A stretch of 64,000 nucleotides of DNA from an uncultured Verrucomicrobiota bacterium (GTDB lineage: Bacteria; Verrucomicrobiota; Kiritimatiellia; CAIVKH01), in contig CALKUH010000045.1 of the NCBI GenBank assembly GCA_937996795.1, forward strand, positions 3,541 to 67,540, in the 5' to 3' direction. Below are positions 1 through 64,000 of this stretch, piece by piece (positions within the stretch are counted from its first letter, which is position 1; the number at the start of each line of letters is the position of its first letter). Under the pieces are notes generated by a model. It was not told where the DNA came from. It searched no databases and was given only the letters and a program-made list of their open reading frames with translations. The translations under genes were made by a program, and so were the position numbers.

Positions 1-2
1 AG

Positions 3-530
3 CTTGATACGACAAACGTCCTTGGACCATTTTTCTATCGGCATGGGGAAATACTCCAAATTGGAACAAATTCTTATGAAATCAGTCAAATCTCCACGAA
101 AGCATCCGAAACCCGGGAGAGGCTCAAAAGAGTTATCATACCGTCGATCGAGTTCCGAAACGCCGTGGTGCCGGATGTGCTCAACTTTTTGATTGAAGCA
201 AGCAGTCGGCGTCCGGATGACGTTGTCAATATCGCGCCAATTGGACTGTGCATTAATTCGCCTGCCGCCACAAACGATCCCGCTGCGGTGAACGATTTCG
301 GTGATTCGTTCGGTTGGCCAACTGCAAGCACGAGCATCGGAAAAACCATCACGCTTAATCTTCAAAGGATTACTTTGTACGACGCAATTGACACAATCTC
401 CAAGGTGCTTGGAGTTGATTTCTGGATAGACGACAACGGCGTTGTTTTCTTTGGGAAGAAGGGTCCAAACCCATCTGAAAACCAATCCATCCTTCCATCT
501 GACCGCGGGGCGTCGGCGAGTCCGGAGTAG
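3..530 (+). CDS. 3' end of a gene that begins upstream of the window. The encoded C-terminal region has two beta-alpha modules resembling STN or secretin-N short domains. The segment is visibly lower in G+C than its flanks.
   Basis: The frame is open from base 3 to the stop at 528-530. Motifs such as ITLNLQRITLYDAIDTISKVLGVDFWIDDNGVVFF fit an STN-like pattern. The stretch is AT-rich compared with the rest of the window. Confidence 0.45.
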   Translation, partial: LDTTNVLGPFFYRHGEILQIGTNSYEISQISTKASETRERLKRVIIPSIEFRNAVVPDVLNFLIEASSRRPDDVVNIAPIGLCINSPAATNDPAAVNDFGDSFGWPTASTSIGKTITLNLQRITLYDAIDTISKVLGVDFWIDDNGVVFFGKKGPNPSENQSILPSDRGASASPE

Positions 531-585
531 AATCCGCCCGAGTATTGCCCGCAGCTCCGCACCAACGGTTCATTCTTTCGGAGCA

Positions 586-1329
586 TCAGGCATTCCGACT
601 ACGCCGGAATGACGCGATGACGGGGGTGCCCCGGCGCGCGGTGAGACCGAGGCGGTCGGGGAGCCACTCCAAGGTGGCGGAGAGCGCGGGCGCGCGCAGC
701 GTGCGGTGCAGGACCATGGGCCACAGGAACTGGCCGCGCCGCTCATGGGTGGTGAACCCCGCGGCGGCCATCGCGCCCGCCACCTCCGCATGCGTGAAGT
801 TGCGCCAGGTCCGCGTATTTTTCTCCACCTTCTGCTTGGCGGCGAAGAGCCACGGCGCGAGCGCGTTGAGACCCGAGGCGAGCGGATAGTCCACGATCAC
901 CACCGTGCGCGCGACACGCGCGAGTTCGCGCAACAACGCCGGCCAGCGTTCGCAGTGCGGCAGCAGGCGCACGCTTACCACGGCGTCGAACGAAGCGTCC
1001 GGGAAGGGGAGGGCGATCACATTCCCGACAACGAACGTGCAGCGCTGCGCGGCGACGAGGTCCGCGATGCGTTCCGCGCAGGACGCATCGCTGCCGAGGA
1101 CCGTGACGTCGAACCCCGCCTGTGCCAGCGGGCGGGCGAGCTGGCCGTGTCCGCCGCCGACATCGAGCAGCGTGCGCGCGCCGGCGCTTTCCAGCTGGGC
1201 GCGCACCGCGCGCTCCTGTCGTTTCAGCAGCCATGCGCCCACCGGGCCCGCGAAGCGCGCGGCGTAGCCGGCGGACGACGTCTCAATGTCCGCCGTCTCG
1301 GGGAACGCGTGTTCGGGGTGATCGGTCAT
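586..1329 (-). CDS. Class I SAM-dependent methyltransferase
   Basis: It carries the LDVGGGHGQLA glycine-rich SAM-binding motif and a Methyltransf_11-like core. The ATG at 1329 is preferred over the TTG at 1356. Confidence 0.7.
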   Translation of the reverse strand: MTDHPEHAFPETADIETSSAGYAARFAGPVGAWLLKRQERAVRAQLESAGARTLLDVGGGHGQLARPLAQAGFDVTVLGSDASCAERIADLVAAQRCTFVVGNVIALPFPDASFDAVVSVRLLPHCERWPALLRELARVARTVVIVDYPLASGLNALAPWLFAAKQKVEKNTRTWRNFTHAEVAGAMAAAGFTTHERRGQFLWPMVLHRTLRAPALSATLEWLPDRLGLTARRGTPVIASFRRSRNA

Positions 1330-1350
1330 ACAGGGGCACGTTCGCAGAAT

Positions 1351-1399
1351 TTGCAACGTCTGTAAAAACTCTTCGGAACGGTTTGCAACGTCTGTAAAA
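1351..1399. repeat. Paired 17-bp motif TTGCAACGTCTGTAAAA, locus 1. The copies are at 1351-1367 and 1383-1399, a 32-bp period.
   Basis: Two exact copies are read directly in the divergent intergenic region between the methyltransferase and the phosphodiesterase. Confidence 0.8.
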
Positions 1400-1450
1400 C
1401 ATTTTTCGGGGTTGGACGAACAGGGGTGTCGTCGTTATCTTTTCAGGCCT

Positions 1451-2203
1451 ATGAAGTTGATCGCGCATCGGGGGGCGTCGCGCGAAGCGCCGGAGAACAC
1501 GATTCCGGCGATTCACCTGGCGTGGCAGGAGAAGGCGGATGGCGTCGAGATCGACGTGCGGCTCACGTCGGACGGCAAGGTCGTCCTGATGCACGATGAA
1601 AACGTGCTGCGCACCGCCGGCAAGAACCTGGAGGTTGCGTACCAGCCCTGGGACGCGTTGCGGGTGCTGGATGCGGGCGTGTGGATGAGTCCGCGCTGGA
1701 AGGGCACGCAGATTCCGCTGTTGCGCGATGTGCTCAAGATGCTGCCGGGCGGTCGCACGTTGTGGATCGAGGTGAAGTCCGGCACGGACATCATCCCGGC
1801 GTTGAAGGCGGACATTGAGGTGCGGAAGCCGCCGATGGACGCGATCAAGTTCCTCGGTTTCAGCGCGCATGTGATGGGCGAATTGAAGAAGGTGTTCCCG
1901 AAGCACGGCGTTTATTTGAATGTCGAGCCGCGCGGTTTTCCGAATGCGCCGAATCCGTGGGCGGCGGACCTGCTGGTGGCGCAGGCGCGTCGGTCGCATC
2001 TGGACGGGTTGAGCGTGGGGCTTTCCGATGCCGTGGATGAGGCGTTTATCAAGACTGTGCACGAATCGGGCCTCGATCTGACGGGGTGGGTGGCGGACGA
2101 CGAGCATGTAGCGCTGCGCCTCGCGCGCGCGGGGTTGCGGTCGGTGATGACGAATCGCCCGGCGTATATCCGGCATCGCCTGCGGGACCACGGGGTGTCG
2201 TGA
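1451..2203 (+). CDS. Glycerophosphodiester phosphodiesterase (GDPD family)
   Basis: It has the LIAHRGAS motif and a GDPD fold-type sequence. The ATG at 1451 is preferred over the upstream alternative. Confidence 0.75.
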   Translation: MKLIAHRGASREAPENTIPAIHLAWQEKADGVEIDVRLTSDGKVVLMHDENVLRTAGKNLEVAYQPWDALRVLDAGVWMSPRWKGTQIPLLRDVLKMLPGGRTLWIEVKSGTDIIPALKADIEVRKPPMDAIKFLGFSAHVMGELKKVFPKHGVYLNVEPRGFPNAPNPWAADLLVAQARRSHLDGLSVGLSDAVDEAFIKTVHESGLDLTGWVADDEHVALRLARAGLRSVMTNRPAYIRHRLRDHGVS

Positions 2204-3021
2204 GTCCGCCCGCTTCGCGCGCGCGGGCGGCCGCGTTGCGGGAGCGGCTCGAATCGATCTACACGCGCTATCACCGCGCCGACTTGATTGAACCCGACCC
2301 GCTCCAGTGGGTGCGGCGTTTCCCGGACCTGCGCGACCGCGAGCTCGTGGCGCTGCTGGCCGCGGCGCTGGCGTTCGGGCGCGTGTCCCACATCCTCGCG
2401 AGTTTGGGGAAGCTGTTGCCGCGCATGGGCGGGCGTCCGGCGGAGTGGTTGCAAGGGGCCAGCGACGCGCAGGTGGCGCGCGTGTGCGCGGGGTGCCGGC
2501 ACCGGTGGACGACAGCGGACGAGATGGCGAACCTGTTGCGCGCGGTGCGGGGTGTGCAGCGCGCGGAGGGATCGATGGCCGCCGCGTGGGCGGGATCAAT
2601 CCGACCCGGCGACCGCGATGCGCACGATACGCTGGCGCGTTGGGTGGCGCTGCTCGATGCCCACGGGCTGGCGCCCGACAACTCGATGATTCCGCGCCCT
2701 GAGCGTTCCTCGGCGTGCAAGCGGCTGCATCTGTTTTTGCGGTGGATGATCCGGTGCGACGCGGTGGACCCGGGTGGATGGCCCGATGTGCCCGCGCGGC
2801 TGGTGGTGCCTTTGGATGTGCACATGCACCGGATGGCGCGTGTGATGGGGCTGACGCGGAGGCGCGCGGCGGATTTGCGGACCGCGCGGCAGATCACGGC
2901 CGCCTATGCGCGGGTGTGTCCGGAGGACCCCGTTCGGTATGATTTTGCCCTCACGCGGATGCCGATTCACGAGGGGTTGGGGGTGGCGGAGGTGCGGGGG
3001 ATGCTTCGCCCGGGTGGGTGA
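2200..3021 (+). CDS. Conserved hypothetical protein, TIGR02757/DUF2400-like
   Basis: It is a long ORF with codon bias typical of this genome. A GTG start overlaps the upstream stop. The family assignment is tentative. Confidence 0.4.
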
Positions 3022-3092
3022 AGGTGGGTCTTGCGCTCCGGTCGGAAGGTCGGTACGTTCTCCGGCTCGATCCATCAGAACCAAAGGAACCT

Positions 3093-3320
3093 ATGCCCGG
3101 CGGCAAAGAAGACATCATTGAAATGGACGGGACGGTGACGAAAGTCCTGCCCGCGACCATGTATCGTGTGAAACTGGCCAGTGGTCACGAAATCCTGGCC
3201 CACATCTCCGGCAAGATGCGCAAGCACTTCATCAAGATCACCAATGGTGACCGGGTGAAGGTGGAGATGTCCCCCTACGACCTGACCAAGGGTCGGATTA
3301 CCTTCCGCCACCGCGTTTGA
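3093..3320 (+). CDS. infA: Translation initiation factor IF-1
   Basis: It has the [20 protein letters not shown] and KGRITFR S1-like IF-1 signature. An AAGGAA ribosome-binding site sits upstream of the ATG at 3093. Confidence 0.9.
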
Positions 3321-4173
3321 TTCGCGCGGGCGCGAGCCCCAGTTCGATCAGCGCCGCCCGGAAATCCTCCGGCGGCGTTGCCTGTACGCGCCGCTGCGCG
3401 CCGGTATCCGGGTCGCGCCAGCTCAACCGCCACGCGTGCAGCATCTGCCGCGGGATGTGCCGCAGCGTGTCGTCCTTCACCTTGCGTGTCGCGTAGGTGC
3501 GGTCGCCCGCGAGCGGGAAGCCGGCGGCCTGCAGGTGGACGCGAATCTGGTGGGTGCGTCCCGTATGCGGGCGCGCCTCGATATGCGCGGCCTGCGGTGT
3601 GCGGCGGAGCAGCCGGAATTCCGTGTGCGCGGTTTGCCCTTCGACCGGCCGGTCCATTTCCTTCAGCGTGTGCGGGAAGGGGCCCATCGCGATGGCCTGG
3701 TACACTTTTTCGATCGTGCGTTCGGAGAATTGCGCCTCGAACGCGGCCTGTGCTTCCGGCGTGCGGGCGAAGAGCAGGCAGCCGCTCGTGTCGCGGTCGA
3801 GCCGGTGCACGGGCAGGATTTCCGGGTGTTGCTGTTTGACGCGCGATTCGGCGCTTTCGGGGCCCAGGCTGACGAGGCCGGCGGGTTTGTCCACCACCAG
3901 GCAGCGGGCGTCGCTGTAGAGCAGGCGCAGCTCCGGTTTGCGCACGACCTCGGCGCGGGGGAGGATGGCCGCTTCGACGACATCACCCATGCGCAACTCG
4001 TGGTGCGCGATCCAGATGCGGCGTTTGTTCACAAAGACCCGGCGCTCATCGAGCAGGCGCTTGGCCTGCTTGCGGGAAATCCCGAGCTTCATGGTGAGGA
4101 ATCGATCCAGTTGCAGTCCGCTTTCCGGCTGCCGGACGGTGATGAGGGTGGGAACAGGCATGCCGTGGACCAT
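3298..4173 (-). CDS. rluD: RluA-family 23S rRNA pseudouridine synthase with an N-terminal S4 domain (RluD-like)
   Basis: An S4-like N-terminus is followed by the HRLDRDTSG catalytic motif. The start was trimmed to the internal ATG. Confidence 0.7.
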
Positions 4174-4257
4174 AGCGGGCCGGGGCGGAATGACCAATGG
4201 GGAAATTCCGAATGACGCGCGGGGCGGTGCGGAGTAAACTTCTTTCGGGGCGAAGCG

Positions 4258-5346
4258 ATGAAGTGGCAATCGTCAGACGTGGCGCCGACGCGGCACTGGG
4301 AGTCGTTGCCCGGGGGGCGGGTGCAGTGCAATGTGTGTCCGAACCATTGCCGGCTGGCGGAGGGGCAGCGCGGGGCGTGTTTCGTGCGGATGGCGCAGGG
4401 CGGGGCGGTGGTGTTGACGACGTACGGGCGGTCGAGCGGGTTCTGCATCGACCCGATTGAGAAGAAGCCGCTCAACCATTTCCTGCCCGGCACGCCGATC
4501 CTGTCGTTCGGCACGGCGGGTTGCAACTTGGCGTGCCGGTTCTGCCAGAACTGGGACATTAGCAAGTCGCGCGAGATGGATACGCTGGCCGATGCGGCGA
4601 CGCCGGAGGCGCTGGCCGACGCGGCGGTGCGGCTGGGGTGTCCCAGCGTCGCGTTCACGTACAACGATCCGGTCGTGTTCATGGAATACGCCATCGACAT
4701 CGCGAACGCGTGCCACGCGCGCGGCGTGAAGGCGGTCGCGGTCACCGCGGGATACATGTGCGATGCGCCGCGCCGCGAGTTTTATGCGCACATGGACGCG
4801 GCGAACGTGGACCTGAAGGGTTTCACCGAATCCTTTTATCAGAAAATCTGCGGCGCCCGCCTGGACAACGTGCTGGAGACGCTGGTGTATCTCAAGCGGG
4901 AGACGGCGGTGTGGTTCGAGCTGACGACGCTGTTGATTCCGGGCGAAAACGATTCGGAGGCGGAGATCGACGCGATGACGAAGTGGGTGGCGCGCGAACT
5001 GGGTCCCGACGTGCCGCATCACTTCACGGCGTTTCACCCGGACTACAAGATGCTGGATCATCCGCCGACGCCGCCGGAGACGCTGTCGCGCGCGCGCGCC
5101 ATTGCGATGGGGAACGGACTGCGTTTTGTGTACACCGGCAACGTGCGCGACGAGGTGGGGGGCAGCACCTGGTGCCCCGGCTGCGGCGCCCGCGTGATCG
5201 GGCGCGATGGCTACACGATTACGGAGTGGCGGCTGGGCGACGCTGGCCGCTGCGCCGGCTGCGGCACACGGATCCCCGGGGTTTTTGCGGGAAGGCCCGG
5301 CGACTGGGGCGCGCGCCGGCAGGTCGTGCGCCTGTCGGGTCGGTGA
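4258..5346 (+). CDS. amrS: AmmeMemoRadiSam-system radical SAM enzyme
   Basis: It has the CNVCPNHC and CNLACRFCQN cysteine clusters and overall similarity to the AmrS/PFL-activase-like family. Confidence 0.7.
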   Translation: MKWQSSDVAPTRHWESLPGGRVQCNVCPNHCRLAEGQRGACFVRMAQGGAVVLTTYGRSSGFCIDPIEKKPLNHFLPGTPILSFGTAGCNLACRFCQNWDISKSREMDTLADAATPEALADAAVRLGCPSVAFTYNDPVVFMEYAIDIANACHARGVKAVAVTAGYMCDAPRREFYAHMDAANVDLKGFTESFYQKICGARLDNVLETLVYLKRETAVWFELTTLLIPGENDSEAEIDAMTKWVARELGPDVPHHFTAFHPDYKMLDHPPTPPETLSRARAIAMGNGLRFVYTGNVRDEVGGSTWCPGCGARVIGRDGYTITEWRLGDAGRCAGCGTRIPGVFAGRPGDWGARRQVVRLSGR

Positions 5347-5352
5347 GGCCGG

Positions 5353-6429
5353 CTATTCTTTTTTCGCGGGTTCCGCGGAGCGGCCCTCGTTCCAGGAAAC
5401 CGCCACGCCGGCGGCGAGGATGACGAACACCAGGCCGAGCAGGTAGAGGTTAAACGACTCGCCGAGGGCGACTTTCAGCGGCTTCGCGAACAGCATTTTC
5501 AGGCCGACGATCATCAGCACCAGCGAGAGGGACAGCTTGAGGTAGCGGAACCGGTCGAGCATGCCGGCGAGCGCGAAGTAGAGGGAACGCAGGCCGAGAA
5601 TGGCGAAGACATTGCTGGTGAAGACGAGGAACGGGTCGGCGGTGATCGCGAAGATGGCGGGGATCGAATCCACGGCGAAGATCAGGTCCGCCGTCTCCAC
5701 CATGATCAGCGCGAGGGCGAGCGGTGTCAGCAGCCAGGTCCCGGCGCGCGCCTTTTCGAGGACGGGGTCGGGCGCGGTTTCGACCGAACCGGGCATGACG
5801 CCTTCGTGCGATTCGACGCTGCCCGCGCGGACGAGAAAATGCTGGCCGTGGAAGTGCGCCGTTACGGGCATGAACCGGCGGACCAGCCGCACGAGGATGT
5901 TGCGGTCCGGGTGGATGGTCTCCGCCTTGGCGAAGAGCATCTTGATGCCGGTGATCACGAGGAAAGCGCCGAAGAGGTAGAGGATCCAGTGGAACTGGGC
6001 GATCAGCGCCGCGCCGACGCCGATCATGATGCCGCGCAGCACCAGGGCGCCGAGCACGCCCCAGAACAGCACGCGGTGCTGGTAGATCGCCGGCACGCCG
6101 AAGAAGGTGAAGATCATCGCGATGACGAAGACGTTGTCGACGCTGAGCGATTTTTCGACGACATAACCGGTGACATATTTCAGCGCGGCGGTCCGGCCGT
6201 TGTTGACGAGGCCGTCGCAGGCGTCCGGCGCGAGCCCGAGGCCCAGCCAGTGGTTTTCGTAGCCGAAGTAGATGAAGATCGTGAACAGCAGGCCGAGCGT
6301 GATCCAGACGGCGGACCATTTCAGCGCTTCACGAATGGTGACGACATGCGCTTTGCGGTGGAACACACCCAGGTCCAGCGCCAGCATCAGCAGGACAAAC
6401 GAAACAAAGCCCACCCAGATCCAGATCAC
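5353..6429 (-). CDS. TerC-family integral membrane protein
   Basis: It has multiple TM segments and TerC/Alx-like conserved blocks. Confidence 0.7.
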   Translation of the reverse strand: MIWIWVGFVSFVLLMLALDLGVFHRKAHVVTIREALKWSAVWITLGLLFTIFIYFGYENHWLGLGLAPDACDGLVNNGRTAALKYVTGYVVEKSLSVDNVFVIAMIFTFFGVPAIYQHRVLFWGVLGALVLRGIMIGVGAALIAQFHWILYLFGAFLVITGIKMLFAKAETIHPDRNILVRLVRRFMPVTAHFHGQHFLVRAGSVESHEGVMPGSVETAPDPVLEKARAGTWLLTPLALALIMVETADLIFAVDSIPAIFAITADPFLVFTSNVFAILGLRSLYFALAGMLDRFRYLKLSLSLVLMIVGLKMLFAKPLKVALGESFNLYLLGLVFVILAAGVAVSWNEGRSAEPAKKE

Positions 6430-6511
6430 GGGGTACCTCCTTCAGGCGGCGCGCAATAAAGGCGGGCGGGGCGGCAAGATCAAGCGGAAACGGATGGCGC
6501 GACGCCGCGAA

Positions 6512-6874
6512 TCAGAAGTTCTGGCAGTAGGAGCAGAGCAACTGGCCCGACGTGGCGGTGCAGCGCAGGTGCTCGCGAGTGGTGTCGGGCAGGTCGAGAA
6601 ACTGAAGCCAGACGCGGTAGCGGTCGTGCTCCTTGTCCGGCTGGCAGCGGACGACGGCGCCGGTGCAGCGAACGCGGGTCCGGGCGCCATCCGCGCCGGG
6701 GGCGTCGATGCACACCTCAAGGATCGTGAACGGTTCCACCGCGTGCGTGAGGTGAAACTGCAACCCGAGCGGACACAGGTGGAAATCCTCCGGCTGGGTG
6801 ACGGGGGGCGCGGGTTCCGCCAGCACCGTCACCGGTCGTTTGGCCGATCCTGTTCCCATTGAGACTCGTGTCAT
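6512..6874 (-). CDS. Small cysteine-rich hypothetical protein, possibly PilZ-like
   Basis: It is a 121-codon ORF with good GC3 bias in the 570-bp gap between two same-strand genes. It ends in CSYCQNF. Confidence 0.35.
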   Translation of the reverse strand: MTRVSMGTGSAKRPVTVLAEPAPPVTQPEDFHLCPLGLQFHLTHAVEPFTILEVCIDAPGADGARTRVRCTGAVVRCQPDKEHDRYRVWLQFLDLPDTTREHLRCTATSGQLLCSYCQNF

Positions 6875-7000
6875 ATGCGCCCTGTTGCCGTCCTTGGGTG
6901 ACGATACGACAGGAATGGTGCGTGTCAAATGCGGGCGGGGGCACGAGGAGGAGAGGGAGACGTGAGGGGACGAGGACACGAGGGCACGAGCGAGGGGGGG

Positions 7001-9398
<2,398 letters not shown>

Positions 9399-9468
9399 TC
9401 ATTCGAACGCAACTCTGACCCGGTCCCGATCCCTCCACCGCGGGGGATCGGGACTTGGAGGAATCACC

Positions 9469-10728
9469 GTGAACAAGCTGACGATTGCCGACCTCGACCT
9501 CAAAGGGAAACGCGTCCTCATCCGGGTGGATTTCAATGTCCCGGTGGAAAACGGAAAGGTCATGGACGACACGCGCATCCGCGCGGCGCTGCCCACGATC
9601 AAGTACGTGCTCGATCACGGGGCGTCGGTGATCCTCATGAGCCACCTGGGTCGTCCCAAGGGCGGCAAGAACGAGCCGGAGTTCAGCTTGAAACCCGCGG
9701 CGGACCGCCTGTCCGATCTGATGCGCCGCCCGGTGCAATTCGCGCCGGATTGCGTGGGACCCCAGATCAAGGCGATGGCCGAATCGCTGCGCCGCGAACA
9801 ACACATCCTTCTGCTGGAGAACCTGCGTTTCCACAAGGAGGAGGAGGGCAAGGTCAAATTGCCCGAGACCGCGACCGACGAGGAGAAGAAGGCCGCGAAG
9901 TCCGAGATGAAGAAGAAGCAGGAGGAGTTCGCGCGCCAGTTGTCCGAACTCGGCGACCTCTACGTGAACGACGCCTTCGGCACGGCGCACCGCGCGCATG
10001 CCTCGACGGCCGTCATTTGCAAGTTTTTCAAGACCAATGCCGCGGGCTTCCTGATGGAGCGCGAGGTGAAGTACATGGGCCAGGCGCTGGCGAACCCCGA
10101 GCGCCCGTTCGTGGCGATCCTCGGCGGCGCGAAGGTGAGCGACAAGGTCAACGTCATCACCAACCTGCTCAACAAGGTCAACGCGCTGCTGATTGGCGGC
10201 GCGATGGCCTACACGTTCTACCGCGCCAAAGGCCTGCCGACCGGCAAGTCGCTGGTGGAGGAGGACAAGGTGGCGCTCGCGGCGGACCTGATCAAACAGG
10301 CGCAGGCCAAGGGCGTGAAACTGCTCCTGCCGGTGGATCATGTGATCGCGGATAAATTCGCGGCGGATGCGGCCCACAAGACGGTGGGCGAGGCGGGCAT
10401 CGCGGAGGGCTGGATGGCGCTCGATATCGGGCCCAAAACCGCGGAACTCTATGCGAAGGAAATCAGCGGCGCGAAGACGGTGATCTGGAACGGCCCGATG
10501 GGCTGCTTTGAGATGGAGCCGTATGCCGCTGGAACCATGTCCGTCGCGAAGGCGATTGCGGCGACGAAGTGCCTGAGCATCATTGGCGGCGGCGACAGCG
10601 TGGCCGCGGTGAACAAGAGCGGGCTCGCCGACAAGATGAGTCACATCAGCACCGGCGGCGGCGCGAGCCTCGAGTTCCTCGAGGGCAAGGCGCTGCCCGG
10701 CGTGGTCGCGCTGACGGACAAGGCCTGA
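9469..10728 (+). CDS. pgk: Phosphoglycerate kinase
   Basis: The full-length PGK signature is present. It has a GTG start with a GGAGGA ribosome-binding site. Confidence 0.95.
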
Positions 10729-10756
10729 AACACGTTTTTCCTGGGGGGAGTTCACG

Positions 10757-11521
10757 ATGCCGTCGCTGCGTAAACCGATTGTTGCCGGTAACTGGAAGAT
10801 GAACAAGACGGTCGCCGAGGCCATTGACCTGGCCACCGCGATCAAACGCGAACTCGGCGACTGCAAGGACGTCGACATCGTCCTGTGTCCGCCGTTCACT
10901 GCGCTCAAGTCCGTGAGCGAGGCGATCACCGGCAGCCACGTGGACCTCGGCGCGCAGAACATGCACTGGGAGAAGAGCGGCGCCTTTACGGGCGAGATCT
11001 CCGCCAGCATGTTGCGCGAACTGTATTGCCACTACGTCATCCTCGGCCACAGCGAGCGCCGCGCCTATTTCGGCGAGACGGACGAGATCATCAACAAGAA
11101 GACGAAGGCCGCGCTGGCGTCGAACCTGAAACCGATTGTCTGCATTGGCGAGACCCTGGCGGAGCGTGAGTCGGGCCGTATGAAGGATGTCATCGCGACG
11201 CAGATCCGCGGCAGCCTGGCGGACCTGTCGCCGCGCGAATTGGTCGAGTGCATCCTGGCGTATGAACCGGTCTGGGCCATCGGCACCGGCAAGACCGCGT
11301 CGCCGGAACAGGCGCAGGAGGTGCATGCCTACATCCGCGGCCTGTTGATCGACCTCGCCGACGAAGCGGTTGCCCAATCGGTCCGGATCCAATACGGTGG
11401 CAGCGTGAAGGCGTCGAATGCCCGCGAGTTGTTCAGCCAGCCGGATATCGACGGCGGTTTGATCGGCGGGGCGGCGTTGGAAGCACGGTCGTTCGTGGAA
11501 ATCGTCCGCGGCGCCATTTAG
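10757..11521 (+). CDS. tpiA: Triosephosphate isomerase
   Basis: It has the AYEPVWAIGTG and GGSVK motifs. Confidence 0.95.
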   Translation: MPSLRKPIVAGNWKMNKTVAEAIDLATAIKRELGDCKDVDIVLCPPFTALKSVSEAITGSHVDLGAQNMHWEKSGAFTGEISASMLRELYCHYVILGHSERRAYFGETDEIINKKTKAALASNLKPIVCIGETLAERESGRMKDVIATQIRGSLADLSPRELVECILAYEPVWAIGTGKTASPEQAQEVHAYIRGLLIDLADEAVAQSVRIQYGGSVKASNARELFSQPDIDGGLIGGAALEARSFVEIVRGAI

Positions 11522-11542
11522 TAGAACGGACTGGAGATTGTC

Positions 11543-11980
11543 ATGGGTATCCTGCGTGTGTTGTTGATCCTCGTTGAAGTGGTGACCTGCCTGCTGTTGG
11601 TGGGCGTGATCCTGCTTCAGAAATCGAAGAGCGAAGGGCTGGGTCTTGCGTTCGGCGCTGGCGTCGGTGAAACCCTGTTCGGGTCCCGCGCGGGCAACGT
11701 GTTGACGAAGATCACGGTCACGCTCGGCCTCGTGTTCCTTGCCAACACCGCGTTGCTGGGCATGATCTTCACCCACCAGACTGAAAAATCGATCATCGAC
11801 CAGCGCGTCGGTGCCGCGCCTGTCCAAATGGCCCCGGCGCCCACGCAGCAACCGGTTGAAGCCCCTGCGCCCGCGCCGACCTTGCTGCCCGGCGCAGGAC
11901 TGGACGCGCCGGTCGCTGCCCCCGCCGCTCCGGTGGTGGTGGAGCCCGCGCCGGTGGCCGCGCCTGCACCCGCGCAGTAA
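11543..11980 (+). CDS. secG: Preprotein translocase subunit SecG, with an Ala/Pro-rich C-terminal extension
   Basis: It has a SecG two-TM core (LLQKSKSEGLG) and sits after tpiA in the conserved order. Confidence 0.8.
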   Translation: MGILRVLLILVEVVTCLLLVGVILLQKSKSEGLGLAFGAGVGETLFGSRAGNVLTKITVTLGLVFLANTALLGMIFTHQTEKSIIDQRVGAAPVQMAPAPTQQPVEAPAPAPTLLPGAGLDAPVAAPAAPVVVEPAPVAAPAPAQ

Positions 11981-12076
11981 TTCGCGCCGCTTCGCCACGT
12001 CCAAAGCGCGCCGTCGCCTGATTTCCACTTTGGGCGGCGTTCCAGTTCCTGTACGGTACAGCGATTGGAAATCCGC

Positions 12077-13846
12077 ATGCGCCGCATCGCCGCACTAATT
12101 TTGCTCCCGCTGGCCCTCGGCTGTGCCGGGCGTCTGGAGGAAGATGCTGCACTGCGCGATCGCACGCTGTACCTCTCCACGCTCCGCATCCGCGGGTTCG
12201 ATCCGGCGAAGGTCTCGGATGTCCCGTCCGCCCAGGCGATCCAGCGTGTGTATGAGGGGTTGCTGCAGATCTCTTATCTTGACCGGCCGTACCGCCTGGA
12301 GCCGTTGCTGGCCGACTCGATGCCGGAGCGTTCGGCGGACGGTCTCCGCTACACCTTCCGGTTGCGCCGGGGCCTATATTTTGCTGACGACCCTTGTTTC
12401 CCCGGCGGGCGCGGGCGCGAGGTCACGGCGGAGGATTTCGTCTATTCGATCAAACGGATCGCGGATCGGAAGGTCGGCTCCTCCGGGTGGTGGGCGTTTG
12501 ACGGGCGCATCCGCGGCCTGAATGCGTTTCGCGAGGCGTCGTCCGCGAGCGGTCCGACTGACTACACGCTGCCGGTCGAGGGATTGCGCGCAATCGATCC
12601 CCATACGCTGGTGATCGAACTCACCGCGCCGTATCCGCAATTCCTGTGGATCCTCGCGATGCATTACGGCGTCGTCGTCCCGCGCGAGGCGGTCGAAACC
12701 TATGGCGATCGCTTCAGCAGCCGGCCCGTCGGCACGGGGCCCTACCGCCTCACGGAATGGAAGCGCAACTACCGGATGGTGTTCGAACGCAATCCGAAAT
12801 GGGCGGAGACTGGGCGGGGGGACCGCTACCCCGTGTCCGGTGAAGCAGGGGACGCGGAGCGGGGGCTTCTTGCCGACGCGGGCAAGTCCCTGCCGTTAAT
12901 TGACCGTATTGTCAGCTACGTCGTCGCGGACCCCGCGACGCAGTGGATGATGTTCCTGCGCGGGCAGTTGCTGGAGACCGACATCGCGCGCGACAACTGG
13001 AGTGTCGTGGTCGACGCGCAGGGCGCCCTGTTGCCGGAATTGCAGGCGCGCGGGATCCAACTGGTTGTCGCGCCGCAACTGCGCATCACCTATGTCGGGT
13101 TCAACATGGACGATCCCGTCGTGGGCACGAACCGCTTGCTCCGCCAGGCGCTCAGCAGCGCATTCAACGCGGGGGAATGGATCAAGCTGAACAACGGACG
13201 TGTGCGTCCCGCCATTAGCCCCATCCCCAGCGCGTTGCCCGGTCACGAGGCGGACTATGCGCCATGGCGATACGACCTCGAGCGCGCGAAGCGGCTCCTG
13301 GCCGAGGCGGGCTATCCGGAGGGACGTGATCCGGCGACCGGGCGCCGGTTGGAACTCACGCTTGATCTGGGCCGCGCGGATGACCTGGAGCTGCGCCAGT
13401 CCGCCGAATTGCTGACCGCCTTCTTCGAGCGCATCGGCGTGGTGCTGCGCCTGCAATTCAACAATGGCCCCGCGTTCTACGAGAAATTGGAGCGGCGCCA
13501 GGCGCAGCTCTTCTACTTGAGTTGGATCGGCGACTACCCCGACGCGGAAAACTTCCTCCAGTGTTTCTACGGGCCGAACGCATCGCCCGGATCCAACCGC
13601 GCGAATTACCGGAACCCCGCCTTCGATGCGCTTTTTGAACGGGCGCGCGGGATGGAGGATTCGCCGGAGCGCACGGCCCTTTACGCCGAACTGGCGCGCA
13701 TCGTGATCGAGGATTGCCCGTGGCTGCTGCTTTCGGAGCCGCTGACCTACACCCTCCATCACGAGCGCCTCCGCAACCGCAAGCCGCACCTCTTCTCCTT
13801 CGGCATGGAGAAATATTACCGGTTGGAGGCCTCGGCCCCGCGATGA
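12077..13846 (+). CDS. ABC transporter substrate-binding protein, family 5 (Opp/Dpp-like), lipoprotein
   Basis: The SBP_bac_5-like sequence is present. The N-terminal signal has a cysteine (LALGCAG). Confidence 0.8.
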   Translation: MRRIAALILLPLALGCAGRLEEDAALRDRTLYLSTLRIRGFDPAKVSDVPSAQAIQRVYEGLLQISYLDRPYRLEPLLADSMPERSADGLRYTFRLRRGLYFADDPCFPGGRGREVTAEDFVYSIKRIADRKVGSSGWWAFDGRIRGLNAFREASSASGPTDYTLPVEGLRAIDPHTLVIELTAPYPQFLWILAMHYGVVVPREAVETYGDRFSSRPVGTGPYRLTEWKRNYRMVFERNPKWAETGRGDRYPVSGEAGDAERGLLADAGKSLPLIDRIVSYVVADPATQWMMFLRGQLLETDIARDNWSVVVDAQGALLPELQARGIQLVVAPQLRITYVGFNMDDPVVGTNRLLRQALSSAFNAGEWIKLNNGRVRPAISPIPSALPGHEADYAPWRYDLERAKRLLAEAGYPEGRDPATGRRLELTLDLGRADDLELRQSAELLTAFFERIGVVLRLQFNNGPAFYEKLERRQAQLFYLSWIGDYPDAENFLQCFYGPNASPGSNRANYRNPAFDALFERARGMEDSPERTALYAELARIVIEDCPWLLLSEPLTYTLHHERLRNRKPHLFSFGMEKYYRLEASAPR

Positions 13847-15102
13847 TGCGTTTTGTCCTCAGGCGATTGTTGCAGATGGCGCCGACGGTGCTGGGGGTGA
13901 TCGTCGTCACGTTTGTCCTGTTCAACTTCGTGGGCGGAAGCCCGGCCCGGATGAAATTGGGCGACAAGGCCTCGCCGCAGGCGCTGGAGGAGTTCGACGA
14001 GCAGCGCGGCTACAACAAGCCGCTTTTCTGGGGAAGCCGGGCGCCGACGCGTGCGCTCGCCGACACCGATTTCGCGCAACAGGCCGGGGCGTGGGGCACG
14101 CTGCCGGGCGCCGCATGGCAGGACGGTGTGTTGAGGGTTTCCGCCGCATCCACATGGGCGCCTCCCTTCGCCTTTCCCCTGCGCCCGGACAGCGCCTACA
14201 CGTGGAGCGTGCGCTGGCGGGTGGCGGGTGAATCCGCGTGGGCGCAGACGGAACTGTCCGTGGCCCGCGGCGATGCCGCGGGCGCCGTTTTGCGCGAGTG
14301 GGTCGGGGGGCGCGAACTGGAGCTGGCGTCGATTTCGCTGCGGCGGGTGATGGATCGTCCCTGGGACTCGCAGTTCGTCTTTTACCTGCGCCAGTTGGCG
14401 CGCCTGGATTTTGGCGTCTCAAGCAGCGCCAACGTCCCGGTGATCGACCTGTTGCGCGAAGGGATCGGGCCGACGCTGGCGCTCGCATTCCCGATCCTCT
14501 TGCTGGAAACCGCCCTGAGCATCGCGCTCGGTCTGTGGAGTGCGTATTTCCGCGGGCGCTGGCCGGACCGCGTGCTCGTGCTCGGCGCGGTGGTGCTGAT
14601 GAGTGTGAACTACCTGGTCTGGATCGTGGCGGGACAGTACCTGCTGGCGTATCGCCTCGGCTGGTTTCCCGTGTGGGGCTTCGAGTCGTGGGCCTACCTC
14701 GCGCTGCCCATTTGCATCGGCGCGTTCAGCGGGCTTGGTTCGGGCGTCCGCTTCTACCGCACGATCCTGCTGGATGAGCTGTACCGCGAGTATGTGCGCA
14801 CCGCCCACGCGAAGGGCCTCGGTCGCGGCCGCGTCCTCTTTGTCCACGTTCTCCGCAACGCGATGGTGCCGATCATCACGCAGGTGGTGCTCTCCATCCC
14901 GTTCCTGTACACGGGCAGCCTGCTGCTGGAGAGTTTCTTCGGCATTCCCGGCCTCGGCTACCTGAGCGTCAACGCAATCAACGACAGCGATGTCGATGTT
15001 GTGCGCGCGATCGTGGTGCTCGGTTCCGTGCTGTATCTGGCGGCGAATCTGCTCGCGGACCTCTGCTATGCGTGGGTCGATCCCCGGGTGAAGCTGTCAT
15101 GA
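13843..15102 (+). CDS. ABC permease, OppB/DppB-like, with a roughly 150-aa insertion between TM1 and TM2
   Basis: BPD_transp_1 blocks are present. There is an ATGATG overlap with the upstream stop. The extra periplasmic segment is seen by length. Confidence 0.75.
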   Translation: MMRFVLRRLLQMAPTVLGVIVVTFVLFNFVGGSPARMKLGDKASPQALEEFDEQRGYNKPLFWGSRAPTRALADTDFAQQAGAWGTLPGAAWQDGVLRVSAASTWAPPFAFPLRPDSAYTWSVRWRVAGESAWAQTELSVARGDAAGAVLREWVGGRELELASISLRRVMDRPWDSQFVFYLRQLARLDFGVSSSANVPVIDLLREGIGPTLALAFPILLLETALSIALGLWSAYFRGRWPDRVLVLGAVVLMSVNYLVWIVAGQYLLAYRLGWFPVWGFESWAYLALPICIGAFSGLGSGVRFYRTILLDELYREYVRTAHAKGLGRGRVLFVHVLRNAMVPIITQVVLSIPFLYTGSLLLESFFGIPGLGYLSVNAINDSDVDVVRAIVVLGSVLYLAANLLADLCYAWVDPRVKLS

Positions 15103-15974
15103 AGCGCCTCCTCCAACTCGGACGCGCGCAGCCGCTCGCCGCCGTCTGCCTGCTCATCATCGCGTGTTACGCCGGGCTCGCCCTCTTCGGGGAGCTGACC
15201 TACCGCTGGCACGAGTGGCGGGACACGACGCCTGCCTACCAGCAGCAGGACATCAGCCGCCAGTACCAGCCGCCTTCGCGCGATCACTGGATGGGCACGG
15301 ATGGCCTCGGGCGCGATGTCTTCCTGCGCCTCGTGCAAGGCACGCGCATCGCGTTCCATGTCGGCATCGTCACCTCCTGCATCGCGATTCCCATCGGCGT
15401 GCTGTTCGGCCTGCTCGCGGGGTATTTCGGCGGGCGCATCGATGACTTCATCGTCTGGCTCTACTCCACCTTCGCCGCGATTCCCGGCCTGCTCTTCATC
15501 CTCGCCATCGCAATGGTCGCGGGCAAGGGCCTGACCGGCGTCTATCTCGGGATCGGCCTCACCACCTGGGTGGGCATCTGCCGCTTGGTCCGCGCGGAGA
15601 CGATGAAGCATCGCGAGCGCGCCTACGTGCAGGCGGCGCGCGTGCTCGGGTTCAGCGCGCCGCGTATTCTCGCGCGCCACATCCTGCCGAACATCCTCCA
15701 CATCGTCATCGTCACCTTCACCCTGCGGTTCCCCGCGTCCATCGGCACGGAGGTCTTCATGAGTTTCCTTGGCCTTGGCGTGCAGGGTGAGCCGTCGTGG
15801 GGGCTGATGCTCAACAGCGCCCGCACGCGGCTCTGGCAGGGCGTCTGGTGGGAGATGGCGTTCGTCACCCTCGCCGTGTTCCTCCTCGTCCTCGCCTTCA
15901 ATGTCCTCGGCGACCGCCTGCGCGACGCCCTCGACCCCCGCCTGCGCGACGGCGGGGGGCCTGAACGAAACTGA
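15099..15974 (+). CDS. ABC permease, OppC/DppC-like
   Basis: The permease EAA-loop region is present. There is an ATGA overlap. Confidence 0.8.
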   Translation: MKRLLQLGRAQPLAAVCLLIIACYAGLALFGELTYRWHEWRDTTPAYQQQDISRQYQPPSRDHWMGTDGLGRDVFLRLVQGTRIAFHVGIVTSCIAIPIGVLFGLLAGYFGGRIDDFIVWLYSTFAAIPGLLFILAIAMVAGKGLTGVYLGIGLTTWVGICRLVRAETMKHRERAYVQAARVLGFSAPRILARHILPNILHIVIVTFTLRFPASIGTEVFMSFLGLGVQGEPSWGLMLNSARTRLWQGVWWEMAFVTLAVFLLVLAFNVLGDRLRDALDPRLRDGGGPERN

Positions 15975-16025
15975 CTTGCCAGCGGTCTCAATCTTCTTCA
16001 TAGGTCGCGGCACTCTGGAGGAAAC

Positions 16026-17783
16026 ATGAAGCAGCTTCTCACCCTGATCGCAATCGTCCTTGCCACACACGTGGGCGCTGAGCAGGAGTTCCCCGCCGAG
16101 GGGTGGACCGCGTCGGCCCATCCGTTCGTATCGGCGGATGCCGTGCCGGGCGGCGAGCTGGTCGTGTATGCGGGTCCGTACCCGCGCAGCCTGAACTACC
16201 TGCTCGACACCTCCGTCCTTTCGCTCGACGTGTTTAACGCGCTGTACGACTCGCTGCTCGGCATGCATCCGCTGACGATGGAATTCGAGCCGGGCGTGGC
16301 GAACCGCTGGAGCGTGTCCGACGACAAGCGCAGCATCACCGTCCACCTCGATCCCAAGGCGGCGTGGAGCGACGGCACGCCGATCACCGCCGCGGATGTC
16401 GAATGGACCTGGCTTGCGATTCTTGACCCCAAGCACCTGACCGGCCCGCACAAGGTGGACCTGGAGCGCTTCGAAAAACCGGAGGTGCTGGGCGAGCGCT
16501 CGATCCGTTTCACGGCGAAGGAAGCCCACTGGAAGAATCTGCTCACCGTGGCCGGGTTGAACGTCCTGCCGAAGCACGTCATGGCCACGCAGGACTTCAA
16601 CAAGATCAACTTCGAGTTCCCCGTCGTGTCCGGGCCGTACCGCCTCGCCGAGTTGAAGGAGGGGTTCTTCTCCCGCCTGGAGCGGCGCGACGACTGGTGG
16701 CAGCGCGGGCGGGTGAATACCGAAGGCGCGGGCAATTTCCGCTCGATCCGCTACATGTACTTCCAGGAACGCGACAACGCCTTCGACGCACTCAAGAAGG
16801 GGAACGTCGATTTCTTCGCCGTGTACACCGCGCACCAATGGGTCACGCAGACCAGCGGCGACCGCTTCGACCGCAACTGGATCGTGAAGCAGCGCGTGCG
16901 CAACTACAACCCCATCGGCTTCCAGGGTTTTGCGATGAACCTCCGCCGCGCGCCCTTCGACGATGTGCGCGTGCGGAAGGCGCTGGCGCTGCTGCTGAAC
17001 CGCGAGAAGATGAACAGCACGCTGATGTACGACCAGTATTTCCTGCATAAGTCGTATTACGAGGATTTGTATTCCCCGGAAAACCCGTGCCCGCACGCCG
17101 CGACCCCGTTCGACAAGGAGGCCGCGCGCGAGCTGCTGGCCGAGGCCGGGTGGACCGCGAACCCGAAAACAGGCCTGCTGGAAAAGGACGGCAAACCCTT
17201 CGGCTTCACCTTCCTCACGCGCGACAGTTCGTCCGACAAATTCCTCGTGATCTACAAGGAGGACCTGAAGGACGTCGGCATCCAGCTCGACATTGCCCAG
17301 AAGGACTGGTCGGCGTGGATGAAGGACATGGACGAATACAACTTCGACATGACCTGGGCCGCGTGGGGCGGGGGCCTGTGGCGCGATCCCGAATACCAGT
17401 GGTCCGGCGCCGAGGCGGACCGTCCCGCGAGCCAGAACATCACCGGCTTCAAACATCCGCGCGTGGATGAACTGGTCGCCGCGCAGCGCACCGAATTCGA
17501 CCTGGAGAAACGGAACGCGATCCTGCGCGAAATCGATGCGATCCTCGTCGCGGAGTATCCCTACGTCCTGCTCTGGAACATCAACTACACACGCCTGCTG
17601 TATTGGAACAAGTTCGGCATGCCCGACACCGTCCTCGGCAAATACGGCGACGAGCGCGCGGCCTATTCACTCTGGTGGTACGACGAGGACGCCGCCGCCG
17701 ACCTGACCGACGCGATGCCCGCCAACCGCCCGTTGCCGCGCCGCCCGGATACAATTGTGTTCGACGACGTGTTCCGAAATTAG
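16026..17783 (+). CDS. Second ABC transporter substrate-binding protein, family 5
   Basis: It has a signal peptide and an SBP_bac_5-like sequence. Confidence 0.8.
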   Translation: MKQLLTLIAIVLATHVGAEQEFPAEGWTASAHPFVSADAVPGGELVVYAGPYPRSLNYLLDTSVLSLDVFNALYDSLLGMHPLTMEFEPGVANRWSVSDDKRSITVHLDPKAAWSDGTPITAADVEWTWLAILDPKHLTGPHKVDLERFEKPEVLGERSIRFTAKEAHWKNLLTVAGLNVLPKHVMATQDFNKINFEFPVVSGPYRLAELKEGFFSRLERRDDWWQRGRVNTEGAGNFRSIRYMYFQERDNAFDALKKGNVDFFAVYTAHQWVTQTSGDRFDRNWIVKQRVRNYNPIGFQGFAMNLRRAPFDDVRVRKALALLLNREKMNSTLMYDQYFLHKSYYEDLYSPENPCPHAATPFDKEAARELLAEAGWTANPKTGLLEKDGKPFGFTFLTRDSSSDKFLVIYKEDLKDVGIQLDIAQKDWSAWMKDMDEYNFDMTWAAWGGGLWRDPEYQWSGAEADRPASQNITGFKHPRVDELVAAQRTEFDLEKRNAILREIDAILVAEYPYVLLWNINYTRLLYWNKFGMPDTVLGKYGDERAAYSLWWYDEDAAADLTDAMPANRPLPRRPDTIVFDDVFRN

Positions 17784-17821
17784 CCGCGTCACTCTGGCGA
17801 TTCCTGCTATAACTCCGTGCG

Positions 17822-18856
17822 ATGGATCGCTTGAGTTATTTCATCCGCCGCCTGCTGCTGGTGATTCCCACGTTCATCGGAATCACCTTCGTCTGTTTCA
17901 CCATCTGCCAGTTCGTGCCCGGCGGGCCGGTGGAGCAGGCGTTGATCCGCATGCGCGGCATGGGCGACACTACGCGCGGCGCCGCCGGCGTGGCGTCGAT
18001 CGGACCCGAGCAGCGCAAGGCCATCGAGGCGCATTTCGGGTTCGACCGGCCGATTCCTCAACGCTACTGGAAATGGCTGTGGCAGGACCGCATGGGCCTC
18101 GCGGTCGAGTCCTACAAGTATCCGAACAAGACCGTCTGGCAGTTGATCCGCGAGCGCTTCCCCGTCTCCCTCGTGTTCGGGCTCACGGGATTCATCCTGA
18201 CCTACCTGGTCTGCATCCCGCTGGGCATCGCCAAGGCCCTGCGCCACGGGAGTTCCTTTGACCTTGTCTCCAGCGTGATCGTCTTCACCGGCTACGCGAT
18301 TCCCGCCTTCGCCTTCGGCATGCTGCTCAAGAGCCTGTTCGCGGGCACCACGGACTTCGCGTTCGATTGGTTTCCCGTCTCCGGCTTCCACTCCGTCCAG
18401 TTCGAGTCCCTGTCCACGTGGGAAAAGACCGTGGACATCGCGCATCACATGTTCCTGCCGGTGCTCTGCTACATCATCGGCAACTTCGCCGTGCTCACGC
18501 TGCTGATGAAAAATTCCCTGCTGGAGCAAGTCAGCCAGGATTATGTGCGCACGGTCCTCGCCAAGGGCGGCAGCCTTCGCCGCGCGATCTGGCGGCACGC
18601 GCTGCGCAATGCGCTGATCCCGATCGCAACGGGATTCGGCGGCGTGCTCACCTTGATGTTCGCGGGTTCCGTCCTGATCGAGCGGGTGTTCGAGATCCCG
18701 GGCATGGGCCTCCTCAGCCTCGAGGCCATCATCAGCCGCGACTACATGCTGTTCATGGGCATCCTTGGCCTCACCTCCGTCCTGGGCCTCATCGGCCGCA
18801 TCCTCTCCGACTTCTGCTACGTCCTCATCGACCCACGGATTCACTTCCAGCCATGA
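17822..18856 (+). CDS. ABC permease, OppB-like (second copy)
   Basis: It has the six-TM permease signature. Confidence 0.8.
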   Translation: MDRLSYFIRRLLLVIPTFIGITFVCFTICQFVPGGPVEQALIRMRGMGDTTRGAAGVASIGPEQRKAIEAHFGFDRPIPQRYWKWLWQDRMGLAVESYKYPNKTVWQLIRERFPVSLVFGLTGFILTYLVCIPLGIAKALRHGSSFDLVSSVIVFTGYAIPAFAFGMLLKSLFAGTTDFAFDWFPVSGFHSVQFESLSTWEKTVDIAHHMFLPVLCYIIGNFAVLTLLMKNSLLEQVSQDYVRTVLAKGGSLRRAIWRHALRNALIPIATGFGGVLTLMFAGSVLIERVFEIPGMGLLSLEAIISRDYMLFMGILGLTSVLGLIGRILSDFCYVLIDPRIHFQP

Positions 18857-20444
18857 ACCTGCTGGATTGGTTCCATCCCCTCACGCGCCGCCGCATCACG
18901 CGCTTCATGGCGTTGCGGCGCGCCTGGTGGTCGTTCCTGCTGCTCGGCGGCGCGTATGTCCTGAGCCTCGGCGCCGAACTCATCTGCAACCAGGATCCGC
19001 TCTACCTGCGTTTTGAGGGACGCCATTTCTTCCCGGTCTTTCGCTTTCATTCCGAGCGCACGGTCACGGGCGAGGGGCAGGACACGCGCCTCGACTACAA
19101 GGCGCTCGTGCGCAGCGAGCGCTATCGCACCAACGGCGCCAACAGGGTCTGGTGGCCGCTGGTGCCGCACGGGCCGTTGGAAATCATCCGCCCCGAGCGC
19201 ATTGAGCTGCCGGACGAGGTGCGGATCCGCATGGCGCCGGAACCGCGCCTCGCTACCGTCAACCTGACGCCGGACCTGCGCGTCACACGCGCGCAGGCGG
19301 CGGGCTATTTCTTCGGTGTATCCGACGGGGCGGAGGAGGGCGTGCTGCTGCCGGAGCAATGGACGCTGCCCGAACCGGTGCGCGCGGCCATCTTGCAGCG
19401 CTTCCAAAACGCATCCGCGCCCGCGGTCGCGGGACTGGCCGTACGGGAGGATGGCGCCCAAGCCGAGGTGTCCATGCCGCCGTTCACGCCGCGCGCCGCG
19501 CCGCCCCGCACGGTGCGCATGACGTTTCGCGAGGCGATGCCGCGCTCGCTCGAATGGTCCGTCAACGTCTCGCGCGACCTGCAGCCCGTCTCTGGCGCCT
19601 GGCCTGAGGCGTGGCAAAACCTGCCCGACGCCGCGCGCACCTCCATCCTGGCGCGCGCGAGCCAGCGATTTGAACGCTTCGTCGAGCCGCTGGCCCTTCC
19701 GATGGCCGACCGCACGTATCGCGTCCATCTCGAACGCGAGGATGTGCGCTATCCCTTCCGCCCCGTGGCCGGCCATCCGCTCGGCATCGACAGCGCGGGC
19801 CGCGACGTGCTCGCGCGGCTCATCTACGGCTTCCGCACCTCGATGACCTTCGGCATGCTGCTCGTCGTGGCCTCGCTCGTGGTCGGCACGCTGATCGGCG
19901 CGGCGCAGGGTTATTACGGGGGACGCCTCGACCTTGTCGGCCAGCGTGTCATCGAAATCTGGGACGCGCTTCCGTTCCTCTACATCCTCATCCTGATGGG
20001 CTCGATTTACGGGCGCAGTTTCACGCTGCTGTTGTTGTGTTACGCCGTCTTCAACTGGATCGGCATTTCCTACTACATGCGCGCGGAATTCCTGCGCCTG
20101 CGCAACTGGCCCTTCGTTGAGGCCGCGCGCTCGCAGGGCCTGCCCACCCGCCGCATCATGTTCCGCCACATCCTGCCCAACGCGCTGGTTCCGCTGGTGA
20201 CGTTCTTCCCGTTCTCCCTCGTGAGCGCCATCGGCACACTCGCCGCGCTCGATTTCCTCGGCTTCGGCCTGCCGCCCCCGACGCCGAGCTGGGGCGAGTT
20301 GCTCGCGCAGGCGCAGGAGGTCAACTGGGCCTGGTGGCTCACGCTGTACCCGTCGCTCGCCCTGTTCGTCGTGATGTTGCTCGGCGTCTTCATCGGCGAA
20401 GGCGTGCGCCAGGCGTTCGACCCCAAACCTTTTTCGAGGATGGA

Positions 20445-20448
<4 letters not shown>
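18853..20448 (+). CDS. ABC permease, OppC-like, with a roughly 290-aa N-terminal extracytoplasmic domain
   Basis: The permease core starts near GHPLGIDSAGRDV. A long N-terminal domain precedes it. There is an ATGA overlap. Confidence 0.7.
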
Positions 20449-21427
<979 letters not shown>

Positions 21428-21431
<4 letters not shown>

Positions 21432-22396
21432 GCGCGCCGCTGCTCGAGGTCAACGGGCTCACCACCTGGTATCCGATCCGGCGCGGCGTCTGGTCCCGCA
21501 CGGTGGGGCAGGTCCAGGCGCTCACGGAAGTGGACCTCGTCCTGCGCGCGGGCGAGACCCTCGCCGTGGTCGGCGAGTCCGGTTGCGGGAAGACGACGCT
21601 CGGCCGCACGCTGGTCGGCCTCGAACGCCCGCGCGCCGGCGCGATGCGCCTCAACGGACAGCCGTTGCCCTCCGGTGTGCGCACGCCAGAGGTGCAGCGA
21701 CGGATCCAGATGATTTTCCAGGACCCCGCGGCGTCCTTGAATCCGCGCCTCACCGTGCTCGATCTGTTGACCGAGGCCATGGCCTTCCACGGCATGCTCA
21801 GCGGCCCGCGTGAGCCGGCCGCGCTCCAGTTGCTGTCCGATGTCGGCCTCGACGCCGGCGCGCTGCACCGCTATCCGTTTGAATTCTCCGGCGGCCAGCG
21901 CCAGCGCATCAGCGTCGCCCGCGCGCTCGCGCTGCGCCCCTCGGTGATCATATGCGACGAGGCCGTCAGCGCTCTCGACGTCTCCGTGCAGGCGCAGGTC
22001 CTCAACCTGCTCATGGACCTGAAGGAAAAATACGCGTTGTCCTATCTCTTCATCTCGCACGACATCAACGTCGTCCGGTTCATCGCCGACCGCGTCGCCG
22101 TGATGTACCTCGGCCGCGTGGTCGAGGAGGGGCCGACGGAGGCCGTGCTCGCGCGCCCGATGCATCCCTACACGCAGGCGCTCATCAGCGCCGTGCCCGC
22201 GCCGGGCGTCGCGCGCCCCCCGCGCCAGATCCTGCGCGGCGAATTGCCGTCGCCCGCAAACCCGCCCGCCGGCTGCCCGTTCCATCCGCGCTGCCCGCGC
22301 GTGATGGACGCCTGCCGCACGGCGCGCCCCGGACCGGTGACGACACCGGAACTGCAAAAGGTGTGTTGTCACCTCTATCCGCCGCGGGTATCCTGA
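21428..22396 (+). CDS. oppF: Oligopeptide/dipeptide ABC ATPase, OppF-like
   Basis: It has Walker A GESGCGKTT, the FSGGQRQR signature and an oligo_HPY tail. Confidence 0.85.
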
Positions 22397-22414
22397 ATAC
22401 AGGAGGAAGCCGCC

Positions 22415-22903
22415 ATGAGCAAAGTACCTGTCGTCCGTGAATTCATGGTCACGTCGCTGGTCACGCTGCGACCGGAACTGCCGATCCGGCAGGCCATCGA
22501 CATCCTGCTCAAACACCGCATCTCCGGCGCTCCGGTGGTGGACGCCGACGGGCGTTTGATCGGGATGTTGTCGGAAAAGGACTGCCTGCGCGTCTTCGCC
22601 AACGCCGCGTTCTACAACGCCGACCCCGGCGATGTGGACGACTACATGGCGCGCGACGTGCGGACCATCGAGCCCGACGCCGACCTTTTCAAGGCCGCGG
22701 ATATCTTCCTGAAGAACAGTTTCCGCCGCCTGCCCGTCGTCGAGGACGGCAAACTCGTCGGCCAGATCAGCCGCCGCGACGTGCTCAACGCGAGCCGCGC
22801 GATGACCGACGCGTCGCCGGTCCCGAAACCGTGGACCGACGCGAAGTACCTCACCGACGAGGTCAAGGCCGCCCTCGCCGACAAACCCGCCACCGGCGGA
22901 TAA
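22415..22903 (+). CDS. CBS domain pair protein
   Basis: Two CBS motifs are present (GAPVVD and RRLPVVEDGKLVGQISRRDVL). Confidence 0.75.
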   Translation: MSKVPVVREFMVTSLVTLRPELPIRQAIDILLKHRISGAPVVDADGRLIGMLSEKDCLRVFANAAFYNADPGDVDDYMARDVRTIEPDADLFKAADIFLKNSFRRLPVVEDGKLVGQISRRDVLNASRAMTDASPVPKPWTDAKYLTDEVKAALADKPATGG

Positions 22904-22953
22904 CGCATCCAGCGTGTGCAGGGCGGGAAGGGCCGCAGGCCGTCCCGCCCGAT

Positions 22954-23016
22954 TTGCAACGTCTGTAAAAACTGTCGCGCCCCGCTTGCAACGTCTGTAA
23001 TTTACAGACTCTGCAA
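22954..23016. repeat. Paired 17-bp motif, locus 2. The copies are at 22954-22970 and 22986-23002. A degenerate inverted copy at 23003-23016 forms a near-palindrome with copy 2.
   Basis: The copies are read directly. The 32-bp period matches locus 1. The motif ends 8 bp before the epimerase ATG. Confidence 0.8.
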
Positions 23017-23024
23017 AAACGATT

Positions 23025-24026
23025 ATGGGTCCTGGCACGATAGTTTTGGTCACCGGCGCGACGGGGTTCACCGGGTCGGTGTTGACGCGCAAGCTGGTGG
23101 AGCGGGGGGTGACGGTGCGTGCGATTGCGCGCGGCGAGCCGCCGGCCGCGCTGCGCGCGCTGCCGGTGCAATGGTTCACGGGGCAGGTGTACGACCCCGA
23201 GGTGGTGAAGGCCGCGTGCGAGGGGGTGCAGTTCGTGTTCCACGTCGCGGCGGCGTATCGCGCGGCGGGCGTGGCGGACGAGGTGTACGAGCTGGTCCAC
23301 GTGACGAGCACGAAGCTGTTGGTCGAGGCGGCGGCGCGGCAGCCGGGGTTCCGCCGGTTCGTCCATGTGTCCACGGTCGGCGTGCACGGGCATATCGATG
23401 ATCCGCCGGCGGACGAGACGTATCGCTTTGCGCCGGGCGACCTGTACCAGAATACGAAGGCGGAGGCGGAGCGCTGGCTGCGCGAGCATGCGCCGCGGTT
23501 TAACCTGCCGTGCACAGTGATCCGCCCGGCGGCGATCATGGGGGCGGATGACACGCGCCTGCTGAAGGTGTTCAAGCTCGCGACGAAGCCGGTGTTCCCG
23601 ATGCTGGGCTATGGGAAGTGCCTGTATCATTTGATCCACGTGGAGGACCTGACCGACGCGATGCTCGTGGCGGCGGAGCATCCCGCGGCGGTGGGCGAGG
23701 CGTTTATCGTGGGCAATACCGAGCCGATCCGGCTGGAGGACATGGGGCGGATCATCGCGCGGACGCTGGGCTGCGCGTTCCGCCCGGTGCGGATTCCGGC
23801 GTGGCCGTTTTTCCTCGCGGCGGGCGTGTGCGAGGCGGTTTGCAAGCCGCTCGGACTGGAGCCGCCGCTGCACCGGCGCCGCGTGGCGTTTTTTACGAAG
23901 GACCGCGCGTTTAATACCGCGAAATTGCGGGATCGACTGGGGTTCACGCCGCGCTACTCTAATGAAGCGGGCATCGTCGAGACGGCGAAGGCCTACGCGG
24001 CTAAAGGGTGGCTGAAGGCTGTATGA
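23025..24026 (+). CDS. NAD-dependent epimerase/dehydratase (SDR family)
   Basis: It has the GATGFTG Rossmann motif and a YxxxK catalytic region. Confidence 0.8.
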   Translation: MGPGTIVLVTGATGFTGSVLTRKLVERGVTVRAIARGEPPAALRALPVQWFTGQVYDPEVVKAACEGVQFVFHVAAAYRAAGVADEVYELVHVTSTKLLVEAAARQPGFRRFVHVSTVGVHGHIDDPPADETYRFAPGDLYQNTKAEAERWLREHAPRFNLPCTVIRPAAIMGADDTRLLKVFKLATKPVFPMLGYGKCLYHLIHVEDLTDAMLVAAEHPAAVGEAFIVGNTEPIRLEDMGRIIARTLGCAFRPVRIPAWPFFLAAGVCEAVCKPLGLEPPLHRRRVAFFTKDRAFNTAKLRDRLGFTPRYSNEAGIVETAKAYAAKGWLKAV

Positions 24027-24754
24027 GCAGGGAATCGGTTGAAATCCAGAAGGAGCTGTTCGCGGAGAAGAAGTCCGCGTTGGCGAAGTATCGCGACCTC
24101 GTGGTGGGGCGCGCGGGGTTGTTCGCGCTGTTGACGTACGAACTGGTCACGGCGTTCAGCTATGTGCCGGGCGCGCTGGGGCTGTTCCTGCGCAGCAAGC
24201 TGTATCCGTGCCTGCTCGGGGCGTGCGGGCGCGGCGTGGTGTTCGGAACGGGCGTGGTGCTGCGGCATCCGCACAAGATCCGCCTGGGCGACAACGTGGT
24301 GGTGGACGACCACTGCGTGCTCGATGCGAAGGGGCAGTCCAACGCGGGCATCACCGTCGGCAGCGGCGTCTTCATCGGCCGCAACACGATCCTGAGCTGC
24401 AAGAACGGCGACATCGTGCTCGGGGACCAGGTGAACATCGGCTTCAACTGCGAAATCTTTTCCGGCGCGCGGGTGGAGCTCGGCGCGCGGGTGATGCTCG
24501 CGGCGTACACCTACATCATTGGCGGAGGCCATGCGTATGACCGGATTGATGTGTCGCCGCTGGAGCAGGCGCGCACGGCGGTGGGCGTGACGGTGGGCGA
24601 GGGGGCGTGGCTGGGCGCGGGCGTGAAGGTGCTGGACGGCACGTCCGTCGGCGCGCATTCGATCATCGGCGCGGGCGCGGTGGTGACGCGGGACATCCCG
24701 CCGCAGTCCATCGCGGCCGGCGTGCCCGCCGCGGTCGTGCGGAGCCGGACGTAA
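24023..24754 (+). CDS. Hexapeptide-repeat acyl/acetyltransferase (WcaF/LacA-like)
   Basis: Left-handed beta-helix hexapeptide repeats are present. There is an ATGA overlap. Confidence 0.75.
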   Translation: MSRESVEIQKELFAEKKSALAKYRDLVVGRAGLFALLTYELVTAFSYVPGALGLFLRSKLYPCLLGACGRGVVFGTGVVLRHPHKIRLGDNVVVDDHCVLDAKGQSNAGITVGSGVFIGRNTILSCKNGDIVLGDQVNIGFNCEIFSGARVELGARVMLAAYTYIIGGGHAYDRIDVSPLEQARTAVGVTVGEGAWLGAGVKVLDGTSVGAHSIIGAGAVVTRDIPPQSIAAGVPAAVVRSRT

Positions 24755-25887
24755 TGGACGCGCAAGGCCGACATACGATCCTGCATCTGTGCGAGCATTT
24801 TGGCGGCCGGGAGGCGACGCTGCACGGCGTCGCGCGCGCGTTCCAGTGGTGGCTTCCGAATTACGACGCGTCGCGGTTCCGCGTGCTGCTGTGCAGCCGC
24901 AAGGGGTGGGACAAGGCGGCGGAGCAGATGAAGGCGGCGGGCACGACGCCGTTTACGCTCGGCTACGGCAAGATGGATCCGCGCAACCTGGTCGCGCTGG
25001 CGCGGCTGATCCGCCGCGAGCGGGTGGACCTGATCCACGCGCACGGCTACGGCGCGTGCACATGGGGGCGGATCGCGGGGCTGCTGTTCCGCAAGCCGGT
25101 GATTGTGCACGAGCGCTGCAACTACCACACCGTGCCGCTCTACCAGCGCCCGGTGGAATGGCTGCTGGCGCCGTTCACCGCGCACGCGTTCGCCGTGTCG
25201 GAGTCCACGCGCCAGTTCTGCATCCACAAACGATACCTCAAGCCGGAGCGCGTGGAGACGCTGTACAACGGGATCCTGCTGACCGATTTGCCGGAGGCGA
25301 CGCCGGATTGGAAGGCGCAGTTGCGGGAAATGTTCGGCACCGCGGGTGATGCGCCGCTGCTGGGCATCGTGGGCCGCATTGAAAGCCACAAGGGGCACGT
25401 GGACGCCTTGCGCGCGCTGAAGGTGTTGCTCCAGACGCATCCGCGCGCGCGGTTGTGGATTGTCGGCGATGGCGCCTACGAACCGGAGGTGCGCCGGTTT
25501 GTGGCGGAGCAGGGCTTGGGCGATTCGGTGAAGTTCCTCGGCTTCCGGCGCGACGTGCGGCAGGTGATCCAGTGCTTTGACGCGCAGATTTTTCCGAGCC
25601 ACCAGGAGGGCACGCCGAACACGTTGTACGAGGCGATGCTAGCGGGGGTGCCGCCCGCGGCGTCCACGGCGGACGGGCAGGGGGAGATCCTGGAGCACGA
25701 GAAGACCGCGCTGTTGTTTGAGCCCGGCGACCACGCGACCCTGGCGAAGCATCTCGCCCGCCTGCTCGACGACCCCGCGCTGCGCCAGCGCCTCGGCGCC
25801 GCCGTGCGCGCGCGCATCGCGGATTTCGACGGCCGCCGCTGCATCCAAAAAATGGAGCAGACCTACACCCGCCTGCTCGGCGGGTAG
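24754..25887 (+). CDS. Glycosyltransferase family 4 (GT-B)
   Basis: It has the EGTPNTLYEAM glycosyl-transferase C-terminal motif. There is a TAATG overlap. Confidence 0.75.
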   Translation: MDAQGRHTILHLCEHFGGREATLHGVARAFQWWLPNYDASRFRVLLCSRKGWDKAAEQMKAAGTTPFTLGYGKMDPRNLVALARLIRRERVDLIHAHGYGACTWGRIAGLLFRKPVIVHERCNYHTVPLYQRPVEWLLAPFTAHAFAVSESTRQFCIHKRYLKPERVETLYNGILLTDLPEATPDWKAQLREMFGTAGDAPLLGIVGRIESHKGHVDALRALKVLLQTHPRARLWIVGDGAYEPEVRRFVAEQGLGDSVKFLGFRRDVRQVIQCFDAQIFPSHQEGTPNTLYEAMLAGVPPAASTADGQGEILEHEKTALLFEPGDHATLAKHLARLLDDPALRQRLGAAVRARIADFDGRRCIQKMEQTYTRLLGG

Positions 25888-25942
25888 GATGCGGCGAAGC
25901 AGATTCCCGCGAAACGCGCCAAGCACGCGTAAGGGACGATTA

Positions 25943-25951
25943 GGGGGGGGG
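25943..25951. repeat. Homopolymeric G9 tract
   Basis: Nine consecutive G are read directly, 18 bp upstream of a TTGACA hexamer. Confidence 0.9.
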
Positions 25952-25968
25952 CGTTCCGGCCAGGCCTG

Positions 25969-25997
25969 TTGACAAAAGGCACACGTAAGGATAGCTT
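25969..25997 (+). promoter_or_regulatory. Putative sigma70-like promoter of brnTA. TTGACA, a 17-bp spacer, then TAGCTT. It would give a near-leaderless transcript.
   Basis: The hexamers are read directly. The ATG lies about 9 bp downstream of the -10 element. Confidence 0.3.
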
Positions 25998-26005
25998 GTC
26001 TGTTG

Positions 26006-26275
26006 ATGAGCGAGTACGACTGGAATGACGATAAAAACGCCCTTCTGGAGCGGACTCGTGGTGTTTGCTTCGAAGACGTATTGGTGTGTATTGAAAACGG
26101 TGACGTCCTTGACGTTATGTTTCATCCCAATCGCGAGCGGTATCCGGATCAGTATGTTATCGTCCTAAAAATGGCGGATTACGTTTGGCTCGTGCCATAT
26201 ATAAAAACCAGAGGAGTGCGTTTTCTGAAGACGATCATTCCAAGTCGCAAGGCCGCGAGGGAGTACCTGTCATGA
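26006..26275 (+). CDS. brnT: BrnT-family (DUF497) ribonuclease toxin
   Basis: YDWNDDKNALLERTRGVCFEDV matches the BrnT N-terminal signature. The gene is low in G+C. Confidence 0.75.
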   Translation: MSEYDWNDDKNALLERTRGVCFEDVLVCIENGDVLDVMFHPNRERYPDQYVIVLKMADYVWLVPYIKTRGVRFLKTIIPSRKAAREYLS

Positions 26276-26553
26276 ACAAGACGCCAGCGTTGGACAAGGA
26301 AGAGCTGCAGATCCTGGAAGACTTCGAACGGGGCGAGTTCAAGCGCGTGCCGAACTTCCCCGCGGAGAAACGGGCTCTTGAGGATGCGGCTCGGAATACC
26401 CTGCAGAAGGATCGTCGCATCAACATTCGCATCTCGTCGCGCGATCTGGCGCGCATTCAGATGCGAGCGGCCCGGGAGGGCATGCCCTACCAGACGTACA
26501 TTTCCAGCACGTTGCACAAGCTGGTGTCCGGCAGATTGCAGGAACGAGCCTGA
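26272..26553 (+). CDS. brnA: BrnA antitoxin (RHH/CopG-like)
   Basis: Its C-terminal RINIRISSRDLARIQMRAAREGMPYQTYISSTLHKLVSG resembles BrnA. Its ATGA overlaps the brnT stop. Confidence 0.7.
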   Translation: MNKTPALDKEELQILEDFERGEFKRVPNFPAEKRALEDAARNTLQKDRRINIRISSRDLARIQMRAAREGMPYQTYISSTLHKLVSGRLQERA

Positions 26554-26630
26554 GCCGCACCCGGACGCGGGTCGGTCCTTGATTGGGCGGGGGGAGTGGG
26601 ATAGGCTCGCGGGTCTTTTTGAGATGACCC

Positions 26631-27593
26631 ATGAGAATTCTGTCCGGCATTCAACCTTCGGGGCGGCTTCACCTGGGCAACTACTTTGGCATGATGCGGC
26701 CGGCCATTGAGTTGCAGGACCGGGGGGAGGCGTTCTATTTCATCGCGAACTACCACGCCCTGACGACGGTCACGGATGCGGAGGCGCTGCGGCGCGGCAC
26801 GCTGGATGTCGCCCTTGATTTCCTGGCCTGCGGGCTCGATCCGGCGCGGACGGTGTTTTACCGGCAGAGCGATGTGCCGGAGGTGACGGAATTGACGTGG
26901 TTGCTGTCGGTGATCACGCCGATGGGGCTGCTGGAGCGCTGTCACTCCTACAAGGACAAGATCGCGAAGGGCATTGCGGCGTCGCATGGCCTGTTCGCGT
27001 ATCCGGTGTTGATGGCGGCGGACATCCTCGCGGTGCAGGCGGACCTGGTGCCCGTGGGGCGCGACCAGAAACAGCATGTGGAGGTCACGCGCGACGTGGC
27101 GATCAAGTTCAACAACCAGTACGGCGAGGTGTTCCGGATCCCGAAGGAGGAGATCCGCGAGGATGTCGCCGTGGTGCCGGGGCTCGACGGCCAGAAGATG
27201 TCGAAGTCCTACAACAACACGATCGAGATTTTCGGGGACCCGAAGGAGACGCGCGCGCGCATCATGCGCATCGTGACCGACAGCAAGGGCGTGGCCGACG
27301 CGAAGGACCCGGACACCTGCAACGTGTTCGCGTTGTACCGGTTGTTCGCGACGCCGGAGGAGCGCGAGGCGATGGCCGCGCGGTACCGCGCGGGCGGCAT
27401 GGGGTACGGCGACGCGAAGAAGGCGCTGCACGAGAAGTTCGAGGCGCATTTCGGCCCGCTGCGCGCGAAGCGCGCGGAGCTGGCGGCGAAGCCGGAGTAC
27501 GTGGAGGACATCCTGCGGCGTGGCGCGGCGCGCGCACGCGCCGAGGCGGTGGCGACGTTGAAAAAGGCCCGCGCGGCCATGGGGCTCGACTAG
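26631..27593 (+). CDS. trpS: Tryptophan--tRNA ligase
   Basis: It has the class I HLGN (HIGH-type) motif and the KMSKS motif. Confidence 0.9.
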   Translation: MRILSGIQPSGRLHLGNYFGMMRPAIELQDRGEAFYFIANYHALTTVTDAEALRRGTLDVALDFLACGLDPARTVFYRQSDVPEVTELTWLLSVITPMGLLERCHSYKDKIAKGIAASHGLFAYPVLMAADILAVQADLVPVGRDQKQHVEVTRDVAIKFNNQYGEVFRIPKEEIREDVAVVPGLDGQKMSKSYNNTIEIFGDPKETRARIMRIVTDSKGVADAKDPDTCNVFALYRLFATPEEREAMAARYRAGGMGYGDAKKALHEKFEAHFGPLRAKRAELAAKPEYVEDILRRGAARARAEAVATLKKARAAMGLD

Positions 27594-27594
27594 C

Positions 27595-28326
27595 ATGTCC
27601 GGACGCGACGAATACAAGCTGCAGCTCGACGTGTTCGAGGGGCCGCTCGACCTGCTGTTGTACCTGATCAAGCGGGATGAGCTGGACATCTACAACATCC
27701 CGATCGAGCGGGTGACGCAGCAGTACATGCAGTACCTCGACACGATGCAGATGCTCGACCTGAACATCGCGGGCGAGTTCCTCGTGATGGCGGCGACGCT
27801 GATGATGATCAAGAGCCGCATGCTGCTGCCGGTGGAGGAGCGCCCGGAGCTGGAGCCGGAGGAGGAGGACCCGCGCTGGGACCTCGTGCGGCAGCTCGTC
27901 GAGTACAAGAAATTCAAGGACGCGGCGATGCACCTCGAGGAGCTGGCGTTGCGGCGCGAAGGCGTGTTCGCGCGCGAGGGCGACCATGTGCATCTCGGCG
28001 CGGAGCCGGATGTCGCGCTGAACGATGTCAGCATTTTCGACCTGATCTCGGCGTTCAACGAGGCGCTGAAGAAGGCGCCGAAGGAGAGCGTCGCGGAGCT
28101 GTTCGCGGACCGGTACACGGTGGCGGAGAAGGTGGACTACCTGTCGAAGCTGCTGGTGGAGCGGCGCTCGGTGCGGCTGGGCGAGGTGTTGCGCGGGATG
28201 CAGCATCGCTACGAGATGGTGTGCACGTTCCTCGCGGTGTTGGAACTGATCCGCCTGAAGCAGTTGCGCGCTGTGCAGGATCGGGTGTTTGGAGACATTG
28301 AACTGGTGGCCGCCGACGCGGTGTAG
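27595..28326 (+). CDS. scpA: Segregation and condensation protein A
   Basis: It has the YKLQLDVFEGPLDLLLYLIK ScpA N-terminus. Confidence 0.85.
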   Translation: MSGRDEYKLQLDVFEGPLDLLLYLIKRDELDIYNIPIERVTQQYMQYLDTMQMLDLNIAGEFLVMAATLMMIKSRMLLPVEERPELEPEEEDPRWDLVRQLVEYKKFKDAAMHLEELALRREGVFAREGDHVHLGAEPDVALNDVSIFDLISAFNEALKKAPKESVAELFADRYTVAEKVDYLSKLLVERRSVRLGEVLRGMQHRYEMVCTFLAVLELIRLKQLRAVQDRVFGDIELVAADAV

Positions 28327-28342
28327 CCTGGGAGGATCGATT

Positions 28343-29185
28343 GTGACGGAGACCCACGTACTGCCGGAACTGAAGCAGATCATCGGCGCGATGTTGTTCG
28401 CGGCGAAGGGATCGGTGAGCCCGGGCGACATCCGGCGCTGCCTCAAGCTGGTGGCGGAGGAGCGCGGCGGCCCCTACAAGGATTTCGCCGAGGTCACGGA
28501 AAAGGAAGTGGTTGCCGCGATGGAGGCGTTGCGCGAGCAGTTGCGCGAGGCGCATGCGGGGGTGCACATCAACGAAGTGGCCAGCGGCTACCGCATGGAG
28601 AACGACGCGGACTGCGGGCCGTGGTTGCGGCAGTTGCTTCAAAAAGGGCGGGCGAACCGGCTGAGCCGTCCCGCGCTGGAGACCCTTGCGGTGATCGCCT
28701 ATCGCCAGCCCGCGACGCGCGGGGAAATTGAGGCCGTGCGCGGCGTGGCGGTGGACCAGATTCTGCGGAACCTGATGGAGTTGCAGCTCATCCGCATCAC
28801 CGGGCGCAGCGAGTTGCCGGGCCGGCCGTGGCAATTCGGGACCACGCAGAAATTCCTCGAATATTTCGGCCTAAAGGACGTGAAGGATCTGCCCGGCGTC
28901 GAGGAGCTGCGCCGGATGGAGGCGGAGCAGGAAGCGCGCAAGTCGGCGACGAAGGTCGAGGAGCCGGTGATGGCGCCCGCGGAGGAGGAGACTGCGAAAG
29001 CGGAGGCGCTCGAAGAAGCGAAGCCGGCGCCCGAAGCCGAGGATGAGGACGCCGATGACGGTGATGAGGACGAGTACGACGACGATGAGTTTGAGGACGA
29101 TGAGGAAGACGAGGACGACGACGGGGACGACGAGGACGAGGAAGAGGGCGATGATGAAGAAGAGTCCGGCGAAAAAGAACGCTAG
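28343..29185 (+). CDS. scpB: Segregation and condensation protein B, with a roughly 50-aa poly-acidic C-terminal tail
   Basis: It has an ScpB winged-helix core. The C-terminus is a D/E-only run. A GTG start is chosen. Confidence 0.75.
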   Translation: MTETHVLPELKQIIGAMLFAAKGSVSPGDIRRCLKLVAEERGGPYKDFAEVTEKEVVAAMEALREQLREAHAGVHINEVASGYRMENDADCGPWLRQLLQKGRANRLSRPALETLAVIAYRQPATRGEIEAVRGVAVDQILRNLMELQLIRITGRSELPGRPWQFGTTQKFLEYFGLKDVKDLPGVEELRRMEAEQEARKSATKVEEPVMAPAEEETAKAEALEEAKPAPEAEDEDADDGDEDEYDDDEFEDDEEDEDDDGDDEDEEEGDDEEESGEKER

Positions 29186-29696
29186 CGCGGGCGCGAAGAA
29201 GCTCGACGCGTTGCGGAAGAAGATTGACGTCCTCGACGGGCGCCTGGTGTCGCTGCTGAACCAGCGCAGCCGGATTGCGCAGGCGATTGGCCGCCTGAAG
29301 CACCGCGCGGGCGGGGCGTTGTATGTGCCGGAGCGCGAGCGCGACGTGCTGGCGCGGGTGCGCAAGCGGAACCGGGGGCCCCTTTCGAACAAGGCGCTGG
29401 AGTCGATTTACCGCGAGATCATGTCGGCGGCCCTTGCGCTGGAAGGCGCCATGGACATCGGGGTGTTGGGCGATGCGGCGGGGGTGGCGCGCAATCTCTT
29501 CGGCGCGAGCGCACGCTACGTGCCGGCGGGTTCGCCGTCGGCCGCGGTCGCGGCGTTGTGCGCGGGACGGTGGCAGGCGCTTTGCCTGCCGGAGGCGGCG
29601 GTGACGGCCGCATGTGCCGAGCTCCAGACGGGCCGGCTGCGCGCGTGTGGCCCGGCTGTGAACGGTGTGGTTGTCCTCGTGCGGGGTGGCGCGTGA
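29151..29696 (+). CDS. pheA: AroQ-class chorismate mutase followed by a vestigial prephenate dehydratase N-terminal fragment (a truncated P-protein)
   Basis: The CM helices LRKKIDVLDGRLVSLLNQR are intact. The roughly 85-aa tail resembles only the start of a PDT domain. The start is uncertain (ATG 29151 or TTG 29211). Confidence 0.55.
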   Translation: MMKKSPAKKNASAGAKKLDALRKKIDVLDGRLVSLLNQRSRIAQAIGRLKHRAGGALYVPERERDVLARVRKRNRGPLSNKALESIYREIMSAALALEGAMDIGVLGDAAGVARNLFGASARYVPAGSPSAAVAALCAGRWQALCLPEAAVTAACAELQTGRLRACGPAVNGVVVLVRGGA

Positions 29697-30802
29697 GCGG
29701 GCTCGTGGCGGCGGCGAAGCCGTGGGTGGGGGCGCTGGCGACGTATCAACCCGGAAAGCCGATTGAAGAAGTGGCGCGCGAGCTGGGATTGGGCGATCCA
29801 TCGACCATCCTGAAGCTGGCCTCCAATGAAAATTCGCTCGGCCCGTCGCCGCGTGCGCTGGAGGCCATGGCGCGAGTTGCGGGCCGGATGCACATCTACC
29901 CGGACGGCGATTCGTTCTACCTGCGCGACGCGCTGGCCCGGACCCTGAAGGTCTCCCGCGAGGAGCTCTTCCTCGGCCACGGGAGCAACGAAATCCTCGC
30001 GCTGCTGGCCCACATCTACCTGGGGCCGGGCACGAGCGCGGTGATGTCGCAGTATGCCTTTGTCGTCTACAAGCTCGTGACCGCGCTGTACGAGGGGGTG
30101 TCGATTGAGGTTCCGGCGCGCGAGTTTGGGCACGATTTGGACGCGATCCGGGCGGCGATCCGTCCCGACACGCGGCTGGTCTTCGTGGCGAACCCGAACA
30201 ACCCGACCGGCACGCTGCTGCCGGCGGAGGCGCTGTACCGGTTTCTCGACGCGCTCCCGCCCCATGTCGTGGCCGTGCTGGATGAGGCCTACATCGAACT
30301 GCTGCCGCCGCGCCAGCAGCCCGACACGCTGCGTTACGTCCGCGAGCGGAAGAATGTCTTCGTGTTGCGCACGTTCTCCAAGGCGCACGGGCTGGCCGGA
30401 TTGCGCATCGGGTATGCGGTGGCGGCACCGGAGGGGATCGCCCTGCTGAACCGGGTGCGTCAGCCGTTCAACGTGAACGCGATGGCGCAGGCGGCTGCGC
30501 TGGCGGCGCTGGATGACGAGGCGCACCTGGCGCGCACGCGGATGATGGTGGAGGAGGGGCTGGACCAGCTTTCACAGGGGCTTGCGGCGATGGGGGTGGG
30601 CTATGTACCCTCCGCGGCCAACTTTGTCCTTGTGAAGGTCGGGAAGGGCCGTGAATACTTTGAGGCCCTGTTGCGCCAGCGGGTGATCGTGCGTCCGGTG
30701 GACAACTACGGGTTGCCGGAATACATCCGCGTCACGGTGGGGACTCGGGAGGAGAACCAGCGCTTCCTGGATGCGCTGGCGGTGGTGCGAGGGAAGGTCT
30801 AA
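29693..30802 (+). CDS. hisC: Histidinol-phosphate/aromatic aminotransferase (class II)
   Basis: It has the PLP-dependent HisC-family sequence including the FSKAHGLAGLRIGY lysine region. There is a GTGA overlap. Confidence 0.85.
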   Translation: MSGLVAAAKPWVGALATYQPGKPIEEVARELGLGDPSTILKLASNENSLGPSPRALEAMARVAGRMHIYPDGDSFYLRDALARTLKVSREELFLGHGSNEILALLAHIYLGPGTSAVMSQYAFVVYKLVTALYEGVSIEVPAREFGHDLDAIRAAIRPDTRLVFVANPNNPTGTLLPAEALYRFLDALPPHVVAVLDEAYIELLPPRQQPDTLRYVRERKNVFVLRTFSKAHGLAGLRIGYAVAAPEGIALLNRVRQPFNVNAMAQAAALAALDDEAHLARTRMMVEEGLDQLSQGLAAMGVGYVPSAANFVLVKVGKGREYFEALLRQRVIVRPVDNYGLPEYIRVTVGTREENQRFLDALAVVRGKV

Positions 30803-30805
30803 TTC

Positions 30806-31840
30806 ATGATTATCGTGTTGAAGCCGGACGCGACGGCGGAGCAGATCGCGCATATCGAACAGAGCATCAAGGAGTGGGGTCTGCGTCCGCATGTGAGCCG
30901 CGGCACGGAGCGCACGGTGGTGGGCGTCATCGGCGACGAGTCGCTGCTGGCGAGCAAGCCGCTGGACGTCTTCCCGGGCGTCGAGTCGGTCATGCGCATC
31001 CAGAAGCCCTACAAGCTGGCGAGCCGCGAGTTCAAATCGGCGCCGACGAAAATTTCCATTCCCTGGGGGCGCCCGGGCGGCGAGCCGGTCGAGATCGGCG
31101 GGTCGCGGATCGTGGTCGTGGCCGGCCCATGCTCGGTCGAGACGCCGGAGATCATGCTGGAGACGGCGCGCTACATCATCGCCGCGGGCGCGCGCATGAT
31201 GCGGGCGGGCGCGTTCAAGCCGCGCACCTCGCCGTACGCGTTCCAGGGGCTCGGGGTCGAGGGCCTGCGCATCCTCATGCAGGTGCGCGAGGAGACCGGG
31301 CTGCCGTTCGCGACCGAGGTGATGGATACGCGCGATGTGGAGATGGTCGCCGAGGCGGCGGACGTGATCCAGATCGGCGCGCGCAATACGCAGAATTTCT
31401 CGCTGCTCAAGGCGGTCGGTCGCACGCGCAAGCCGGTGCTGCTCAAGCGCGGCATCGCGGGCACGATCGAGGAATTGCTGATGAGCGCGGAATACATCCT
31501 GAGCCAGGGCAACGACCAGGTCATCCTCTGCGAGCGCGGCATCCGGACCTACGAGAAGGCGACGCGCAACACGCTCGACCTGAACGCGGTGCCGGTGCTG
31601 GAGAAGCTGACGCACCTGCCGGTCGCGGTGGACCCGAGCCACGGCACGGGCGTCGCGGACCTCGTTACGCCGATGGCTCTGGCGGGTGTCGCGTGCGGGG
31701 CGGATTTGCTGCTGGTCGAGACGCATCCGGAGCCGCAGAAGGCGACGTCGGATGGCGCGCAGACGCTCAACGCGGCGCAGTTCAAGCGCATGATGGACGG
31801 CATTTCCGGGATCGCCTCGGTGATCGGGAGATCCGTGTAA
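30806..31840 (+). CDS. 3-deoxy-7-phosphoheptulonate (DAHP) synthase, type I-beta, with an N-terminal regulatory domain
   Basis: It has a KDO8P/DAHP synthase I-beta core (GPCSVE, KPRTSPY) and a ferredoxin-like N-terminus. Confidence 0.85.
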
Positions 31841-31845
31841 CGCCC

Positions 31846-32730
31846 ATGCGCCGGATCGCGGTCATCGGACTGGGGTTGATGGGCGGGTCCATCGGGCTCG
31901 CCATCAAGAAGCGCCGCCTCGGGTGGGAGGTGGTCGGCTGCACGCGCACGCCTGCGCGCGGGCGCCAGGCGCTGCGGCGCGGCGCGGTGGACCGCCTGTG
32001 CGCGTCGCCCGCGGAGGCGGTGAAGGATGCCGACCTCGCGGTGTTCTGTGCGCCGATCCAGACGATTCCGCAGCTGGTCCGGGAGAGCCTGCACGGCCTT
32101 TCGCGCGGCACGGTTCTCACCGATGTTGGCAGCACCCGCCACTTTCTCGACACGGATATTCCCCGGCTGCTCAAGGGGACGGGCGCGGTGTTCGTCGGCA
32201 GTCATCCGGTGGCGGGCTCCGAGCAGCAGGGCATTGACGCGGCGCGCGCGGATTTATATGAAGGCGCGACGGTGCTGGTGACGGCGCCGTCCGGCGCGCC
32301 GGAGGCGGCGGTGCGGCGCGTGCGCGGGTTCTGGCGGCGGCTGGGCGGACGCGTGGCGATGGTGGACAGCCGTGAGCACGACCGCCTGCTCGCGCGGACG
32401 AGCCATTTGCCCCACATGGTGGCGAGTCTGCTGGCGTTGACGGTGGGTCGTATGCCGGGCCGCGAAGCGCTGGCGGGGTTTTGCGGGAGCGGATTCGCCG
32501 ACACGTCGCGGGTGGCCGAAGGTTCGCCCGAGGTGTGGCTTGATATTGTGCGCACCAACCGCTCCAATCTGGCCGAGGAACTGCGTGCGTACCGCGCCCA
32601 GCTGGACCGCCTGCTGGCGCTGCTCGACGCGGGTGATTTTTCAGGAGTCGAACACGTTTTGGAACATGCGCGCAGCGCACGCCGCGAGTTGCTGGCGGGC
32701 CGCAAACGCAACAGGATCCCATCAACATGA
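31846..32730 (+). CDS. tyrA: Prephenate/arogenate dehydrogenase
   Basis: It has the IGLGLMGGS Rossmann motif and a TyrA core. Confidence 0.8.
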   Translation: MRRIAVIGLGLMGGSIGLAIKKRRLGWEVVGCTRTPARGRQALRRGAVDRLCASPAEAVKDADLAVFCAPIQTIPQLVRESLHGLSRGTVLTDVGSTRHFLDTDIPRLLKGTGAVFVGSHPVAGSEQQGIDAARADLYEGATVLVTAPSGAPEAAVRRVRGFWRRLGGRVAMVDSREHDRLLARTSHLPHMVASLLALTVGRMPGREALAGFCGSGFADTSRVAEGSPEVWLDIVRTNRSNLAEELRAYRAQLDRLLALLDAGDFSGVEHVLEHARSARRELLAGRKRNRIPST

Positions 32731-34052
32731 GCCACATACAACAGTCGGTGATCGTACACCCCGCCGCCGCCCTGGAGGGCGAACTGGAAGTCGCGGGCGA
32801 CAAGAGCATTTCGCATCGCATGGCGATGATGGCGGCGCTGGCCTCCGGCACGTCCACCATCCGCAACTTCCTCCACAGCGAGGATTGCGTGAACACATTG
32901 CGCGCGATGGAAGCGCTCGGCGCGCGTTCGTTTTTCGACGAGGACGGGCTTCTCCATGTGCAGGGCACCGGCGGCAAACTGCTGGCCCCGGCCGGCGCCT
33001 TGAATGTCGGCAACTCCGGCACGACGATTCGCCTGCTCGCGGGTATTCTCGCGGGACAGCAGGGCACGTTTGAAATGACGGGCGACGAGTCGCTGTGCAG
33101 CCGCCCGATGTCGCGCATCAAGGATCCGCTGGAGCGCATGGGGGCGAAGCTTGAGCTGACCGGGGAACGAGGCACCGCGCCGATCAAGATCACGGGCGGC
33201 AAGCTCAAGGGCCTGGACTATGTGCTGCCGGTCGCGTCGGCGCAGGTCAAATCCTGCGTCCTGCTGGCCGGGTTGTTCGCCGAGGGCGTGACGTCGATCA
33301 CCGAGCCGATCCCGACGCGCGATCATACGGAGCGCGTCTTCAAGATGCTGGACCTGCCGCTGACAGTGAACGGCCTCCAGATGTCGCTGAAGGGCTTCGG
33401 GCCGAAAGGGCCGTCGCTCAAGGCCCGCGACTTCGTGGTGCCCGGCGACTTTTCGTCCGCGGCCTTCTGGATGGTCGCGGCGGCCGGGCGCAAACGCTCG
33501 AGCATCACGATCAAAAATGTAGGACTGAACCCGCGCCGCACCGCGTTGATCGATGTGTTGAAGCGGGCCGGTGCGCAGGTCGATGTGCGGCTGGATTCGG
33601 CGTCGATCGACGGCGAGCCCGTGGGCGAAGTGCGCGTGACGGGCGGCAAGCTGAAGGCGGTGGAGGTCAAAGGGGCGGAAATCCCGAACCTGATCGATGA
33701 ACTCCCGCTGGTCGCCGTGCTGGGCTGTCTCGCGGAAGGCGTGACGGAAATCCGCAACGCGGCCGAGCTGCGCGTGAAAGAATCCGACCGCATCGCCACG
33801 ATGGCCGCGAACCTGCGCCTGATGGGCGCGGAGGTGGAGGAGCGGCCCGACGGCATGGCGATCAAGGGCCCGACGGTTCTCAAACCGTCCGGTCCCGTTC
33901 GCAGCTACGGCGACCACCGCATCGCGATGGCGATGTCCGTGCTGGCCAGCTATGCCGGCGAGCCGGTCGTGGTGAACAATGTGGCGTGCGTGGACACCTC
34001 CTACCCGGGCTTCTGGGCGGACATGAAGGCGTTGGGAGGCCATGTCGAATAG
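32727..34052 (+). CDS. aroA: 3-phosphoshikimate 1-carboxyvinyltransferase (EPSP synthase)
   Basis: It has the LGNSGTTIRLL and DHRIAMA motifs. Confidence 0.95.
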   Translation: MSHIQQSVIVHPAAALEGELEVAGDKSISHRMAMMAALASGTSTIRNFLHSEDCVNTLRAMEALGARSFFDEDGLLHVQGTGGKLLAPAGALNVGNSGTTIRLLAGILAGQQGTFEMTGDESLCSRPMSRIKDPLERMGAKLELTGERGTAPIKITGGKLKGLDYVLPVASAQVKSCVLLAGLFAEGVTSITEPIPTRDHTERVFKMLDLPLTVNGLQMSLKGFGPKGPSLKARDFVVPGDFSSAAFWMVAAAGRKRSSITIKNVGLNPRRTALIDVLKRAGAQVDVRLDSASIDGEPVGEVRVTGGKLKAVEVKGAEIPNLIDELPLVAVLGCLAEGVTEIRNAAELRVKESDRIATMAANLRLMGAEVEERPDGMAIKGPTVLKPSGPVRSYGDHRIAMAMSVLASYAGEPVVVNNVACVDTSYPGFWADMKALGGHVE

Positions 34053-34728
34053 CCCCTACATCATGGTCGCCATCGACGGGCCGTCCGCCTCCGGCAAATC
34101 CACGGTCGCGCGCCGCGCCGCCCAGGCGCTGCATTTCAACTACGTGGACTCGGGCGCGCTCTATCGAGGTCTCACGTGGAAATGCCTGCGCGAGGGCGTG
34201 AATACGGAGGATCCGCAGGCGGTGACGGAACTGGTCAACCGCCTCGACCTGAGTTTTTTCGTGGAGGAGGGCGCCATCCGCTTCACGCTCGACGGGGAAG
34301 ACCCCGGCGCCCAAATCCGCTCAATGCCGGTGCAGGAACGTGTGAGCGATGTCGCCGCTGTGCCCGAGGTGCGCGCGAAGGTCGTGCAATACCTGCGCGA
34401 CACCGCCCGCTTCGGAAACCTCGTGATGGAAGGGCGCGACATCGGGACGGTGGTTTTCCCCGACACGCCGTTTAAGTTCTATCTCGACGCGGACCCGGAG
34501 GAACGCGCGCGCCGTCGTCACCAGGAGTTCATGCAGTCGGCGACGGACACGACGGTGGACAACGTGCTGGCCTCGCTCCAGCGCCGCGATCGCAAGGATT
34601 CCACGCGCAAGACGGCGCCGCTCCAGATCGCGCTCGGCGCGCGCGTGATTGATTCGACGGCGATGGGGGTGGAGGATGTGGTGAAGCTGGTCGTCAGCCA
34701 GGTTCAGCGCGCCGGCGCCAAGGCATGA
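34042..34728 (+). CDS. cmk: Cytidylate kinase
   Basis: It has the P-loop IDGPSASGKST and a CMP kinase fold. Confidence 0.9.
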   Translation: MSNSPYIMVAIDGPSASGKSTVARRAAQALHFNYVDSGALYRGLTWKCLREGVNTEDPQAVTELVNRLDLSFFVEEGAIRFTLDGEDPGAQIRSMPVQERVSDVAAVPEVRAKVVQYLRDTARFGNLVMEGRDIGTVVFPDTPFKFYLDADPEERARRRHQEFMQSATDTTVDNVLASLQRRDRKDSTRKTAPLQIALGARVIDSTAMGVEDVVKLVVSQVQRAGAKA

Positions 34729-35369
34729 GCGTTCCCCCCTACAGTCCGCGCATTTATACGTTTTGCCGGAACGCACTCTGGGTGCTCCTAAAGGTGTGGA
34801 ACCGGCTTGAGGTCCACGGTGCGGAACATGTGCCGGACACGGGCGGCGTGCTGCTGGTGGCGAATCATGTGAGCTTCCTCGATCCGCCCGCGCTGGGGTG
34901 CGCGGCCATCAAGCGGCATGTGCGCTATCTCGCGCGCGACACGCTGTTCTCCCCGCCGTGGTTCGGGCGCCTGCTGCACAACGTCGCCGTCGTGCCGCTT
35001 TCCCGCGAGCGCAGCGATGTCGGCGCGCTGAAAAAAGCGCTCGCCGTGTTGAAGGCGGGCGACTGCCTCGGGTTGTTTCCGGAAGGCACACGCAGTCCGG
35101 ATGGCAAAATGGCGGAAGCCAAAGGCGGTGTAGGCTTTATCGTCGCCAAGTCGGGCGCCGTTGTCGTCCCCGCGTATATCGACGGAACGTATCGGGCGCT
35201 TTCCCGCCATCATCGCTGGATCCGTCCGATCAAGGTGCGTGTCTTCTTCGGCCCGCCCCTGACATCAGAAGAGCTGAACGCCATTCCTGATGGTCCCGAC
35301 TATTACGATAAGATCGGCGCCCTCGTAACCGCCCGCATCCGGGCCCTTATGCCGCCTTCCGCGAAGTGA
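34725..35369 (+). CDS. plsC: 1-acyl-sn-glycerol-3-phosphate acyltransferase
   Basis: It has the NHVSFLDP (HxxxxD) and FPEGTRS motifs. Confidence 0.85.
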   Translation: MSVPPYSPRIYTFCRNALWVLLKVWNRLEVHGAEHVPDTGGVLLVANHVSFLDPPALGCAAIKRHVRYLARDTLFSPPWFGRLLHNVAVVPLSRERSDVGALKKALAVLKAGDCLGLFPEGTRSPDGKMAEAKGGVGFIVAKSGAVVVPAYIDGTYRALSRHHRWIRPIKVRVFFGPPLTSEELNAIPDGPDYYDKIGALVTARIRALMPPSAK

Positions 35370-35527
35370 CTCCGCAAGGAGCATCCACTTAACTATTTGC
35401 GGTAAAACAGGTTGCGGCAATTATGTTGCCTGCAAACGCGGCGCTTGACCTTGCGCGCTGATTCATAAACAATTCACTAACAATTGAAAGTCAGGCAGTT
35501 AGGCAGCGTTTGCTCGCATCAAACACT

Positions 35528-36250
35528 ATGAGCACATCATCCGACAAAAAGAAGGCGTCGGCCCAAGCGCCGGCGTGGGGGATCGTTTTGGCGGCGGGGC
35601 GGGCGGATGGATTCGGGGCGGACATCGATCCCGTTTTCCTGACGATGGGCAGCAAGCCCGTGCTGACCTATACGCTGGCTGCGTTTGAGCGTTGTCCGGA
35701 TGTGGAGGGCTTGGTGCTCGTCACGTCGAAAGAGCGTCTGGAGAGCCTGCGCACGATGGTCAGCATGTTTGGCTGCAACAAAGTGAAGTCCATCATCGCG
35801 GGACCCGCGGCGCGCGAGGGCGCCGTGGCGGCCGGGCTGGCGGTTGCCCTTGAAAACAAAGCGGGCATTGTCACGATTCACGAAGGGGCGCGCCCGGGGG
35901 TAACGCCTGAACTGATTGCCGAGACCATCCGGCTCGCGCGCAAGCATGGCGCGGCGGCGGTGGCACGCGCGGTGCAGGACCCGGCCTGTCTTTCAGCGAA
36001 GGGCGTAAAGTACGACGAGCCGGTGGAAGCCGGTTCGGTATGGGCCACGATGACGCCCCAGTCGTTCAAGACCGATGTGTTGGGCAAGGCCCTCGCCAAT
36101 GCGGCGAAGAAAAAACTGCACTCGCCGGATGAGGCAGCGGCCGTTTCCGCGAATCGCGGGGAGGTCGCCCTCGTGCCCTCCGCGAAACCACTCGTGCGCA
36201 TCGCCGCACCTCTGGACCTGAATCTCGCGGAATTCCTGCTGCGCCACTGA
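35528..36250 (+). CDS. ispD: 2-C-methyl-D-erythritol 4-phosphate cytidylyltransferase
   Basis: It has the GIVLAAGRADGFG nucleotide-binding motif and an IspD-like length. Confidence 0.75.
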   Translation: MSTSSDKKKASAQAPAWGIVLAAGRADGFGADIDPVFLTMGSKPVLTYTLAAFERCPDVEGLVLVTSKERLESLRTMVSMFGCNKVKSIIAGPAAREGAVAAGLAVALENKAGIVTIHEGARPGVTPELIAETIRLARKHGAAAVARAVQDPACLSAKGVKYDEPVEAGSVWATMTPQSFKTDVLGKALANAAKKKLHSPDEAAAVSANRGEVALVPSAKPLVRIAAPLDLNLAEFLLRH

Positions 36251-36261
36251 GCGCCCGGCGC

Positions 36262-36759
36262 TTACGGGGGCTGGATGGCGCTGTCCACGCGCGCCTCGGC
36301 GATCCGCCATTCGCCTCGTTCCTTCCGCCAGACGAGAAGATATTCGTCCAAATACCGCTCATGCTGGCCATTGCGCGCTCCGCTGAGTTCGATGGCCACG
36401 CGCAGCGGCACGGCGGACGGGTCCATTCGCGGCGGAAACTCCATGCCCTGCACGCCGATGGCGAGCGACTCCACTTCCATGTGCGCCCGCGCGAGCAGCG
36501 CGGAGAGCTCACGCGGCGACGCGGTCATGGGGTAGGGCCGGCCGAGGTGAACAAGGGCATTCGTGGTGAAGAATGCAGGCACCGCGCTCGCGTTGGCTGC
36601 CGTGCGGATCAGATTCTGCCCCGCCGGTTTTTCGCACACCTTCACCAGCGCGAGGAATTGATTGCGCACCGCGCGCTCATCCCGGTCCACCCAGCTCATC
36701 AGCAACCAGCCGCCGAACGCGAGGAGCGCCATCGCCGCAAGCGCGAACCGCGGCTTCAT
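36262..36759 (-). CDS. Hypothetical membrane-anchored or secreted protein
   Basis: It is an ORF with an N-terminal hydrophobic segment, coupled downstream of lepB. Confidence 0.5.
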   Translation of the reverse strand: MKPRFALAAMALLAFGGWLLMSWVDRDERAVRNQFLALVKVCEKPAGQNLIRTAANASAVPAFFTTNALVHLGRPYPMTASPRELSALLARAHMEVESLAIGVQGMEFPPRMDPSAVPLRVAIELSGARNGQHERYLDEYLLVWRKERGEWRIAEARVDSAIQPP

Positions 36760-37268
36760 GGCAGCACCCTGCCGGCGAGGGCCGCGCGTTCGACGCGCCC
36801 GATGGCGTGTTCGGCCATCGGCATGCTGCGATTGTCTCCGGCGACGAAGAACTGGTCCGGTCCCATCCGCTGCTCCGGCAGGGTCCAGTCGCTGTCCGGC
36901 GTGCGGTAGGGCTCCGGCACCTCATCCCCGTTGATGCGCAGGTGTCCATTGGAGAACGCGATCGTGTCGCCCGGCAGCGCGAGGATGCGTTTTACGAAGA
37001 AGTTGCGGCCACCCGCGCGTTTGATCACCACGACATCCCCGCGCGACGGGTTGCGCTGCGCGTGTATCCACCAGCGCGACCCGATGCGCAGTTGCCCGTC
37101 CCGGAGCGTCGGCTCCATGCTGTGGCCGCGCACGAGCAAGGGACGGCAGCACAGGCCGAAGACAAACAGGAGCAGCGCCGCCGAGAGGGCCGTGCGGCGC
37201 AGGGTCCTGCGCGGGTCCCGGCCCCAGAGCGCGCGCGTCCACCATGCCGTTCCATCCTGCATAACCAA
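36756..37268 (-). CDS. lepB: Signal peptidase I
   Basis: It has the GHSMEPTL serine box and a GDNR region. Confidence 0.85.
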   Translation of the reverse strand: MVMQDGTAWWTRALWGRDPRRTLRRTALSAALLLFVFGLCCRPLLVRGHSMEPTLRDGQLRIGSRWWIHAQRNPSRGDVVVIKRAGGRNFFVKRILALPGDTIAFSNGHLRINGDEVPEPYRTPDSDWTLPEQRMGPDQFFVAGDNRSMPMAEHAIGRVERAALAGRVLP

Positions 37269-37336
37269 AACCTATAGCGCGGGATGCACCTTGTTGCAAT
37301 CCGGTGCGCTTCGTGTTTAGATCACCCAATGCCTTC

Positions 37337-37645
37337 ATGACTCGCGAAGCGCCATCCCGCACGGACTCCCCTCGACGCCTTGTTGTCGCGGTGGATGGAC
37401 ATGTGCAGGGGGTTGGATTCCGGATGTCCACCGTGGCGGTGGCGCGGGGCTTTGCGATCGGCGGGTATGTGCAGAATCAGGTTGATGGCTCCGTGCGGGT
37501 CGTGGCGGAGGGCGCGGAGCCGGAGCTGCTGCGTTTCCTCGACGCGTTGAGGGGGGCTCCGGTATACCGGTTTGTGCGCCAGGAGCAGGTGAATTGGATG
37601 TCGGCGACCGGCGCGTTCGCCGGCTTCGACATCCGGTACGGTTGA
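37337..37645 (+). CDS. acyP: Acylphosphatase
   Basis: It has the VDGHVQGVGFR motif. Confidence 0.8.
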   Translation: MTREAPSRTDSPRRLVVAVDGHVQGVGFRMSTVAVARGFAIGGYVQNQVDGSVRVVAEGAEPELLRFLDALRGAPVYRFVRQEQVNWMSATGAFAGFDIRYG

Positions 37646-37649
37646 TGAG

Positions 37650-38375
37650 TTGATGAAGTACGCAATTTTAGGGGATATCCACGCGAACCTGGAGGCCTTG
37701 GACCGGGTGCTTGCCGATGCCGCGGAGCATGGGGTGACCCACTACGCCTGCGTTGGCGACATTGTCGGCTACAACGCCAACCCCGTTGAATGCCTCGAGA
37801 AGGTCCGCGCGCTCAAATGCACCTGCGTCCGCGGCAACCACGATCATTACTGCTCGCATCCGGAGACGTTGAACGGATTTCATCCGCTGGCGGCGGATGT
37901 CGTGAGCTGGACACGCAAGCAGCTCACGCCCGAGCAACAGGCGTGGCTGCGCGGCCTCCGCTACGTCAGCCCCGTCGAAACGTTCACCATCGTCCACAGC
38001 ACGCTTGACATGCCGGAGCAGTGGGGCTACGTCTTTGACCGGCTGGAGGCGGAGGCCAACTTCAACTACCAGTCCACGACGCTCTGCTTCTATGGGCACA
38101 CCCATGTGCCGCTCGCCTTTGAGCGCACGGATTCGATTCGTTTTGGCCTCTACACGCGCATCAAGATCGGGCTGGGCAAAAAATATTTCATCAATGTCGG
38201 CAGCGTCGGACAACCGCGCGATGGCGATCCGCGCGCGGCCTACGTCATCTATGACATGATCAACAACGTCGTCGAACTGCGCCGCGTGGCCTACGACATC
38301 GAAAAAACGCAGAAGAAGATCCTGGATGCCGGGTTGCCGGGCCGTATTGCCGCCCGTCTGGCGGTGGGTCGTTGA
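37650..38375 (+). CDS. Calcineurin-like metallophosphoesterase (YfcE/MPP family)
   Basis: It has the ILGDIHAN, GDIVGY and GNHD metal-binding motifs. Confidence 0.8.
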   Translation: MMKYAILGDIHANLEALDRVLADAAEHGVTHYACVGDIVGYNANPVECLEKVRALKCTCVRGNHDHYCSHPETLNGFHPLAADVVSWTRKQLTPEQQAWLRGLRYVSPVETFTIVHSTLDMPEQWGYVFDRLEAEANFNYQSTTLCFYGHTHVPLAFERTDSIRFGLYTRIKIGLGKKYFINVGSVGQPRDGDPRAAYVIYDMINNVVELRRVAYDIEKTQKKILDAGLPGRIAARLAVGR

Positions 38376-39226
38376 GGAGAATCGGGATGTGGTCACGGGT
38401 GCTTGGCCTCGCGGCGCTGGCGGTCGGGTGCGGCACGCTGCAGGCGCGCGCGCAGGCGGTGGATTTTCGCGCGCGTCTCCCGCACGCGGAGGTCCTGGTG
38501 TGCGAGCCGCTGCCGGTGGAGATCACCATCCGGAACAACGGCATGTCGCCGCTTCAGGCCGGCGGCAGCGGTGGCTATGCGCTGGCGTTTGAAGTGCTCG
38601 ATGCGTCCGGCCTGCTGCTCCGCGAACTTCCGCAGTCCGCGGTGCTCGTCCCCGAGGTGATCGAGCCGCAGGCCCAGGTCGTGTTCACGAATGATCTGCA
38701 GGCCCTGTTTCCCGTGGCGCGGCATGCCACGCTGTCCGTGCGCGCCCGCCTGACGGTGGGCAGCCGTTCGTACATGAGCGACAAACTGTTTGTCGACCTC
38801 ATGCCCGGTTCCGAAATTACATGGGTGAACGCCCCCGCCGCCGACGGGGTCCTGCGTCGCTTTTCGCTGCGTTCCTTGAGTCGCGGGAAACGGGACTTCC
38901 TGTTCCTCCGCGTGGAGAATCCGGATGGCTCCCTGTGCTACGGCGCCGCGGAACTGGGCCGGCTGGTGCGCATGGGCGAGCCCCGCCTGGAGGTGGACAG
39001 CCGCGGGAACGTGCACGTCCTGCACCTTTCCGCCCCGAACCAGTTCATCCACAGCGTGTTTTCGCCCGAGGGCGGCGCGATCAAGCGCGACGTGTTGACG
39101 GGCGACTTGAGCATGGTGCGGATGGTTGATGACGGGCAGGGCAGCTTCCGCATCGCGGGCGCCGGCCAGGTCGCCCCGCCGCGCGATCCGATTGTCGACC
39201 CCCTCCCGCTGCGCCGCGGCCTTTGA
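38372..39226 (+). CDS. Hypothetical secreted protein or lipoprotein
   Basis: It has a signal peptide (LAALAVGCGT). No recognisable domain was found. Confidence 0.55.
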   Translation: MRRIGMWSRVLGLAALAVGCGTLQARAQAVDFRARLPHAEVLVCEPLPVEITIRNNGMSPLQAGGSGGYALAFEVLDASGLLLRELPQSAVLVPEVIEPQAQVVFTNDLQALFPVARHATLSVRARLTVGSRSYMSDKLFVDLMPGSEITWVNAPAADGVLRRFSLRSLSRGKRDFLFLRVENPDGSLCYGAAELGRLVRMGEPRLEVDSRGNVHVLHLSAPNQFIHSVFSPEGGAIKRDVLTGDLSMVRMVDDGQGSFRIAGAGQVAPPRDPIVDPLPLRRGL

Positions 39227-39309
39227 GCGGCGTCGGAAAACATCCATTCCCGTGCGCTGCACCGTTGACACCGGCGGCGCAGGTTGATACTCATTTCGCC
39301 CTTGCCGCT

Positions 39310-39396
39310 GCACCCGTGGTGGAATTGGCAGACACGTAAGATTCAGGTTCTTATGCCTTTACCGGCGTGGGGGTTCAAGTCCCTCCGGGTGCACCA
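39310..39396 (+). tRNA. tRNA-Leu (anticodon CAG), class II with a long variable arm and an encoded CCA
   Basis: Folded by hand. There is a 7-bp acceptor stem GCACCCG/CGGGTGC and an anticodon arm TAAGA-TTCAGGT-TCTTA. The T loop is TTCAAGT. It is near-identical in layout to E. coli tRNA-Leu(CAG). Confidence 0.9.
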
Positions 39397-39670
39397 TCCT
39401 TCGCCGTAGCGCAGCGAAGGCGAAGGCTGCCGCGCCGGAGTCAGCGTCCTCGCGGCGAAGGCGGGCGCATTCCAAGGCTGCGGCTGGCAGGCCATCCTTC
39501 AGTTCAATGCAGGGAGTTCCTGTGTCCTCTTTCACGCGCAATGCGTGACACAGATGTGACACAAGGGCTGTGCGGAGTTTGAAAAATAGAGCCCTCTCCC
39601 GAAGCTGACACCGGAGCGGAATGCGACAATCCTTCGCACCGGCCACGGCACCCCCTCCACAAGACGAAAA

Positions 39671-39700
39671 GGCCACGGAGGAATCCGTGGCCTTTTCTTC
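39671..39700. terminator. Bidirectional intrinsic terminator
   Basis: There is a 9-bp perfect stem GGCCACGGA/TCCGTGGCC with a GGAA loop. It is flanked by AAAA upstream and TTTTCTTC downstream. It lies 20 bp past the ppiC stop. Confidence 0.7.
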
Positions 39701-39718
39701 TGCAATGGGTGGACGGGA

Positions 39719-40771
39719 TCAGTTGTTCAGGAACACCTTGACGTCCGCGTTGGTGCGCAAGGTCATCAGGTAGCCCTGGATCACGTCGGGGGCTTTGCGC
39801 TGTTTGATCATGGCGATCAGGTTGGTTTTGACCTCGTCGAAGGGGAGGTCCCGGGCTTCTTCGCGCTTTTCAACCTTGATGATGTGGAAGCCGAACTGGG
39901 TCTCCACCAACGGGCCCACGGCGCCGATTTCCTGCGTGAAGGCCGCTTCTTCAAACGGAGGCACCATCTGGCCGCGCGGGAAGGTGTAGAGACCGCCGGT
40001 TTCGCGGCTGCCCGGGTCGTCGGTTTCCTGCTTCGCGACCTCGGCGAAATCCTCGCCGGCGTTCAGGCGGGCGCGAAGGGCCTCGGCTTCCGCCTTCTTG
40101 GCTTCCTTCTCGTCTTCCTTTTCAACGGCGACAAGGATGTGGCGCGCGGTGGCGAGCTCAGGCTGCTTCATGCGTTCGCGGTTTTCCTCGTAGAACGCGG
40201 AGGCGTCGGCTTCGGAGACCTCGAGCTCGTTCGACGTGACCTGCTCGATCAGCATCGTGATGCGGACTTCGTCGCCGAATTCGCGCTGGAATTGTTCGGG
40301 GGAGACGCCGCGCTGTTCGAGGACCTGCTCCAGGGAAATGCCGGGGGGCAGGGCCGCTTCGAGCTTCGCGCGCGCATCGGCGATGTCCGCGTCGGTCACC
40401 TTCAGGTTCTGCCGGTCGGCTTCCTGGATGAGCAGCTGACGGGCGATCATCTGGTCCAGCACCTGCTCGCGGATGCGCGGCTGCATCTGGGCGAGCTGCT
40501 CCGGCGGCATGCGGCCGCCGATGCGGGCGAGCATGTTGCCGAGTTCCTTCTGGAAGGCTTCGGCGGAAATTTCGACCCCGTTGACGCTCGCGACCGCACC
40601 GGTCAGCGACGCGGTGCGGGTCGGCGGGATCGGCTGGCGGAAGATGTCGGTGGATTCGGAGAGATCGGCGGCGGGTTCCTGCACGGCGGGTTCCTTGGGT
40701 TTGCAACCGGCGCCGACGGACAGGGCAACAAGCGCGCACGCGGTGGCGGTGAAGAATGAACGGGAGGGCAT
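39719..40771 (-). CDS. PpiC-type peptidyl-prolyl isomerase (SurA/PrsA-like periplasmic foldase)
   Basis: It has a C-terminal parvulin domain (FGFHIIKV), SurA-like N-terminal helices, and a signal peptide with Cys. Confidence 0.75.
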   Translation of the reverse strand: MPSRSFFTATACALVALSVGAGCKPKEPAVQEPAADLSESTDIFRQPIPPTRTASLTGAVASVNGVEISAEAFQKELGNMLARIGGRMPPEQLAQMQPRIREQVLDQMIARQLLIQEADRQNLKVTDADIADARAKLEAALPPGISLEQVLEQRGVSPEQFQREFGDEVRITMLIEQVTSNELEVSEADASAFYEENRERMKQPELATARHILVAVEKEDEKEAKKAEAEALRARLNAGEDFAEVAKQETDDPGSRETGGLYTFPRGQMVPPFEEAAFTQEIGAVGPLVETQFGFHIIKVEKREEARDLPFDEVKTNLIAMIKQRKAPDVIQGYLMTLRTNADVKVFLNN

Positions 40772-40835
40772 AAGACGACCTTTCGTTGTGAAGGCGCGAT
40801 GGTGCATAACGCGCCTCGGCGTGTCAAACGTTGTA

Positions 40836-41798
40836 TCAGGCGTCCAGCGGCCACTCGAAATGGCCGGAGGCGAGGAACGTTCGGACCTGTCGGGCGCTAA
40901 ATGCGGACTTGCGGTGGACCGCTTCGTGCGTGTTGAAGGCATTGTGCGGCGTGAGGATTACCCGCGGGTGCCTTGCCAGTTGCAGGAGGCGGGCCGATTC
41001 CGCGGTGGCTCGACCCGTGCGCAACGCGTCGGCCACCTCGGGCTCCCCGGCGAATACATCGAGCGCGACGCCGCCCAGCAGGCCTTCGCGGAGCAGGGGC
41101 TCAAGGTCGGCGGTTTCCACCAGTTCGCCGCGCGCGACATTGACCAGGCAGAGGCCGGGCCGGGCCCCGGCGAGGGTTGAGCGCCGCACGTATGCGCGAT
41201 TCTCCGCGGTCAGGTTCATGCAGAGCGCCAGGATGTCCGCGCGGGAGATGGCTTCGTCCCATGCCACATAGTGGACGTCGGGATGCCGGTGAACCGGGTC
41301 CACGCCGAGCACCTGCATGTCGAGTCCGCGTCCGATCTGCGTCACGGCATGCCCGATGCGGCCCACGCCGGCGACCGCCAGGGTGCGCCCCGCGCATTCG
41401 CCGCCCGTAAGGCCGTCGCGATGGAACGTGTCCCATTGGCGGAGCTGGGCGGGCAGGCGGCGCAGCAGGCTCATCCAGAGGAGCGCCGCCTGTTCCGCCA
41501 CGGCGCGCGAGCAATACTCCGGGAGGGCGGCCAGCGCGAGGCCCGGCGCGCAGCGGCGCAGCGGCAGCAAATGATCATAGCCCGTCGTCCGTGCCAGCAC
41601 GCCGCGGATGTGAAGCTCCCATCCGGGAGGCAACGCCGACTGTGTGCGGATGCTGAGCAGCAGGGCGGGCGGGGTCGTGTGCCCGGCGAGTTGGATCGTT
41701 GAGGCGGTGTATCCCGCGCGCACCCCGGGGCCCAGCTCGGCCGCGAGGGCTGACGCCTCTTCCTCGAACGCCTCGTAGAAAAAAACGTCGTGGTTCAT
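40836..41798 (-). CDS. D-isomer-specific 2-hydroxyacid dehydrogenase (NAD-binding)
   Basis: It has the GVGRIGHAV Rossmann motif and the catalytic R/E/H arrangement. Confidence 0.8.
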   Translation of the reverse strand: MNHDVFFYEAFEEEASALAAELGPGVRAGYTASTIQLAGHTTPPALLLSIRTQSALPPGWELHIRGVLARTTGYDHLLPLRRCAPGLALAALPEYCSRAVAEQAALLWMSLLRRLPAQLRQWDTFHRDGLTGGECAGRTLAVAGVGRIGHAVTQIGRGLDMQVLGVDPVHRHPDVHYVAWDEAISRADILALCMNLTAENRAYVRRSTLAGARPGLCLVNVARGELVETADLEPLLREGLLGGVALDVFAGEPEVADALRTGRATAESARLLQLARHPRVILTPHNAFNTHEAVHRKSAFSARQVRTFLASGHFEWPLDA

Positions 41799-41842
41799 TT
41801 GTTAGCCGCCGGTGCGAACGCATTTTCCCCGTCGATGGAGTA

Positions 41843-41871
41843 TTGACTTCGTGAAGGGACCCCGAGATTAT
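41843..41871 (+). promoter_or_regulatory. Putative sigma70-like promoter for the operon beginning at 41948. TTGACT, a 17-bp spacer, then GATTAT.
   Basis: The hexamers are read directly in the 150-bp divergent intergenic region. Confidence 0.4.
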
Positions 41872-41947
41872 CCCACGCAAGCCATCGTGATCAAGGGGAC
41901 GCCGCAAAGGCAGCCGCGATGGGGGGCCTTTCATCGAAGGACGTGAC

Positions 41948-43438
41948 ATGGACCAGGACGCCGCGGAAGTCGTTGTCGATGCCCAGATCGAGGAATTTCA
42001 GTCGTTGCGCGGCTCGCGCCCCGGCACAGATGCCAACGTCATCATCCAGATCGCCGTCGGTATTCTGGGTACGCTCATCGTTGCGTTCGGCGTGACTCCG
42101 CTCAATGACACCAAGGCCGACTATCTGTACGGCATCGTCAACGAACGTGGTCCCGTGCAATACCTCGAACTGCTGATGTCCTTCATGGTGGGCGCGCTGA
42201 TTGTCCTCAAGAGCAAGATCGTGAATCGCAACCTGCGGGTGATTGCGTCCAACCCGCTGCCGCCTGAACTCGACTTGAACGACGACAACGCGCTGCAGGC
42301 GTTCCGCGATTCCCTGCCGCAGCGTCCTGAATTTGAGTGGAGCATCCTGCTGAACCGGCTCGACCGGGCGCTTGCCCTCTGGCTGGGCAGCAAGGACATC
42401 GCGCGCGTTTCCTCGTATGTCCAGATGGAGTCTTCGCGCGACCAGAGCTCCTCCGACTCGTCGTATGCCATTGCAAAGGTGCTGATGTGGGCCATCCCGA
42501 TCCTGGGCTTCATTGGTACGGTGCAAGGGCTGGGCGTGGCCGTCGCCGGCTTCGGCGTGCTGGGCGGATCGGCCGACGTCAGCGCGATCAAGTCCGCCAT
42601 CGGCCAGGTGACCGTGGGTCTCGGCGTCGCCTTCGACACCACGCTGCTGGCCCTCGTGCTCACCACGCTGCTGATGTTCCCGCTGACGTCGTTCCAACGA
42701 AAAGAGGAAAACCTCTTCGGCGAAATCGACAACTACCTGGACGACGTCTTGCTCGCCCGCCTCCCGTCGCCCGAGCAGAAGCCCATCGTGATCGAGAACC
42801 TGGAAGACTCCATCGAGGCCGCCTTCCGGCGTTATATCCCGGACCCGGACCGCTACGATGAGGTCTTCACCCGGTCGATCGAGAAAGCCGCGCTGACGGT
42901 CGAGGAGCGCTTCGGCGGGCTGTCCACCAAGTATGAAGCGACCTTGCGCGACCTCAGCCAGCGCGTGGCGGATAATTTGAAGAGCGCGGGCGCCACGGTT
43001 GAGCAGAGCATGCGCGGGATTGCGGACGACCTGCGCAAGCAGGACGAACACGCGATGGAGTCGCGCCGCAAGGCCCTGGCCGATGAAGCCAACCGCTTCA
43101 AGGATGTCGTCGCGGATATTAATTCCACCGCGGATCGCGTCGCGCAATCCTACCGGCAGGGCGCCGAAGCCGTGCAGAGCGCCACCAAGGACACGGTCCA
43201 GCAGGCCCTGTCCGCGACGCGCGACCTGACCGGTCGCATGGAAGAGGTTTCCCGCCTCGCCGCCAACATCGACCAGTTGCTCAAGCTCAACCAGTCGATC
43301 AACCAGAGCATGAGCACCGTCGCCAGCTCGGACCAGTTCCGCGCCACGTTGGAAGACCTGCGGAAGCATTTGTCCACGACCACCGAGTTTTGCGCGCGCC
43401 TGAGCAAGCCGCGCGTGATCACGTTGCGCGAAGAGTAA
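41948..43438 (+). CDS. MotA/TolQ/ExbB-family proton channel with a roughly 190-aa C-terminal coiled-coil tail
   Basis: It has four predicted TM helices including the conserved PILGFIGTVQGLGVAVAGF block. Its heptad-rich tail resembles MCP/TolA-like coiled coils. Confidence 0.7.
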   Translation: MDQDAAEVVVDAQIEEFQSLRGSRPGTDANVIIQIAVGILGTLIVAFGVTPLNDTKADYLYGIVNERGPVQYLELLMSFMVGALIVLKSKIVNRNLRVIASNPLPPELDLNDDNALQAFRDSLPQRPEFEWSILLNRLDRALALWLGSKDIARVSSYVQMESSRDQSSSDSSYAIAKVLMWAIPILGFIGTVQGLGVAVAGFGVLGGSADVSAIKSAIGQVTVGLGVAFDTTLLALVLTTLLMFPLTSFQRKEENLFGEIDNYLDDVLLARLPSPEQKPIVIENLEDSIEAAFRRYIPDPDRYDEVFTRSIEKAALTVEERFGGLSTKYEATLRDLSQRVADNLKSAGATVEQSMRGIADDLRKQDEHAMESRRKALADEANRFKDVVADINSTADRVAQSYRQGAEAVQSATKDTVQQALSATRDLTGRMEEVSRLAANIDQLLKLNQSINQSMSTVASSDQFRATLEDLRKHLSTTTEFCARLSKPRVITLREE

Positions 43439-43459
43439 TCGCACGAATCGGAATCGAGC

Positions 43460-43984
43460 ATGGCCGAAGCGGCAAAAACGGACTTTTCGTCCTTCATGTG
43501 CGTGATTCTGATGCTCACCGGCTGCCTGGTGACCATCATGATCAGCAACATCATCATCATTGCCGCCAACCCCGAAAACGTGCAGATCACGTCGATCATT
43601 CCCCAAGGTATGGACCCGGCCAATGACAAGCCGGTCGAGGACAGCCAGGGCAACATCATCAAGAGCCCGTGGTATCTGGAGGTCTGGCGCGACCGCATGA
43701 TCATCCACCCCGGCGGCGAGGAAATCGGCGTGCGCGAGTTGGAGCAGAAGGACAACGCGTTCGAGCAATTTTTGACACGTGTCCAGGCTCGCAACGACCG
43801 GCAGTACATCGTTCTCCTCGTGCGCGAGCATGGCGCGACGATCGCCCGCAAGTTGAAGAAGGTGATCCGCGACCGGAAAATCGACATCGGTATGGACCTG
43901 CTGTATTCGACGGAGCCCATCAAACTTCGGAACGTCAGCACCGGTGCGGTCGAGACCGCAACCGCCACCGCGGCGGGGACCTAG
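43460..43984 (+). CDS. ExbD/TolR-like protein, first paralog (single N-terminal TM)
   Basis: It has an N-terminal TM FSSFMCVILMLTGCLV and an ExbD-like periplasmic fold pattern. Confidence 0.6.
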   Translation: MAEAAKTDFSSFMCVILMLTGCLVTIMISNIIIIAANPENVQITSIIPQGMDPANDKPVEDSQGNIIKSPWYLEVWRDRMIIHPGGEEIGVRELEQKDNAFEQFLTRVQARNDRQYIVLLVREHGATIARKLKKVIRDRKIDIGMDLLYSTEPIKLRNVSTGAVETATATAAGT

Positions 43985-43993
43985 GAAACCGTC

Positions 43994-44635
43994 ATGGCAA
44001 AAAAGGCCGATGCTACGGGCGCGATCAACCTCGACTCCTTCCTGGATGTGTTGACCTGCCTGCAGGGCATCCTGATGCTGGTCATCATCGCGACAGGCAT
44101 TGATGCCGCGCAGACCAAAGTCCTCGTGCCGACGCCCATCGAGAAACAAAGCACCAAAATTCCGATCTACCTGGAATGCCGTGGAAACCTGATCTACCCG
44201 ATGGAAGTGACCGATCTGGCCCGCCAGGCGCGCATGTCGATGATGCAAATGAGCCAGCAATCGCAGGGCGACCAGACCAAATTGATGCAGGCGCTCGCGA
44301 CGACACGCGTCACCAACGAGTATTATGAGGTCGACCTCACGTATTATCTGCTGGGTCAATTGGTGATCAAGACCCGCGCGGATTCAAACGCCACCGGGCA
44401 CGCCCTCGATGAACGCTCAACGTTCTCCACGGACAACTTCCTGGTCCGCCTGCTCAAGACGGTGGACAAGGACAAGCAGCGCTTGGTGCTGGTGGTCCGG
44501 GACGACAGCTTCAACGTGTTTAAGGTGGCCCAGCGGCTCGCCTTCCTGGCGCAACTGGAACTGGGCGTGGAGATCTACGACGCCCGCGAGCTGCTGCGCT
44601 TCACCCAGCAGGGCGCCCTGATCACCGGCAGTTAA
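43994..44635 (+). CDS. ExbD/TolR-like protein, second paralog
   Basis: INLDSFLDVLTCLQGILMLVI matches the ExbD/TolR N-terminal signature. Confidence 0.7.
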   Translation: MAKKADATGAINLDSFLDVLTCLQGILMLVIIATGIDAAQTKVLVPTPIEKQSTKIPIYLECRGNLIYPMEVTDLARQARMSMMQMSQQSQGDQTKLMQALATTRVTNEYYEVDLTYYLLGQLVIKTRADSNATGHALDERSTFSTDNFLVRLLKTVDKDKQRLVLVVRDDSFNVFKVAQRLAFLAQLELGVEIYDARELLRFTQQGALITGS

Positions 44636-44708
44636 TCCTGCTTTTTGCGCTGACAGCCGCGCGCCGGTTGTTCACAGTATCCGTTTGTTCATCCGGAGGC
44701 GTCGAATC

Positions 44709-45143
44709 ATGTCCGTCATGGAAGCCAAAGAGATCATGCAGATTCTGCCGCATCGGTATCCGATGCTGCTTGTGGACCGTGTCATTGAATGCGACTTCAA
44801 ACAGCGCATCGTCGCGGTCAAGAACCTGACCATGGGCGAGCCCTGCTTCCAGGGGCATTTCCCGAACGACCCGATCTTCCCGGGCGTGCTGCAACTGGAG
44901 GCGATGGCCCAGACCGGCGGCATCCTGATGAACAAGGCCTTCGGACATGAAGGCCGCATCGCGTATTTCCTCGCCGTGGACAAGGCCCGGTTCCGCCGCA
45001 TCGTCCGGCCCGGCGACCAGATCCGCATCGAAGTAGTCTTCCAGCGCGCGCGCCTGGGCATGTCGAAAATGCAGGGCCGCGTCTTTGTCGGTGACGAGCT
45101 GGCGAGCGAGGCCGAGATCATGTTCGGCTATGGGGACGCCTGA
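44709..45143 (+). CDS. fabZ: 3-hydroxyacyl-ACP dehydratase
   Basis: It has the LPHRYPMLLVDRV motif, the GHFP catalytic His and a hotdog fold. Confidence 0.9.
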   Translation: MSVMEAKEIMQILPHRYPMLLVDRVIECDFKQRIVAVKNLTMGEPCFQGHFPNDPIFPGVLQLEAMAQTGGILMNKAFGHEGRIAYFLAVDKARFRRIVRPGDQIRIEVVFQRARLGMSKMQGRVFVGDELASEAEIMFGYGDA

Positions 45144-45146
45144 TTC

Positions 45147-45920
45147 ATGGCCGACATTCATCCCTCCGCCGTGGTTGCGCCAGGCGCTCAGCTGGCCACG
45201 GATGTCGTGGTCGGTCCCTTCTGCTGTGTCGGCCCCGAGGTGTCGCTGGGCGCGGGAACGCGCCTGATCTCGCATGTGGTCGTGAGCGGCTTTACGCGCG
45301 TCGGGGCGGGATGCGTGTTCTTTCCCTTTGCCAGCATTGGCGTGCAGACGCAGGACCTGAAGTTCAAGGGCGGGCGGCCCGGCACGGTGATCGGCGACCA
45401 TACGACCGTGCGCGAGAACGTAACGATTCACGCGGCGACGGACGACGGCAACCTCACGGTGATCGGATCGCACGGCCACATCATGGCCTACGCGCACGTC
45501 GCGCATGACTGCCGCATCGGCGACCACGTCATCCTGTCCAACGGCGCGCAACTCGCAGGCCATGTCCAGGTCGAGGACCACGCCATCGTCAGCGCGATGA
45601 CCGGCGTCCACCAGTTCGGACGGGTGGGGCGCTACAGTTTTATCGGCGCGTACTGCAAGGTCACCCAGGACGTGCCGCCGTATATGCTGGTGGATGGCGT
45701 GCCCGCCCGCGTGCCGGCGCCCAATGCAGTCGGCCTGAAGCGCGCGGGATTCAGCGAGGAAACGCAGCGCGCGCTCAAGCAGGCCCACCGCCTCTTGTTC
45801 CGCAGCGAGCTCGCCACCGGCGAGGCGCTCCGGCAAATTGAGGAAACCGTGGAGCAAACGCCGGAGGTGCGCCATCTGGTCGCCTTCGTGCGCGCGTCCG
45901 AACGGGGCATCGTGAAGTGA
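45147..45920 (+). CDS. lpxA: UDP-N-acetylglucosamine O-acyltransferase
   Basis: It has a hexapeptide-repeat LpxA sequence with a C-terminal helical domain. Confidence 0.9.
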   Translation: MADIHPSAVVAPGAQLATDVVVGPFCCVGPEVSLGAGTRLISHVVVSGFTRVGAGCVFFPFASIGVQTQDLKFKGGRPGTVIGDHTTVRENVTIHAATDDGNLTVIGSHGHIMAYAHVAHDCRIGDHVILSNGAQLAGHVQVEDHAIVSAMTGVHQFGRVGRYSFIGAYCKVTQDVPPYMLVDGVPARVPAPNAVGLKRAGFSEETQRALKQAHRLLFRSELATGEALRQIEETVEQTPEVRHLVAFVRASERGIVK

Positions 45921-47839
45921 AGAAGCTGGCCCATCTTGTTTTGGCGCTGGCGCTGGCGGTCGCGCCGGTCGCGCCGCTGGCTGCGCGGGCGGAAGAGGGG
46001 CCCTACGTCAATTTCAGCTTCGACCAGGTGGAGATTCCCGTCCTTGTGAAGCTGGTCGGCGAAATGACCGGCCGCCGGTTCGTCGTCGGCGAGGAAATCA
46101 CCGGCCGCGTCACGGTCGTAACCCCGCAGCGGATCCCGGTCAAGGATGCCTATCCGCTGCTCGTGTCCATCCTCGAATCGCGCGGACTCGGCATCCTGGA
46201 GCAGGGCGGATTGCACCGCGTCATCCTGCTGCCGGAACGGGCCGTTCCCGGCGCCACCGTGATGATCCCGGAGGATGACAGCACGAATGCCGTGGGGTTG
46301 GTGACCAAGCTGATCCGCGTGCAGCACGTCAGTGTCTCCGAGTTGCGCCGCCTGCTGGAACCGCTTGTGCGCGGCGGCAAGTCCGGCGCGCTCGCGGCGT
46401 TTCCGCCCACGAATCACCTGATCATCACGGACACCGCCGAGAATGTGCGCCAGATCGAGCGCATCATCGGCGAGCTCGACAAGCCCGGCGCGGCGCGCGT
46501 CGTCGATGTGATCCCGCTCAAACACGCCGCCCCGGATGACCTGGCCCGCCAGCTTGTCGCCGCCATGAAGGGCGGCGCGAGCGCCGGCGAGAAAGTATCG
46601 CGTCATCTCCAGCAGGTGGGCGAGGGCATGGGCGCGCTGCCCGCGGACGTCGTGGTCGTGCCCGCGCCCCGCGCGAACAGCATCATCATCGTGGGCACCC
46701 CGGTGCAGTTGAACGAACTGCGCGAAATCGTCGCGCGCATGGATGTCGAGGCGCCTTCGGGGTACGGGCGGCTGCACGCGATCTTCCTCAAATACCTGTC
46801 CGCCGAGGAGGCGGCCAAGAGCCTCACCGCGCTGCTGGCCAAGACCGACAAGGAGCGCGCGCCCATCGCCATCGAACACAACCTTGCGAACAATGCGCTG
46901 GTGGTCGATGCGAGCCCGCAGGATTTCGAATTCCTCAAAAAACTCGTCGAGCAGCTCGACCAGGTGCCGCAGCAGGTCATGGTGGAGGTCCTGCTGGCCG
47001 AGGTCGCCGTCGGGCGCTCCCTGGATCTCGGCGTACGCCTGGCGACGGTGGACCAACCGAAGGACGGTTCCACGACGGTGATTGGCGGCAGTCAGCCCTC
47101 GGAGACGGATGCCGTGATGAATTTCCTCGAGACGGGCGCCTTCCCCCAGGGCCTCGCAATCGGTGTCGCGCGGGGCACCTACACCGATGCGGCGGGCAAT
47201 ATCGTTCCAAGCATCCCGATCCTGATCCAGGCCCTCGCGCAGAATCGCGACGTCAAGATTCTCTCCAATGTTCCCTTGTGGGCGCAGAACAACGTCGAGG
47301 CCAGCGTCAGCGTCGTGGAGAACATCCCGATCCTGCGTTCGACGATCGAAGGCGGGGCGGGCACCTCGCGCGATGTCATCCAGAACATCGACCGCATCGA
47401 TGTCGGCATCAAACTGAAACTCACCCCGCACGTGAATCCCGACGGCGACATCACGCTCCAACTCAACCCGAGCATTGAGGCGATTGTCGATGAAGGCCCT
47501 GCGGATACGCAATTCGCCCCGTCCATCGCCAAGCGCGAGGTCTCCACCACCGTCACCCTGCCGAACAAGGCCACCGTTGTGATCAGCGGCCTCATTCGCG
47601 AAGACCGCGTGAACATCGTGAGCAAGGTCCCGCTGCTGGGCGACCTGCCGCTGATCGGCTTCCTGTTTCGCAGCAAGAGCGAGCGCGTCCAGCGCACGAA
47701 CCTGTTGATCTTCGTGACGCCGCACATCGTGACCGACATGGCGGCGGCGCGCGCGATGCAGCAAAAATTGCAGCAACAAACGAAAATCGATGTCGAACCG
47801 GCGACGCTCAACATGGATGCGCCGGTCCCGTTGAAGTAG
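45917..47839 (+). CDS. Outer-membrane secretin of the GspD/PilQ family
   Basis: It has a signal peptide, repeated Secretin_N domains and the C-terminal VPLLGDLPLIGFLFRS...LLIFVTPHIV motif. Its GTG start overlaps the lpxA stop. Confidence 0.85.
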   Translation: MKKLAHLVLALALAVAPVAPLAARAEEGPYVNFSFDQVEIPVLVKLVGEMTGRRFVVGEEITGRVTVVTPQRIPVKDAYPLLVSILESRGLGILEQGGLHRVILLPERAVPGATVMIPEDDSTNAVGLVTKLIRVQHVSVSELRRLLEPLVRGGKSGALAAFPPTNHLIITDTAENVRQIERIIGELDKPGAARVVDVIPLKHAAPDDLARQLVAAMKGGASAGEKVSRHLQQVGEGMGALPADVVVVPAPRANSIIIVGTPVQLNELREIVARMDVEAPSGYGRLHAIFLKYLSAEEAAKSLTALLAKTDKERAPIAIEHNLANNALVVDASPQDFEFLKKLVEQLDQVPQQVMVEVLLAEVAVGRSLDLGVRLATVDQPKDGSTTVIGGSQPSETDAVMNFLETGAFPQGLAIGVARGTYTDAAGNIVPSIPILIQALAQNRDVKILSNVPLWAQNNVEASVSVVENIPILRSTIEGGAGTSRDVIQNIDRIDVGIKLKLTPHVNPDGDITLQLNPSIEAIVDEGPADTQFAPSIAKREVSTTVTLPNKATVVISGLIREDRVNIVSKVPLLGDLPLIGFLFRSKSERVQRTNLLIFVTPHIVTDMAAARAMQQKLQQQTKIDVEPATLNMDAPVPLK

Positions 47840-47848
47840 GGAACCCCC

Positions 47849-49540
47849 GTGCGCATCGGCGAAATCCTGGCCGCGAAAGGCTATGCGCAGCCGGCCCAGA
47901 TCGAGGCGGCGTTGCGCGAACAGCAGGAGCAGCAGCCCCGCGCGCTGCTCGGCGAAATTCTCTGCCGCCGCAAGGTCATCACCGAGGCCCAGCTCGCCGA
48001 AGCGCTGGGCGAACAGTTCGGCCTGCCGTTTGTCCCCGCCATTGAACCCGTCTGGCTCCAGCCCGCCCTTGTCGAGCGCCTCTCGGTGGACTGGGCCCGC
48101 ACGCACCGCCTGCTCCCGATTTTGCGCGAAGGCCAGGTCTTTGCACTGACGGCGGACCCTGCCGCCGTCGCACGCCTCGATGAACTCTCGCTCCTGCTCG
48201 GTCGCGATGTCGTGCCCCTCATCACAACGTCCGCCGAGCTGCGCCGCGCGATTGATCTCTGCTATGCGCAGCGCGCCACGCCTGGCTGGGCCGCGGAATC
48301 CGCGCCCGACCACGCCGAGACGCCCGCGGAGAGCCATGCCGAGGATCTGCTGCGCGCAACCGAGGATGCGCCCGTCGCGCAATACGTCAACGGGCTGTTG
48401 CTCGATGCGGTGCGCCGCCGCGCCTCCGACATCCATCTCGAGCCGTTCGAGTCCCACCTGCAGGTCCGGTTTCGCGTGGATGGCTTCCTCTACGCGCAGC
48501 CTCCGCCGCCCAAATCGATTGAGTCCGCGTTGGTCTCCCGCATGAAGGTGATGGCGCGGCTCGACATCGCCGAGCGGCGCCTGCCACAGGACGGCATGGC
48601 CAAGGTCCGCGTCGGCCCGCGCGAGTACGACATCCGCGTGTCCACCGTGCCTGTCGCCGAGGGTGAGCGCGTCGTGCTGCGCCTGCTGAACCAGGAATCC
48701 CTGCTGCGTCCGCTCGGAACGCTGGGCATGCCCCCGGCCGTTGAATCCGATTTCCGCCGCGTGCTGACCGAACCCAACGGCGTCATCCTCGTGACCGGTC
48801 CGACCGGAAGCGGCAAGACCACCACGCTCTATGCCGCGTTGCAGGGCCTCGACACGCAGCGCCTGAACGTGATGACGATCGAAGACCCCATCGAGTACCA
48901 GTTGCCCGGCATCGCGCAGATCCAGGTGAAGCCGAAGATCGGCCTCACCTTCGCCCAGGGCCTGCGCCACATCCTGCGCCAGGACCCGGATGTGATTCTC
49001 GTGGGCGAAATCCGCGACGCGGAGACGGCGGAGATCGCCATCCGCGCCTCGCTCACCGGGCACCTCGTCTTCAGCACGCTGCACACCAACGATGCCCTCT
49101 CCGCGGTGATCCGCCTCGTGGACATGGGCGTGCCGTCCTACCTGCTTTCCTCCGCCTTGCGCGGCTGCCTCGCGCAACGCCTCGTCCGCCAGCTCTGCCC
49201 GACCTGTCGCAAGGCGTCGTTCCCCAACGAAGACGAGCTGCGTTCCCTCGGTCCGCATGCCGAGCGCCTGCGCGGCAAGGTCATCTGGCGTCCGGTCGGC
49301 TGCCCCGAGTGCCTCGGCGGCTACCGCGACCGCTGTGGCCTTTATGAATGGATCCGGTTCGGCGCCGACTGGGAATCCGCCCTGCGCGCCGGCGCGGACG
49401 GCGACGCCCTGCGCAAGCGCCGTCGCGAGATGGCCGTGCCCTCCTTGCTGGACGACGGGTTGGAGAAGGTCCGCAAGGGCGTCACCTCGCTGGAGGAAGT
49501 CCTCCGCACCGTCAGCGCGGACGCCGCATCCGTCCCATGA
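47849..49540 (+). CDS. Type II secretion/type IV pilus assembly ATPase (GspE/PilB family) with an N-terminal GSPII_E_N domain
   Basis: It has Walker A GPTGSGKTT, Asp and His boxes, and the C-terminal tetracysteine CPTC...CPEC. Confidence 0.85.
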   Translation: MRIGEILAAKGYAQPAQIEAALREQQEQQPRALLGEILCRRKVITEAQLAEALGEQFGLPFVPAIEPVWLQPALVERLSVDWARTHRLLPILREGQVFALTADPAAVARLDELSLLLGRDVVPLITTSAELRRAIDLCYAQRATPGWAAESAPDHAETPAESHAEDLLRATEDAPVAQYVNGLLLDAVRRRASDIHLEPFESHLQVRFRVDGFLYAQPPPPKSIESALVSRMKVMARLDIAERRLPQDGMAKVRVGPREYDIRVSTVPVAEGERVVLRLLNQESLLRPLGTLGMPPAVESDFRRVLTEPNGVILVTGPTGSGKTTTLYAALQGLDTQRLNVMTIEDPIEYQLPGIAQIQVKPKIGLTFAQGLRHILRQDPDVILVGEIRDAETAEIAIRASLTGHLVFSTLHTNDALSAVIRLVDMGVPSYLLSSALRGCLAQRLVRQLCPTCRKASFPNEDELRSLGPHAERLRGKVIWRPVGCPECLGGYRDRCGLYEWIRFGADWESALRAGADGDALRKRRREMAVPSLLDDGLEKVRKGVTSLEEVLRTVSADAASVP

Positions 49541-50730
49541 AAACGTTTGCGTTTCGCGGTTATGCGCGGGGGGGCGAGCGCACGCGCGGCCTAATCGAGG
49601 CGATGGATCCCAAGGAGGCGCGCGAGAAACTCGCCGCGCGCGGCGTGCTCGCGGAATCCGTGAATCCCGCCGGCGCGCACGGCGGTCGCCGCCGCTTCGG
49701 TTCCGCTGATCGATCCTCCCTCTATCGTGAACTTGGTTCGCTCCTCGCGTCGGGCGTGCCCGCCGTGGCCGCCCTCGACATCCTGCTCGACGCCCAGCCG
49801 CGCGAGCACATCGCGGCCCTGCTGGCCGCAGTACGCGATGCGCTGCGCGAAGGCGCCGGTTTCGCCCAGGCCCTGCCGGCGGCCTGCCCGGACATCACCG
49901 AATTTGAGATCGCCCTTCTCCTCACCGGCCAGCGCACCGGCCAACTCGGCGCCGTGCTCGCCCAGATGGCCGACTACCTCGACGAACAGCGCCGCCTGCG
50001 CGAGAGCATCCAATCCGCGCTGCTCTATCCGATGCTGGTCATCGGCCTTTCGCTCATCGTCGGCGTCGTCATGATGCTCGTCGTCCTGCCGCGCCTGTCC
50101 AACCTGTTTGAAGAGACCGGCGCGCAACTGCCCTGGCTGACCCGTGCGCTCCTGTGGATCGGCGGCCCCGGCCGCCTTCCGATCCTTGGCGTGCTGGCGG
50201 TTGTCGCCGGCGGTGTCTGGTGGAACGTGCGCAGCCTTCGCCGTACGCCGGAATCGCGTGTGCAGTGGGAACAGCGCTGGATGCGATGGCCGCTGATCGG
50301 CGTCGCCTTCCGCCACGTTGTCAGCATCCGTTTCACGCGCACCCTGGTCGTCCTGCTGCGCGGCGGCGTGCCGCTTGTCGAAGGCCTGCCGCTCGCGGCG
50401 CGGGCCAGCGGCAGCCGCTGGCTCGACCAGGAGATGAAACGCGGCGCGGAAACCGTGCGGCAGGGACGGCCCGTCGCCGCCGCGCTCGCGGATGCCCCGT
50501 GGGTCGGCGCGACCCTTCCGCCGTGGTACCGTGCGGGTGAAGCCAGCGGCGATCTCAACGGCATGCTCGAACAAGCCGCGCGCCGCTTCCAGGAACAATG
50601 GGAAACCCTGCTTCAACGCGTCGTCCGCCTCATGGAACCCGCGCTGATCCTGATGGTCGGCGTCTTCGTCCTGCTCGTCGCCCTCGCCATCCTGATGCCG
50701 CTGCTCTCGCTCAACCAGATGGCGTTCTGA
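49537..50730 (+). CDS. Inner-membrane platform protein (GspF/PilC family)
   Basis: It has two T2SSF repeats and three TM segments. Its ATGA overlaps the gspE stop. Confidence 0.8.
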   Translation: MKTFAFRGYARGGERTRGLIEAMDPKEAREKLAARGVLAESVNPAGAHGGRRRFGSADRSSLYRELGSLLASGVPAVAALDILLDAQPREHIAALLAAVRDALREGAGFAQALPAACPDITEFEIALLLTGQRTGQLGAVLAQMADYLDEQRRLRESIQSALLYPMLVIGLSLIVGVVMMLVVLPRLSNLFEETGAQLPWLTRALLWIGGPGRLPILGVLAVVAGGVWWNVRSLRRTPESRVQWEQRWMRWPLIGVAFRHVVSIRFTRTLVVLLRGGVPLVEGLPLAARASGSRWLDQEMKRGAETVRQGRPVAAALADAPWVGATLPPWYRAGEASGDLNGMLEQAARRFQEQWETLLQRVVRLMEPALILMVGVFVLLVALAILMPLLSLNQMAF

Positions 50731-50731
50731 G

Positions 50732-50780
50732 TTGCAACGTCTGTAAAAACTTTTTGGGGCGTTTACAACGTCTGTAAATT
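50732..50780. repeat. Paired 17-bp motif, locus 3. The copies are at 50732-50748 (TTGCAACGTCTGTAAAA) and 50764-50780 (TTACAACGTCTGTAAAT).
   Basis: The copies are read directly and share the 32-bp period of loci 1 and 2. They lie between convergent genes and overlap the bioD stop codon. Confidence 0.8.
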
Positions 50781-51468
50781 ATTTTTCCAGGCCGTCGAGC
50801 AGGGCGCGGCCGGCGTGGCGCAGGGCGTCGGGCGTGAGGTCCGCCAGGCGCGGGAAGGGCAGGACCGGCACGTCCGGGTTCATCCGCTGCAGCGTCGCAC
50901 GGTTGTCCTGCTCGATGAGATTCCCCTCCGGGTTGATGCCGTTCAAGACGATGCCGCAGGGCACGGCGTCGCGGCGGCGCAGGGCTTCCAATGTCAGCAG
51001 GGTGTGATTCAGGGTGCCGAGGCCGGGTCGCGCGACGAGGATCAGGGGCAGGTTGAACCGCAGCAGCAGGTCCACCTGAAGGGTGTGGTCATTGATCGGT
51101 ACGAGGGCGCCTCCGGCGGCTTCGACGACCAGCGGCTGTCCCGCCGCTTGCAGGTGGCGCGCGATGGACACGATGCGTTCGGGATCGATCCGCGCGCCGG
51201 CGACGCGGGCCGCGAGATGCGGCGAGGCGGGCAGGGGGAAGCGATACGGCGCGAGTTCATCGTAGCGCGCGGCATCCACGGAGAGCCCCGCCGCCGCGAG
51301 GGAGGCGTCGAGGTCCGGCGCACGCCCGTCTTCCGCGCCGGTCTGCACGGGTTTCATCGGCAGCGCCGCGATGCCGTGGGAGCGCAGCGCGAGCAGGAGC
51401 GCGGCGGCGATGCAGGTTTTCCCGACGCCGGTGTCGGTGCCGATGACGATGACGCCCTGCTCAAGCAT
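50779..51468 (-). CDS. bioD: Dethiobiotin synthetase
   Basis: It has the P-loop GTDTGVGKT. Confidence 0.85.
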   Translation of the reverse strand: MLEQGVIVIGTDTGVGKTCIAAALLLALRSHGIAALPMKPVQTGAEDGRAPDLDASLAAAGLSVDAARYDELAPYRFPLPASPHLAARVAGARIDPERIVSIARHLQAAGQPLVVEAAGGALVPINDHTLQVDLLLRFNLPLILVARPGLGTLNHTLLTLEALRRRDAVPCGIVLNGINPEGNLIEQDNRATLQRMNPDVPVLPFPRLADLTPDALRHAGRALLDGLEK

Positions 51469-52252
51469 TGCGCGAACCCCAGAAGTAGCCGACGTGGTAG
51501 GTGGCGCTGACGCCGTGCTCGCTGCGATGCCGGACGTCGTAGGCGTCGATCAACAGCCGCAGTTCCCGCCGGTTTAACGGGCGTTCCCCGCGCGAAAGCG
51601 GACCGCCGGTCACACCGAGGTCACGCAGGTCGCGCAGCATCGCCGCGGCATCGGCGGCCTGGACGACGTGTTCCTCTTCCTCCTCCATTTCAATCCGCAG
51701 TCCGGCGGCGCGCAGGGCGGCGCGGACGTTTTCCGCCGATGGCATCCGTGCAGCGGGCGGCGTGGATGGCGCAACCTCGCGGCGCAGCGCGTGCAGTTCC
51801 TTCAGCGTGTCCTCCAGCATGAGGCTGAAGGCGAAGTGGCAGCCCGGGGCCAGTTGCGCGGCGAGGTGCGCGAAGGTGCGGTCGAGCGGCTGCATCCAGT
51901 GCAGCGAACTGCTGCTTACGATCAAGTCGAAGGGGATTGGAGCCGTGAACTGCAACGTATCGCTGACGAGGAACTGTGGTTGCCGCGCATTTCCCGTGGC
52001 GCGGCGCGCCTCCTCGATCATGCCCGGCGCGAGGTCGATGCCGAGCACCTCCGCGCGCGGCCATGTGGCGGCGAGCAGGCGCGTCAGCGCGCCTGTGCCG
52101 CAGCCGACATCGAGGATGCGCGTGGCGTCGCCGAGGAAGGCGAGGCCCTGGAAAAGCCGTTTGGCGGCGGCTTGCTGCACGAGGGACAGCCGCTCGTACG
52201 CGGGCGCCGCGAGGGAAAATTTATGCTGCTGGTGTCGTTGGTGGGAATCCAT
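51461..52252 (-). CDS. bioC: Malonyl-[ACP] O-methyltransferase
   Basis: It has the SAM MTase motif LDVGCGTG and sits in bio-operon context. Confidence 0.8.
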   Translation of the reverse strand: MDSHQRHQQHKFSLAAPAYERLSLVQQAAAKRLFQGLAFLGDATRILDVGCGTGALTRLLAATWPRAEVLGIDLAPGMIEEARRATGNARQPQFLVSDTLQFTAPIPFDLIVSSSSLHWMQPLDRTFAHLAAQLAPGCHFAFSLMLEDTLKELHALRREVAPSTPPAARMPSAENVRAALRAAGLRIEMEEEEEHVVQAADAAAMLRDLRDLGVTGGPLSRGERPLNRRELRLLIDAYDVRHRSEHGVSATYHVGYFWGSRNA

Positions 52253-52258
52253 GGGGCG

Positions 52259-52891
52259 TCAGCGTCGTGCGGGGATCATCTCATGCAGGTGCGCGGCAAT
52301 CCATCCGGGATGTGTCAGCGGCAGATCATGCCCTGCTTCCGGGTGTTCGCGCAACCGGGCGTTGGGCAGGCGGGCGGAAAGCGCGTGCGCCGCGGCCGGC
52401 GGGATGACGCGGTCATGCGCGCCGTGAAGGAGCAGGATCTGGAGATCGATCGACGAAATTTGCGGGCGGAGATCCAGTTCCGCCAGTGCGCGCAGGCCGG
52501 GCGGGAGATCGAGCGCCTGGCTGGCGGCGGTGCGTTCGTCGATGAGGGACGCGGCGGCCTGTTCCCCGGCGCACAGTCGATGGAACCCGCGCAGCGCGTC
52601 GCCGGGTGCGCGCGCGAGCTGGCGCTGGAGGGCGCGGAGATTGGCGGCGGGCATGCCGGGCCAATCCGTATCGGCGCAGAATCGGGCCGTGGACGCGATC
52701 AGGACGAGCAGGCGCGGACGAACGGCGGGGCGCTCACCGAGTTGCTTGAGCGCGTACAACCCGCCGAGGGACCATGCGAGCCAGATGTCCGCCTGTTCAG
52801 GCTCGCGGACCACGGTCAGCCCGGCGGCCGCGGCGACGGGGGCCAGCGCGTCGGGTGGAAACGCCCAGCCGCTCCACAGCGCCGCCTTCAT
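52259..52891 (-). CDS. bioH: Short alpha/beta-hydrolase, BioH-like pimeloyl-ACP methyl ester esterase
   Basis: It has the AWSLGG nucleophile elbow. It sits between bioC and bioF. It is shorter than usual. Confidence 0.55.
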   Translation of the reverse strand: MKAALWSGWAFPPDALAPVAAAAGLTVVREPEQADIWLAWSLGGLYALKQLGERPAVRPRLLVLIASTARFCADTDWPGMPAANLRALQRQLARAPGDALRGFHRLCAGEQAAASLIDERTAASQALDLPPGLRALAELDLRPQISSIDLQILLLHGAHDRVIPPAAAHALSARLPNARLREHPEAGHDLPLTHPGWIAAHLHEMIPARR

Positions 52892-54048
52892 GGCGTCTCC
52901 CGCACGATGCGGGTGATCGCGTCCGCTGCGCGGGCCAGTTCCGCGTCGCTGTGGGCGAGGCTGACGGAGAGTCGGAGGCGCGCGGTGCCGGGGGGCACGG
53001 TGGGCGGGCGTATCGCGGCGACGAGGAATCCCTCGGCCTTGAGCCTCGTGGCGATGGCAACGGCGCGTGCGTTGTCGCCGATGAGGACCGGCACGATGTG
53101 GGAGGCGCTTTGCAGGGTGTCGAGTCCGGCGGCGTGCAGTGCGGATTTCAGGCGCGCGGATTTGTCGGCGAGTGCCGCGACCCATTCCGGATGCGCGTGG
53201 ATTTCCAAGAGGGCGGCGTGCGCGGCGGCGACAGTGGGGGGCGGGAGGGCGGTGTCGAAGATGAAGGAGCGTGCGCGGTTGATCATCAACTCGCGCAGGG
53301 CGGCGGACCCGGTGACGAATCCGCCCGCCGCGGCGAGGCTCTTGCCGAGCGTGCCGAGGGTGATGAGCCGATCCACCGCGGCCAGCGCATCGGCACTGAG
53401 CCCGGCCCCGCGCGGCCCGGCGACGCCGAGCGCATGCGCCTCGTCCACCAGCAGGAAGGCGTCGTGGCGCGCGGCGAGGTCGAGCAACTCGCGCCACGGG
53501 GCGAGGTCGCCATCCATGCTGAAAATCGATTCCGTGATGATGAGGCAGCGACGGTGCGCGGCGCGTTGCTGGAGGCGGCGGGCCGCGTCGGCGAGGTCAT
53601 TGTGATGGAACCGCACGAGGTCCGCGCCGCTCAGGCGGGCGGCGTCGAGCAGGCAGGCGTGGCTGAGTCGGTCCGCGACGATCAGGTCGCCGCGCCCGGC
53701 GAGCAGGGGGATCACGCCGAGGGCGGCGAGGTAGCCGCTGCTGAAGAGCAGGGCGGCGGGGTGTCCTTTCCACGCGGCCAGCGCGGATTCGAGCGCGGCG
53801 TGCGCGTTGCATGTTCCCGCGAGAAGCCGGGAGGCGGTGGCGCCGGGGCCGGTCTCCCGTGCGGCCCGTGCGGCGGCCTCGCGGACGGCGGCGTTTGCCG
53901 TGAGCCCGAGATAGTCGTTGCCTGCGAGATTGACGTAGCGCTGCCCGTCCCGTTCAAGATGCGGCCCTGGCGCGGGCCACGGCTCGAGGGTGCGTTTCTC
54001 GCCCCGCGCGGCGATGGCGTCGAGTTCGGTTTGTATCCAGTCGTTCAT
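52888..54048 (-). CDS. bioF: 8-amino-7-oxononanoate synthase
   Basis: It has a PLP-dependent AONS sequence with the lysine region GTLGKSL. Confidence 0.85.
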   Translation of the reverse strand: MNDWIQTELDAIAARGEKRTLEPWPAPGPHLERDGQRYVNLAGNDYLGLTANAAVREAAARAARETGPGATASRLLAGTCNAHAALESALAAWKGHPAALLFSSGYLAALGVIPLLAGRGDLIVADRLSHACLLDAARLSGADLVRFHHNDLADAARRLQQRAAHRRCLIITESIFSMDGDLAPWRELLDLAARHDAFLLVDEAHALGVAGPRGAGLSADALAAVDRLITLGTLGKSLAAAGGFVTGSAALRELMINRARSFIFDTALPPPTVAAAHAALLEIHAHPEWVAALADKSARLKSALHAAGLDTLQSASHIVPVLIGDNARAVAIATRLKAEGFLVAAIRPPTVPPGTARLRLSVSLAHSDAELARAADAITRIVRETP

Positions 54049-54114
54049 GAAACAGTTTTGCTGTGCGTCGGCATGCTAGATGGTGTATGAAGTACGCGCA
54101 ATTCGGGAGAACAT

Positions 54115-55098
54115 ATGTCGCATTGGGATCTATTGGCTGAACAGGCGCTCGCGGGCAACGCACCTTCGCGGGAGGACGCGCTGGCCGTGCTGCGGGCGGA
54201 CGAGGACGAACTGTTGCCGTTGCTGCACGCGGCCTTCCGGGTGCGCAAACGCTTCCACGGGCGCAGTGTGCGCCTTCACGTGCTGCGCAACGCGAAGAGC
54301 GGGCTGTGCCGCGAGAATTGCTCGTTTTGCAGCCAGGCCATCGGGGCGTACAGCGGTGTGGACCGGTACCGCTTGCAGACGGTGGACGAGCTGGTCGAAG
54401 GCGCGCGCAAGGCGCACGAGATGGGCGCGGTGAAGTATTGCATGGTCACTGCCACGCGTGGGCCGTCGGACCAGGAACTCGACGTGATTTGCGAGGCGGT
54501 CCGCCGGATCAAGTCGGAGATGAACATCAACATCTGCACCTCGCTCGGCCTGCTGACCGAGGCGCATGCCGCGCGGCTGGCGGCGGCGGGTGTGAATCGC
54601 TTCAACCACAACCTCGAAACGTCGCGGAACCATTTCCCGAATGTCTGCCAGACGCACACCTTCGAGGACCGTGTGCGCACGGTGAAGATCGCGAAGGCGG
54701 CGGGCATGGAGGCCTGCTGCGGCGGCATCATGGGCATGGGCGAGACGCTGGACGACCGCGTGGACCTCGCGTTTACCCTGCGTGAACTCGAAGTGGAATC
54801 GATCCCGGTCAACTTCCTCGATCCGCGCCCCGGCACGCCGCTGGCGGATGTGCCGAAGATGACGCCGCAGGAATGCCTGAAGTGCCTGTGCATGTACCGT
54901 TTCGTCAATCCGACGCGCGACATCCGCGCAGCGGGCGGGCGCGAAGTCGTGCTGAAACACCTGCAGCCGCTGGCGCTGTATCCGGCCAACTCGATGTTCA
55001 GCGAGGGCTATTTGACGACGCCGGGCCAGGGCTATGAGAAGGACATGGAGATGCTGGCGGAAGCCGGCTTCCACCTCGCGGAATTGGTCCACGAATAA
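54115..55098 (+). CDS. bioB: Biotin synthase
   Basis: It has the radical SAM CRENCSFC cluster plus the second-cluster cysteines. Confidence 0.9.
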   Translation: MSHWDLLAEQALAGNAPSREDALAVLRADEDELLPLLHAAFRVRKRFHGRSVRLHVLRNAKSGLCRENCSFCSQAIGAYSGVDRYRLQTVDELVEGARKAHEMGAVKYCMVTATRGPSDQELDVICEAVRRIKSEMNINICTSLGLLTEAHAARLAAAGVNRFNHNLETSRNHFPNVCQTHTFEDRVRTVKIAKAAGMEACCGGIMGMGETLDDRVDLAFTLRELEVESIPVNFLDPRPGTPLADVPKMTPQECLKCLCMYRFVNPTRDIRAAGGREVVLKHLQPLALYPANSMFSEGYLTTPGQGYEKDMEMLAEAGFHLAELVHE

Positions 55099-55141
55099 GC
55101 ACCCCGTGGCGCGTGTCGGAGTGTCGAGAAGCCACGGAACC

Positions 55142-55522
55142 GTGCGGTTCGCGCTCTTTGTGCTGCTGTCCGCGTTTATCCTGCTGCTTCCCGCCTACCG
55201 ACACTGCTTCGGGGGACGCAGCCCGTGGGTTCGCCCGTGGATGATGTATCGCGACGCGGCGCGCGGTCTCTGTGCGCTTGAGTTGACGGTCGACTGTCCC
55301 GGGACGCCGCCTGCGCGACTGCGTGTGGCCGATGCCTATGCCCTGCTGGGTGAGCATCCGCGTCCGCCACGCGTGATGGAATCGAACGCGCGCAGGTTTG
55401 CCGAGCGGGTTGCCGGACGGCTGGCGCCCGGATGCCAGTTGCGGGTCACGGCGCGCGCAGCTCGTCCGGACGGCTGGGAGTTGCTCGTGCAGGATCATCT
55501 GGTACGGCCGAAGGCGCCATGA
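55142..55522 (+). CDS. Small hypothetical membrane-anchored protein, coupled to the downstream HTTM gene
   Basis: It has an N-terminal hydrophobic helix. Its stop overlaps the next start (ATGA). The start codon is uncertain. Confidence 0.35.
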   Translation: MRFALFVLLSAFILLLPAYRHCFGGRSPWVRPWMMYRDAARGLCALELTVDCPGTPPARLRVADAYALLGEHPRPPRVMESNARRFAERVAGRLAPGCQLRVTARAARPDGWELLVQDHLVRPKAP

Positions 55523-56343
55523 TGCGATGCTGGGAGCGTTTTCTTGCGTGGGGGCCTGAGGCCGAAGGGTCCACGCGCGCGATTGGGTTGTTGCGCATCG
55601 CGCTGGCGCTGTTGGCGTGGGGGACGTGGGCCCCGGACCTGAACCATCATCCGAGTCCGGACCTCGAATTGTTCGTCGTGCGGCTGGTCTTCTTTACCGC
55701 GTCCACGGCGATGCTCATCGGCTGGCGCAGCCGGATCAGCACGGCCCTCACGGCAGCGGTGGCCGTTTATCTGTGCGCCATGTATGGCATTCACGCGCGG
55801 AATCCCGCCTGGGTGCACCACCACCAGTACCTGCTGGTGTGCGCGCTGGTGTGGCTTTCGTTGACGCCGTGCGGGCGCTCCCTGTCGTACGACCGTTGGA
55901 TCGCCCTGCGGCGTGGATGCGAATGCCCGGAGCGCGGTCCCCTGTGGGGTCAGCGGTTGATCGGCTTGCAGGTTTGCGCGGTCTATTTCTGGAGCGCGCA
56001 GGACAAGCTCATGCGCGACTTCCTCGGCGGCGAGCAGCTTCAGCAGCTCTGGATGTATTTTTATGGCGGTTCCGATTTCCCCGCGTGGCCGTGGTTTGGG
56101 GTGGTCTGTCAGGGCCTCTCGTGCGGCGTGGTCCTGCTGGAACTGGCGCTGGCGATCGGTCTGCCGTTCCCGCGCTGGCATCGGGTGTTGATGCCGCTGG
56201 GTCTTTGTTTTCATGCGGCCACGTATCTGCTGCTGGATGTCGAGACCTTTGCCGCGTTGATGGCCGCGCTCTACCTGGCGTGGCTGCGGCCGGAGCGGGT
56301 GCACCAGCTGGTGGACGACTGGGTGGGTGCTCGCCGTCCCTGA
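55519..56343 (+). CDS. HTTM-domain (vitamin K-dependent gamma-carboxylase-like) membrane protein
   Basis: Its multi-TM sequence has an HTTM-like layout. The assignment was made by eye. Confidence 0.45.
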   Translation: MMRCWERFLAWGPEAEGSTRAIGLLRIALALLAWGTWAPDLNHHPSPDLELFVVRLVFFTASTAMLIGWRSRISTALTAAVAVYLCAMYGIHARNPAWVHHHQYLLVCALVWLSLTPCGRSLSYDRWIALRRGCECPERGPLWGQRLIGLQVCAVYFWSAQDKLMRDFLGGEQLQQLWMYFYGGSDFPAWPWFGVVCQGLSCGVVLLELALAIGLPFPRWHRVLMPLGLCFHAATYLLLDVETFAALMAALYLAWLRPERVHQLVDDWVGARRP

Positions 56344-56352
56344 GGCGCGCCC

Positions 56353-56976
56353 TCAGGCGTGGTCCGGCGGATTAAACGGCGGAACCCGCAGCTTCAGCGC
56401 GATCGCGACGAACCGGATGACGGCCACACTGGCGATGCCGCATATCGCCGCGGGTGTCTGGTCGAATCCGGCCTGAGTGTGCAGGAGCAGATAGACGATC
56501 GCGCCCGCGAGCGAAGCCGTTGCGTACACCTCCCGGTCGCGGAGCAGCAGCGGGATTTCCGCGCTGAGCACGTCGCGGAACACGCCGCCGGCGACGCCGG
56601 TGATGCAACCCATCAACACGGATACCACCGGCCCGCTGCCGAGTTCGTACGCGATGCGGGTGCCGCTGATGGTGAACAGCGCCAGGCCCAGCGCGTCGGC
56701 GTAGAGCAGCAGTTTCAGCGGGGGGCGCCGGTGGTGGACCCACCAGAGCGCGAGCAGGGCGGCGGCGACGGAGACGTAGAGGTAGTTCGTGTCGCCGATC
56801 CAGAAGATCGGGCGCCGGTCGAGCAGCATGTCGCGCAGCGTGCCGCCGCCGATGGCGGTGACGAGGGCGATGACGACGACGCCGAAGAGATCGAATCCCT
56901 TTCGCGCGGCGGCGAGCACGCCGCTGATCGCGAAGACCGCGACGCCGACCATGCTCAATACGTACAACACGTTCAC
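56353..56976 (-). CDS. UPF0126 (TRIC-like, YadS/YicG) membrane protein
   Basis: It has two repeats each carrying a GGGxxRD motif (GGGTLRDML and GGVFRDVL). Confidence 0.7.
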   Translation of the reverse strand: MNVLYVLSMVGVAVFAISGVLAAARKGFDLFGVVVIALVTAIGGGTLRDMLLDRRPIFWIGDTNYLYVSVAAALLALWWVHHRRPPLKLLLYADALGLALFTISGTRIAYELGSGPVVSVLMGCITGVAGGVFRDVLSAEIPLLLRDREVYATASLAGAIVYLLLHTQAGFDQTPAAICGIASVAVIRFVAIALKLRVPPFNPPDHA

Positions 56977-57034
56977 GCGGTGAAGCCTGCCACTCGCACC
57001 GCGCGTCCGCAAGCCCGGCGGCATCGTCGGCGTG

Positions 57035-58621
57035 TCACTGCGCCGGATCTTTGCGCAGGCAAATCGCGAAGTGGGCGGAGAAGCGGCGCAGCGGCGAGCG
57101 TTCCAGCCGGGCTTCGAGCGGCAGCATGCGTTCGAGGAGCGGGCGGGGGATGAAGTCGGGAATGAAGGTGATGTATTCGACCTGCGGATCCCACGCGGCG
57201 CCCGCGACGGCGGGGAGTCGCCCCGGCGTGAGCCAGACTTCGGTGCCGTCGTCGATGTTCCGGATAAAGGGGAAGATGTAGGACATGTAGAAGCGGAAGA
57301 CAGGGTTGAGCGTGTTCATCTCGAAGACAATGAGAGGGGCCCCGGGTTTCAGCACACGCGTGATTTCCGCCAGCGCACGCTGGAGGTTTTCCGGATCGAT
57401 GATGTGATGCAGCACATTGATCGTGTAGGCGAAGTCGAATGTGTTGTCGGGGAAGGGCAGGGCCTCGGCGGGCGCCACGCGGAGATCCGCCTTCACGCCG
57501 GTGGTCGCGCACGTTGCACGCGCCTCTTCGACCTGGCCGGCGGTCAGGTCGCAGCCGGACATGGCGAAGCCTGAGCGGGCAAGGCGCGCGAGGTACCAGC
57601 CCTGCCCGCATCCGACATCGAGTCCACGCGCGTTTGCCGGCACGGTGTGCGCGGAGAGCAGGCGTCGGATGACGGCGGTTTTGGTTTCGACGAGGCGGTC
57701 GCGGACGTGGGCGGGGATTTCCTCCGCATAGGCCGAAGCCAGTTCGTCGAAGTGGCCCTGTCCGGCCGCGCGTTCGCCCTTGACCAGCGCATGCCAGTCG
57801 CGGCGGAACAGGAACGCCACTCCCGCGCCCAGCAGCACCGCGAAGCCGACGCTGCCCCATCGCACGGCGGCGACGGCCCAGAGTGCGACGTCATGCGGCT
57901 GTTCCAGATGAGTCAGGGACTGGATCATCGCGGCCCCGGTCACGGCGATGCCGGCGGGGGCACCGGAGAGGGAGCCGGCCAGCGTGCCGCGGGCATAAGT
58001 GGCCAGCGCCTCGCCCCACGGCACGGTCCCGCCCAGCAGGATGAGGGCTGCGGAGAGGCCCGCCGCCGCGCAGGTCCAGGCCGCGAGCGAGAGTCCGAGG
58101 AACAAATAGAGGCGGAAGATCGACCGCAGCATGCTGCCCTGATGCTCGAGGTATCCAAGTGCGAGGGTGGAGATCGCGACCAACAACAGCGCGGGGAGAA
58201 GCAGGCCGTTGATGCCGAGCAGGAGGAGCATGAGCAGGGCGAAGGCATCCGCTCCGCGTGAGACCAACCAGATCAGGCCTGCCATCCGCAAGGGACGCGA
58301 CGTGTGATGGCGGAGTGCGGCGGTCAGCAGCAGTTCACCCGCGGCCCAGGGTGTCAGGATCATCGGGAGCAGGCTGGTGAACACCAGCAGGGACTCGCGC
58401 GCGCGCAGCCGCAGGCGCAGGGTCCGCAGCAGGAAGTGCCAGCGCAACCAGCGGAGGGCCAGGTTGACCAGCGTGGCCCCGCACACGGCGAGCATCGCAA
58501 GGGCCAGCGCCGGGCGCCCGGCCTCGGGCAGCGCTTCGCCCCCGAGCCAGGCCAGCGAGGACACGGAGCCCAGGACGAGCAGCACCAGCAGGGGAATCCA
58601 GGCGCGATGCGGGGCACTCAT
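57035..58621 (-). CDS. Fusion protein. The N-terminus is a flippase-like/lysylphosphatidylglycerol-synthase-type TM domain. The C-terminus is a class I SAM methyltransferase.
   Basis: There are about eight TM helices with an RW-rich loop. The C-terminus carries LDVGCGQGWY and acidic and hydrophobic MTase motifs. Confidence 0.55.
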   Translation of the reverse strand: MSAPHRAWIPLLVLLVLGSVSSLAWLGGEALPEAGRPALALAMLAVCGATLVNLALRWLRWHFLLRTLRLRLRARESLLVFTSLLPMILTPWAAGELLLTAALRHHTSRPLRMAGLIWLVSRGADAFALLMLLLLGINGLLLPALLLVAISTLALGYLEHQGSMLRSIFRLYLFLGLSLAAWTCAAAGLSAALILLGGTVPWGEALATYARGTLAGSLSGAPAGIAVTGAAMIQSLTHLEQPHDVALWAVAAVRWGSVGFAVLLGAGVAFLFRRDWHALVKGERAAGQGHFDELASAYAEEIPAHVRDRLVETKTAVIRRLLSAHTVPANARGLDVGCGQGWYLARLARSGFAMSGCDLTAGQVEEARATCATTGVKADLRVAPAEALPFPDNTFDFAYTINVLHHIIDPENLQRALAEITRVLKPGAPLIVFEMNTLNPVFRFYMSYIFPFIRNIDDGTEVWLTPGRLPAVAGAAWDPQVEYITFIPDFIPRPLLERMLPLEARLERSPLRRFSAHFAICLRKDPAQ

Positions 58622-58628
58622 GGACGCG

Positions 58629-59501
58629 TCAAGGTGTCAGCAGCGGCTGGATGTGCGGAACGAGGCGTATGTTGAGCGTGCGCGACTCGCCGCCCTTGGA
58701 GACGCCGACGAGGAAACGATTGAAGAACTCTGCGTGCTGGCCCAGGCCGCCGAGGTCGATGGATTGTCCATCCTGCACCACGACTTCCGTTGAAACGGAG
58801 GCGAAGCGCGCGTGTTCAGGGCGCCCGTTCACCAGGCCGCGCAGTTCGGGAATCAACTTCACGCGGACGAGCGGGCCGTCCCCGACGATCGTGGGTTGCA
58901 CCACGAGGAAGGACCCGACCTCCTGCCACGCCAGTTGCGGCGCGCCGATCCCGCCGGGCCATGCGTAACTGACGAGCCATTGCAGGTAGGGCACGCTCTC
59001 GCCGATGCGCAGGAAGCCCTCGCGCCCGCTGCCGACCAGCAGGATCTGGCGGTCGGAGGAGGTGCGCGTCGTGGACTGGCTGATGATCTTCGGTTTCACC
59101 GTGATGGTGCCGCCCAAACCCGCCGGTCCGTGGGTGACCTCGCCGGACGCGCCCAGCGAGGCTTCGAACTCGTCGTTGGACGACTGTCCGTCAAAAAAGA
59201 CCTCAATGCGCACGTTTCGCGCGGGCACGGCGAGTTGTTTCATCATGTCCGCGATTTGGGCGTGTCGATCCGGCGTGGTCACGACGAGCAGGCGTTGGTT
59301 TACCCGGTCGGGCGTGATCTGGCCCTCCGTGCCGACAAACGCTTTCACCGCTTCCATCGCGGTGTCCAGGTCCATCGTGCCGATACCGTAGATTTCAAAT
59401 CGGGCCGGCGGCGTCGCGGGCGACTCGGCGCGCAGGGCTGTTCCGGATAGCATGAACAGCAGCGTCCCTGCGCGGAGCAACAGAGACCAGAACGTCATCA
59501 T
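58629..59501 (-). CDS. Miniature secretin-domain protein. One Secretin_N module is joined to a compact secretin C-domain. It has a signal peptide.
   Basis: FASVSTEVVVQDGQSIDLGGL followed by TLNIRLVPHI matches the secretin pore-domain signature. It is only 290 aa. Confidence 0.55.
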   Translation of the reverse strand: MMTFWSLLLRAGTLLFMLSGTALRAESPATPPARFEIYGIGTMDLDTAMEAVKAFVGTEGQITPDRVNQRLLVVTTPDRHAQIADMMKQLAVPARNVRIEVFFDGQSSNDEFEASLGASGEVTHGPAGLGGTITVKPKIISQSTTRTSSDRQILLVGSGREGFLRIGESVPYLQWLVSYAWPGGIGAPQLAWQEVGSFLVVQPTIVGDGPLVRVKLIPELRGLVNGRPEHARFASVSTEVVVQDGQSIDLGGLGQHAEFFNRFLVGVSKGGESRTLNIRLVPHIQPLLTP

Positions 59502-59549
59502 GGGGTCACCATAACATTTTCCAGGCCGGTGGGGCGACAGTTTTGAGGG

Positions 59550-60476
59550 TTATGCAGGGGCGAGGAAACGAAGCTGACGCAGGATCGTTTCCATGCGCGG
59601 ACATGCGGCGCCAGCGGCTTGGGCGGCAGCCAGGGGGCGGGCGTAGATGGCGTCGATTTCCATGGGCCGGCCCGCCTCGTAGTCGAGCATCATGCTGGTC
59701 TTGTAGGGCCTCATGCGGTCGGTGTCATCCAGCATCTTTTGCACGAAGGAGGGGTCGATGGCCTTGCCGCATGCCGCGGCCGCCGCGACGACCTCGCGCA
59801 TCAGCGCTTCAACGAGGGCACGGCTGTCCGCTTGTTGCATCAATCGGTCCGTGGTGGTGCGCAGGATGACGGAGAGCGCATTATAGGGCACGTTCCAGAC
59901 GAGTTTCTTCCAGCGCGCCAACTGCAGATCCTCGACGCAGGATACGGGAATGGCGGCCGCGCGCAGATCCGCTGCAATCGCCTCCATGTGCGGGGTGACG
60001 CCTCCGGGCTGTCCGTCCGCCCGGAAAGCGCCCAGCATGACGTCGCCGTAGTCGAGATGGCGGATCCGGCCCGGCCCGATTTTGTTTGCGCAAATGAAAC
60101 ACAGCCCGCCGAGCACGCGCGACTCGCCGGCGACGGCCGCGGCCTCCGCCTCGACACCCAATCCATTCTGCAACATCAGGACGATGCCGTCCTTCGCGAG
60201 GGGCGCGGGCAGGAGAGCGGGCAGCAGGTGGTTTTGCGTGGTTTTCAGCGCGACGACAACCACGTCGCACGGCGGCATGGTGGATGCTGACGAGTGGGCG
60301 TGGACCCGTTCGAGGATCAGCGGTCCGTCGCGCCCGTCCACCCGCAGGCCGTGCTTTCGCACATGCTCGGCGTCCGAGCGCAGCAGGAAATGCACCTCGC
60401 AACCGGCATGCTGCAGGCGGGCTCCGTAAAACCCGCCGATCGCGCCGGTTCCCAGAATGGCGTAGCGACGCGGCAT
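59550..60476 (-). CDS. panE: 2-dehydropantoate 2-reductase
   Basis: It has the ILGTGAIGG Rossmann motif and an ApbA C-terminal domain. Confidence 0.8.
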   Translation of the reverse strand: MPRRYAILGTGAIGGFYGARLQHAGCEVHFLLRSDAEHVRKHGLRVDGRDGPLILERVHAHSSASTMPPCDVVVVALKTTQNHLLPALLPAPLAKDGIVLMLQNGLGVEAEAAAVAGESRVLGGLCFICANKIGPGRIRHLDYGDVMLGAFRADGQPGGVTPHMEAIAADLRAAAIPVSCVEDLQLARWKKLVWNVPYNALSVILRTTTDRLMQQADSRALVEALMREVVAAAAACGKAIDPSFVQKMLDDTDRMRPYKTSMMLDYEAGRPMEIDAIYARPLAAAQAAGAACPRMETILRQLRFLAPA

Positions 60477-60479
60477 GGC

Positions 60480-63374
60480 CTAGAGGATGCGCGTCGTGGC
60501 GAGCGGAGCATAGCCGTCAATCGCCTCGGCGCTGCCGAGGACGACCACACGGCCCTTCTCGCGCATCCCGCGGAGGGTTTCACCAAAACGATGGAAGTCC
60601 TTGATCGTCGTGGCGAGAACCTCCTCGCGCATCTGCTGGCGGAATGCGTCAGGGTCGTTGGCGAGATAGCGGCACATCGATGTATATCCGCGCGCATCCG
60701 GCAGCATGTATTGGTCGAGATCCCCGATGGCGCCGATGATGGCCTTCGTCAATTCATCGCGATTGAGGTCTAGCCCTGCCAGGTGGTCCGACGCGGCGTC
60801 GTACACCTCCAGCGTGGCCTTGAGATTGGGGTCGCGATAGGAGACGAAACTGATGAGGCCGGCGCGGTGGTCGAGTGAGCAGAAGCCGCCATACGCGCCG
60901 CCCTGCACGCGCACTTTTTCCCAGAGATACGCGGTGCGCAGGAATCGTGACACCACGAGATCGGCGCCTGTGAATGCGTGGCCTGTGGCGCTCCACGAGA
61001 AGACCTTGCCCACGTAATTCACCGCAGCCGGTATTGCGAGCCCTTCCGAGGCCGGTGGTTCGGGAGCGATCCATTCAGGTTGCCGCGTGGACCGCGTGGG
61101 CAGGTCGGCCAGGAATCGAGCCACGAGCGGTTCCACGCGCGACCACGCGGCGCCGTCAATCGTCGCGTTGAGCAGCATCGTTTTCCGGTTGAGGAGTGTT
61201 TCGAGCACGCGTGCGAGCGAGGCCGCGATGCGGTCCCAATCACTCTCGATGTCCTTCACCAGTTTGCGCAGGAACTGGAGATAGCTGACACCGCCCATCC
61301 ACTCGGCCGCGCGATTCGCTTCGTCGTACCCCGCGCGGAGGCGCAGGCCGACATAGCTGTGGCCGGATGGAACGAGATTCGCCTCAAGCCCGGCTTTTTC
61401 CTCCAGCGCGATCTGCTTGATGCGCGTGCGCAGATCGAGCCGCGCCGTCGTGAGGATGTCTCGCAGGATGTCGAGCAGATCCCCGGCCTGGGTTTCCATT
61501 GCCTTGCCGCGCAGGAAAAGCCAGCACGCGCCGGCAGTTGTTTCGCGGACCACGGACGTGAATGTTCTCGGGGTGATGCCACCCGTGCGGCTGCCGATGC
61601 GCTGGTTCAGCGCCACGAAATCCTCGCTGGCCGTGCCGGTTTCGAGCAGTGCGCGCGCGAGCAGCGGCACATACGGCAGGAGTTCCGGCGTTAGTCCGCG
61701 CAGGTTGAAGCCGACATCGAGATATAGAATCCCGTTCGTAAATAGATCGTGGAAGAGGACCCGGGTTCCCGCGTGATATTGCTTCGCGAGGGGAATTGGT
61801 TTGTTTTCGCGCGGCAGGTCCCCGAGCGAGAGCCTCGGAATGCGCGCCAGCGCCTCGGGATCGTCCGGTGTGCCCTGCAACTTGATCAATTCGGCCGTGT
61901 GCGCAGCCAGGGCCTCTCGCTCCGCCGCGGAGAGTGCCGCCTGCGCGGCATCCAGGCGCGCCCGTTCCTCCGCATCCAGGCGAGCCCCCAGATCCGGGTC
62001 GGGATTCAACGTAACAACGGTATGGTGCGGATTGTCCAGCAGCCACACGCGGATGAGTTGTTCGAACACGCGTTCACCCGCGGCGACACGGGCGCGCAAT
62101 TGCGCAAGGGGCGCGGCGAAACGGAGCGGGGCGAGCGGATCGCCGTCGTAATTCCAACTGGTCAGCGCGCGCAGCATCAGCACGAGGCCGCGCGGGTAGC
62201 TGCCCGTGTTGTTTTCGCGCAGCGCGAATTCGGTGGTGTTGAGCGCGGCTTCGAGCGTTTTCGGGTCGATGCCCTCGTCGGCGAGCCGGGTGAGGACGGC
62301 GCGAATCAGCGGCGCGACCTCGCTGGTGCGGGAGGCCTCCACACCTCGCAGTCCCGTGGAAAAAAACATCTGGCGCGCATGCGTTTCGAATCCGCAGCCG
62401 GCCAGGTCCTCGCCGAGTCCAGACTCCAGCAATGCCTTGCGCAGCGGCGATGCAGGCGTGCCGATCAGGATGTGGGCAAGGATCTGCGCGTGCAGGGCGG
62501 CGGTGGCGTCGACAGGCGAGGGCCAGACCCAGTTGGCTGCGACGAAGGATTTCCCGCCCGTCTCCCCGTCCACGCGGTAGCCATGTGTCGCGGCACGCGG
62601 TGAGGGAAACGCCGGTTGCAGGGGCACGGTGGAATCCGGCGCCTGTCGTTCAAATGCGCTGAGCCACGCGTCGAGACGCTTAAGGCGGTCTTCGGCGGGA
62701 TCGTCGCCATAGAAGAAGATACGGCTGTTAGAGGGGTGGTAGAAGCGGCGGTGGAATCCGGTGAGCTGCTCGTACGTCAGGTTCGGGATATGCGCGGGGT
62801 CGCCGCCGGAATCGAGGCCATAGGTCGTCTCGGGAAAGAGGGAGTGTTGCGCCTGCTCGATGAGGACGCTGTCGGGCGAGGAGTAGACGCCCTTCATTTC
62901 ATTGAAGACGACACCTTTGAAAATGAGCGGCTGGTCCGGCGCCTCCAGTTCGTAATGCCATCCTTCCTGTTCGTAGGTTTCGCGCGAGAGGATGGGGTGG
63001 AACACCGCGTCCAGATAGACATCAATGAGGTTGTAAAAGTCCTGCAGGTTCTGGCTCGCGACGGGGTAGCACGTCTTGTCGGGATAGGTGAAGGCGTTGA
63101 GAAAGGTCTGGAGCGAGCCTTTCAGCAGCTCCACGAAGGGTTCACGCGTCGGGTACTTTTTTGAGCCGCACAGGACCGAGTGTTCCAGGATGTGTGCGAC
63201 GCCGGTATGGTCCGACGGCGGTGTGCGGAACGTGATCCCAAAGACCTTGTTCTCATCCGGTGCTTCCACCGAAAGCAGCTCGGCACCTGTTTTGATGTGG
63301 CGGTACAGGTGTGCGCGTGCGCCGTATTCGGTCAGTTCTTCGGTGCGCAGCCACTCAAATCCATGATGGGTCAT
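60480..63374 (-). CDS. M16C-family metalloprotease (presequence-protease/PreP-like)
   Basis: It has the inverted zinc motif HILEHSVLCGS and an M16C-associated middle domain. The start was trimmed to the ATG at 63374, which has a GAGGAG ribosome-binding site. Confidence 0.8.
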   Translation of the reverse strand: MTHHGFEWLRTEELTEYGARAHLYRHIKTGAELLSVEAPDENKVFGITFRTPPSDHTGVAHILEHSVLCGSKKYPTREPFVELLKGSLQTFLNAFTYPDKTCYPVASQNLQDFYNLIDVYLDAVFHPILSRETYEQEGWHYELEAPDQPLIFKGVVFNEMKGVYSSPDSVLIEQAQHSLFPETTYGLDSGGDPAHIPNLTYEQLTGFHRRFYHPSNSRIFFYGDDPAEDRLKRLDAWLSAFERQAPDSTVPLQPAFPSPRAATHGYRVDGETGGKSFVAANWVWPSPVDATAALHAQILAHILIGTPASPLRKALLESGLGEDLAGCGFETHARQMFFSTGLRGVEASRTSEVAPLIRAVLTRLADEGIDPKTLEAALNTTEFALRENNTGSYPRGLVLMLRALTSWNYDGDPLAPLRFAAPLAQLRARVAAGERVFEQLIRVWLLDNPHHTVVTLNPDPDLGARLDAEERARLDAAQAALSAAEREALAAHTAELIKLQGTPDDPEALARIPRLSLGDLPRENKPIPLAKQYHAGTRVLFHDLFTNGILYLDVGFNLRGLTPELLPYVPLLARALLETGTASEDFVALNQRIGSRTGGITPRTFTSVVRETTAGACWLFLRGKAMETQAGDLLDILRDILTTARLDLRTRIKQIALEEKAGLEANLVPSGHSYVGLRLRAGYDEANRAAEWMGGVSYLQFLRKLVKDIESDWDRIAASLARVLETLLNRKTMLLNATIDGAAWSRVEPLVARFLADLPTRSTRQPEWIAPEPPASEGLAIPAAVNYVGKVFSWSATGHAFTGADLVVSRFLRTAYLWEKVRVQGGAYGGFCSLDHRAGLISFVSYRDPNLKATLEVYDAASDHLAGLDLNRDELTKAIIGAIGDLDQYMLPDARGYTSMCRYLANDPDAFRQQMREEVLATTIKDFHRFGETLRGMREKGRVVVLGSAEAIDGYAPLATTRIL

Positions 63375-63496
63375 CTGGGAACTCCTCTCGAAAAGTGCGA
63401 AAACCCTACCACACGACGTACGTTCGCACAAAGATCGATCCGGCTTGCGCGCAATTCCCGGTTTATCTCCAGGCTGTGCGGTTCTAGAATCGAGGC

Positions 63497-64000
63497 ATGT
63501 TTCGGTGTCCGCGATGTGACCATCCGTTGGATGCGAGCCGCAAGGCGGCGGGTGTTTATTATCCGTGCTCGCGCTGCGGCGGGCGCGCCGTGGGGCTTGG
63601 GGTGTTGCGCACGTCGATTGCGCGACCCGCGCTGAGTGCACTTTGGCAGGCGTCTCGCGACGCTCCGCTTTCCACGTCGTGCGCATGCCCGTCATGTCGG
63701 AGAACCATGGTTGAAGTACGCGCGCCATCCGGCGATCCGCCGGTGGAACTGGATGTCTGCCGACGCTGTCACTTGATCTGGTTTGACGGCGGGGAGCGCG
63801 CGCAATTGAACGCGGTATCCCTGCCGGACAAGACGCCCGAGCTCTCGCGAAAGGCGCGGGTGGTGGTGGCGCTGCACCAGGTGGACGAACTGCGGCGGCG
63901 GTCGGATGCGGAGGATCCGGAGCATGCGCGCCCGGAGGAGTGGTGGAAGTGGATTCCCGGTGTCTTTGCCCTGCCGGTTGAACGTGATGCATCGCCGCCC
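63497..64000 (+). CDS. Tandem zinc-ribbon (zf-TFIIB-like) protein, partial. It runs off the end of the window.
   Basis: There are two CPxC...CxxCxGxW(F/L)D units (CPRCDH...CSRCGG and CPSCRR...CRRCHLIWFDGGE). No stop codon occurs before base 64000. Confidence 0.5.
   Translation, partial: MFRCPRCDHPLDASRKAAGVYYPCSRCGGRAVGLGVLRTSIARPALSALWQASRDAPLSTSCACPSCRRTMVEVRAPSGDPPVELDVCRRCHLIWFDGGERAQLNAVSLPDKTPELSRKARVVVALHQVDELRRRSDAEDPEHARPEEWWKWIPGVFALPVERDASPP

Follow-up and report, generated by a model that had tools for sequence, protein, structure and literature searches.

A repeated 17-base motif, noted in an earlier sequence-only reading of a 64,000-nt stretch of a Kiritimatiellia metagenome contig (GCA_937996795.1, CALKUH010000045.1; hereafter the window), is real. 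It is part of a family of paired boxes, not described before, that recurs from genome to genome among the Kiritimatiellia, slightly altered in each. The original observation holds with the corrections given below. Each element has two boxes, occasionally three or four, that are near-palindromes 15-19 bp long with the general form TTNCA-N5-TGNAA (TTGCAACGTCTGTAAAA in the window). The centres of the boxes are 31-32 bp apart, which is three helical turns and therefore places them on the same face of the double helix. A protein-binding site, as in the shared operator suggested earlier, is the best reading of the element, and we give about even chances to its being a set of phased recognition boxes for a predicted oligomeric, dimer-of-dimers DNA-binding protein. 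The window contains three elements, with these features:

1351 to 1367, + strand: locus 1, box 1, TTGCAACGTCTGTAAAA, starting 21 bp away from where the divergent methyltransferase gene begins
1368 to 1382, + strand: locus 1 spacer (32-bp class), 15 bp, ACTCTTCGGAACGGT
1383 to 1399, + strand: locus 1, box 2, an exact copy, ending 51 bp upstream of the ATG of the GDPD gene (1451)
22954 to 22970, + strand: locus 2, box 1, exact, starting 50 bp past the stop of the CBS-domain gene (22903)
22971 to 22985, + strand: locus 2 spacer, 15 bp, ACTGTCGCGCCCCGC, related to ACTGTTCGCAACGG at the orthologous site of L088, L091 and L093
22986 to 23002, + strand: locus 2, box 2, TTGCAACGTCTGTAATT
23000 to 23016, - strand: locus 2, third box, inverted and degenerate, TTGCAGAGTCTGTAAAT, with three mismatches, 16 bp downstream of box 2
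50732 to 50748, + strand: locus 3, box 1, exact, starting 1 nt after the gspF stop codon
50749 to 50762, + strand: locus 3 spacer (31-bp class), 14 bp, ACTTTTTGGGGCGT
50763 to 50779, + strand: locus 3, box 2, TTACAACGTCTGTAAAT, its last base being the first base of the bioD stop codon (- strand)

Gene calls made with a codon log-odds caller bear out the intergenic position of all three loci and refine the details given for each. Locus 1, described before as upstream of a phosphodiesterase and a methyltransferase gene, has divergent genes on its two sides, the methyltransferase gene (586-1329, - strand, starting at 1329) and the GDPD gene starting at 1451. The inverted third copy reported at locus 2 exists and forms a hairpin-capable palindrome with box 2, but instead of abutting the start codon it leaves a gap of 8 nt to the epimerase ATG (23025). 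Locus 3 does lie between convergent genes and does overlap the bioD stop codon, by one base, but it extends from 50732 to 50779 and not to 50780, and takes up the entire 48-bp spacer from the gspF stop (50730) to the bioD stop (50779-50781).

The window holds 7 matches to the motif against 0.01 expected from shuffles. Exact TTGCAACGTCTGTAAAA is found at 1351, 1383, 22954 and 50732, always on the + strand, and copies with two mismatches at 22986 (TTGCAACGTCTGTAATT) and 50763 (TTACAACGTCTGTAAAT). A relaxed two-box scan of the window returned only the three loci (0.13 in Markov shuffles) and no weaker sites, copies being all-or-none. The exact 32-bp period previously assigned to all three loci is correct for loci 1 and 2 (32 bp each), but locus 3 has a period of 31 bp. 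When ~345 kb of Kiritimatiellia DNA was scanned with the generic dyad pattern, 56 of 66 boxes had a partner at 31 or 32 bp, whereas in a control set of 455 kb from other phyla none of 90 dyad boxes did. Neighbouring direct boxes in the Kiritimatiellia DNA are 31 or 32 bp apart in 29 cases out of 29, and seven adjacent box pairs at 16 bp represent third boxes. An exact-17-mer scan of two MAGs gave the same picture (14/14 copies paired at one of these two distances). Direct boxes nearly always number two, and the longest array, in L092, has four boxes at spacings of 32, 31 and 32 bp. Two TTNCA-N5-TGNAA boxes 31-32 bp apart are specific enough for automatic marking in annotation. The claim that selection acts on the boxes and their spacing is upheld by these direct spacings (with homogenisation as the other possible cause), and also by orthologous copies, which keep the boxes while the spacer drifts: at the gspF-bioD site of a relative with a 94% identical BioD both boxes are unchanged and the spacer is changed.

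The box itself is a dyad. Its centre of symmetry falls on a base, giving a 15-bp odd palindrome, and relatives contain the perfect palindrome (AC)TTCCAA-N3-TTGGAA(GT). Since the window boxes are near-palindromic and those of relatives perfectly so, the element is a pair of dyad boxes and not the site of a direct-repeat binder, as had been suggested. Among the free positions of the box, 3:13 and 6:10 co-vary in part. Position 3 (the G of TTGCAA) varies freely, and at 3:13 a G accompanies T in the commonest box and a C accompanies T frequently, so base pairing is not maintained.

This last result bears on the reading that we find hardest to credit, in which the element acts as an RNA-level motif (a hairpin or protein-binding RNA) or as a DNA uptake sequence. 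Perfect-palindrome dialects could make 6-bp hairpins, but apart from the pairing lost at 3:13, loci 1 and 3 fold no better than shuffled sequences (z-scores of -0.06 to -0.6), and locus 2 alone folds (z = -2.9), because of its extra inverted box. Rfam covariance models matched only a tRNA in the window (39310-39393) and nothing in four related loci; gene-poor flanks near L029 and L056, where rRNA or other RNA genes were suspected, had no Rfam match either. The orientation of the element to transcription is random. On the side of uptake, the dialects of Neisseriaceae DUS resemble the species-specific dialects of the boxes, and the window also encodes type II secretion or pilus-like genes. However, known uptake sequences (DUS/USS) occur at about one per kb, on both strands and also inside genes, and the density of the element, ~1 per 27-30 kb (measured over ~239 kb; 3 elements in the 64 kb of the window), is far below this, with almost all copies intergenic. 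The uptake or recombination site proposed at first is without support.

Within one genome box sequences are nearly invariant, and each genome has its own dialect: CAACGTCTGTAA in the window, and elsewhere CAAGGTCTGTAA, CATGCTCTGTAA or the perfect palindrome TTCCAA-N3-TTGGAA. At two orthologous positions the dialect was switched in place. One is the spacer between the CBS-domain and epimerase genes, where the element is present in the window, L088, L091, L092 and L093, in each case in the dialect of its own genome, with a spacer sequence common to L088, L091 and L093. The other is inside an FGE-sulfatase lipoprotein gene, in which a pair of boxes 32 nt apart is read in frame. The pair reads TTCCAACGTCTGTAAAA and TTCCAACGTCTGCAAAA in L082, where box 2 is altered at the very base that would otherwise give a stop codon, and TTCCAACGGTTGGAAGT and TTCCAAGGGTTGGAAGT in L094; the peptides encoded by the boxes are also found in three further FGE-sulfatase orthologues. 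Occupancy of orthologous sites varies. An element upstream of lptF/G in L049 is absent from the window, the spacer between bioD and bioA has an element in L085 and none in L081 and L086, and two epimerase orthologues are without it.

These data have to be weighed against the main rival explanation, which we regard as fairly unlikely: a dispersed repeat, non-coding and of the kind represented by REP/BIME, NIME or the Rickettsia palindromic element, homogenised or spread by recombination, gene conversion or a mobilising enzyme. Any host function would then be secondary, and the dialects would reflect concerted evolution of the copies. The spacers speak for it. Contrary to the earlier statement that they differ completely between loci, the spacers of 18 elements can be sorted into two families, a 31-bp class (ACTTTTTTGGGGAC-like, including locus 3) and a 32-bp class (ACTGTTCGCAACGGT-like, including loci 1 and 2), and non-orthologous copies are near-identical with these spacer families in common, which is expected of repeat copies and less so of binding sites that evolved independently. 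The all-or-none nature of the copies, their variable presence at orthologous sites, the occupation of every spacer class beside genes with no common theme, the in-frame copy within a coding sequence (as in Rickettsia palindromic elements), and the other short repeats that frequently lie alongside the elements point the same way. Against it stand the strict period and the nearly constant number of two direct boxes, as well as the dialect change at orthologous positions. As the latter happened in place with the spacer kept, simple re-insertion is ruled out and gene conversion over tracts of only ~50 bp would be required. Further, the window copies are flanked by no terminal inverted repeats or target-site duplications (MITE features), their boxes are in direct orientation, and the element has no stable hairpin; collections of plasmids, phages and viral contigs gave zero matches. 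No transposase or RAYT-like gene lies beside copies in the annotated loci, and no RAYT (IS200/IS605-like) gene was found in the ~345 kb examined.

The genomic setting of the elements is varied. They occur in divergent, tandem, convergent and intra-operon spacers, the ratio of convergent to tandem to divergent being ~3.5 : 7 : 6 over 17 elements, which resembles a random draw of spacers. Some 3-4 of the 17 have convergent genes on either side and no promoter that they could control, and relative to the downstream gene about half are on the same strand and half convergent. Neighbouring genes encode ArgD-like and SerC-like aminotransferases, IlvC, PPDK, UvrD, CysS, FolD, PGI, an SDH flavoprotein and an Mrp antiporter subunit, and the pair in L090 is flanked by two small genes, for a glycine-zipper membrane protein and a secreted protein. 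The sequence-only reading had tied a regulatory role to kept pairing and to copies that are not scattered over genes and strands. Pairing at 31/32 bp is fully kept elsewhere, but copies are found in every spacer class and on both strands relative to genes, and one is inside a coding sequence.

A conventional operator for a local or pathway-specific transcription factor of envelope or glycan genes, as that reading suggested, now appears improbable. The element before the epimerase-acyltransferase-GT4 operon is kept in at least five lineages, and some copies are found directly upstream of GT2, RmlD-like and LptF/G genes. Still, the link to envelope or glycan genes fails, because the neighbours are mostly unrelated housekeeping genes and the convergent spacers are occupied; one copy is between the two genes of the SDH locus and another after bioD, the element is missing at the two epimerase orthologues mentioned above, and copy number, on the order of 100 per genome, is too high for such an operator.

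A promoter (of sigma-70, ECF or sigma-54 type) or an enhancer for sigma-54 activators is more doubtful again, and we consider it very improbable. By reading the sequence, the box has TTGCAA (-35-like), TGCAAC and CGTC (ECF-like), and TTGCA (similar to a sigma-54 -12), and NtrC-type enhancers likewise have two dyads ~32 bp apart. However, a sigma-70 hexamer pair (-35/-10, 16-18 nt apart) was found at none of the three window loci, and the same reading of the sequences shows no GG at the -24 distance of sigma-54 and a spacing from AAC to CGT that does not fit ECF promoters. The mixed orientation to downstream genes also stands against a promoter, as do the freedom of position 3, the other dialects, which are without these hexamers altogether, and the element that fills a 48-bp convergent spacer. 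Intrinsic terminators (a G+C-rich hairpin followed by a T run) were likewise found at none of the three window loci. Some other candidates were rejected. A five-codon mini-ORF, TTG CAA CGT CTG TAA, was discarded, since a period of 31/32 bp does not keep the frame and position 3 of the box is not constant. A CRISPR array would have many units, with repeats no shorter than ~21 bp and spacers no shorter than ~26 bp, and does not match boxes of 17 bp, spacers of 14-15 bp and two to four units. A replication-oriented site (Ter-like or KOPS-like) was also set aside: GC skew is positive on the element strand in 13 of 17 cases, which is not significant (two loci are orthologous and the 8-20-kb windows noisy), and neighbour strands around the elements gave no trend in coding-strand bias.

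Searches for the family in other collections and for its binder gave little. In the literature the core sequence turned up only in eukaryotic and viral primers that have no relation to it, and a search on Kiritimatiellia intergenic motifs gave nothing relevant. Of the three loci returned by a metagenome scan for exact core pairs, L077 alone is truly related; L076 and L078, which lie in low-GC DNA, are unrelated tandem repeats and were rejected. No candidate for the binding protein was found: no Lrp/AsnC, NrdR or other evident regulator gene adjoins any element or lies in the window, and among 20 window proteins scanned there was no AsnC/Lrp domain and no transcription factor except a CopG-like antitoxin.

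With the protein-binding reading, which we prefer, each box would be bound by a sequence-specific protein as a symmetric dimer, and neighbouring dimers would join into a tetramer or larger assembly, the A/T-tract-rich spacer being bent or wrapped, by analogy with NrdR tetramers on paired boxes and Lrp/AsnC-type octamers on spaced semi-palindromes, both of which the element matches in geometry. The strict phasing, the dyad symmetry, the persistence at orthologous sites, and the lack of signs of a folded strand or transcription signal also speak for this reading. As for the consequence of binding, a global or architectural binder is more likely than a regulator of one pathway, given some 100 copies in a genome, spread over spacers of all kinds and beside unrelated genes; it could be nucleoid-associated, or act as a transcription roadblock or insulator. 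At some loci, among them the one upstream of the epimerase operon, the element may function as an operator all the same. In its widest form, which we put forward tentatively as possible rather than probable, the proposal is of a chromosome-wide two-box code of the Kiritimatiellia, with ~100 dyad pairs per genome, a putative lineage-specific oligomeric reader whose drift in specificity was followed by all sites, even the in-frame ones, and an architectural or insulating role. If true, this would be a natural case of co-evolution of a protein with a large set of DNA sites, and not classical gene regulation.

Kiritimatiellia are widespread degraders of sulfated glycans and, to our knowledge, almost nothing is known about their gene regulation and chromosome organisation. 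The element gives them a sharply defined, conserved cis-signature (15-19-bp dyads, a 31/32-bp period and dialects) that can be used as bait for its binder. The dialects and the sites that changed in place offer a comparative system for DNA-binding specificity and for about a hundred sites changing together or, alternatively, for the way in which gene conversion homogenises very short dispersed repeats.

Among known systems close in geometry is NrdR, whose operators consist of two 16-bp boxes, both required, with a 15-16-bp linker that is fixed in length and free in sequence. A tetramer binds them, and the box is an even palindrome of 16 bp in which C4, A6, A8, T9, T11 and G13 are conserved (PMC13584703). 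The Kiritimatiellia element shares with it paired partial palindromes of 16-17 bp, a 14-16-bp linker held to its length more than to a sequence, and a 31-32-bp period. Its box, however, is an odd palindrome of 15 bp, and the centre of this box contains G/C, that of the NrdR box being A/T-rich; the box TTGCAACGTCTGTAAA has C4, A6, T9 and T11 but G8 and T13, and so agrees at 4 of the 6 conserved positions. NrdR boxes also precede nrd genes, whereas none of ~27 Kiritimatiellia elements has an nrd neighbour, and there are some 100 copies of them in a genome.

The Lrp-type regulator BarR binds 15-bp semi-palindromes, with 3-5 boxes and 15-17-bp spacers, and wraps the DNA on an octamer (PMC10201364). 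The Kiritimatiellia boxes resemble this arrangement in being 15-bp 6-3-6 dyads that form arrays of 2 to 4 with gaps of 16-17 bp, and the four-box array of L092 would suit an octamer. The half-site of Ss-LrpB is TTGYAW, which the left half-site TTGCAA fits. In contrast, Lrp boxes have A/T-rich centres and are usually degenerate, and those of Kiritimatiellia are nearly invariant within a genome; local Lrp-type regulators adjoin their own gene, and no AsnC/Lrp gene was seen near any Kiritimatiellia element. ComK K-boxes and the RBS/ABS of LysR-type regulators are also tetramer-bound pairs of dyads that face the same side of the helix at a distance of about three turns, but those sites are degenerate, located in promoters and belong to defined regulons, unlike the Kiritimatiellia elements. 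Finally, REP/BIME, NIME/dRS3, Correia and Rickettsia palindromic elements are, like the family described here, short and genome-specific, occupy all kinds of spacer including convergent and intra-operon ones, have occasional in-frame copies and a variable presence at orthologous sites, and form mosaics with other repeats. The Kiritimatiellia elements differ from them in being without stable hairpin, terminal inverted repeats or an associated RAYT or transposase, and in their two direct boxes, their strict three-turn period, and their persistence at orthologous positions with change in place.

The sequence-only reading had described a 17-bp motif, TTGCAACGTCTGTAAAA, recurring as direct pairs with a period of exactly 32 bp at three loci between genes. 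The pairs are real: with up to three mismatches the motif (from here on the box) occurs seven times in the window, where 0.01 occurrences are expected. The period holds at loci 1 and 2, but at locus 3 the boxes start 31 bp apart, and "exactly 32" is therefore wrong there. Gene calls from a codon-usage caller trained on this lineage place all three elements, as we name these sets of boxes, in intergenic DNA, in agreement with the same reading:

Locus 1, 1351-1399: boxes at 1351 and 1383, both exact, 32 bp apart; between a divergent methyltransferase gene (Pfam; start 1329, minus strand) and a GDPD gene (ATG 1451).
Locus 2, 22954-23002: boxes at 22954 (exact) and 22986 (two mismatches), 32 bp apart, plus an inverted box at 23000-23016 (three mismatches); between a CBS-domain gene (stop 22903) and an epimerase gene (ATG 23025).
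Locus 3, 50732-50779: boxes at 50732 (exact) and 50763 (two mismatches), 31 bp apart; between convergent gspF (stop 50730) and bioD (stop 50779-50781), whose 48-bp gap it wholly occupies.

A relaxed scan of the 64-kb window for two boxes 31 or 32 bp apart returned only these loci, versus 0.13 in shuffles, and a profile search of the window found no weaker copies.

The window matches a JGI metagenome contig, and the nearest relatives with a name belong to Kiritimatiellia. We scanned species-representative genomes for the exact 17-mer. About 60 single matches were spread over many phyla, approximately the chance number; a Kiritimatiellia MAG, DAOLDD01, accounted for 12 further matches and a MAG labelled "Verrucomicrobiota", CAYMCD01, for another 2. 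All 14 copies in these two MAGs had a same-strand partner at a distance of 31 or 32 bp, so the pairing is kept outside the window, and in species other than the window's, since only one gene block can be aligned with it as DNA, at 82% identity. The spacers between boxes, which had been thought to differ completely, fall into two recurrent, non-random classes, one belonging to the 31-bp period (ACTTTTTTGGGGAC) and one to the 32-bp period (ACTGTTCGCAACGGT), the latter frequently with a third, inverted box 16 bp past box 2. Spacer families common to different copies are typical of dispersed repeats, and the main alternative to a protein-binding site is a family of dispersed repeats that gene conversion keeps homogeneous; the strict phasing of the boxes argues against it. 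About 11 bp before box 2, the ACTGTTCGCAACGGT spacer also holds a degenerate left half-box, TTCGCAACGG, seen at window 1375-1393 and in spacers of the 32-bp class at the related loci L001, L064, L088, L091 and L093; it may serve as an additional half-site at a distance of one helical turn.

Inside the window 17-mer lies a dyad, TTGCA-ACGTC-TGTAA. Orthologous Kiritimatiellia regions, fetched via homologues of BioD and of the epimerase, showed that each genome has its own version of the box, or dialect, paired at 31/32 bp without exception. The dialect of L088 is TTCCAAGGTCTGTAA, L093 has TTCCATGCTCTGTAA and TTCCATGTTATGGAA at two loci, and that of L090, L092 and L094 is a perfect palindrome, (AC)TTCCAA-N3-TTGGAA(GT), with an array of four boxes spaced by 32, 31 and 32 bp in L092. 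The generic form TTNCA-N5-TGNAA occurs 66 times in 345 kb of de-duplicated Kiritimatiellia DNA, and 56 of these boxes have a partner at 31/32 bp. Adjacent boxes 16 bp apart (third boxes) were found at seven places; chance alone would give about one unpaired box in this length of DNA, and two are clearly isolated, both in L093. In control loci of other phyla (455 kb) none of 90 such boxes was paired, and the generic form is almost diagnostic.

In boxes of the window dialect the third position of the left arm varies freely (G 26, A 8, C 5, T 2) and the others are nearly invariant, while the two symmetry-related free positions covary only partially. This pattern suits a reader of two-fold symmetry, one of whose half-sites is relaxed, and does not suit a base-paired stem. 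A folded single strand was also rejected, as shuffled sequences fold just as well as loci 1 and 3; only locus 2 does better (z = -2.9), owing to its additional inverted box. No Rfam family matches the element (the sole Rfam match in the window is a tRNA gene at 39310-39393), loci 1-3 show no sigma-70-type promoter or intrinsic terminator consensus, and a known mobile element part was excluded by the lack of matches among viral contigs, plasmids and phages. A literature search for the box sequence returned no paper containing it and, as far as that search found, the element has not been described before.

The first 17 elements collected were all intergenic. Their spacers were convergent, tandem and divergent at ~3.5 : 7 : 6, about a random draw, and element strand bore no relation to the strand of adjoining genes. 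The proposed link to glycan and envelope genes was not sustained: neighbours share no theme and are functionally unrelated to each other, including a class-III aminotransferase (ArgD-like) with a PIN-domain gene, a SerC-like aminotransferase, IlvC and PPDK, the 3' end of an AraC-type regulator, UvrD, an Mrp antiporter subunit, CysS and LptF/G, a C-N hydrolase, FolD with a GT2 glycosyltransferase, PGI with an RmlD-like gene, and an SDH/FRD flavoprotein gene with the element in its upstream spacer, preceded by a gene read as a cytochrome b subunit (without Pfam match). Leaving out elements that had themselves prompted the fetching of their locus, we found ~8-9 in ~239 kb, one per 27-30 kb, or, as a rough order of magnitude, ~100 per genome. 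Many Kiritimatiellia spacers are also occupied by tandem heptad or hexad repeats (CCTGAMA, CCGGTCA, GTTCAC, GGCAGAA, GATTGGG; L006 380-500, L039 7780-7910, L066 2960-3100, L049 2470-2660, L089 7740-7900), which often form long inverted repeats on both sides of a box pair and resemble cyanobacterial STRR repeats.

The gspF/bioD element is retained in a relative (BioD 94% identical) with both boxes unchanged and its spacer altered at several positions. L039 and L066 are orthologous loci of the Mrp operon, with proteins 68-88% identical. The three-box form is present at each; the boxes are nearly identical between them and the spacers, by our own count, ~60% identical. The CBS/epimerase site holds an element in the window, L088, L091, L092 and L093, each in its own dialect, with the spacer ACTGTTCGCAACGG common to L088, L091 and L093; dialect changes in place at this orthologous site. 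Gene conversion tracts of only ~50 bp would be needed for such changes, which weighs against a homogenised repeat. In L091 (9560-10000; DAOLDD01 species) the epimerase-upstream element is disrupted, with a G+C-rich hairpin interrupting box 1 and ~330 bp of sequence rich in hairpins lying between the element and the gene.

The L049 element upstream of lptF/G is absent at the orthologous window site. Directly upstream of both orthologues a promoter-like TTGTAT, 16-17 nt, TAGCKT is conserved (window 8090-8135, minus strand; L049 2733-2772), and the box pair lies immediately upstream of it in L049 and is missing there in the window. All-or-none copies and presence/absence differences are typical of dispersed repeats; against such an origin, the elements lack a stable hairpin, terminal repeats and duplicated flanks, and the annotated loci hold no mobilising gene next to a copy. 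At the bioD-bioA spacer, L085 has an element, L081 a 370-bp unrelated insert and L086 (10690-11140) a small PDDEXK_3 (PF13366) gene with inverted heptad repeats either side (GGAACTCAGGAAATCAGGAAATGA ... TCCTGATTTCCTGAGTTCC); this gene with its inverted repeats, standing where L085 has a box pair, suggests an insertion hot spot. Two same-species assemblies differ by insertion of a ParE/antitoxin pair beside a diacylglycerol kinase gene (L082 7466-7980 versus L081 12850-13520), and the window has a small CopG-type antitoxin-like gene (26272-26553; PF12441, borderline score) between a GT4 gene and the gene at 26691-27593.

Box pairs also occur in frame within an FGE-sulfatase (PF03781) lipoprotein gene:

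L081 19836-19883, equal to L082 14433-14480: in-frame box pair.
L094 1897-1945: in-frame box pair of an orthologue.

The pair of the DAOLDD01 species sits in a variable linker just past the lipobox cysteine and encodes C-FPTSVKEDSGDFQRLQK-LGKPPK; the second box of L082 reads TGCAA, not TGTAA, which removes an in-frame stop codon. Some orthologues encode box peptides of other dialects, likewise 11 codons apart (FPTVGS..FQGLEV, VPWSVKT..FHTMEY, VPSSVKT..FHALEK; peptides by dialect FQRLQK, FQGLEV, FHTMEY, FHALEK), and others are without them. The DNA of L094, TTCCAACGGTTGGAAGT, 15 nt, TTCCAAGGGTTGGAAGT, exactly matched the peptide-based prediction. The in-gene pair shows the same dialect change in place as the CBS/epimerase site. 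An in-frame copy within a gene is typical of dispersed repeats, a view that need not exclude a binding site, since REP/BIME elements are dispersed repeats and protein-binding sites alike.

Most likely, the element is recognised as double-stranded DNA by linked symmetric dimers. Each box would be read by one symmetric dimer, and neighbouring dimers would be joined along one helix face. We infer binding and oligomeric state from the 15-19-bp dyad, the direct boxes (almost always two, occasionally with a third inverted box or in a four-box array), the exactly three-turn period, and the linker, which is constrained mainly in length and contains A/T tracts. As to the consequence, copy number and indifference to gene context make a putative binder with a global or architectural role likelier than a regulator of one pathway, and the element kept upstream of the epimerase operon in five lineages may work there as an operator. 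The element family is chiefly useful as a precise means of finding a putative DNA-binding system in a phylum that has been little studied.

Two 16-bp boxes with 15-16 bp between are bound by tetramers of NrdR, where linker length matters and sequence does not (PMC13584703); the two-box geometry is shared, but the element has neither the NrdR consensus nor the nrd context. Octamers of the Lrp type, BarR among them, wrap the DNA and recognise semi-palindromes of 15 bp with 15-17 bp between (PMC10201364), again a shared geometry, although no Lrp/AsnC gene was seen near the elements. The element combines properties of two known kinds of feature, the phased two-box operator and the dispersed intergenic repeat; its genome-specific dialects and orthologous in-gene copy go beyond them.

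Follow-up and report, generated by a model that had tools for sequence, protein, structure and literature searches.

Exploring a 64,000-nt stretch of DNA (the window), we asked whether eight closely packed + strand genes at positions 41948-50730, among them a putative proton-driven motor, two genes linked to lipid A and a secretin apparatus, encode one envelope machine or more than one. The calls of all eight ORFs were borne out by their coordinates, by profile searches and by a codon composition of the coding type (GC3 0.79-0.87). The genes are as tightly packed as the initial annotation had described, but not with its gaps of 0-49 bp: fabZ most likely starts at the ATG at 44709, preceded by GGAGG at 44695-44699, and therefore the largest gap is 73 nt. 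Upstream, the locus is flanked by a divergent 2-hydroxyacid dehydrogenase gene and a SurA-like gene, the latter a divergent neighbour that is conserved among relatives, and downstream by convergent bioD/bioC/bioF. Some 150 related loci from the Kiritimatiellia and the PVC group served for comparison; the homologs of the locus are Kiritimatiellia-labelled.

The first gene, g1 (41948-43438, + strand), encodes a divergent channel subunit of the MotA/ExbB/TolQ family of 496 aa, which scored 26.3 bits against Pfam MotA_ExbB (PF01618; cut-off 22.9). Four membrane helices are predicted, together with a helical C-terminal tail of ~250 aa that is probably cytoplasmic. Foldseek analysis of the AF2 model (pLDDT ~80 in the membrane part) revealed ExbB, TolQ, MotA and ZorA as the best PDB matches, with a target-normalised TM-score of up to 0.66, to TolQ 9ddm_E. 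Alignment of the family showed that the GTVxGL and FDTT motifs are invariant and contains in addition a block PIVIENLEDSIE..FRRYIPDPDRY and a C-terminal RLSKPRVITLREE. Together, the profile match and the predicted structure indicate that g1 is a strongly divergent ExbB/TolQ-fold protein.

The following genes, g2 (43460-43984, + strand; 174 aa) and g3 (43994-44635, + strand; 213 aa), encode ExbD/TolR-like single-pass membrane proteins, predicted to consist of an N-terminal membrane helix and a small alpha/beta periplasmic domain. Comparison of g2 with the g3 family by hhalign (probability 98%, E 1.7e-13) indicates that the two are paralogs. g3 carries a membrane Asp (D18 in SFLDVLTC) that is present in 74 of 75 g3 orthologs versus none of 76 g2 orthologs, all of which have Cys, Asn, Ala, Ser or Pro at the equivalent position. 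The layout proposed initially, one channel subunit with two ExbD/TolR-like paralogs, stood, but the ExbD/TolR identity of the pair appears remote only and weak by every single measure. MotA_ExbB, Secretin, T2SSE and T2SSF, profiles by which the annotation was to be checked, found their matches in the locus, whereas ExbD did not: Pfam searches of the window's g2 and g3 gave zero matches, PDB profile searches were empty, Foldseek returned nothing significant, and hhalign against E. coli TolR and ExbD sequences was not significant. Sub-threshold matches to ExbD were obtained in 16 of 31 orthologs. It would be very surprising if the pair were instead divergent GspL/GspM- or PilN/PilO-type platform proteins, which would turn the locus into a more complete operon for type II secretion. 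The architecture of the two proteins would fit and GspC/L/M are otherwise absent from the locus, yet the intramembrane SF(L)D(I/V)(L/M)TC motif with its near-invariant Asp is as in ExbD/TolR, the sub-threshold Pfam matches are to ExbD and MotB_plug with none to T2SSM, PilN or PilO, and g2/g3 are always found with g1 and often far from gspDEF.

The g1-g2-g3 trio (module A) was present in every evaluable member of 79 genome loci and stays together at any location, with or without the other five genes downstream. In 39 loci, half of the relatives, a gene for a secreted NHL beta-propeller lies between g1 and g2, and its product is a likely further partner of the trio in half of the lineages. Given that every relative has the trio, at 50-80% identity and amid conserved synteny of housekeeping genes, we concluded that it is inherited vertically and not as part of a defence island. 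This bears on the notion that module A serves in anti-phage defence as a Zorya-like motor, built of a long-tailed ZorA-type subunit and accessory proteins. Weak ZorA matches do extend over the membrane part and tail of g1 (NCBIfam E 1e-5; PADLOC E 3e-6) and recur in more distant g1 relatives, and ZorA structures are among its Foldseek matches; however, the ZorA score is 24.8 bits against a curated cut-off of 100, and ZorB with its peptidoglycan-binding domain, ZorC, ZorD and ZorE are all absent, so that we give this notion next to no credence. Under our favoured reading, module A belongs instead to the proton-driven motors of the ExbB/TolQ/MotA "5:2" family, from which it has strongly diverged. 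By analogy with the solved ExbBD, TolQR and MotAB complexes, five copies of g1 would surround one g2/g3 pair in the inner membrane (5:1:1). The pair would be asymmetric because g3 alone retains the proton-accepting membrane Asp, and the output of the motor may pass through the periplasmic ExbD/TolR-like domains and/or the helical C-terminal tail of g1. Our best guess is a Tol-like role in outer-membrane maintenance.

The remaining five genes (module B) were identified by profile searches. fabZ (44709-45143, + strand) encodes 3-hydroxyacyl-ACP dehydratase (NF000582, 180 bits versus a cut-off of 113; TIGR01750, 173.6 versus 155), and lpxA (45147-45920, + strand) UDP-GlcNAc O-acyltransferase, the enzyme of the first lipid A step (NF003657, 343 bits versus 226; TIGR01852, 326 versus 231). 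gspD (45917-47839, + strand) encodes a type II secretion secretin (TIGR02517, 395.8 bits versus a cut-off of 351.35) with a signal peptide and the Pfam domains N0, Secretin_N in three stretches and Secretin. Its GTG start at 45917 overlaps the stop codon of lpxA (GTGA), and an NTGA overlap at this junction is kept in most relatives; therefore, lpxA and gspD are probably translationally coupled. gspE (47849-49540, + strand), encoding the type II secretion ATPase, matched Pfam T2SSE with 437 bits and NF053729 with 46.8 (cut-off 38), remained under the cut-off of TIGR02533 (574.7 versus 630) and carries an N-terminal MshEN c-di-GMP-binding domain (Pfam, 48 bits). gspF (49537-50730, + strand), for the inner-membrane platform protein, matched Pfam T2SSF in two stretches and remained under the cut-off of TIGR02120 (288.5 versus 424); its ATG start at 49537 overlaps the gspE stop codon (ATGA). 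In a GspD-anchored metagenome sample, fabZ-lpxA was located directly upstream of gspD in 33 of 35 loci and gspE-gspF downstream of it in 36 of 38, indicating that module B is conserved across the class as a unit. Three loci (L084, L085 and L086), of which the upstream position alone was examined, carry unrelated genes in place of the trio there. Module B would link the first lipid A step, together with its supply of acyl-ACP, to the core of type II secretion. The truly conserved and unusual link is that of fabZ-lpxA with gspDEF, not that of the motor with the rest.

The initial annotation had noted that several partners of such systems are missing, and locally this was confirmed: Pfam analysis of nearly all codon-plausible ORFs of the 64-kb window revealed no TonB, TolA, TolB, Pal, pseudopilin or Gsp-type protein, GspC/L/M included, beyond gspD, gspE and gspF, and no prepilin motif was found in any frame of the window. 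Likewise, no genes for GspC/L/M, pseudopilins or prepilin peptidase lie beside gspDEF in the loci inspected. Tichowtungia aerotolerans is a cultured species of the Kiritimatiellota. In this organism a TolA or TonB homolog is not discernible, according to a study that also describes other PVC clusters, in which a TPR and a vWA gene accompany one tolQ-like gene and a heterologous pair of tolR-like genes (PMC12204202). Kiritimatiella glycovorans has a type II secretion system and lacks TonB-dependent receptors (PMC5148204).

Among 68 relatives that could be evaluated at species level, 31 (about 46%) have the same eight-gene order, with module A adjacent to module B, over a range of g1 identity of 41-82%; the other 37 genome loci carry the modules apart. 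The look at related genomes that had been suggested initially thus showed both conservation of the order and a split into two modules. In the GspD-anchored metagenome loci, the trio was upstream of the block in 5 of 24 and apart from it in 19. The adjacency holds throughout the clade of the window, is patchy elsewhere and occurs once in a deep clade (L069). Recurrence in 31 of 68 relatives, down to 41% g1 identity, is more than chance, and its persistence at this distance could reflect selection for co-expression. The order, its deep-clade case included, is also what speaks for a single functional machine, in which the secretin, ATPase and platform, or a combined device for outer-membrane biogenesis, would draw their energy from the proton motor; the motor would replace the missing GspC/L/M or TolA/TonB and be co-regulated with fabZ-lpxA. 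In line with this, all products act at the envelope next to the conserved SurA-like gene, GspC/L/M and pseudopilin genes are absent beside gspDEF in every locus examined, and TolA/TonB homologs are not discernible in T. aerotolerans (PMC12204202). However, the modules are apart in over half of the relatives, the trio is intact with or without module B, the internal organisation of module B is unchanged under unrelated upstream genes, and no sequence feature connects the two gene sets. The coordinated device or motor-powered secretion machine proposed initially is therefore unsupported, nothing speaks for powering, and we regard such a machine as improbable. With moderate confidence we conclude that the cluster consists of two separately conserved Kiritimatiellia envelope modules side by side; their adjacency is a lineage-dependent arrangement and no evidence for a single machine.

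How the two modules may be transcribed was explored in the DNA upstream of each. The sigma-70-type promoter TTGACT-N17-GATTAT (41843-41871, + strand) named in the initial annotation was recovered by a consensus scan and upheld by conservation: in eight relatives TTGACTT does not vary at all and (G/A)AT(T/C)AT, the second hexamer, is near-invariant, with no conservation of the surrounding DNA. This promoter would serve g1-g2-g3 and possibly genes beyond. The 73-nt g3-fabZ spacer at the module boundary carries a T-run followed by a candidate internal promoter (44640-44678, + strand), CTGACA (44650-44655)-N17-CACAGT (44673-44678); the motif TTTTTG(C)GCTGACA and the downstream CAnAnT are kept in nine close relatives and the rest of the spacer is variable. 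The candidate scores under the threshold of the promoter scan. With the modules found apart, this motif and a spacer that varies tenfold among relatives with the adjacency (52-578 bp) both argue against one machine. The initial annotation had named internal promoters and terminators, or scattered homologs, as signs of a junction of independent units, and the split into two modules bears this out in part. These features would also suit two fully independent, abutting transcription units, g1-g3 ending at the T-run and fabZ-gspF starting at the spacer promoter, with no regulatory meaning in their co-orientation. A weak hairpin of 5 bp covers the stop codon of g3 just 5' of the T-run, one relative (L010) has a GC-rich hairpin and T-run at the same site, and in distant relatives the spacer measures 380-578 bp. 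Yet the scan called neither this hairpin nor any strong terminator in the spacer, the spacer does not fold in an unusual way (z 0.57), the -10 candidate agrees with the consensus at just 3 of 6 positions, and in the clade of the window the spacer is compacted to 52-92 nt, which fits read-through. We consider full independence unlikely. Under the favoured reading of two adjoining modules, transcripts that start at the conserved promoter of g1 may continue across the 73 nt into module B, which probably also has its own promoter inside the spacer.

Comparison with known systems places module A near the 5:2 proton motors ExbB-ExbD (Ton) and TolQ-TolR (Tol-Pal): g1 shares the fold of ExbB and TolQ, which are among its best PDB matches, the Gly-Thr and Thr-Thr pore motifs are retained, and the genes are adjacent in identical order. 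It differs in the four predicted membrane helices of g1 versus three there, in the ~250-aa helical tail, in two unlike B-type subunits of which one is always Asp-less, in the absence of TonB, TolA, TolB and Pal near the trio, and in a similarity at or below family thresholds. One channel subunit followed by two non-identical TolR/ExbD-like subunits is also the layout of AglR-AglQ-AglS (Myxococcus gliding), of ExbB-ExbD1-ExbD2 and of the PVC clusters, for which heterologous TolR-like pairs are reported (PMC12204202). Unlike AglRQS and the PVC clusters, the trio has no adjoining vWA transducer, TPR gene or Glt-type partner, and its recurrent extra gene encodes the secreted NHL beta-propeller. 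To our knowledge, neither an Asp-less partner nor a long g1 tail has been described for these systems. ZorA likewise combines a MotA-like subunit with a long helical C-terminal tail, to both parts of which g1 has weak profile matches, but the tail of g1 is much shorter, its partners are ExbD-like and not ZorB-like, effector genes are lacking, and the trio, present universally in a housekeeping context, is inherited vertically. Module B resembles the type II secretion core, with GspD over the NCBIfam equivalog cut-off and full-length T2SSE and T2SSF domains in GspE and GspF; it differs in that gspDEF has no adjoining pseudopilin, prepilin peptidase or GspC/L/M genes in the inspected loci, forms an operon with fabZ-lpxA and encodes a GspE with an MshEN c-di-GMP-binding domain. 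In many Gram-negative bacteria, lipid A genes are clustered as lpxD-fabZ-lpxA-lpxB. Here, too, fabZ is immediately 5' of lpxA, but lpxD and lpxB do not adjoin, and the end of lpxA is overlapped, stop codon on start codon, by a secretin gene.

The interval 41948-50730 is filled by eight forward-strand ORFs with a codon composition of the coding type, confirming the gene cluster described in the initial annotation. The first three genes, g1, g2 and g3 (41948-43438, 43460-43984 and 43994-44635; the trio, or module A), are followed by fabZ, lpxA, gspD, gspE and gspF (module B), and the identities proposed for g1 (MotA_ExbB), FabZ, LpxA, GspD, GspE and GspF were recovered by profile searches. The tight packing of the cluster was also borne out, except for the figure given for its largest gap: the likeliest start of fabZ is ATG 44709, with GGAGG ahead of it, and the g3-fabZ gap is therefore 73 nt. 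For gspD, whose product has a signal peptide, the start codon is GTG 45917, which overlaps the stop codon of lpxA; the gspF start, ATG 49537, overlaps the stop codon of gspE. The promoter claimed upstream of g1 (TTGACT-N17-GATTAT at 41843) was found again by promoter scan and clearly stands out as a phylogenetic footprint: eight relatives keep TTGACTT and the second hexamer but not the neighbouring DNA. The cluster is flanked upstream by divergent 2-hydroxyacid dehydrogenase and SurA-like genes and downstream by convergent biotin genes, all unrelated to it, and the rest of the window is housekeeping in character (glycolysis, two oligopeptide transporters, ScpAB, aromatic amino-acid synthesis, LptF/G and biotin synthesis). 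The SurA-like chaperone and dehydrogenase genes (39719-41798, reverse strand) are conserved divergent neighbours of g1 in one large clade, occupying the same position in the related loci L001, L003, L009, L028 and others; in the deep clade they are absent and YfhO-like and glycosyltransferase genes lie upstream of g1 instead. In the 48-nt convergent gap between gspF and bioD, the direct repeat CAACGTCTGTAAA occurs twice (50735-50747 and 50766-50778), and terminator scan and RNA folding detected no convincing terminator hairpin there (fold z -0.69).

To follow the gene order in related genomes, we used g1 as the anchor for 79 species-level genome loci and placed all ten window proteins on them. 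The g1 and GspD homologs carry the label Kiritimatiellia or older MAG names of the "Verrucomicrobia subdivision 5" type, and both proteins are highly conserved (50-80% identity). g1-g2-g3 was present in every g1-anchored locus with enough sequence. The order g3-fabZ-lpxA-gspDEF was kept in 31 of 68 evaluable relatives, which speaks for the initial claim of one coordinated operon or device; these 31 loci comprise the window's entire clade, a scattering of members from neighbouring clades and the deep-clade locus L069, whose g1 is 41% identical. Against that claim, genes other than block B follow g3 in 37 of the 68, and block B occurs without the trio upstream. In the related loci L084, L085 and L086 fabZ-lpxA-gspD-gspE-gspF is intact, and the gene before it encodes a histidine kinase or a DinG-like helicase. 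The opposite picture to the g1-anchored loci also came from a metagenome sample whose anchor was a GspD from a lineage of this kind: 33 of 35 loci had fabZ-lpxA immediately before gspD, and gspE-gspF followed gspD in 36 of 38, whereas the trio was upstream in only 5 of 24. The stop codon of lpxA overlaps the start of gspD (ATGA, GTGA or TTGA) in most loci. As exceptions, gspD of L102 (310-2734) lies ~240 bp after fabZ with no lpxA match, and L125 and L126 carry gspD without fabZ-lpxA upstream. The opposite pictures obtained from the two anchors indicate that two modules exist, and that the tight, unusual linkage is the one between the lipid A genes and the secretion core, not between the motor and the rest. 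The operon as such is a juxtaposition, and it exposes two conserved, undescribed features; a composite explanation, in which two separately conserved modules have come to lie next to each other, probably accounts for the locus. That the motor and the secretion and lipid A genes work as one device appears unlikely.

The module boundary was examined in the g3-fabZ spacer, which ranges from 52 to 578 bp across relatives. Within the clade of the window the spacer measures 67-92 nt and carries a conserved T-run, then GCTGACA and, 17 nt on, CAnAnT. In the window these elements are CTGACA (44650-44655) and CACAGT (44673-44678) on the forward strand; they look like a weak, candidate sigma-70-type promoter, which scored under the threshold of the promoter scan. 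Terminator scan and RNA folds revealed no convincing terminator in the spacer, the window having only a 5-bp hairpin that spans the g3 stop codon and a fold that is not unusual. In L010 the spacer (about 2651-2744) has the GC-rich hairpin CTCCCGGCGGGGAG ahead of the conserved T-run, and a genuine terminator may therefore separate the modules in this locus. Given the weak hairpin, the ordinary fold and the promoter-like motif, read-through from the g1 promoter into fabZ and a separate transcription start for fabZ are both plausible.

Characterization of module B showed that FabZ (180 vs 113 bits) and LpxA (343 vs 226) exceed their NCBIfam equivalog cut-offs, as does GspD (TIGR02517, 395.8 vs 351.35), which carries N0, three Secretin_N stretches and the Secretin domain. 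GspE matches Pfam T2SSE over the full domain (437 bits) and GspF matches T2SSF in two stretches, both scoring under their NCBIfam equivalogs (574.7 vs 630 and 288.5 vs 424, respectively). GspE opens with an MshEN-type domain (47849 to about 48280, forward strand; NF053729, 46.8 vs 38 bits) with the motif RIGEIL...G...L..AL..Q, and orthologs in relatives are annotated with the same domain. Since MshEN is a c-di-GMP-binding domain, its presence suggests that the secretion ATPase is probably under c-di-GMP control. In keeping with the initial annotation, pseudopilins GspG-K, prepilin peptidase and GspC/L/M are missing from the 64-kb window by motif and Pfam scans; the prepilin motif had no match in its six frames, and none of these components adjoins gspDEF in the relatives examined. 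Two small genes after gspF in L084 were checked and are not pseudopilins. The other secretion components presumably have their genes at other sites in the genome, or are too divergent for recognition. Our literature search found no report of an lpxA/fabZ arrangement with gspD/gspE. Elsewhere in the window, 8 kb downstream of gspF and on the opposite strand (58629-59501), a short secretin-like protein of 290 aa is encoded, in which a signal peptide is combined with a single N-domain-like stretch and a reduced secretin domain (Pfam Secretin 26.1 bits, just under 27.5; weak PDB sequence matches to PilQ and GspD). A small PilZ-domain protein, a c-di-GMP reader, is encoded at 6512-6979 (reverse strand), directly downstream of the gene of an LptF/LptG lipopolysaccharide-export permease (7001-8239, reverse strand).

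In module A, g1 resembles a ring-type channel subunit. Its Pfam match to MotA_ExbB (PF01618) is only just over the gathering score (26.3 vs 22.9 bits), and many g1 orthologs have no precomputed Pfam match. AlphaFold predicts its membrane part with confidence (pLDDT ~80), and the leading Foldseek matches in the PDB are all ExbB, TolQ, MotA or ZorA chains (probability ~1.0), headed by E. coli TolQ with a target-normalised TM-score of 0.66, at E-values of only 4e-3 to 1e-1. The family alignment shows four hydrophobic helices, the last two carrying the invariant motifs GTVxGL and FDTT. T191 (IGTVQGL) and T231/T232 (AFDTT) are invariant in 19 sequences, and by motif position we infer that they are the counterparts of the essential pore-lining threonines of ExbB/TolQ. 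Directly after the last membrane helix comes an invariant block, PIVIENLEDSIE..FRRYIPDPDRY, followed by a helical tail of ~200 residues and a conserved C-terminal RLSKPRVITLREE; searched against the PDB, the family profile returned only coiled-coil/apolipoprotein noise from this tail. Strict g1 orthologs form only about a dozen 50%-identity clusters. The g1 profile matched 486 clusters of a representative library at E <= 1e-30 and 2212 at E <= 1e-10, and ten more distant clusters that we scanned had weak ZorA similarity only. Judged by these matches, g1 is one of the long-tailed MotA-like proteins that make up a large and for the most part uncharacterised group. Many of the best 150 matches (P0321-P0458 range) have lengths of 450-1000 aa, with additional N-terminal extensions and long tails. 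P0338, a match over the full length, bears the label of a Cyanobacteria MAG; otherwise the cluster names of distant g1 relatives gave almost no taxonomy.

The two partners of g1 are paralogous (hhalign probability 98%, E 1.7e-13), and in each a single membrane helix at the N terminus is joined to a small alpha/beta domain. g3 carries the motif SF(L)D(I/V)(L/M)TC, with the membrane Asp present in 74 of 75 orthologs; the equivalent position of g2 is Cys, Asn, Ala, Ser or Pro in 76/76 orthologs and Asp in 0/76. Neither window protein had a Pfam match or reached the PF02472 threshold, and sub-threshold Pfam ExbD matches were found in 16 of 31 g3 orthologs (best E 0.0016). The g2 and g3 family profiles matched nothing in the PDB even at E 10, and Foldseek of the g3 model gave no PDB match better than E 0.1. 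Alignment by hhalign with approximate sequences of E. coli TolR and ExbD was not significant (probability 5% and 0.7%) and yielded short aligned stretches at equivalent places. The ExbD/TolR assignment of g2 and g3 is consistent but weak. The layout of one channel subunit and two ExbD/TolR-type partners proposed initially stands, the ExbD/TolR identity of g2 and g3 being only remote; we accept that module A works like ExbB plus two ExbD/TolR-like partners, without filing g2 and g3 under PF02472. Their identification as GspL/M or PilN/O was considered and rejected.

Exploring the surroundings of the trio in relatives, we found that in 39 of the 79 loci a gene for a secreted NHL beta-propeller protein of ~655 aa sits between g1 and g2 (for instance L078:11382-13376, L022:10801-12831, L035:11370-13415 and, in L062, about 11356-13338); the 64-kb window has no copy. 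The protein has a signal peptide, its NHL-repeat beta-propeller lies at the N-terminal end, and it matches the NHL repeat family with no other propeller family over its threshold. It is likely a fourth component of the motor module, and the g1-propeller-g2 arrangement is perhaps the ancestral state. In the deep-clade locus L062, a gene of the AsmA/DUF748 family, associated with outer-membrane lipid transport, lies a few kb downstream of the trio (19318-21321, reverse strand), as does a TPR gene, adding further envelope-related context.

By analogy with the ExbBD, TolQR and MotAB structures, five g1 subunits would assemble into a ring that encloses a single helix each of g2 and g3, proton flow via the g3 Asp would drive relative rotation, and the work would be passed on by the periplasmic domains and/or the g1 tail. 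Current 5:2 motor models use two equivalent Asp residues, and a single-Asp heterodimeric axle would therefore bear on how such motors step. In a more far-reaching proposal, module A would be a separate class of 5:2 motor whose asymmetric axle pairs an Asp-bearing with an Asp-less ExbD-like subunit and whose ring subunit has a probably cytoplasmic, ZorA-like tail; it would substitute for Tol-Pal or Ton, with the NHL propeller as its periplasmic partner, and its place before fabZ-lpxA-gspDEF would mean that lipid supply to the outer membrane, secretin insertion and envelope energisation are genuinely co-regulated. We consider this proposal unlikely. Returning to the juxtaposition of two modules, the role of module B would be to express the secretin, ATPase and platform together with LpxA and FabZ. 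Kiritimatiellia are widespread degraders of polysaccharides. Across the class fabZ-lpxA is fused to gspDEF with overlapping stop and start codons, which ties secretin production to the committed step of lipid A synthesis; if neither link is functional, the locus is ordinary packing of housekeeping envelope genes.

Tichowtungia aerotolerans is a cultured species of the same phylum as the window organism. A TolA or TonB homolog is not discernible in T. aerotolerans (PMC12204202), and TonB-dependent receptors are absent from Kiritimatiella glycovorans (PMC5148204). For these reasons, and because the conserved neighbours are envelope-acting, our best guess is a Tol-like envelope role. The lack of a discernible TolA or TonB in T. 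aerotolerans also raises the question of how energy is coupled from the inner to the outer membrane in such cells, for which the trio is a universally conserved candidate.

Comparison with known systems showed that, in agreement with the initial annotation, TonB, TolA, TolB and Pal are absent from the window by Pfam scans; TonB or TonB-dependent receptors were found neither among the window ORFs scanned nor beside the trio in annotated relatives, and tolA, tolB and pal were not found in annotated related loci. Zorya was rejected since the ZorA scores are far under their cut-offs (ZorA_2 24.8 vs 100 bits, ZorA_1 16.9 vs 190; PADLOC matched g1 to ZorA only weakly and left g2 and g3 without any match), a ZorB or effector gene is absent, and the trio is universal and vertically inherited. 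In gene layout the trio resembles ExbB-ExbD1-ExbD2, AglR-AglQ-AglS and the PVC clusters, in which a tolQ-like gene is combined with two heterologous tolR-like genes and vWA transducers (PMC12204202). Unlike these systems, it has no vWA, TPR, TonB or TolA partner, its ring subunit g1 bears a long tail, one of its partners, g2, is never Asp-bearing, and an NHL beta-propeller gene recurs with it.

Follow-up and report, generated by a model that had tools for sequence, protein, structure and literature searches.

ZorA-ZorB was reported to be a unique 5:2 motor that has a long tail inside the cell, and the tail of ZorA was solved as a right-handed, pentameric bundle in which the inner leucines L250, L254, L258 and L261 are spaced 4-4-3 (PMC11946911). 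In PVC bacteria, clusters with the order TPR, tolQ-like, two tolR-like and vWA carry TPR and vWA transducer genes, according to the part of PMC12204202 that deals with them. Phage defence and the flagellar motor are to date the only known cases of rotation delivered to a cytoplasmic target. In the AglR-AglQ-AglS complex, involved in Myxococcus gliding, one TolQ-like A subunit is associated with two different, adjacent TolR-like B subunits, and AglR is devoid of a long tail. Here we describe a locus of three genes, encoding subunits A, B1 and B2, in a window of 64 kb, i.e. the whole stretch of DNA that was analysed, and we compare it with these systems.

A channel domain of the MotA/TolQ/ExbB type is followed by a helical tail

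The initial annotation of the window suggested a 4-TM MotA/TolQ/ExbB architecture with a glycine-rich TM3, a loop of about 100 residues between TM2 and TM3, and a long helical tail made up of the last ~190 residues. We observed that a single, uninterrupted open reading frame encodes the 496 residues of subunit A. Its 4-TM domain, of the MotA/TolQ/ExbB type, leads through an invariant linker block into the helical tail (about 190 residues), as follows:

41948..43438, + strand: subunit A, MotA/TolQ/ExbB-type protein with a cytoplasmic tail, 496 aa, ATG start, stop codon included
42035..42211, + strand: TM1 (residues 30-50), short periplasmic loop and TM2 (71-88), hydropathy maxima 2.52 and 1.76
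42212..42472, + strand: cytoplasmic TM2-TM3 loop, residues 89-175 (87 residues), 10 K+R and 12 D+E
42473..42691, + strand: channel core, TM3 176-205 (WAIPILGFIGTVQGLG) and TM4 221-248 (GLGVAFDTTLLAL), invariant in 53 distant relatives
42764..42937, + strand: membrane-proximal linker block, residues 273-330 (PSPEQxPIVIENLEDSIEAAFRRYIPDPDRYDEVFTRSIE...), near-invariant columns
42836..43165, + strand: proximal tail, residues 297-406, long helix (AlphaFold2 helix 300-402) with 4-4-3 (hendecad) spacing
43166..43390, + strand: distal tail, residues 407-481, helices, period near 3.4-3.5
43391..43435, + strand: C-terminal tip motif, residues 482-496, CARLSKPRVITLREE, invariant in orthologues

Four hydrophobic segments were detected by hydropathy, at residues ~30-50, 71-88, 176-205 and 221-248. 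The AlphaFold2 model has helices 27-48 and 69-101 at TM1 and TM2 (pLDDT 75-85) and three short helices, 113-125, 127-131 and 133-148, in the TM2-TM3 loop, where R137, R140, W145 and other residues are invariant among the orthologues; the measured length of this loop is close to the first estimate. The Pfam model MotA_ExbB (PF01618) gives a weak but passing match with residues 146-259 (26.3 bits for a gathering cut-off of 22.9), and is also matched by 51 of the 53 distant relatives. The glycine-rich TM3 block, WAIPILGFIGTVQGLG, is the signature of the family, P184, G187, F188, G190, T191, V192 and G194 being invariant in the 53 distant relatives, as are the motifs GFIGTV and AFDTT. The last two TM helices carry the P-x-x-G-x-x-G-T motif and the Thr residues expected of the ring that lines the pore, and WAIPILGFIGTV is invariant. 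When aligned with TolQ, T191 pairs with T145, and in the same alignment T231/T232 are at most one residue away from T178.

We also compared the monomer model of subunit A with the PDB by Foldseek. ExbB, TolQ, ZorA, MotA or PomA chains account for 47 of the 50 best matches, with E-values that are all 8e-3 or weaker. Target TM-scores range from 0.41 to 0.65 for ExbB, TolQ and ZorA and are lower for most of the MotA and PomA chains; the value reaches 0.65 with TolQ, and ZorA (8vvn_D) is at rank 5. Subunit A has the MotA/ExbB/TolQ channel fold and its signature residues, and the proposed architecture is borne out by the hydrophobic segments, the Pfam match, the invariant block and the fold.

The tail has a fixed length and a conserved tip

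The linker region 273-330 is the most conserved part of subunit A. Almost all of its columns are invariant in 13 sequences with identities down to 51%, and it is recognisable also in the cyanobacterial relative (L051). The peptide EATLRDLSQRVADNL begins at residue 330. The tail itself covers approximately residues 297-486, where AlphaFold2 predicts helices 300-402, 410-459 and 462-486, in agreement with the tail as initially annotated. The heptad-like character ascribed to it is found only in the last ~90 residues, with a hydrophobic period near 3.4-3.5; the first ~110 residues (297-406) are hendecad-like, with a period of 3.62-3.68 and a narrow hydrophobic stripe (about 3 of 11 positions). 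In the tails of relatives, 234 of 423 significant windows have a period of 3.62-3.72. The tail had also been called a low-complexity region, a description that does not fit the invariant block at its start and the motif FCxRLSKPRVITLREE, invariant among orthologues, at its end. The conserved motif LSKPRVITLREE closes the tail, and the ending KPR-x-I-x-L-x-E is also found in cyanobacterial and other relatives.

From anchor to anchor the tail measures 189 aa in 100 of 105 orthologues, with exceptions of -18, -11 and +44; the 44-residue insertion of some orthologues is located in the distal tail (407-481). As read from the aligned sequences, these changes of -11, -18 and +44 residues preserve the register. 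In the AlphaFold2 monomer the tail is of low confidence (pLDDT 38-62) with breaks at 403-409 and 460-461, so that a folded-back arrangement is possible. Searching the PDB with the profile of the orthologues gave helical-bundle and apolipoprotein matches only, which we regard as compositional. Part of the similarity of the tail to ZorA, MCP and apolipoproteins is compositional.

Two paralogous B subunits, of which one carries the aspartate

Downstream of subunit A are the genes of two small proteins:

43460..43984, + strand: subunit B1, 174 aa, divergent ExbD/TolR-like protein with one N-terminal TM helix, without TM Asp
43994..44635, + strand: subunit B2, 213 aa, one N-terminal TM helix and an alpha/beta periplasmic domain (AlphaFold2 pLDDT 82)

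These genes had been annotated as two ExbD paralogs, and profile comparisons agree with this. By hhalign, the B2 profile matches E. coli ExbD with a probability of 73.6% (E 2.9e-5, Asp aligned) and TolR with 57%; the B2 family profile matches ExbD 7ajq_F and MotB 6ysf_A, again with the Asp aligned, and in iterative searches B1 and B2 each recover the other. B2 contains a conserved Asp18 (nt 44045-44047) and Thr21 in its TM helix; Asp18 pairs with ExbD D25 and TolR D23, and this proton-carrying Asp is kept in 70 of 70 relatives. B2 has the layout of an N-in single TM helix with Asp, followed by a periplasmic domain that starts with a beta-strand. The layout of B1 is the same, but S, C or N replaces the Asp in most relatives. 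In B1 itself, Cys14 (nt 43499-43501) occupies the expected position of the TM Asp; among 74 relatives, 67 have S, C, N or A and five have Asp at this position. Judging from these alignments, the lack of the Asp in B1 is a family-wide trait and only B2 has kept it. To our knowledge, a motor with a single Asp has no proven precedent.

The divergence of both proteins is considerable. No Pfam domain, including the ExbD model, was found in B1, B2 or their cyanobacterial and planctomycete relatives. Searching PDB sequences with the single B1 and B2 sequences gave chance matches only, and with the B1 family profile no match. Foldseek comparison of the B2 model with the PDB returned nothing significant, with TolR at a probability of 0.47 and no OmpA-like match. 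We conclude that B1 and B2, two paralogues that span the membrane once with the N-terminus inside, are very divergent relatives of ExbD/TolR. The relatives from Planctomycetota and Luteolibacter have coiled-coil linkers of ~100 residues in B1/B2 and Pro-rich ends in B2, which suggests that B1/B2 reach across a wide periplasm.

The N-termini of B1 and B2 are rich in K and R, consistent with the N-in orientation, and together with the ExbB/TolQ fold match of subunit A they support the standard topology. This topology, the usual one for the fold, places the C-terminus after TM4 in the cytoplasm, whereas TonB and TolA act across the periplasm. The tail of subunit A therefore cannot replace TonB or TolA, as had been proposed. 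The 1:2 complex initially suggested is also at odds with the 5:2 stoichiometry that would be expected by analogy with known motors.

The three genes form the cassette of a large family

The profile of the tailed family is matched by 3587 cluster representatives, most of them of 400-1000 aa with the same N-terminal domain, and N- and C-terminal extensions are frequent in non-flagellar A subunits (PMC12505986). The statement that long tails are otherwise rare cannot be maintained. At least 593 species genomes carry a member of the family; they belong to Kiritimatiellae, Verrucomicrobiae, Lentisphaerae, Planctomycetota and Cyanobacteria. Subunit A has more than 870 homologues, and the matches listed are of 494-546 aa with 50-100% identity and 94-100% query coverage. 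In ~80 loci from five phyla (81 with the window), A, B1 and B2 are present in 79, 71 and 72, respectively; their order A-B1-B2 is constant in all clades sampled and no other gene is conserved throughout. In 2.9 million viral contigs we detected one weak relative of the family. The family is large and unnamed, and its genes are widespread as core genes in Kiritimatiellae, other PVC bacteria and cyanobacteria; a literature search found nothing on ExbB of Kiritimatiellae or on ZorA-like proteins.

Whether such tails are common in ordinary ExbB orthologues was a question raised by the initial annotation. The tail is universal in the orthologous group, but this group is not ordinary ExbB, since no ExbB or TolQ model of NCBIfam matches; for ExbB, TolQ and MotA, none of these models matches subunit A at E <= 1.

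Envelope genes surround the cassette

At the identical locus L001, the neighbours are genes for a 2-hydroxyacid dehydrogenase, a SurA-like PPIase, fabZ, lpxA and gspDEF. In the window, divergent surA-like and lepB genes lie upstream of the cassette, and downstream is the following array:

44709..50730, + strand: fabZ-lpxA-gspD-gspE-gspF, from the Pfam annotation of the identical locus L001

The synteny with fabZ-lpxA-gspDEF is found in 12-20 related loci and is a conserved context of the Kiritimatiellae orthologues only. The array is outside the universal cassette, with which it is possibly co-transcribed. Promoter and terminator scans gave counts at the chance level, for example six terminator-like sites for 6.5 expected. 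We detected no TonB- or TolA-like open reading frame in the 64-kb window, and none of the ~80 loci revealed a conserved TonB/TolA-type transducer gene beside the cassette. The gene context, with surA-like and lepB on one side and fabZ-lpxA-gspDEF on the other, argues for a housekeeping role, probably in relation to the envelope, and not for phage defence.

ZorA is the closest known relative of subunit A

ZorA had been put forward for comparison, a choice that proved apt: among NCBIfam and PADLOC families subunit A matches ZorA alone, and no other solved 5:2 motor is retrieved with the family profile, which aligns with ZorA over TM3-TM4 and the start of the tail. The channel core is the part that aligns with Shewanella ZorA (8vvn_C). 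The scores are low, with 24.8 bits for ZorA_2 (cut-off 100) and 16.9 for ZorA_1 (cut-off 190) in NCBIfam, and E-values of 3e-6 or weaker for the PADLOC models. By hhalign, subunit A matches E. coli ExbB with 12% and TolQ with 59%, in the TM core only. ZorA is the closest known protein to subunit A.

As in ZorA (PDB 8qyd, 8vvn), a MotA/ExbB-type A subunit directly continues into a long cytoplasmic helical tail; the hydrophobic 4-4-3 spacing and the conservation of tail length are common to both. The tip of the tail is functionally conserved in ZorA and, going by its motif, would be so in subunit A. The two proteins differ in that subunit A has four predicted TM helices, for three named in ZorA (PMC11946911), and a tail of ~190 residues instead of ~500. 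ZorB forms a homodimer and has a domain that binds peptidoglycan, whereas here B1 and B2 would by analogy form a heterodimer with one Asp, and the OmpA-type cell-wall domain was not found in B1/B2 (Pfam) or in the Foldseek search with B2. Unlike Zorya, the cassette is vertically inherited and belongs to the core genome, not to a defence island, without ZorC/D effectors, zorE or zorF/G beside it.

ExbB-ExbD and TolQ-TolR provide the best fold matches to the TM domain of subunit A, and B2 can be aligned with ExbD/TolR over its TM helix and first strand. However, subunit A has an extra N-terminal TM helix and its 190-residue tail, the cassette has two non-identical B subunits with the Asp in one only, and there is no linked TonB or TolA gene. 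The likeness to AglRQS, compared by description (PMC12505986), is limited to the gene arrangement; Kiritimatiellae are not known gliders and no Glt-type partners were found near the cassette. The TPR and vWA genes of the PVC clusters do not flank the cassette, and the part of PMC12204202 that describes these clusters mentions no tail.

A proposed tailed motor with cytoplasmic output, and its alternatives

On balance, we favour the reading that A, B1 and B2, as a three-gene cassette, belong to a large family of ion-driven 5:2 motors that has no name yet and follows the plan of ZorA, and in which the tail carries the output to the cytoplasm. By analogy, five A subunits would be arranged around one B1-B2 heterodimer, which its periplasmic domains may anchor to the cell wall or to a partner in the envelope. 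Ions passing the single Asp site, in B2, would rotate the A pentamer, and the five tails, bundled into a putative right-handed coiled coil of ~25-30 nm, would rotate with it. The tip motif KPRVITLREE could engage a cytoplasmic partner, so that a tail of fixed length would convey rotation or a signal into the cytoplasm. The output of such a motor would be cytoplasmic, as for ZorA and MotA, unlike that of TonB/TolA across the periplasm. More tentatively, the family may be a class of tailed rotary motors with housekeeping tasks that has not been recognised before and is either the sister or the ancestor of Zorya ZorAB. Its B1-B2 axle would be asymmetric, with one proton-binding Asp, and a pentameric coiled-coil shaft of fixed length would bring PMF-driven rotation to a cytoplasmic target, which in PVC bacteria and cyanobacteria would serve the biogenesis of the envelope or of membranes.

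A conventional Ton/Tol energiser, whose output would cross the periplasm by way of the B1/B2 domains or of an unlinked transducer (TonB, TolA or vWA type), and whose tail would be an appendage for assembly, localisation or regulation, is conceivable but in our opinion doubtful. ExbB/TolQ is the label of subunit A in public annotations, B2 is ExbD/TolR-like, the B1/B2 linkers and Pro-rich ends of the Planctomycetota and Luteolibacter relatives agree with a periplasmic output, the neighbours of the cassette are envelope genes, and other PVC motors couple to vWA transducers according to the same part of PMC12204202. In addition, the iron literature gives the names exbB, exbD3 and exbD4 to Synechocystis sll0477-0479 (PMC8634477), which may belong to the family; Synechocystis is not represented in the list of 120 homologues of the cyanobacterial relative. 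However, the ExbB and TolQ models of NCBIfam fail to match subunit A, no transducer gene is conserved beside the cassette in any clade, the 64-kb window has no detectable TonB- or TolA-like open reading frame, and Tichowtungia, a cultured member of the same phylum, is reported to be without TonB/TolA. Moreover, the strict conservation of length, register and tip is hard to reconcile with a passive appendage. It is distinctly unlikely that the tail instead lies on the inner leaflet, or reshapes it, by amphipathic 11-residue repeats comparable to those of apolipoproteins, perilipins and alpha-synuclein, linking the motor to lipid or membrane homeostasis. The period of 3.67 residues, the repeated matches to apolipoprotein families and the position of fabZ-lpxA directly downstream would fit, as would the MinD-like basic ends (e.g. 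RRGWFSLFGRR) present in 22 of 128 cluster representatives scored, from other branches. Against this, the hydrophobic stripe is as narrow as a coiled-coil core, the clade of the window ends in the beta-strand-like KPRVITLREE without a membrane-targeting end, and the tail of its nearest relative, ZorA, with the same spacing, was solved as a pentameric bundle (PMC11946911).

We consider a divergent Zorya-type anti-phage system with effectors encoded elsewhere very improbable. Only ZorA models, weakly, were matched among the curated families, and the tailed architecture is in common; but the scores are far under the ZorA cut-offs, the OmpA-like domain of ZorB is absent, no zorC-G-like genes are nearby, and the place among housekeeping genes is kept across orthologues of 50-100% identity. 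Likewise, the occurrence of the family in at least 593 species genomes of few phyla is lineage-bound and not patchy as for mobile defence, and viral contigs almost lack it. Membership of Zorya itself was rejected on the ZorA scores, the neighbourhood and this near absence from viral contigs. As for an assembly artefact, in which a frameshift would have fused a channel gene with a coiled-coil gene, there is hardly any chance of it: the identical protein is found on independent JGI, NCBI, ENA and Logan assemblies, the reading frame is single, and the junction region 273-330 is the most conserved one. The separate frameshift-made reading frame that the initial annotation had envisaged is excluded, and a fusion refuted, by the conserved junction and by the listed homologues, which are full length (94-100% coverage).

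The ZorA-like tailed plan is now seen in thousands of non-defence proteins encoded by core genes of whole phyla. If the tail transmits rotation or a signal, as in the motor with cytoplasmic output that we favour, membrane rotary motors acting on cytoplasmic targets would be a general bacterial strategy and not the peculiarity of one immune system, and Zorya might then have branched off from a housekeeping machine for use in defence. A heterodimeric axle with a single Asp would be a natural test of the proton sites needed by a 5:2 motor. Members of the family are found in cultured cyanobacteria, Anabaena cylindrica (AFZ61242.1) and Stanieria cyanosphaera (Sta7437_2383), and could open it to experiment.

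A tailed MotA/ExbB-type subunit found in several phyla

The three genes of the cassette, A and the two small ExbD/TolR-like genes B1 and B2, and the array they belong to are:

41948-43438 (+): A, a single unbroken 496-aa ORF that starts with ATG
43460-43984 (+): B1, 174 aa, one N-terminal TM helix
43994-44635 (+): B2, 213 aa, one N-terminal TM helix
41948-50730 (+): array of eight genes on the same strand, A first, then B1, B2, fabZ, lpxA, gspD, gspE and gspF, separated by -4 to 73 bases

Hydropathy analysis indicated four membrane segments in A (residues ~30-50, 71-88, 176-205 and 221-248), and residues 146-259 match the Pfam MotA_ExbB model weakly, at 26.3 bits, above the gathering score of 22.9. 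In an AlphaFold2 model based on 13 homologues, residues 30-270 are modelled confidently (pLDDT 75-85), and long helices (300-402, 410-459 and 462-486) with low confidence. When this model was compared with the PDB by Foldseek, nearly all matches were ExbB, TolQ, ZorA, MotA and PomA chains, the top target TM-scores (up to 0.65) being those of TolQ. With hhalign, the A orthologue profile gave 59% against E. coli TolQ, placing T191 on TolQ T145, and 12% against E. coli ExbB; the ExbB, TolQ and MotA models of NCBIfam did not match A. The initial annotation, which described a MotA/TolQ/ExbB channel with a long tail, was therefore correct in outline. An 822-aa antisense ORF (41891-44359, -) that extends over A and B1 is a shadow of the GC-rich coding strand, and annotating it as a gene would be wrong. 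Similar shadow ORFs cluster across the relatives' loci (clusters 3, 4 and 9 of the locus ORF clustering).

A has 874 matches among 5.8 billion proteins. The homologues listed (50-100% identity) come from Kiritimatiellae MAGs under the generic name 'MotA/TolQ/ExbB proton channel family protein', and all are 494-546 aa long with a query coverage of 94-100%. A protein identical to A is present on independent assemblies, and the channel-tail junction (residues 273-330, PSPEQxPIVIENLEDSIEAAFRRYIPDPDRYDEVF...) is the best-conserved part. A fusion of channel and tail by a frameshift, which the initial annotation had listed among the possible refutations, is thus excluded.

We also searched 1.84 billion cluster representatives with the A orthologue profile: 3587 matched at E <= 1e-3, 2173 at E <= 1e-10 and 476 at E <= 1e-30. 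Of the representatives listed, most match over the N-terminal domain (profile positions ~20-280) and most contain the exact GFIGTV motif; total lengths are mostly 400-1000 aa. When one genome of each GTDB species was scanned, at least 593 had a relative; the best 80 of these belong to Kiritimatiellae, Verrucomicrobiae, Lentisphaerae, Planctomycetota and many cyanobacteria (Anabaena, Richelia, Tolypothrix, Pleurocapsa and Waterburya). These share 26-31% identity across almost the whole length, including the end of the tail. Long tails are therefore common on such proteins and not rare as first supposed, in agreement with a recent survey in which N- and C-terminal extensions are frequent in non-flagellar A subunits (PMC12505986). 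The family to which A belongs is large, has no name and extends over several phyla; our literature search found no description of a tailed A-B1-B2 family. Three Kiritimatiellae MAGs each carry two paralogous cassettes (L006+L042, L005+L047, L017+L054), ~30% identical to each other, and the tails of the second paralogues are longer (lengths of A as called, 521-971 aa).

The tail is ZorA-like

Among curated families, A matches only the ZorA models, all far below cut-off (24.8 bits against the 100 required for NCBIfam ZorA_2; E 3e-6 or weaker for those of PADLOC), and any one of them matches at most 21 of 53 distant relatives, with E down to 7e-14. With a family-wide profile, ZorA provided the only 5:2-motor chains among 60 listed PDB matches (Shewanella 8vvn_C, 1.5e-8; E. 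coli 8qyd_A, 7e-8), and the Shewanella alignment spans the GxxGT motif, TM4 and part of the tail. These scores are partly due to coiled-coil composition, since apolipoproteins and chemoreceptors score like ZorA against A profiles.

The conserved hydrophobic positions of residues 297-406 have a period of 3.62-3.68 and a 4-4-3 spacing, that of a hendecad, and in the last ~90 residues the period shifts to 3.36-3.5; the heptad-like pattern initially proposed thus holds approximately for the end of the tail and fails for residues 297-406. The ZorA tail forms a pentameric, right-handed coiled coil, and its inner rings (L250, L254, L258, L261) show the same 4-4-3 spacing (PMC11946911). Among the representatives' tails, 91% of 77-residue windows are significantly periodic, 234 of these 423 windows at 3.62-3.72. 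A is a MotA/ExbB-type subunit whose cytoplasmic tail is ZorA-like.

The middle of the tail varies among orthologues and its end, FCxRLSKPRVITLREE, is invariant. The distance between the PDPDRY and KPRVIT anchors is exactly 189 residues in 100 of 105 Kiritimatiellae orthologues; the exceptions (-18, -11 and, in three cases, +44) are all compatible with a kept hendecad/heptad register. A constant length, changes that keep the register and the conservation of the tip indicate that the tail is a structural shaft and not a disordered or, as previously described, low-complexity appendage. They also count to some degree against a simple hairpin, since one predicted helix contains the 44-residue insertion. 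Many representatives share the terminal KPR-x-I-x-L-x-E motif, and other branches end in KQVVIQ...RRGWFSLFGRR or KPLDVQVHF. Ends of the RRGWFSLFGRR type, which we take to resemble the MinD membrane-targeting helix, suggest that the tip returns to the membrane in those branches. Such basic amphipathic ends (also KRGLFGRIFRG) occur in representatives P0165-P0268, which carry in addition a ~70-residue N-terminal extension.

B1 and B2 are asymmetric paralogues

Neither B1 nor B2 has a match in Pfam, NCBIfam or PADLOC. In the fetched loci, iterative searches seeded with B1 or with B2 each recover both sets, so the two are paralogues. The B2 family profile matches ExbD (7ajq_F, E 6e-4; 6tyi_Y) and MotB (6ysf_A, 8ucs_A) in the PDB, its 'nldSFlD' aligned with ExbD 'INVTPFID'. 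By hhalign, B2 and E. coli ExbD gave 73.6% probability (E 2.9e-5) and B2 and TolR 57%, with the Asp aligned both times; B1 is weakly like ExbD (18%) across the periplasmic strands. The two ExbD paralogues of the initial annotation are hence confirmed as distant homologues. B2 is modelled confidently (pLDDT 82), its periplasmic domain being alpha/beta, and Foldseek returned no significant structural match for the model (TolR at rank 9, probability 0.47).

In the TM-region alignment, the membrane Asp is present in 70/70 B2 sequences, followed three residues later by Thr in 69/70, and in only 5/74 B1 sequences, which otherwise have S (41), C (14), N (8), A (4) or P (2); B1 of the window has Cys14. 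B1 and B2 are thus an asymmetric pair of ExbD-like partners. In L068, L076 and L084 (Planctomycetota), L079 (Luteolibacter) and L004, the TM helix and globular domain of B1/B2 are joined by predicted coiled-coil linkers of ~100 residues, and B2 has Pro-rich ends (e.g. GPPPPPPKPTTPAPAAPAKKPP) recalling the spacers of TonB/TolA, a possible adaptation to a wider periplasm.

Genomic context

When the ORFs of ~80 loci were clustered, no genes but A, B1 and B2 (in 79, 71 and 72 loci) proved to be conserved throughout, and wherever all three were found they stood in the order A-B1-B2. In 12-20 related loci the cassette is likewise followed by fabZ-lpxA-gspD-gspE, but not in a 55%-identity relative (L002) or in other clades. 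There are 6 terminator-like sites, against 6.5 expected by chance. Upstream of A, on the other strand, are genes for a 2-hydroxyacid dehydrogenase and a SurA-like PPIase. Cyanobacterial cassettes stand alone, and a search of 2.9 million viral contigs turned up a single weak relative. This pattern is that of a vertically inherited, self-contained housekeeping module and not of a defence island; in Kiritimatiellae the cassette is perhaps envelope-related.

lpxA shares 4 bases (45917-45920) with gspD, an unusual translational coupling of a lipid A gene to a secretin gene, and no pseudopilin genes adjoin the window's secretin-ATPase-platform trio (gspD, gspE, gspF). In the paralogue group L022-L036 (~40% identity), a secreted ~660-aa NHL-repeat protein is encoded between A and B1 (e.g. 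L035 8382-10376), with a GT2 glycosyltransferase and a large polytopic membrane protein upstream. In L038-L049 (Verrucomicrobiae), the cassette is preceded by an ORF that is RecO-like by eye and another conserved ORF, and followed by two rounds of a 340-420-aa uncharacterised protein and a HEAT-repeat protein (PBS-lyase-type). At 38372-39226 (+), a conserved hypothetical protein of ~280 aa, without Pfam match and with an apparent signal peptide, adjoins a metallophosphatase gene, a position kept in the 55%-identity relative (L002 3882-4727).

Orientation of the tail and a possible motor

In all solved members of the MotA/ExbB fold, to our knowledge, the part that follows the final TM helix is cytoplasmic. 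Basic residues flank TM2 and TM4 of A, its TM3-TM4 loop is short and the N-termini of B1 and B2 are KR-rich; judged from these sequence features, A and B fit an N-in orientation with the A tail in the cytoplasm. TonB and TolA act across the periplasm, so such a tail cannot replace them as the initial annotation had imagined; the B subunits are the parts that could span the periplasm. No TonB/TolA-type partner is linked to the cassette, as the initial annotation had noted: none is conserved beside the cassette among the ~80 loci and none is detectable within the 64-kb window. Tichowtungia, a cultured member of the same phylum, is reported to have neither TolA nor TonB (PMC12204202).

By analogy, we lean slightly towards a rotary motor of five A subunits, one B1 and one B2 (A5:B1:B2), in which the tails would bundle and turn with the pentamer and the conserved tip would pass rotation or a signal to a cytoplasmic partner. 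The main alternative, a periplasm-directed energiser of the Ton/Tol kind with the tail as an accessory, seems rather unlikely. We regard as improbable that the tail is a membrane-surface 11-mer region, and as very improbable a Zorya-type defence role, against which stand the housekeeping pattern and the near absence of relatives from viral contigs. Synechocystis sll0477-0479, named exbB, exbD3 and exbD4 (PMC8634477), have the same three-gene layout as the A-B1-B2 cassette and could be members of the family.
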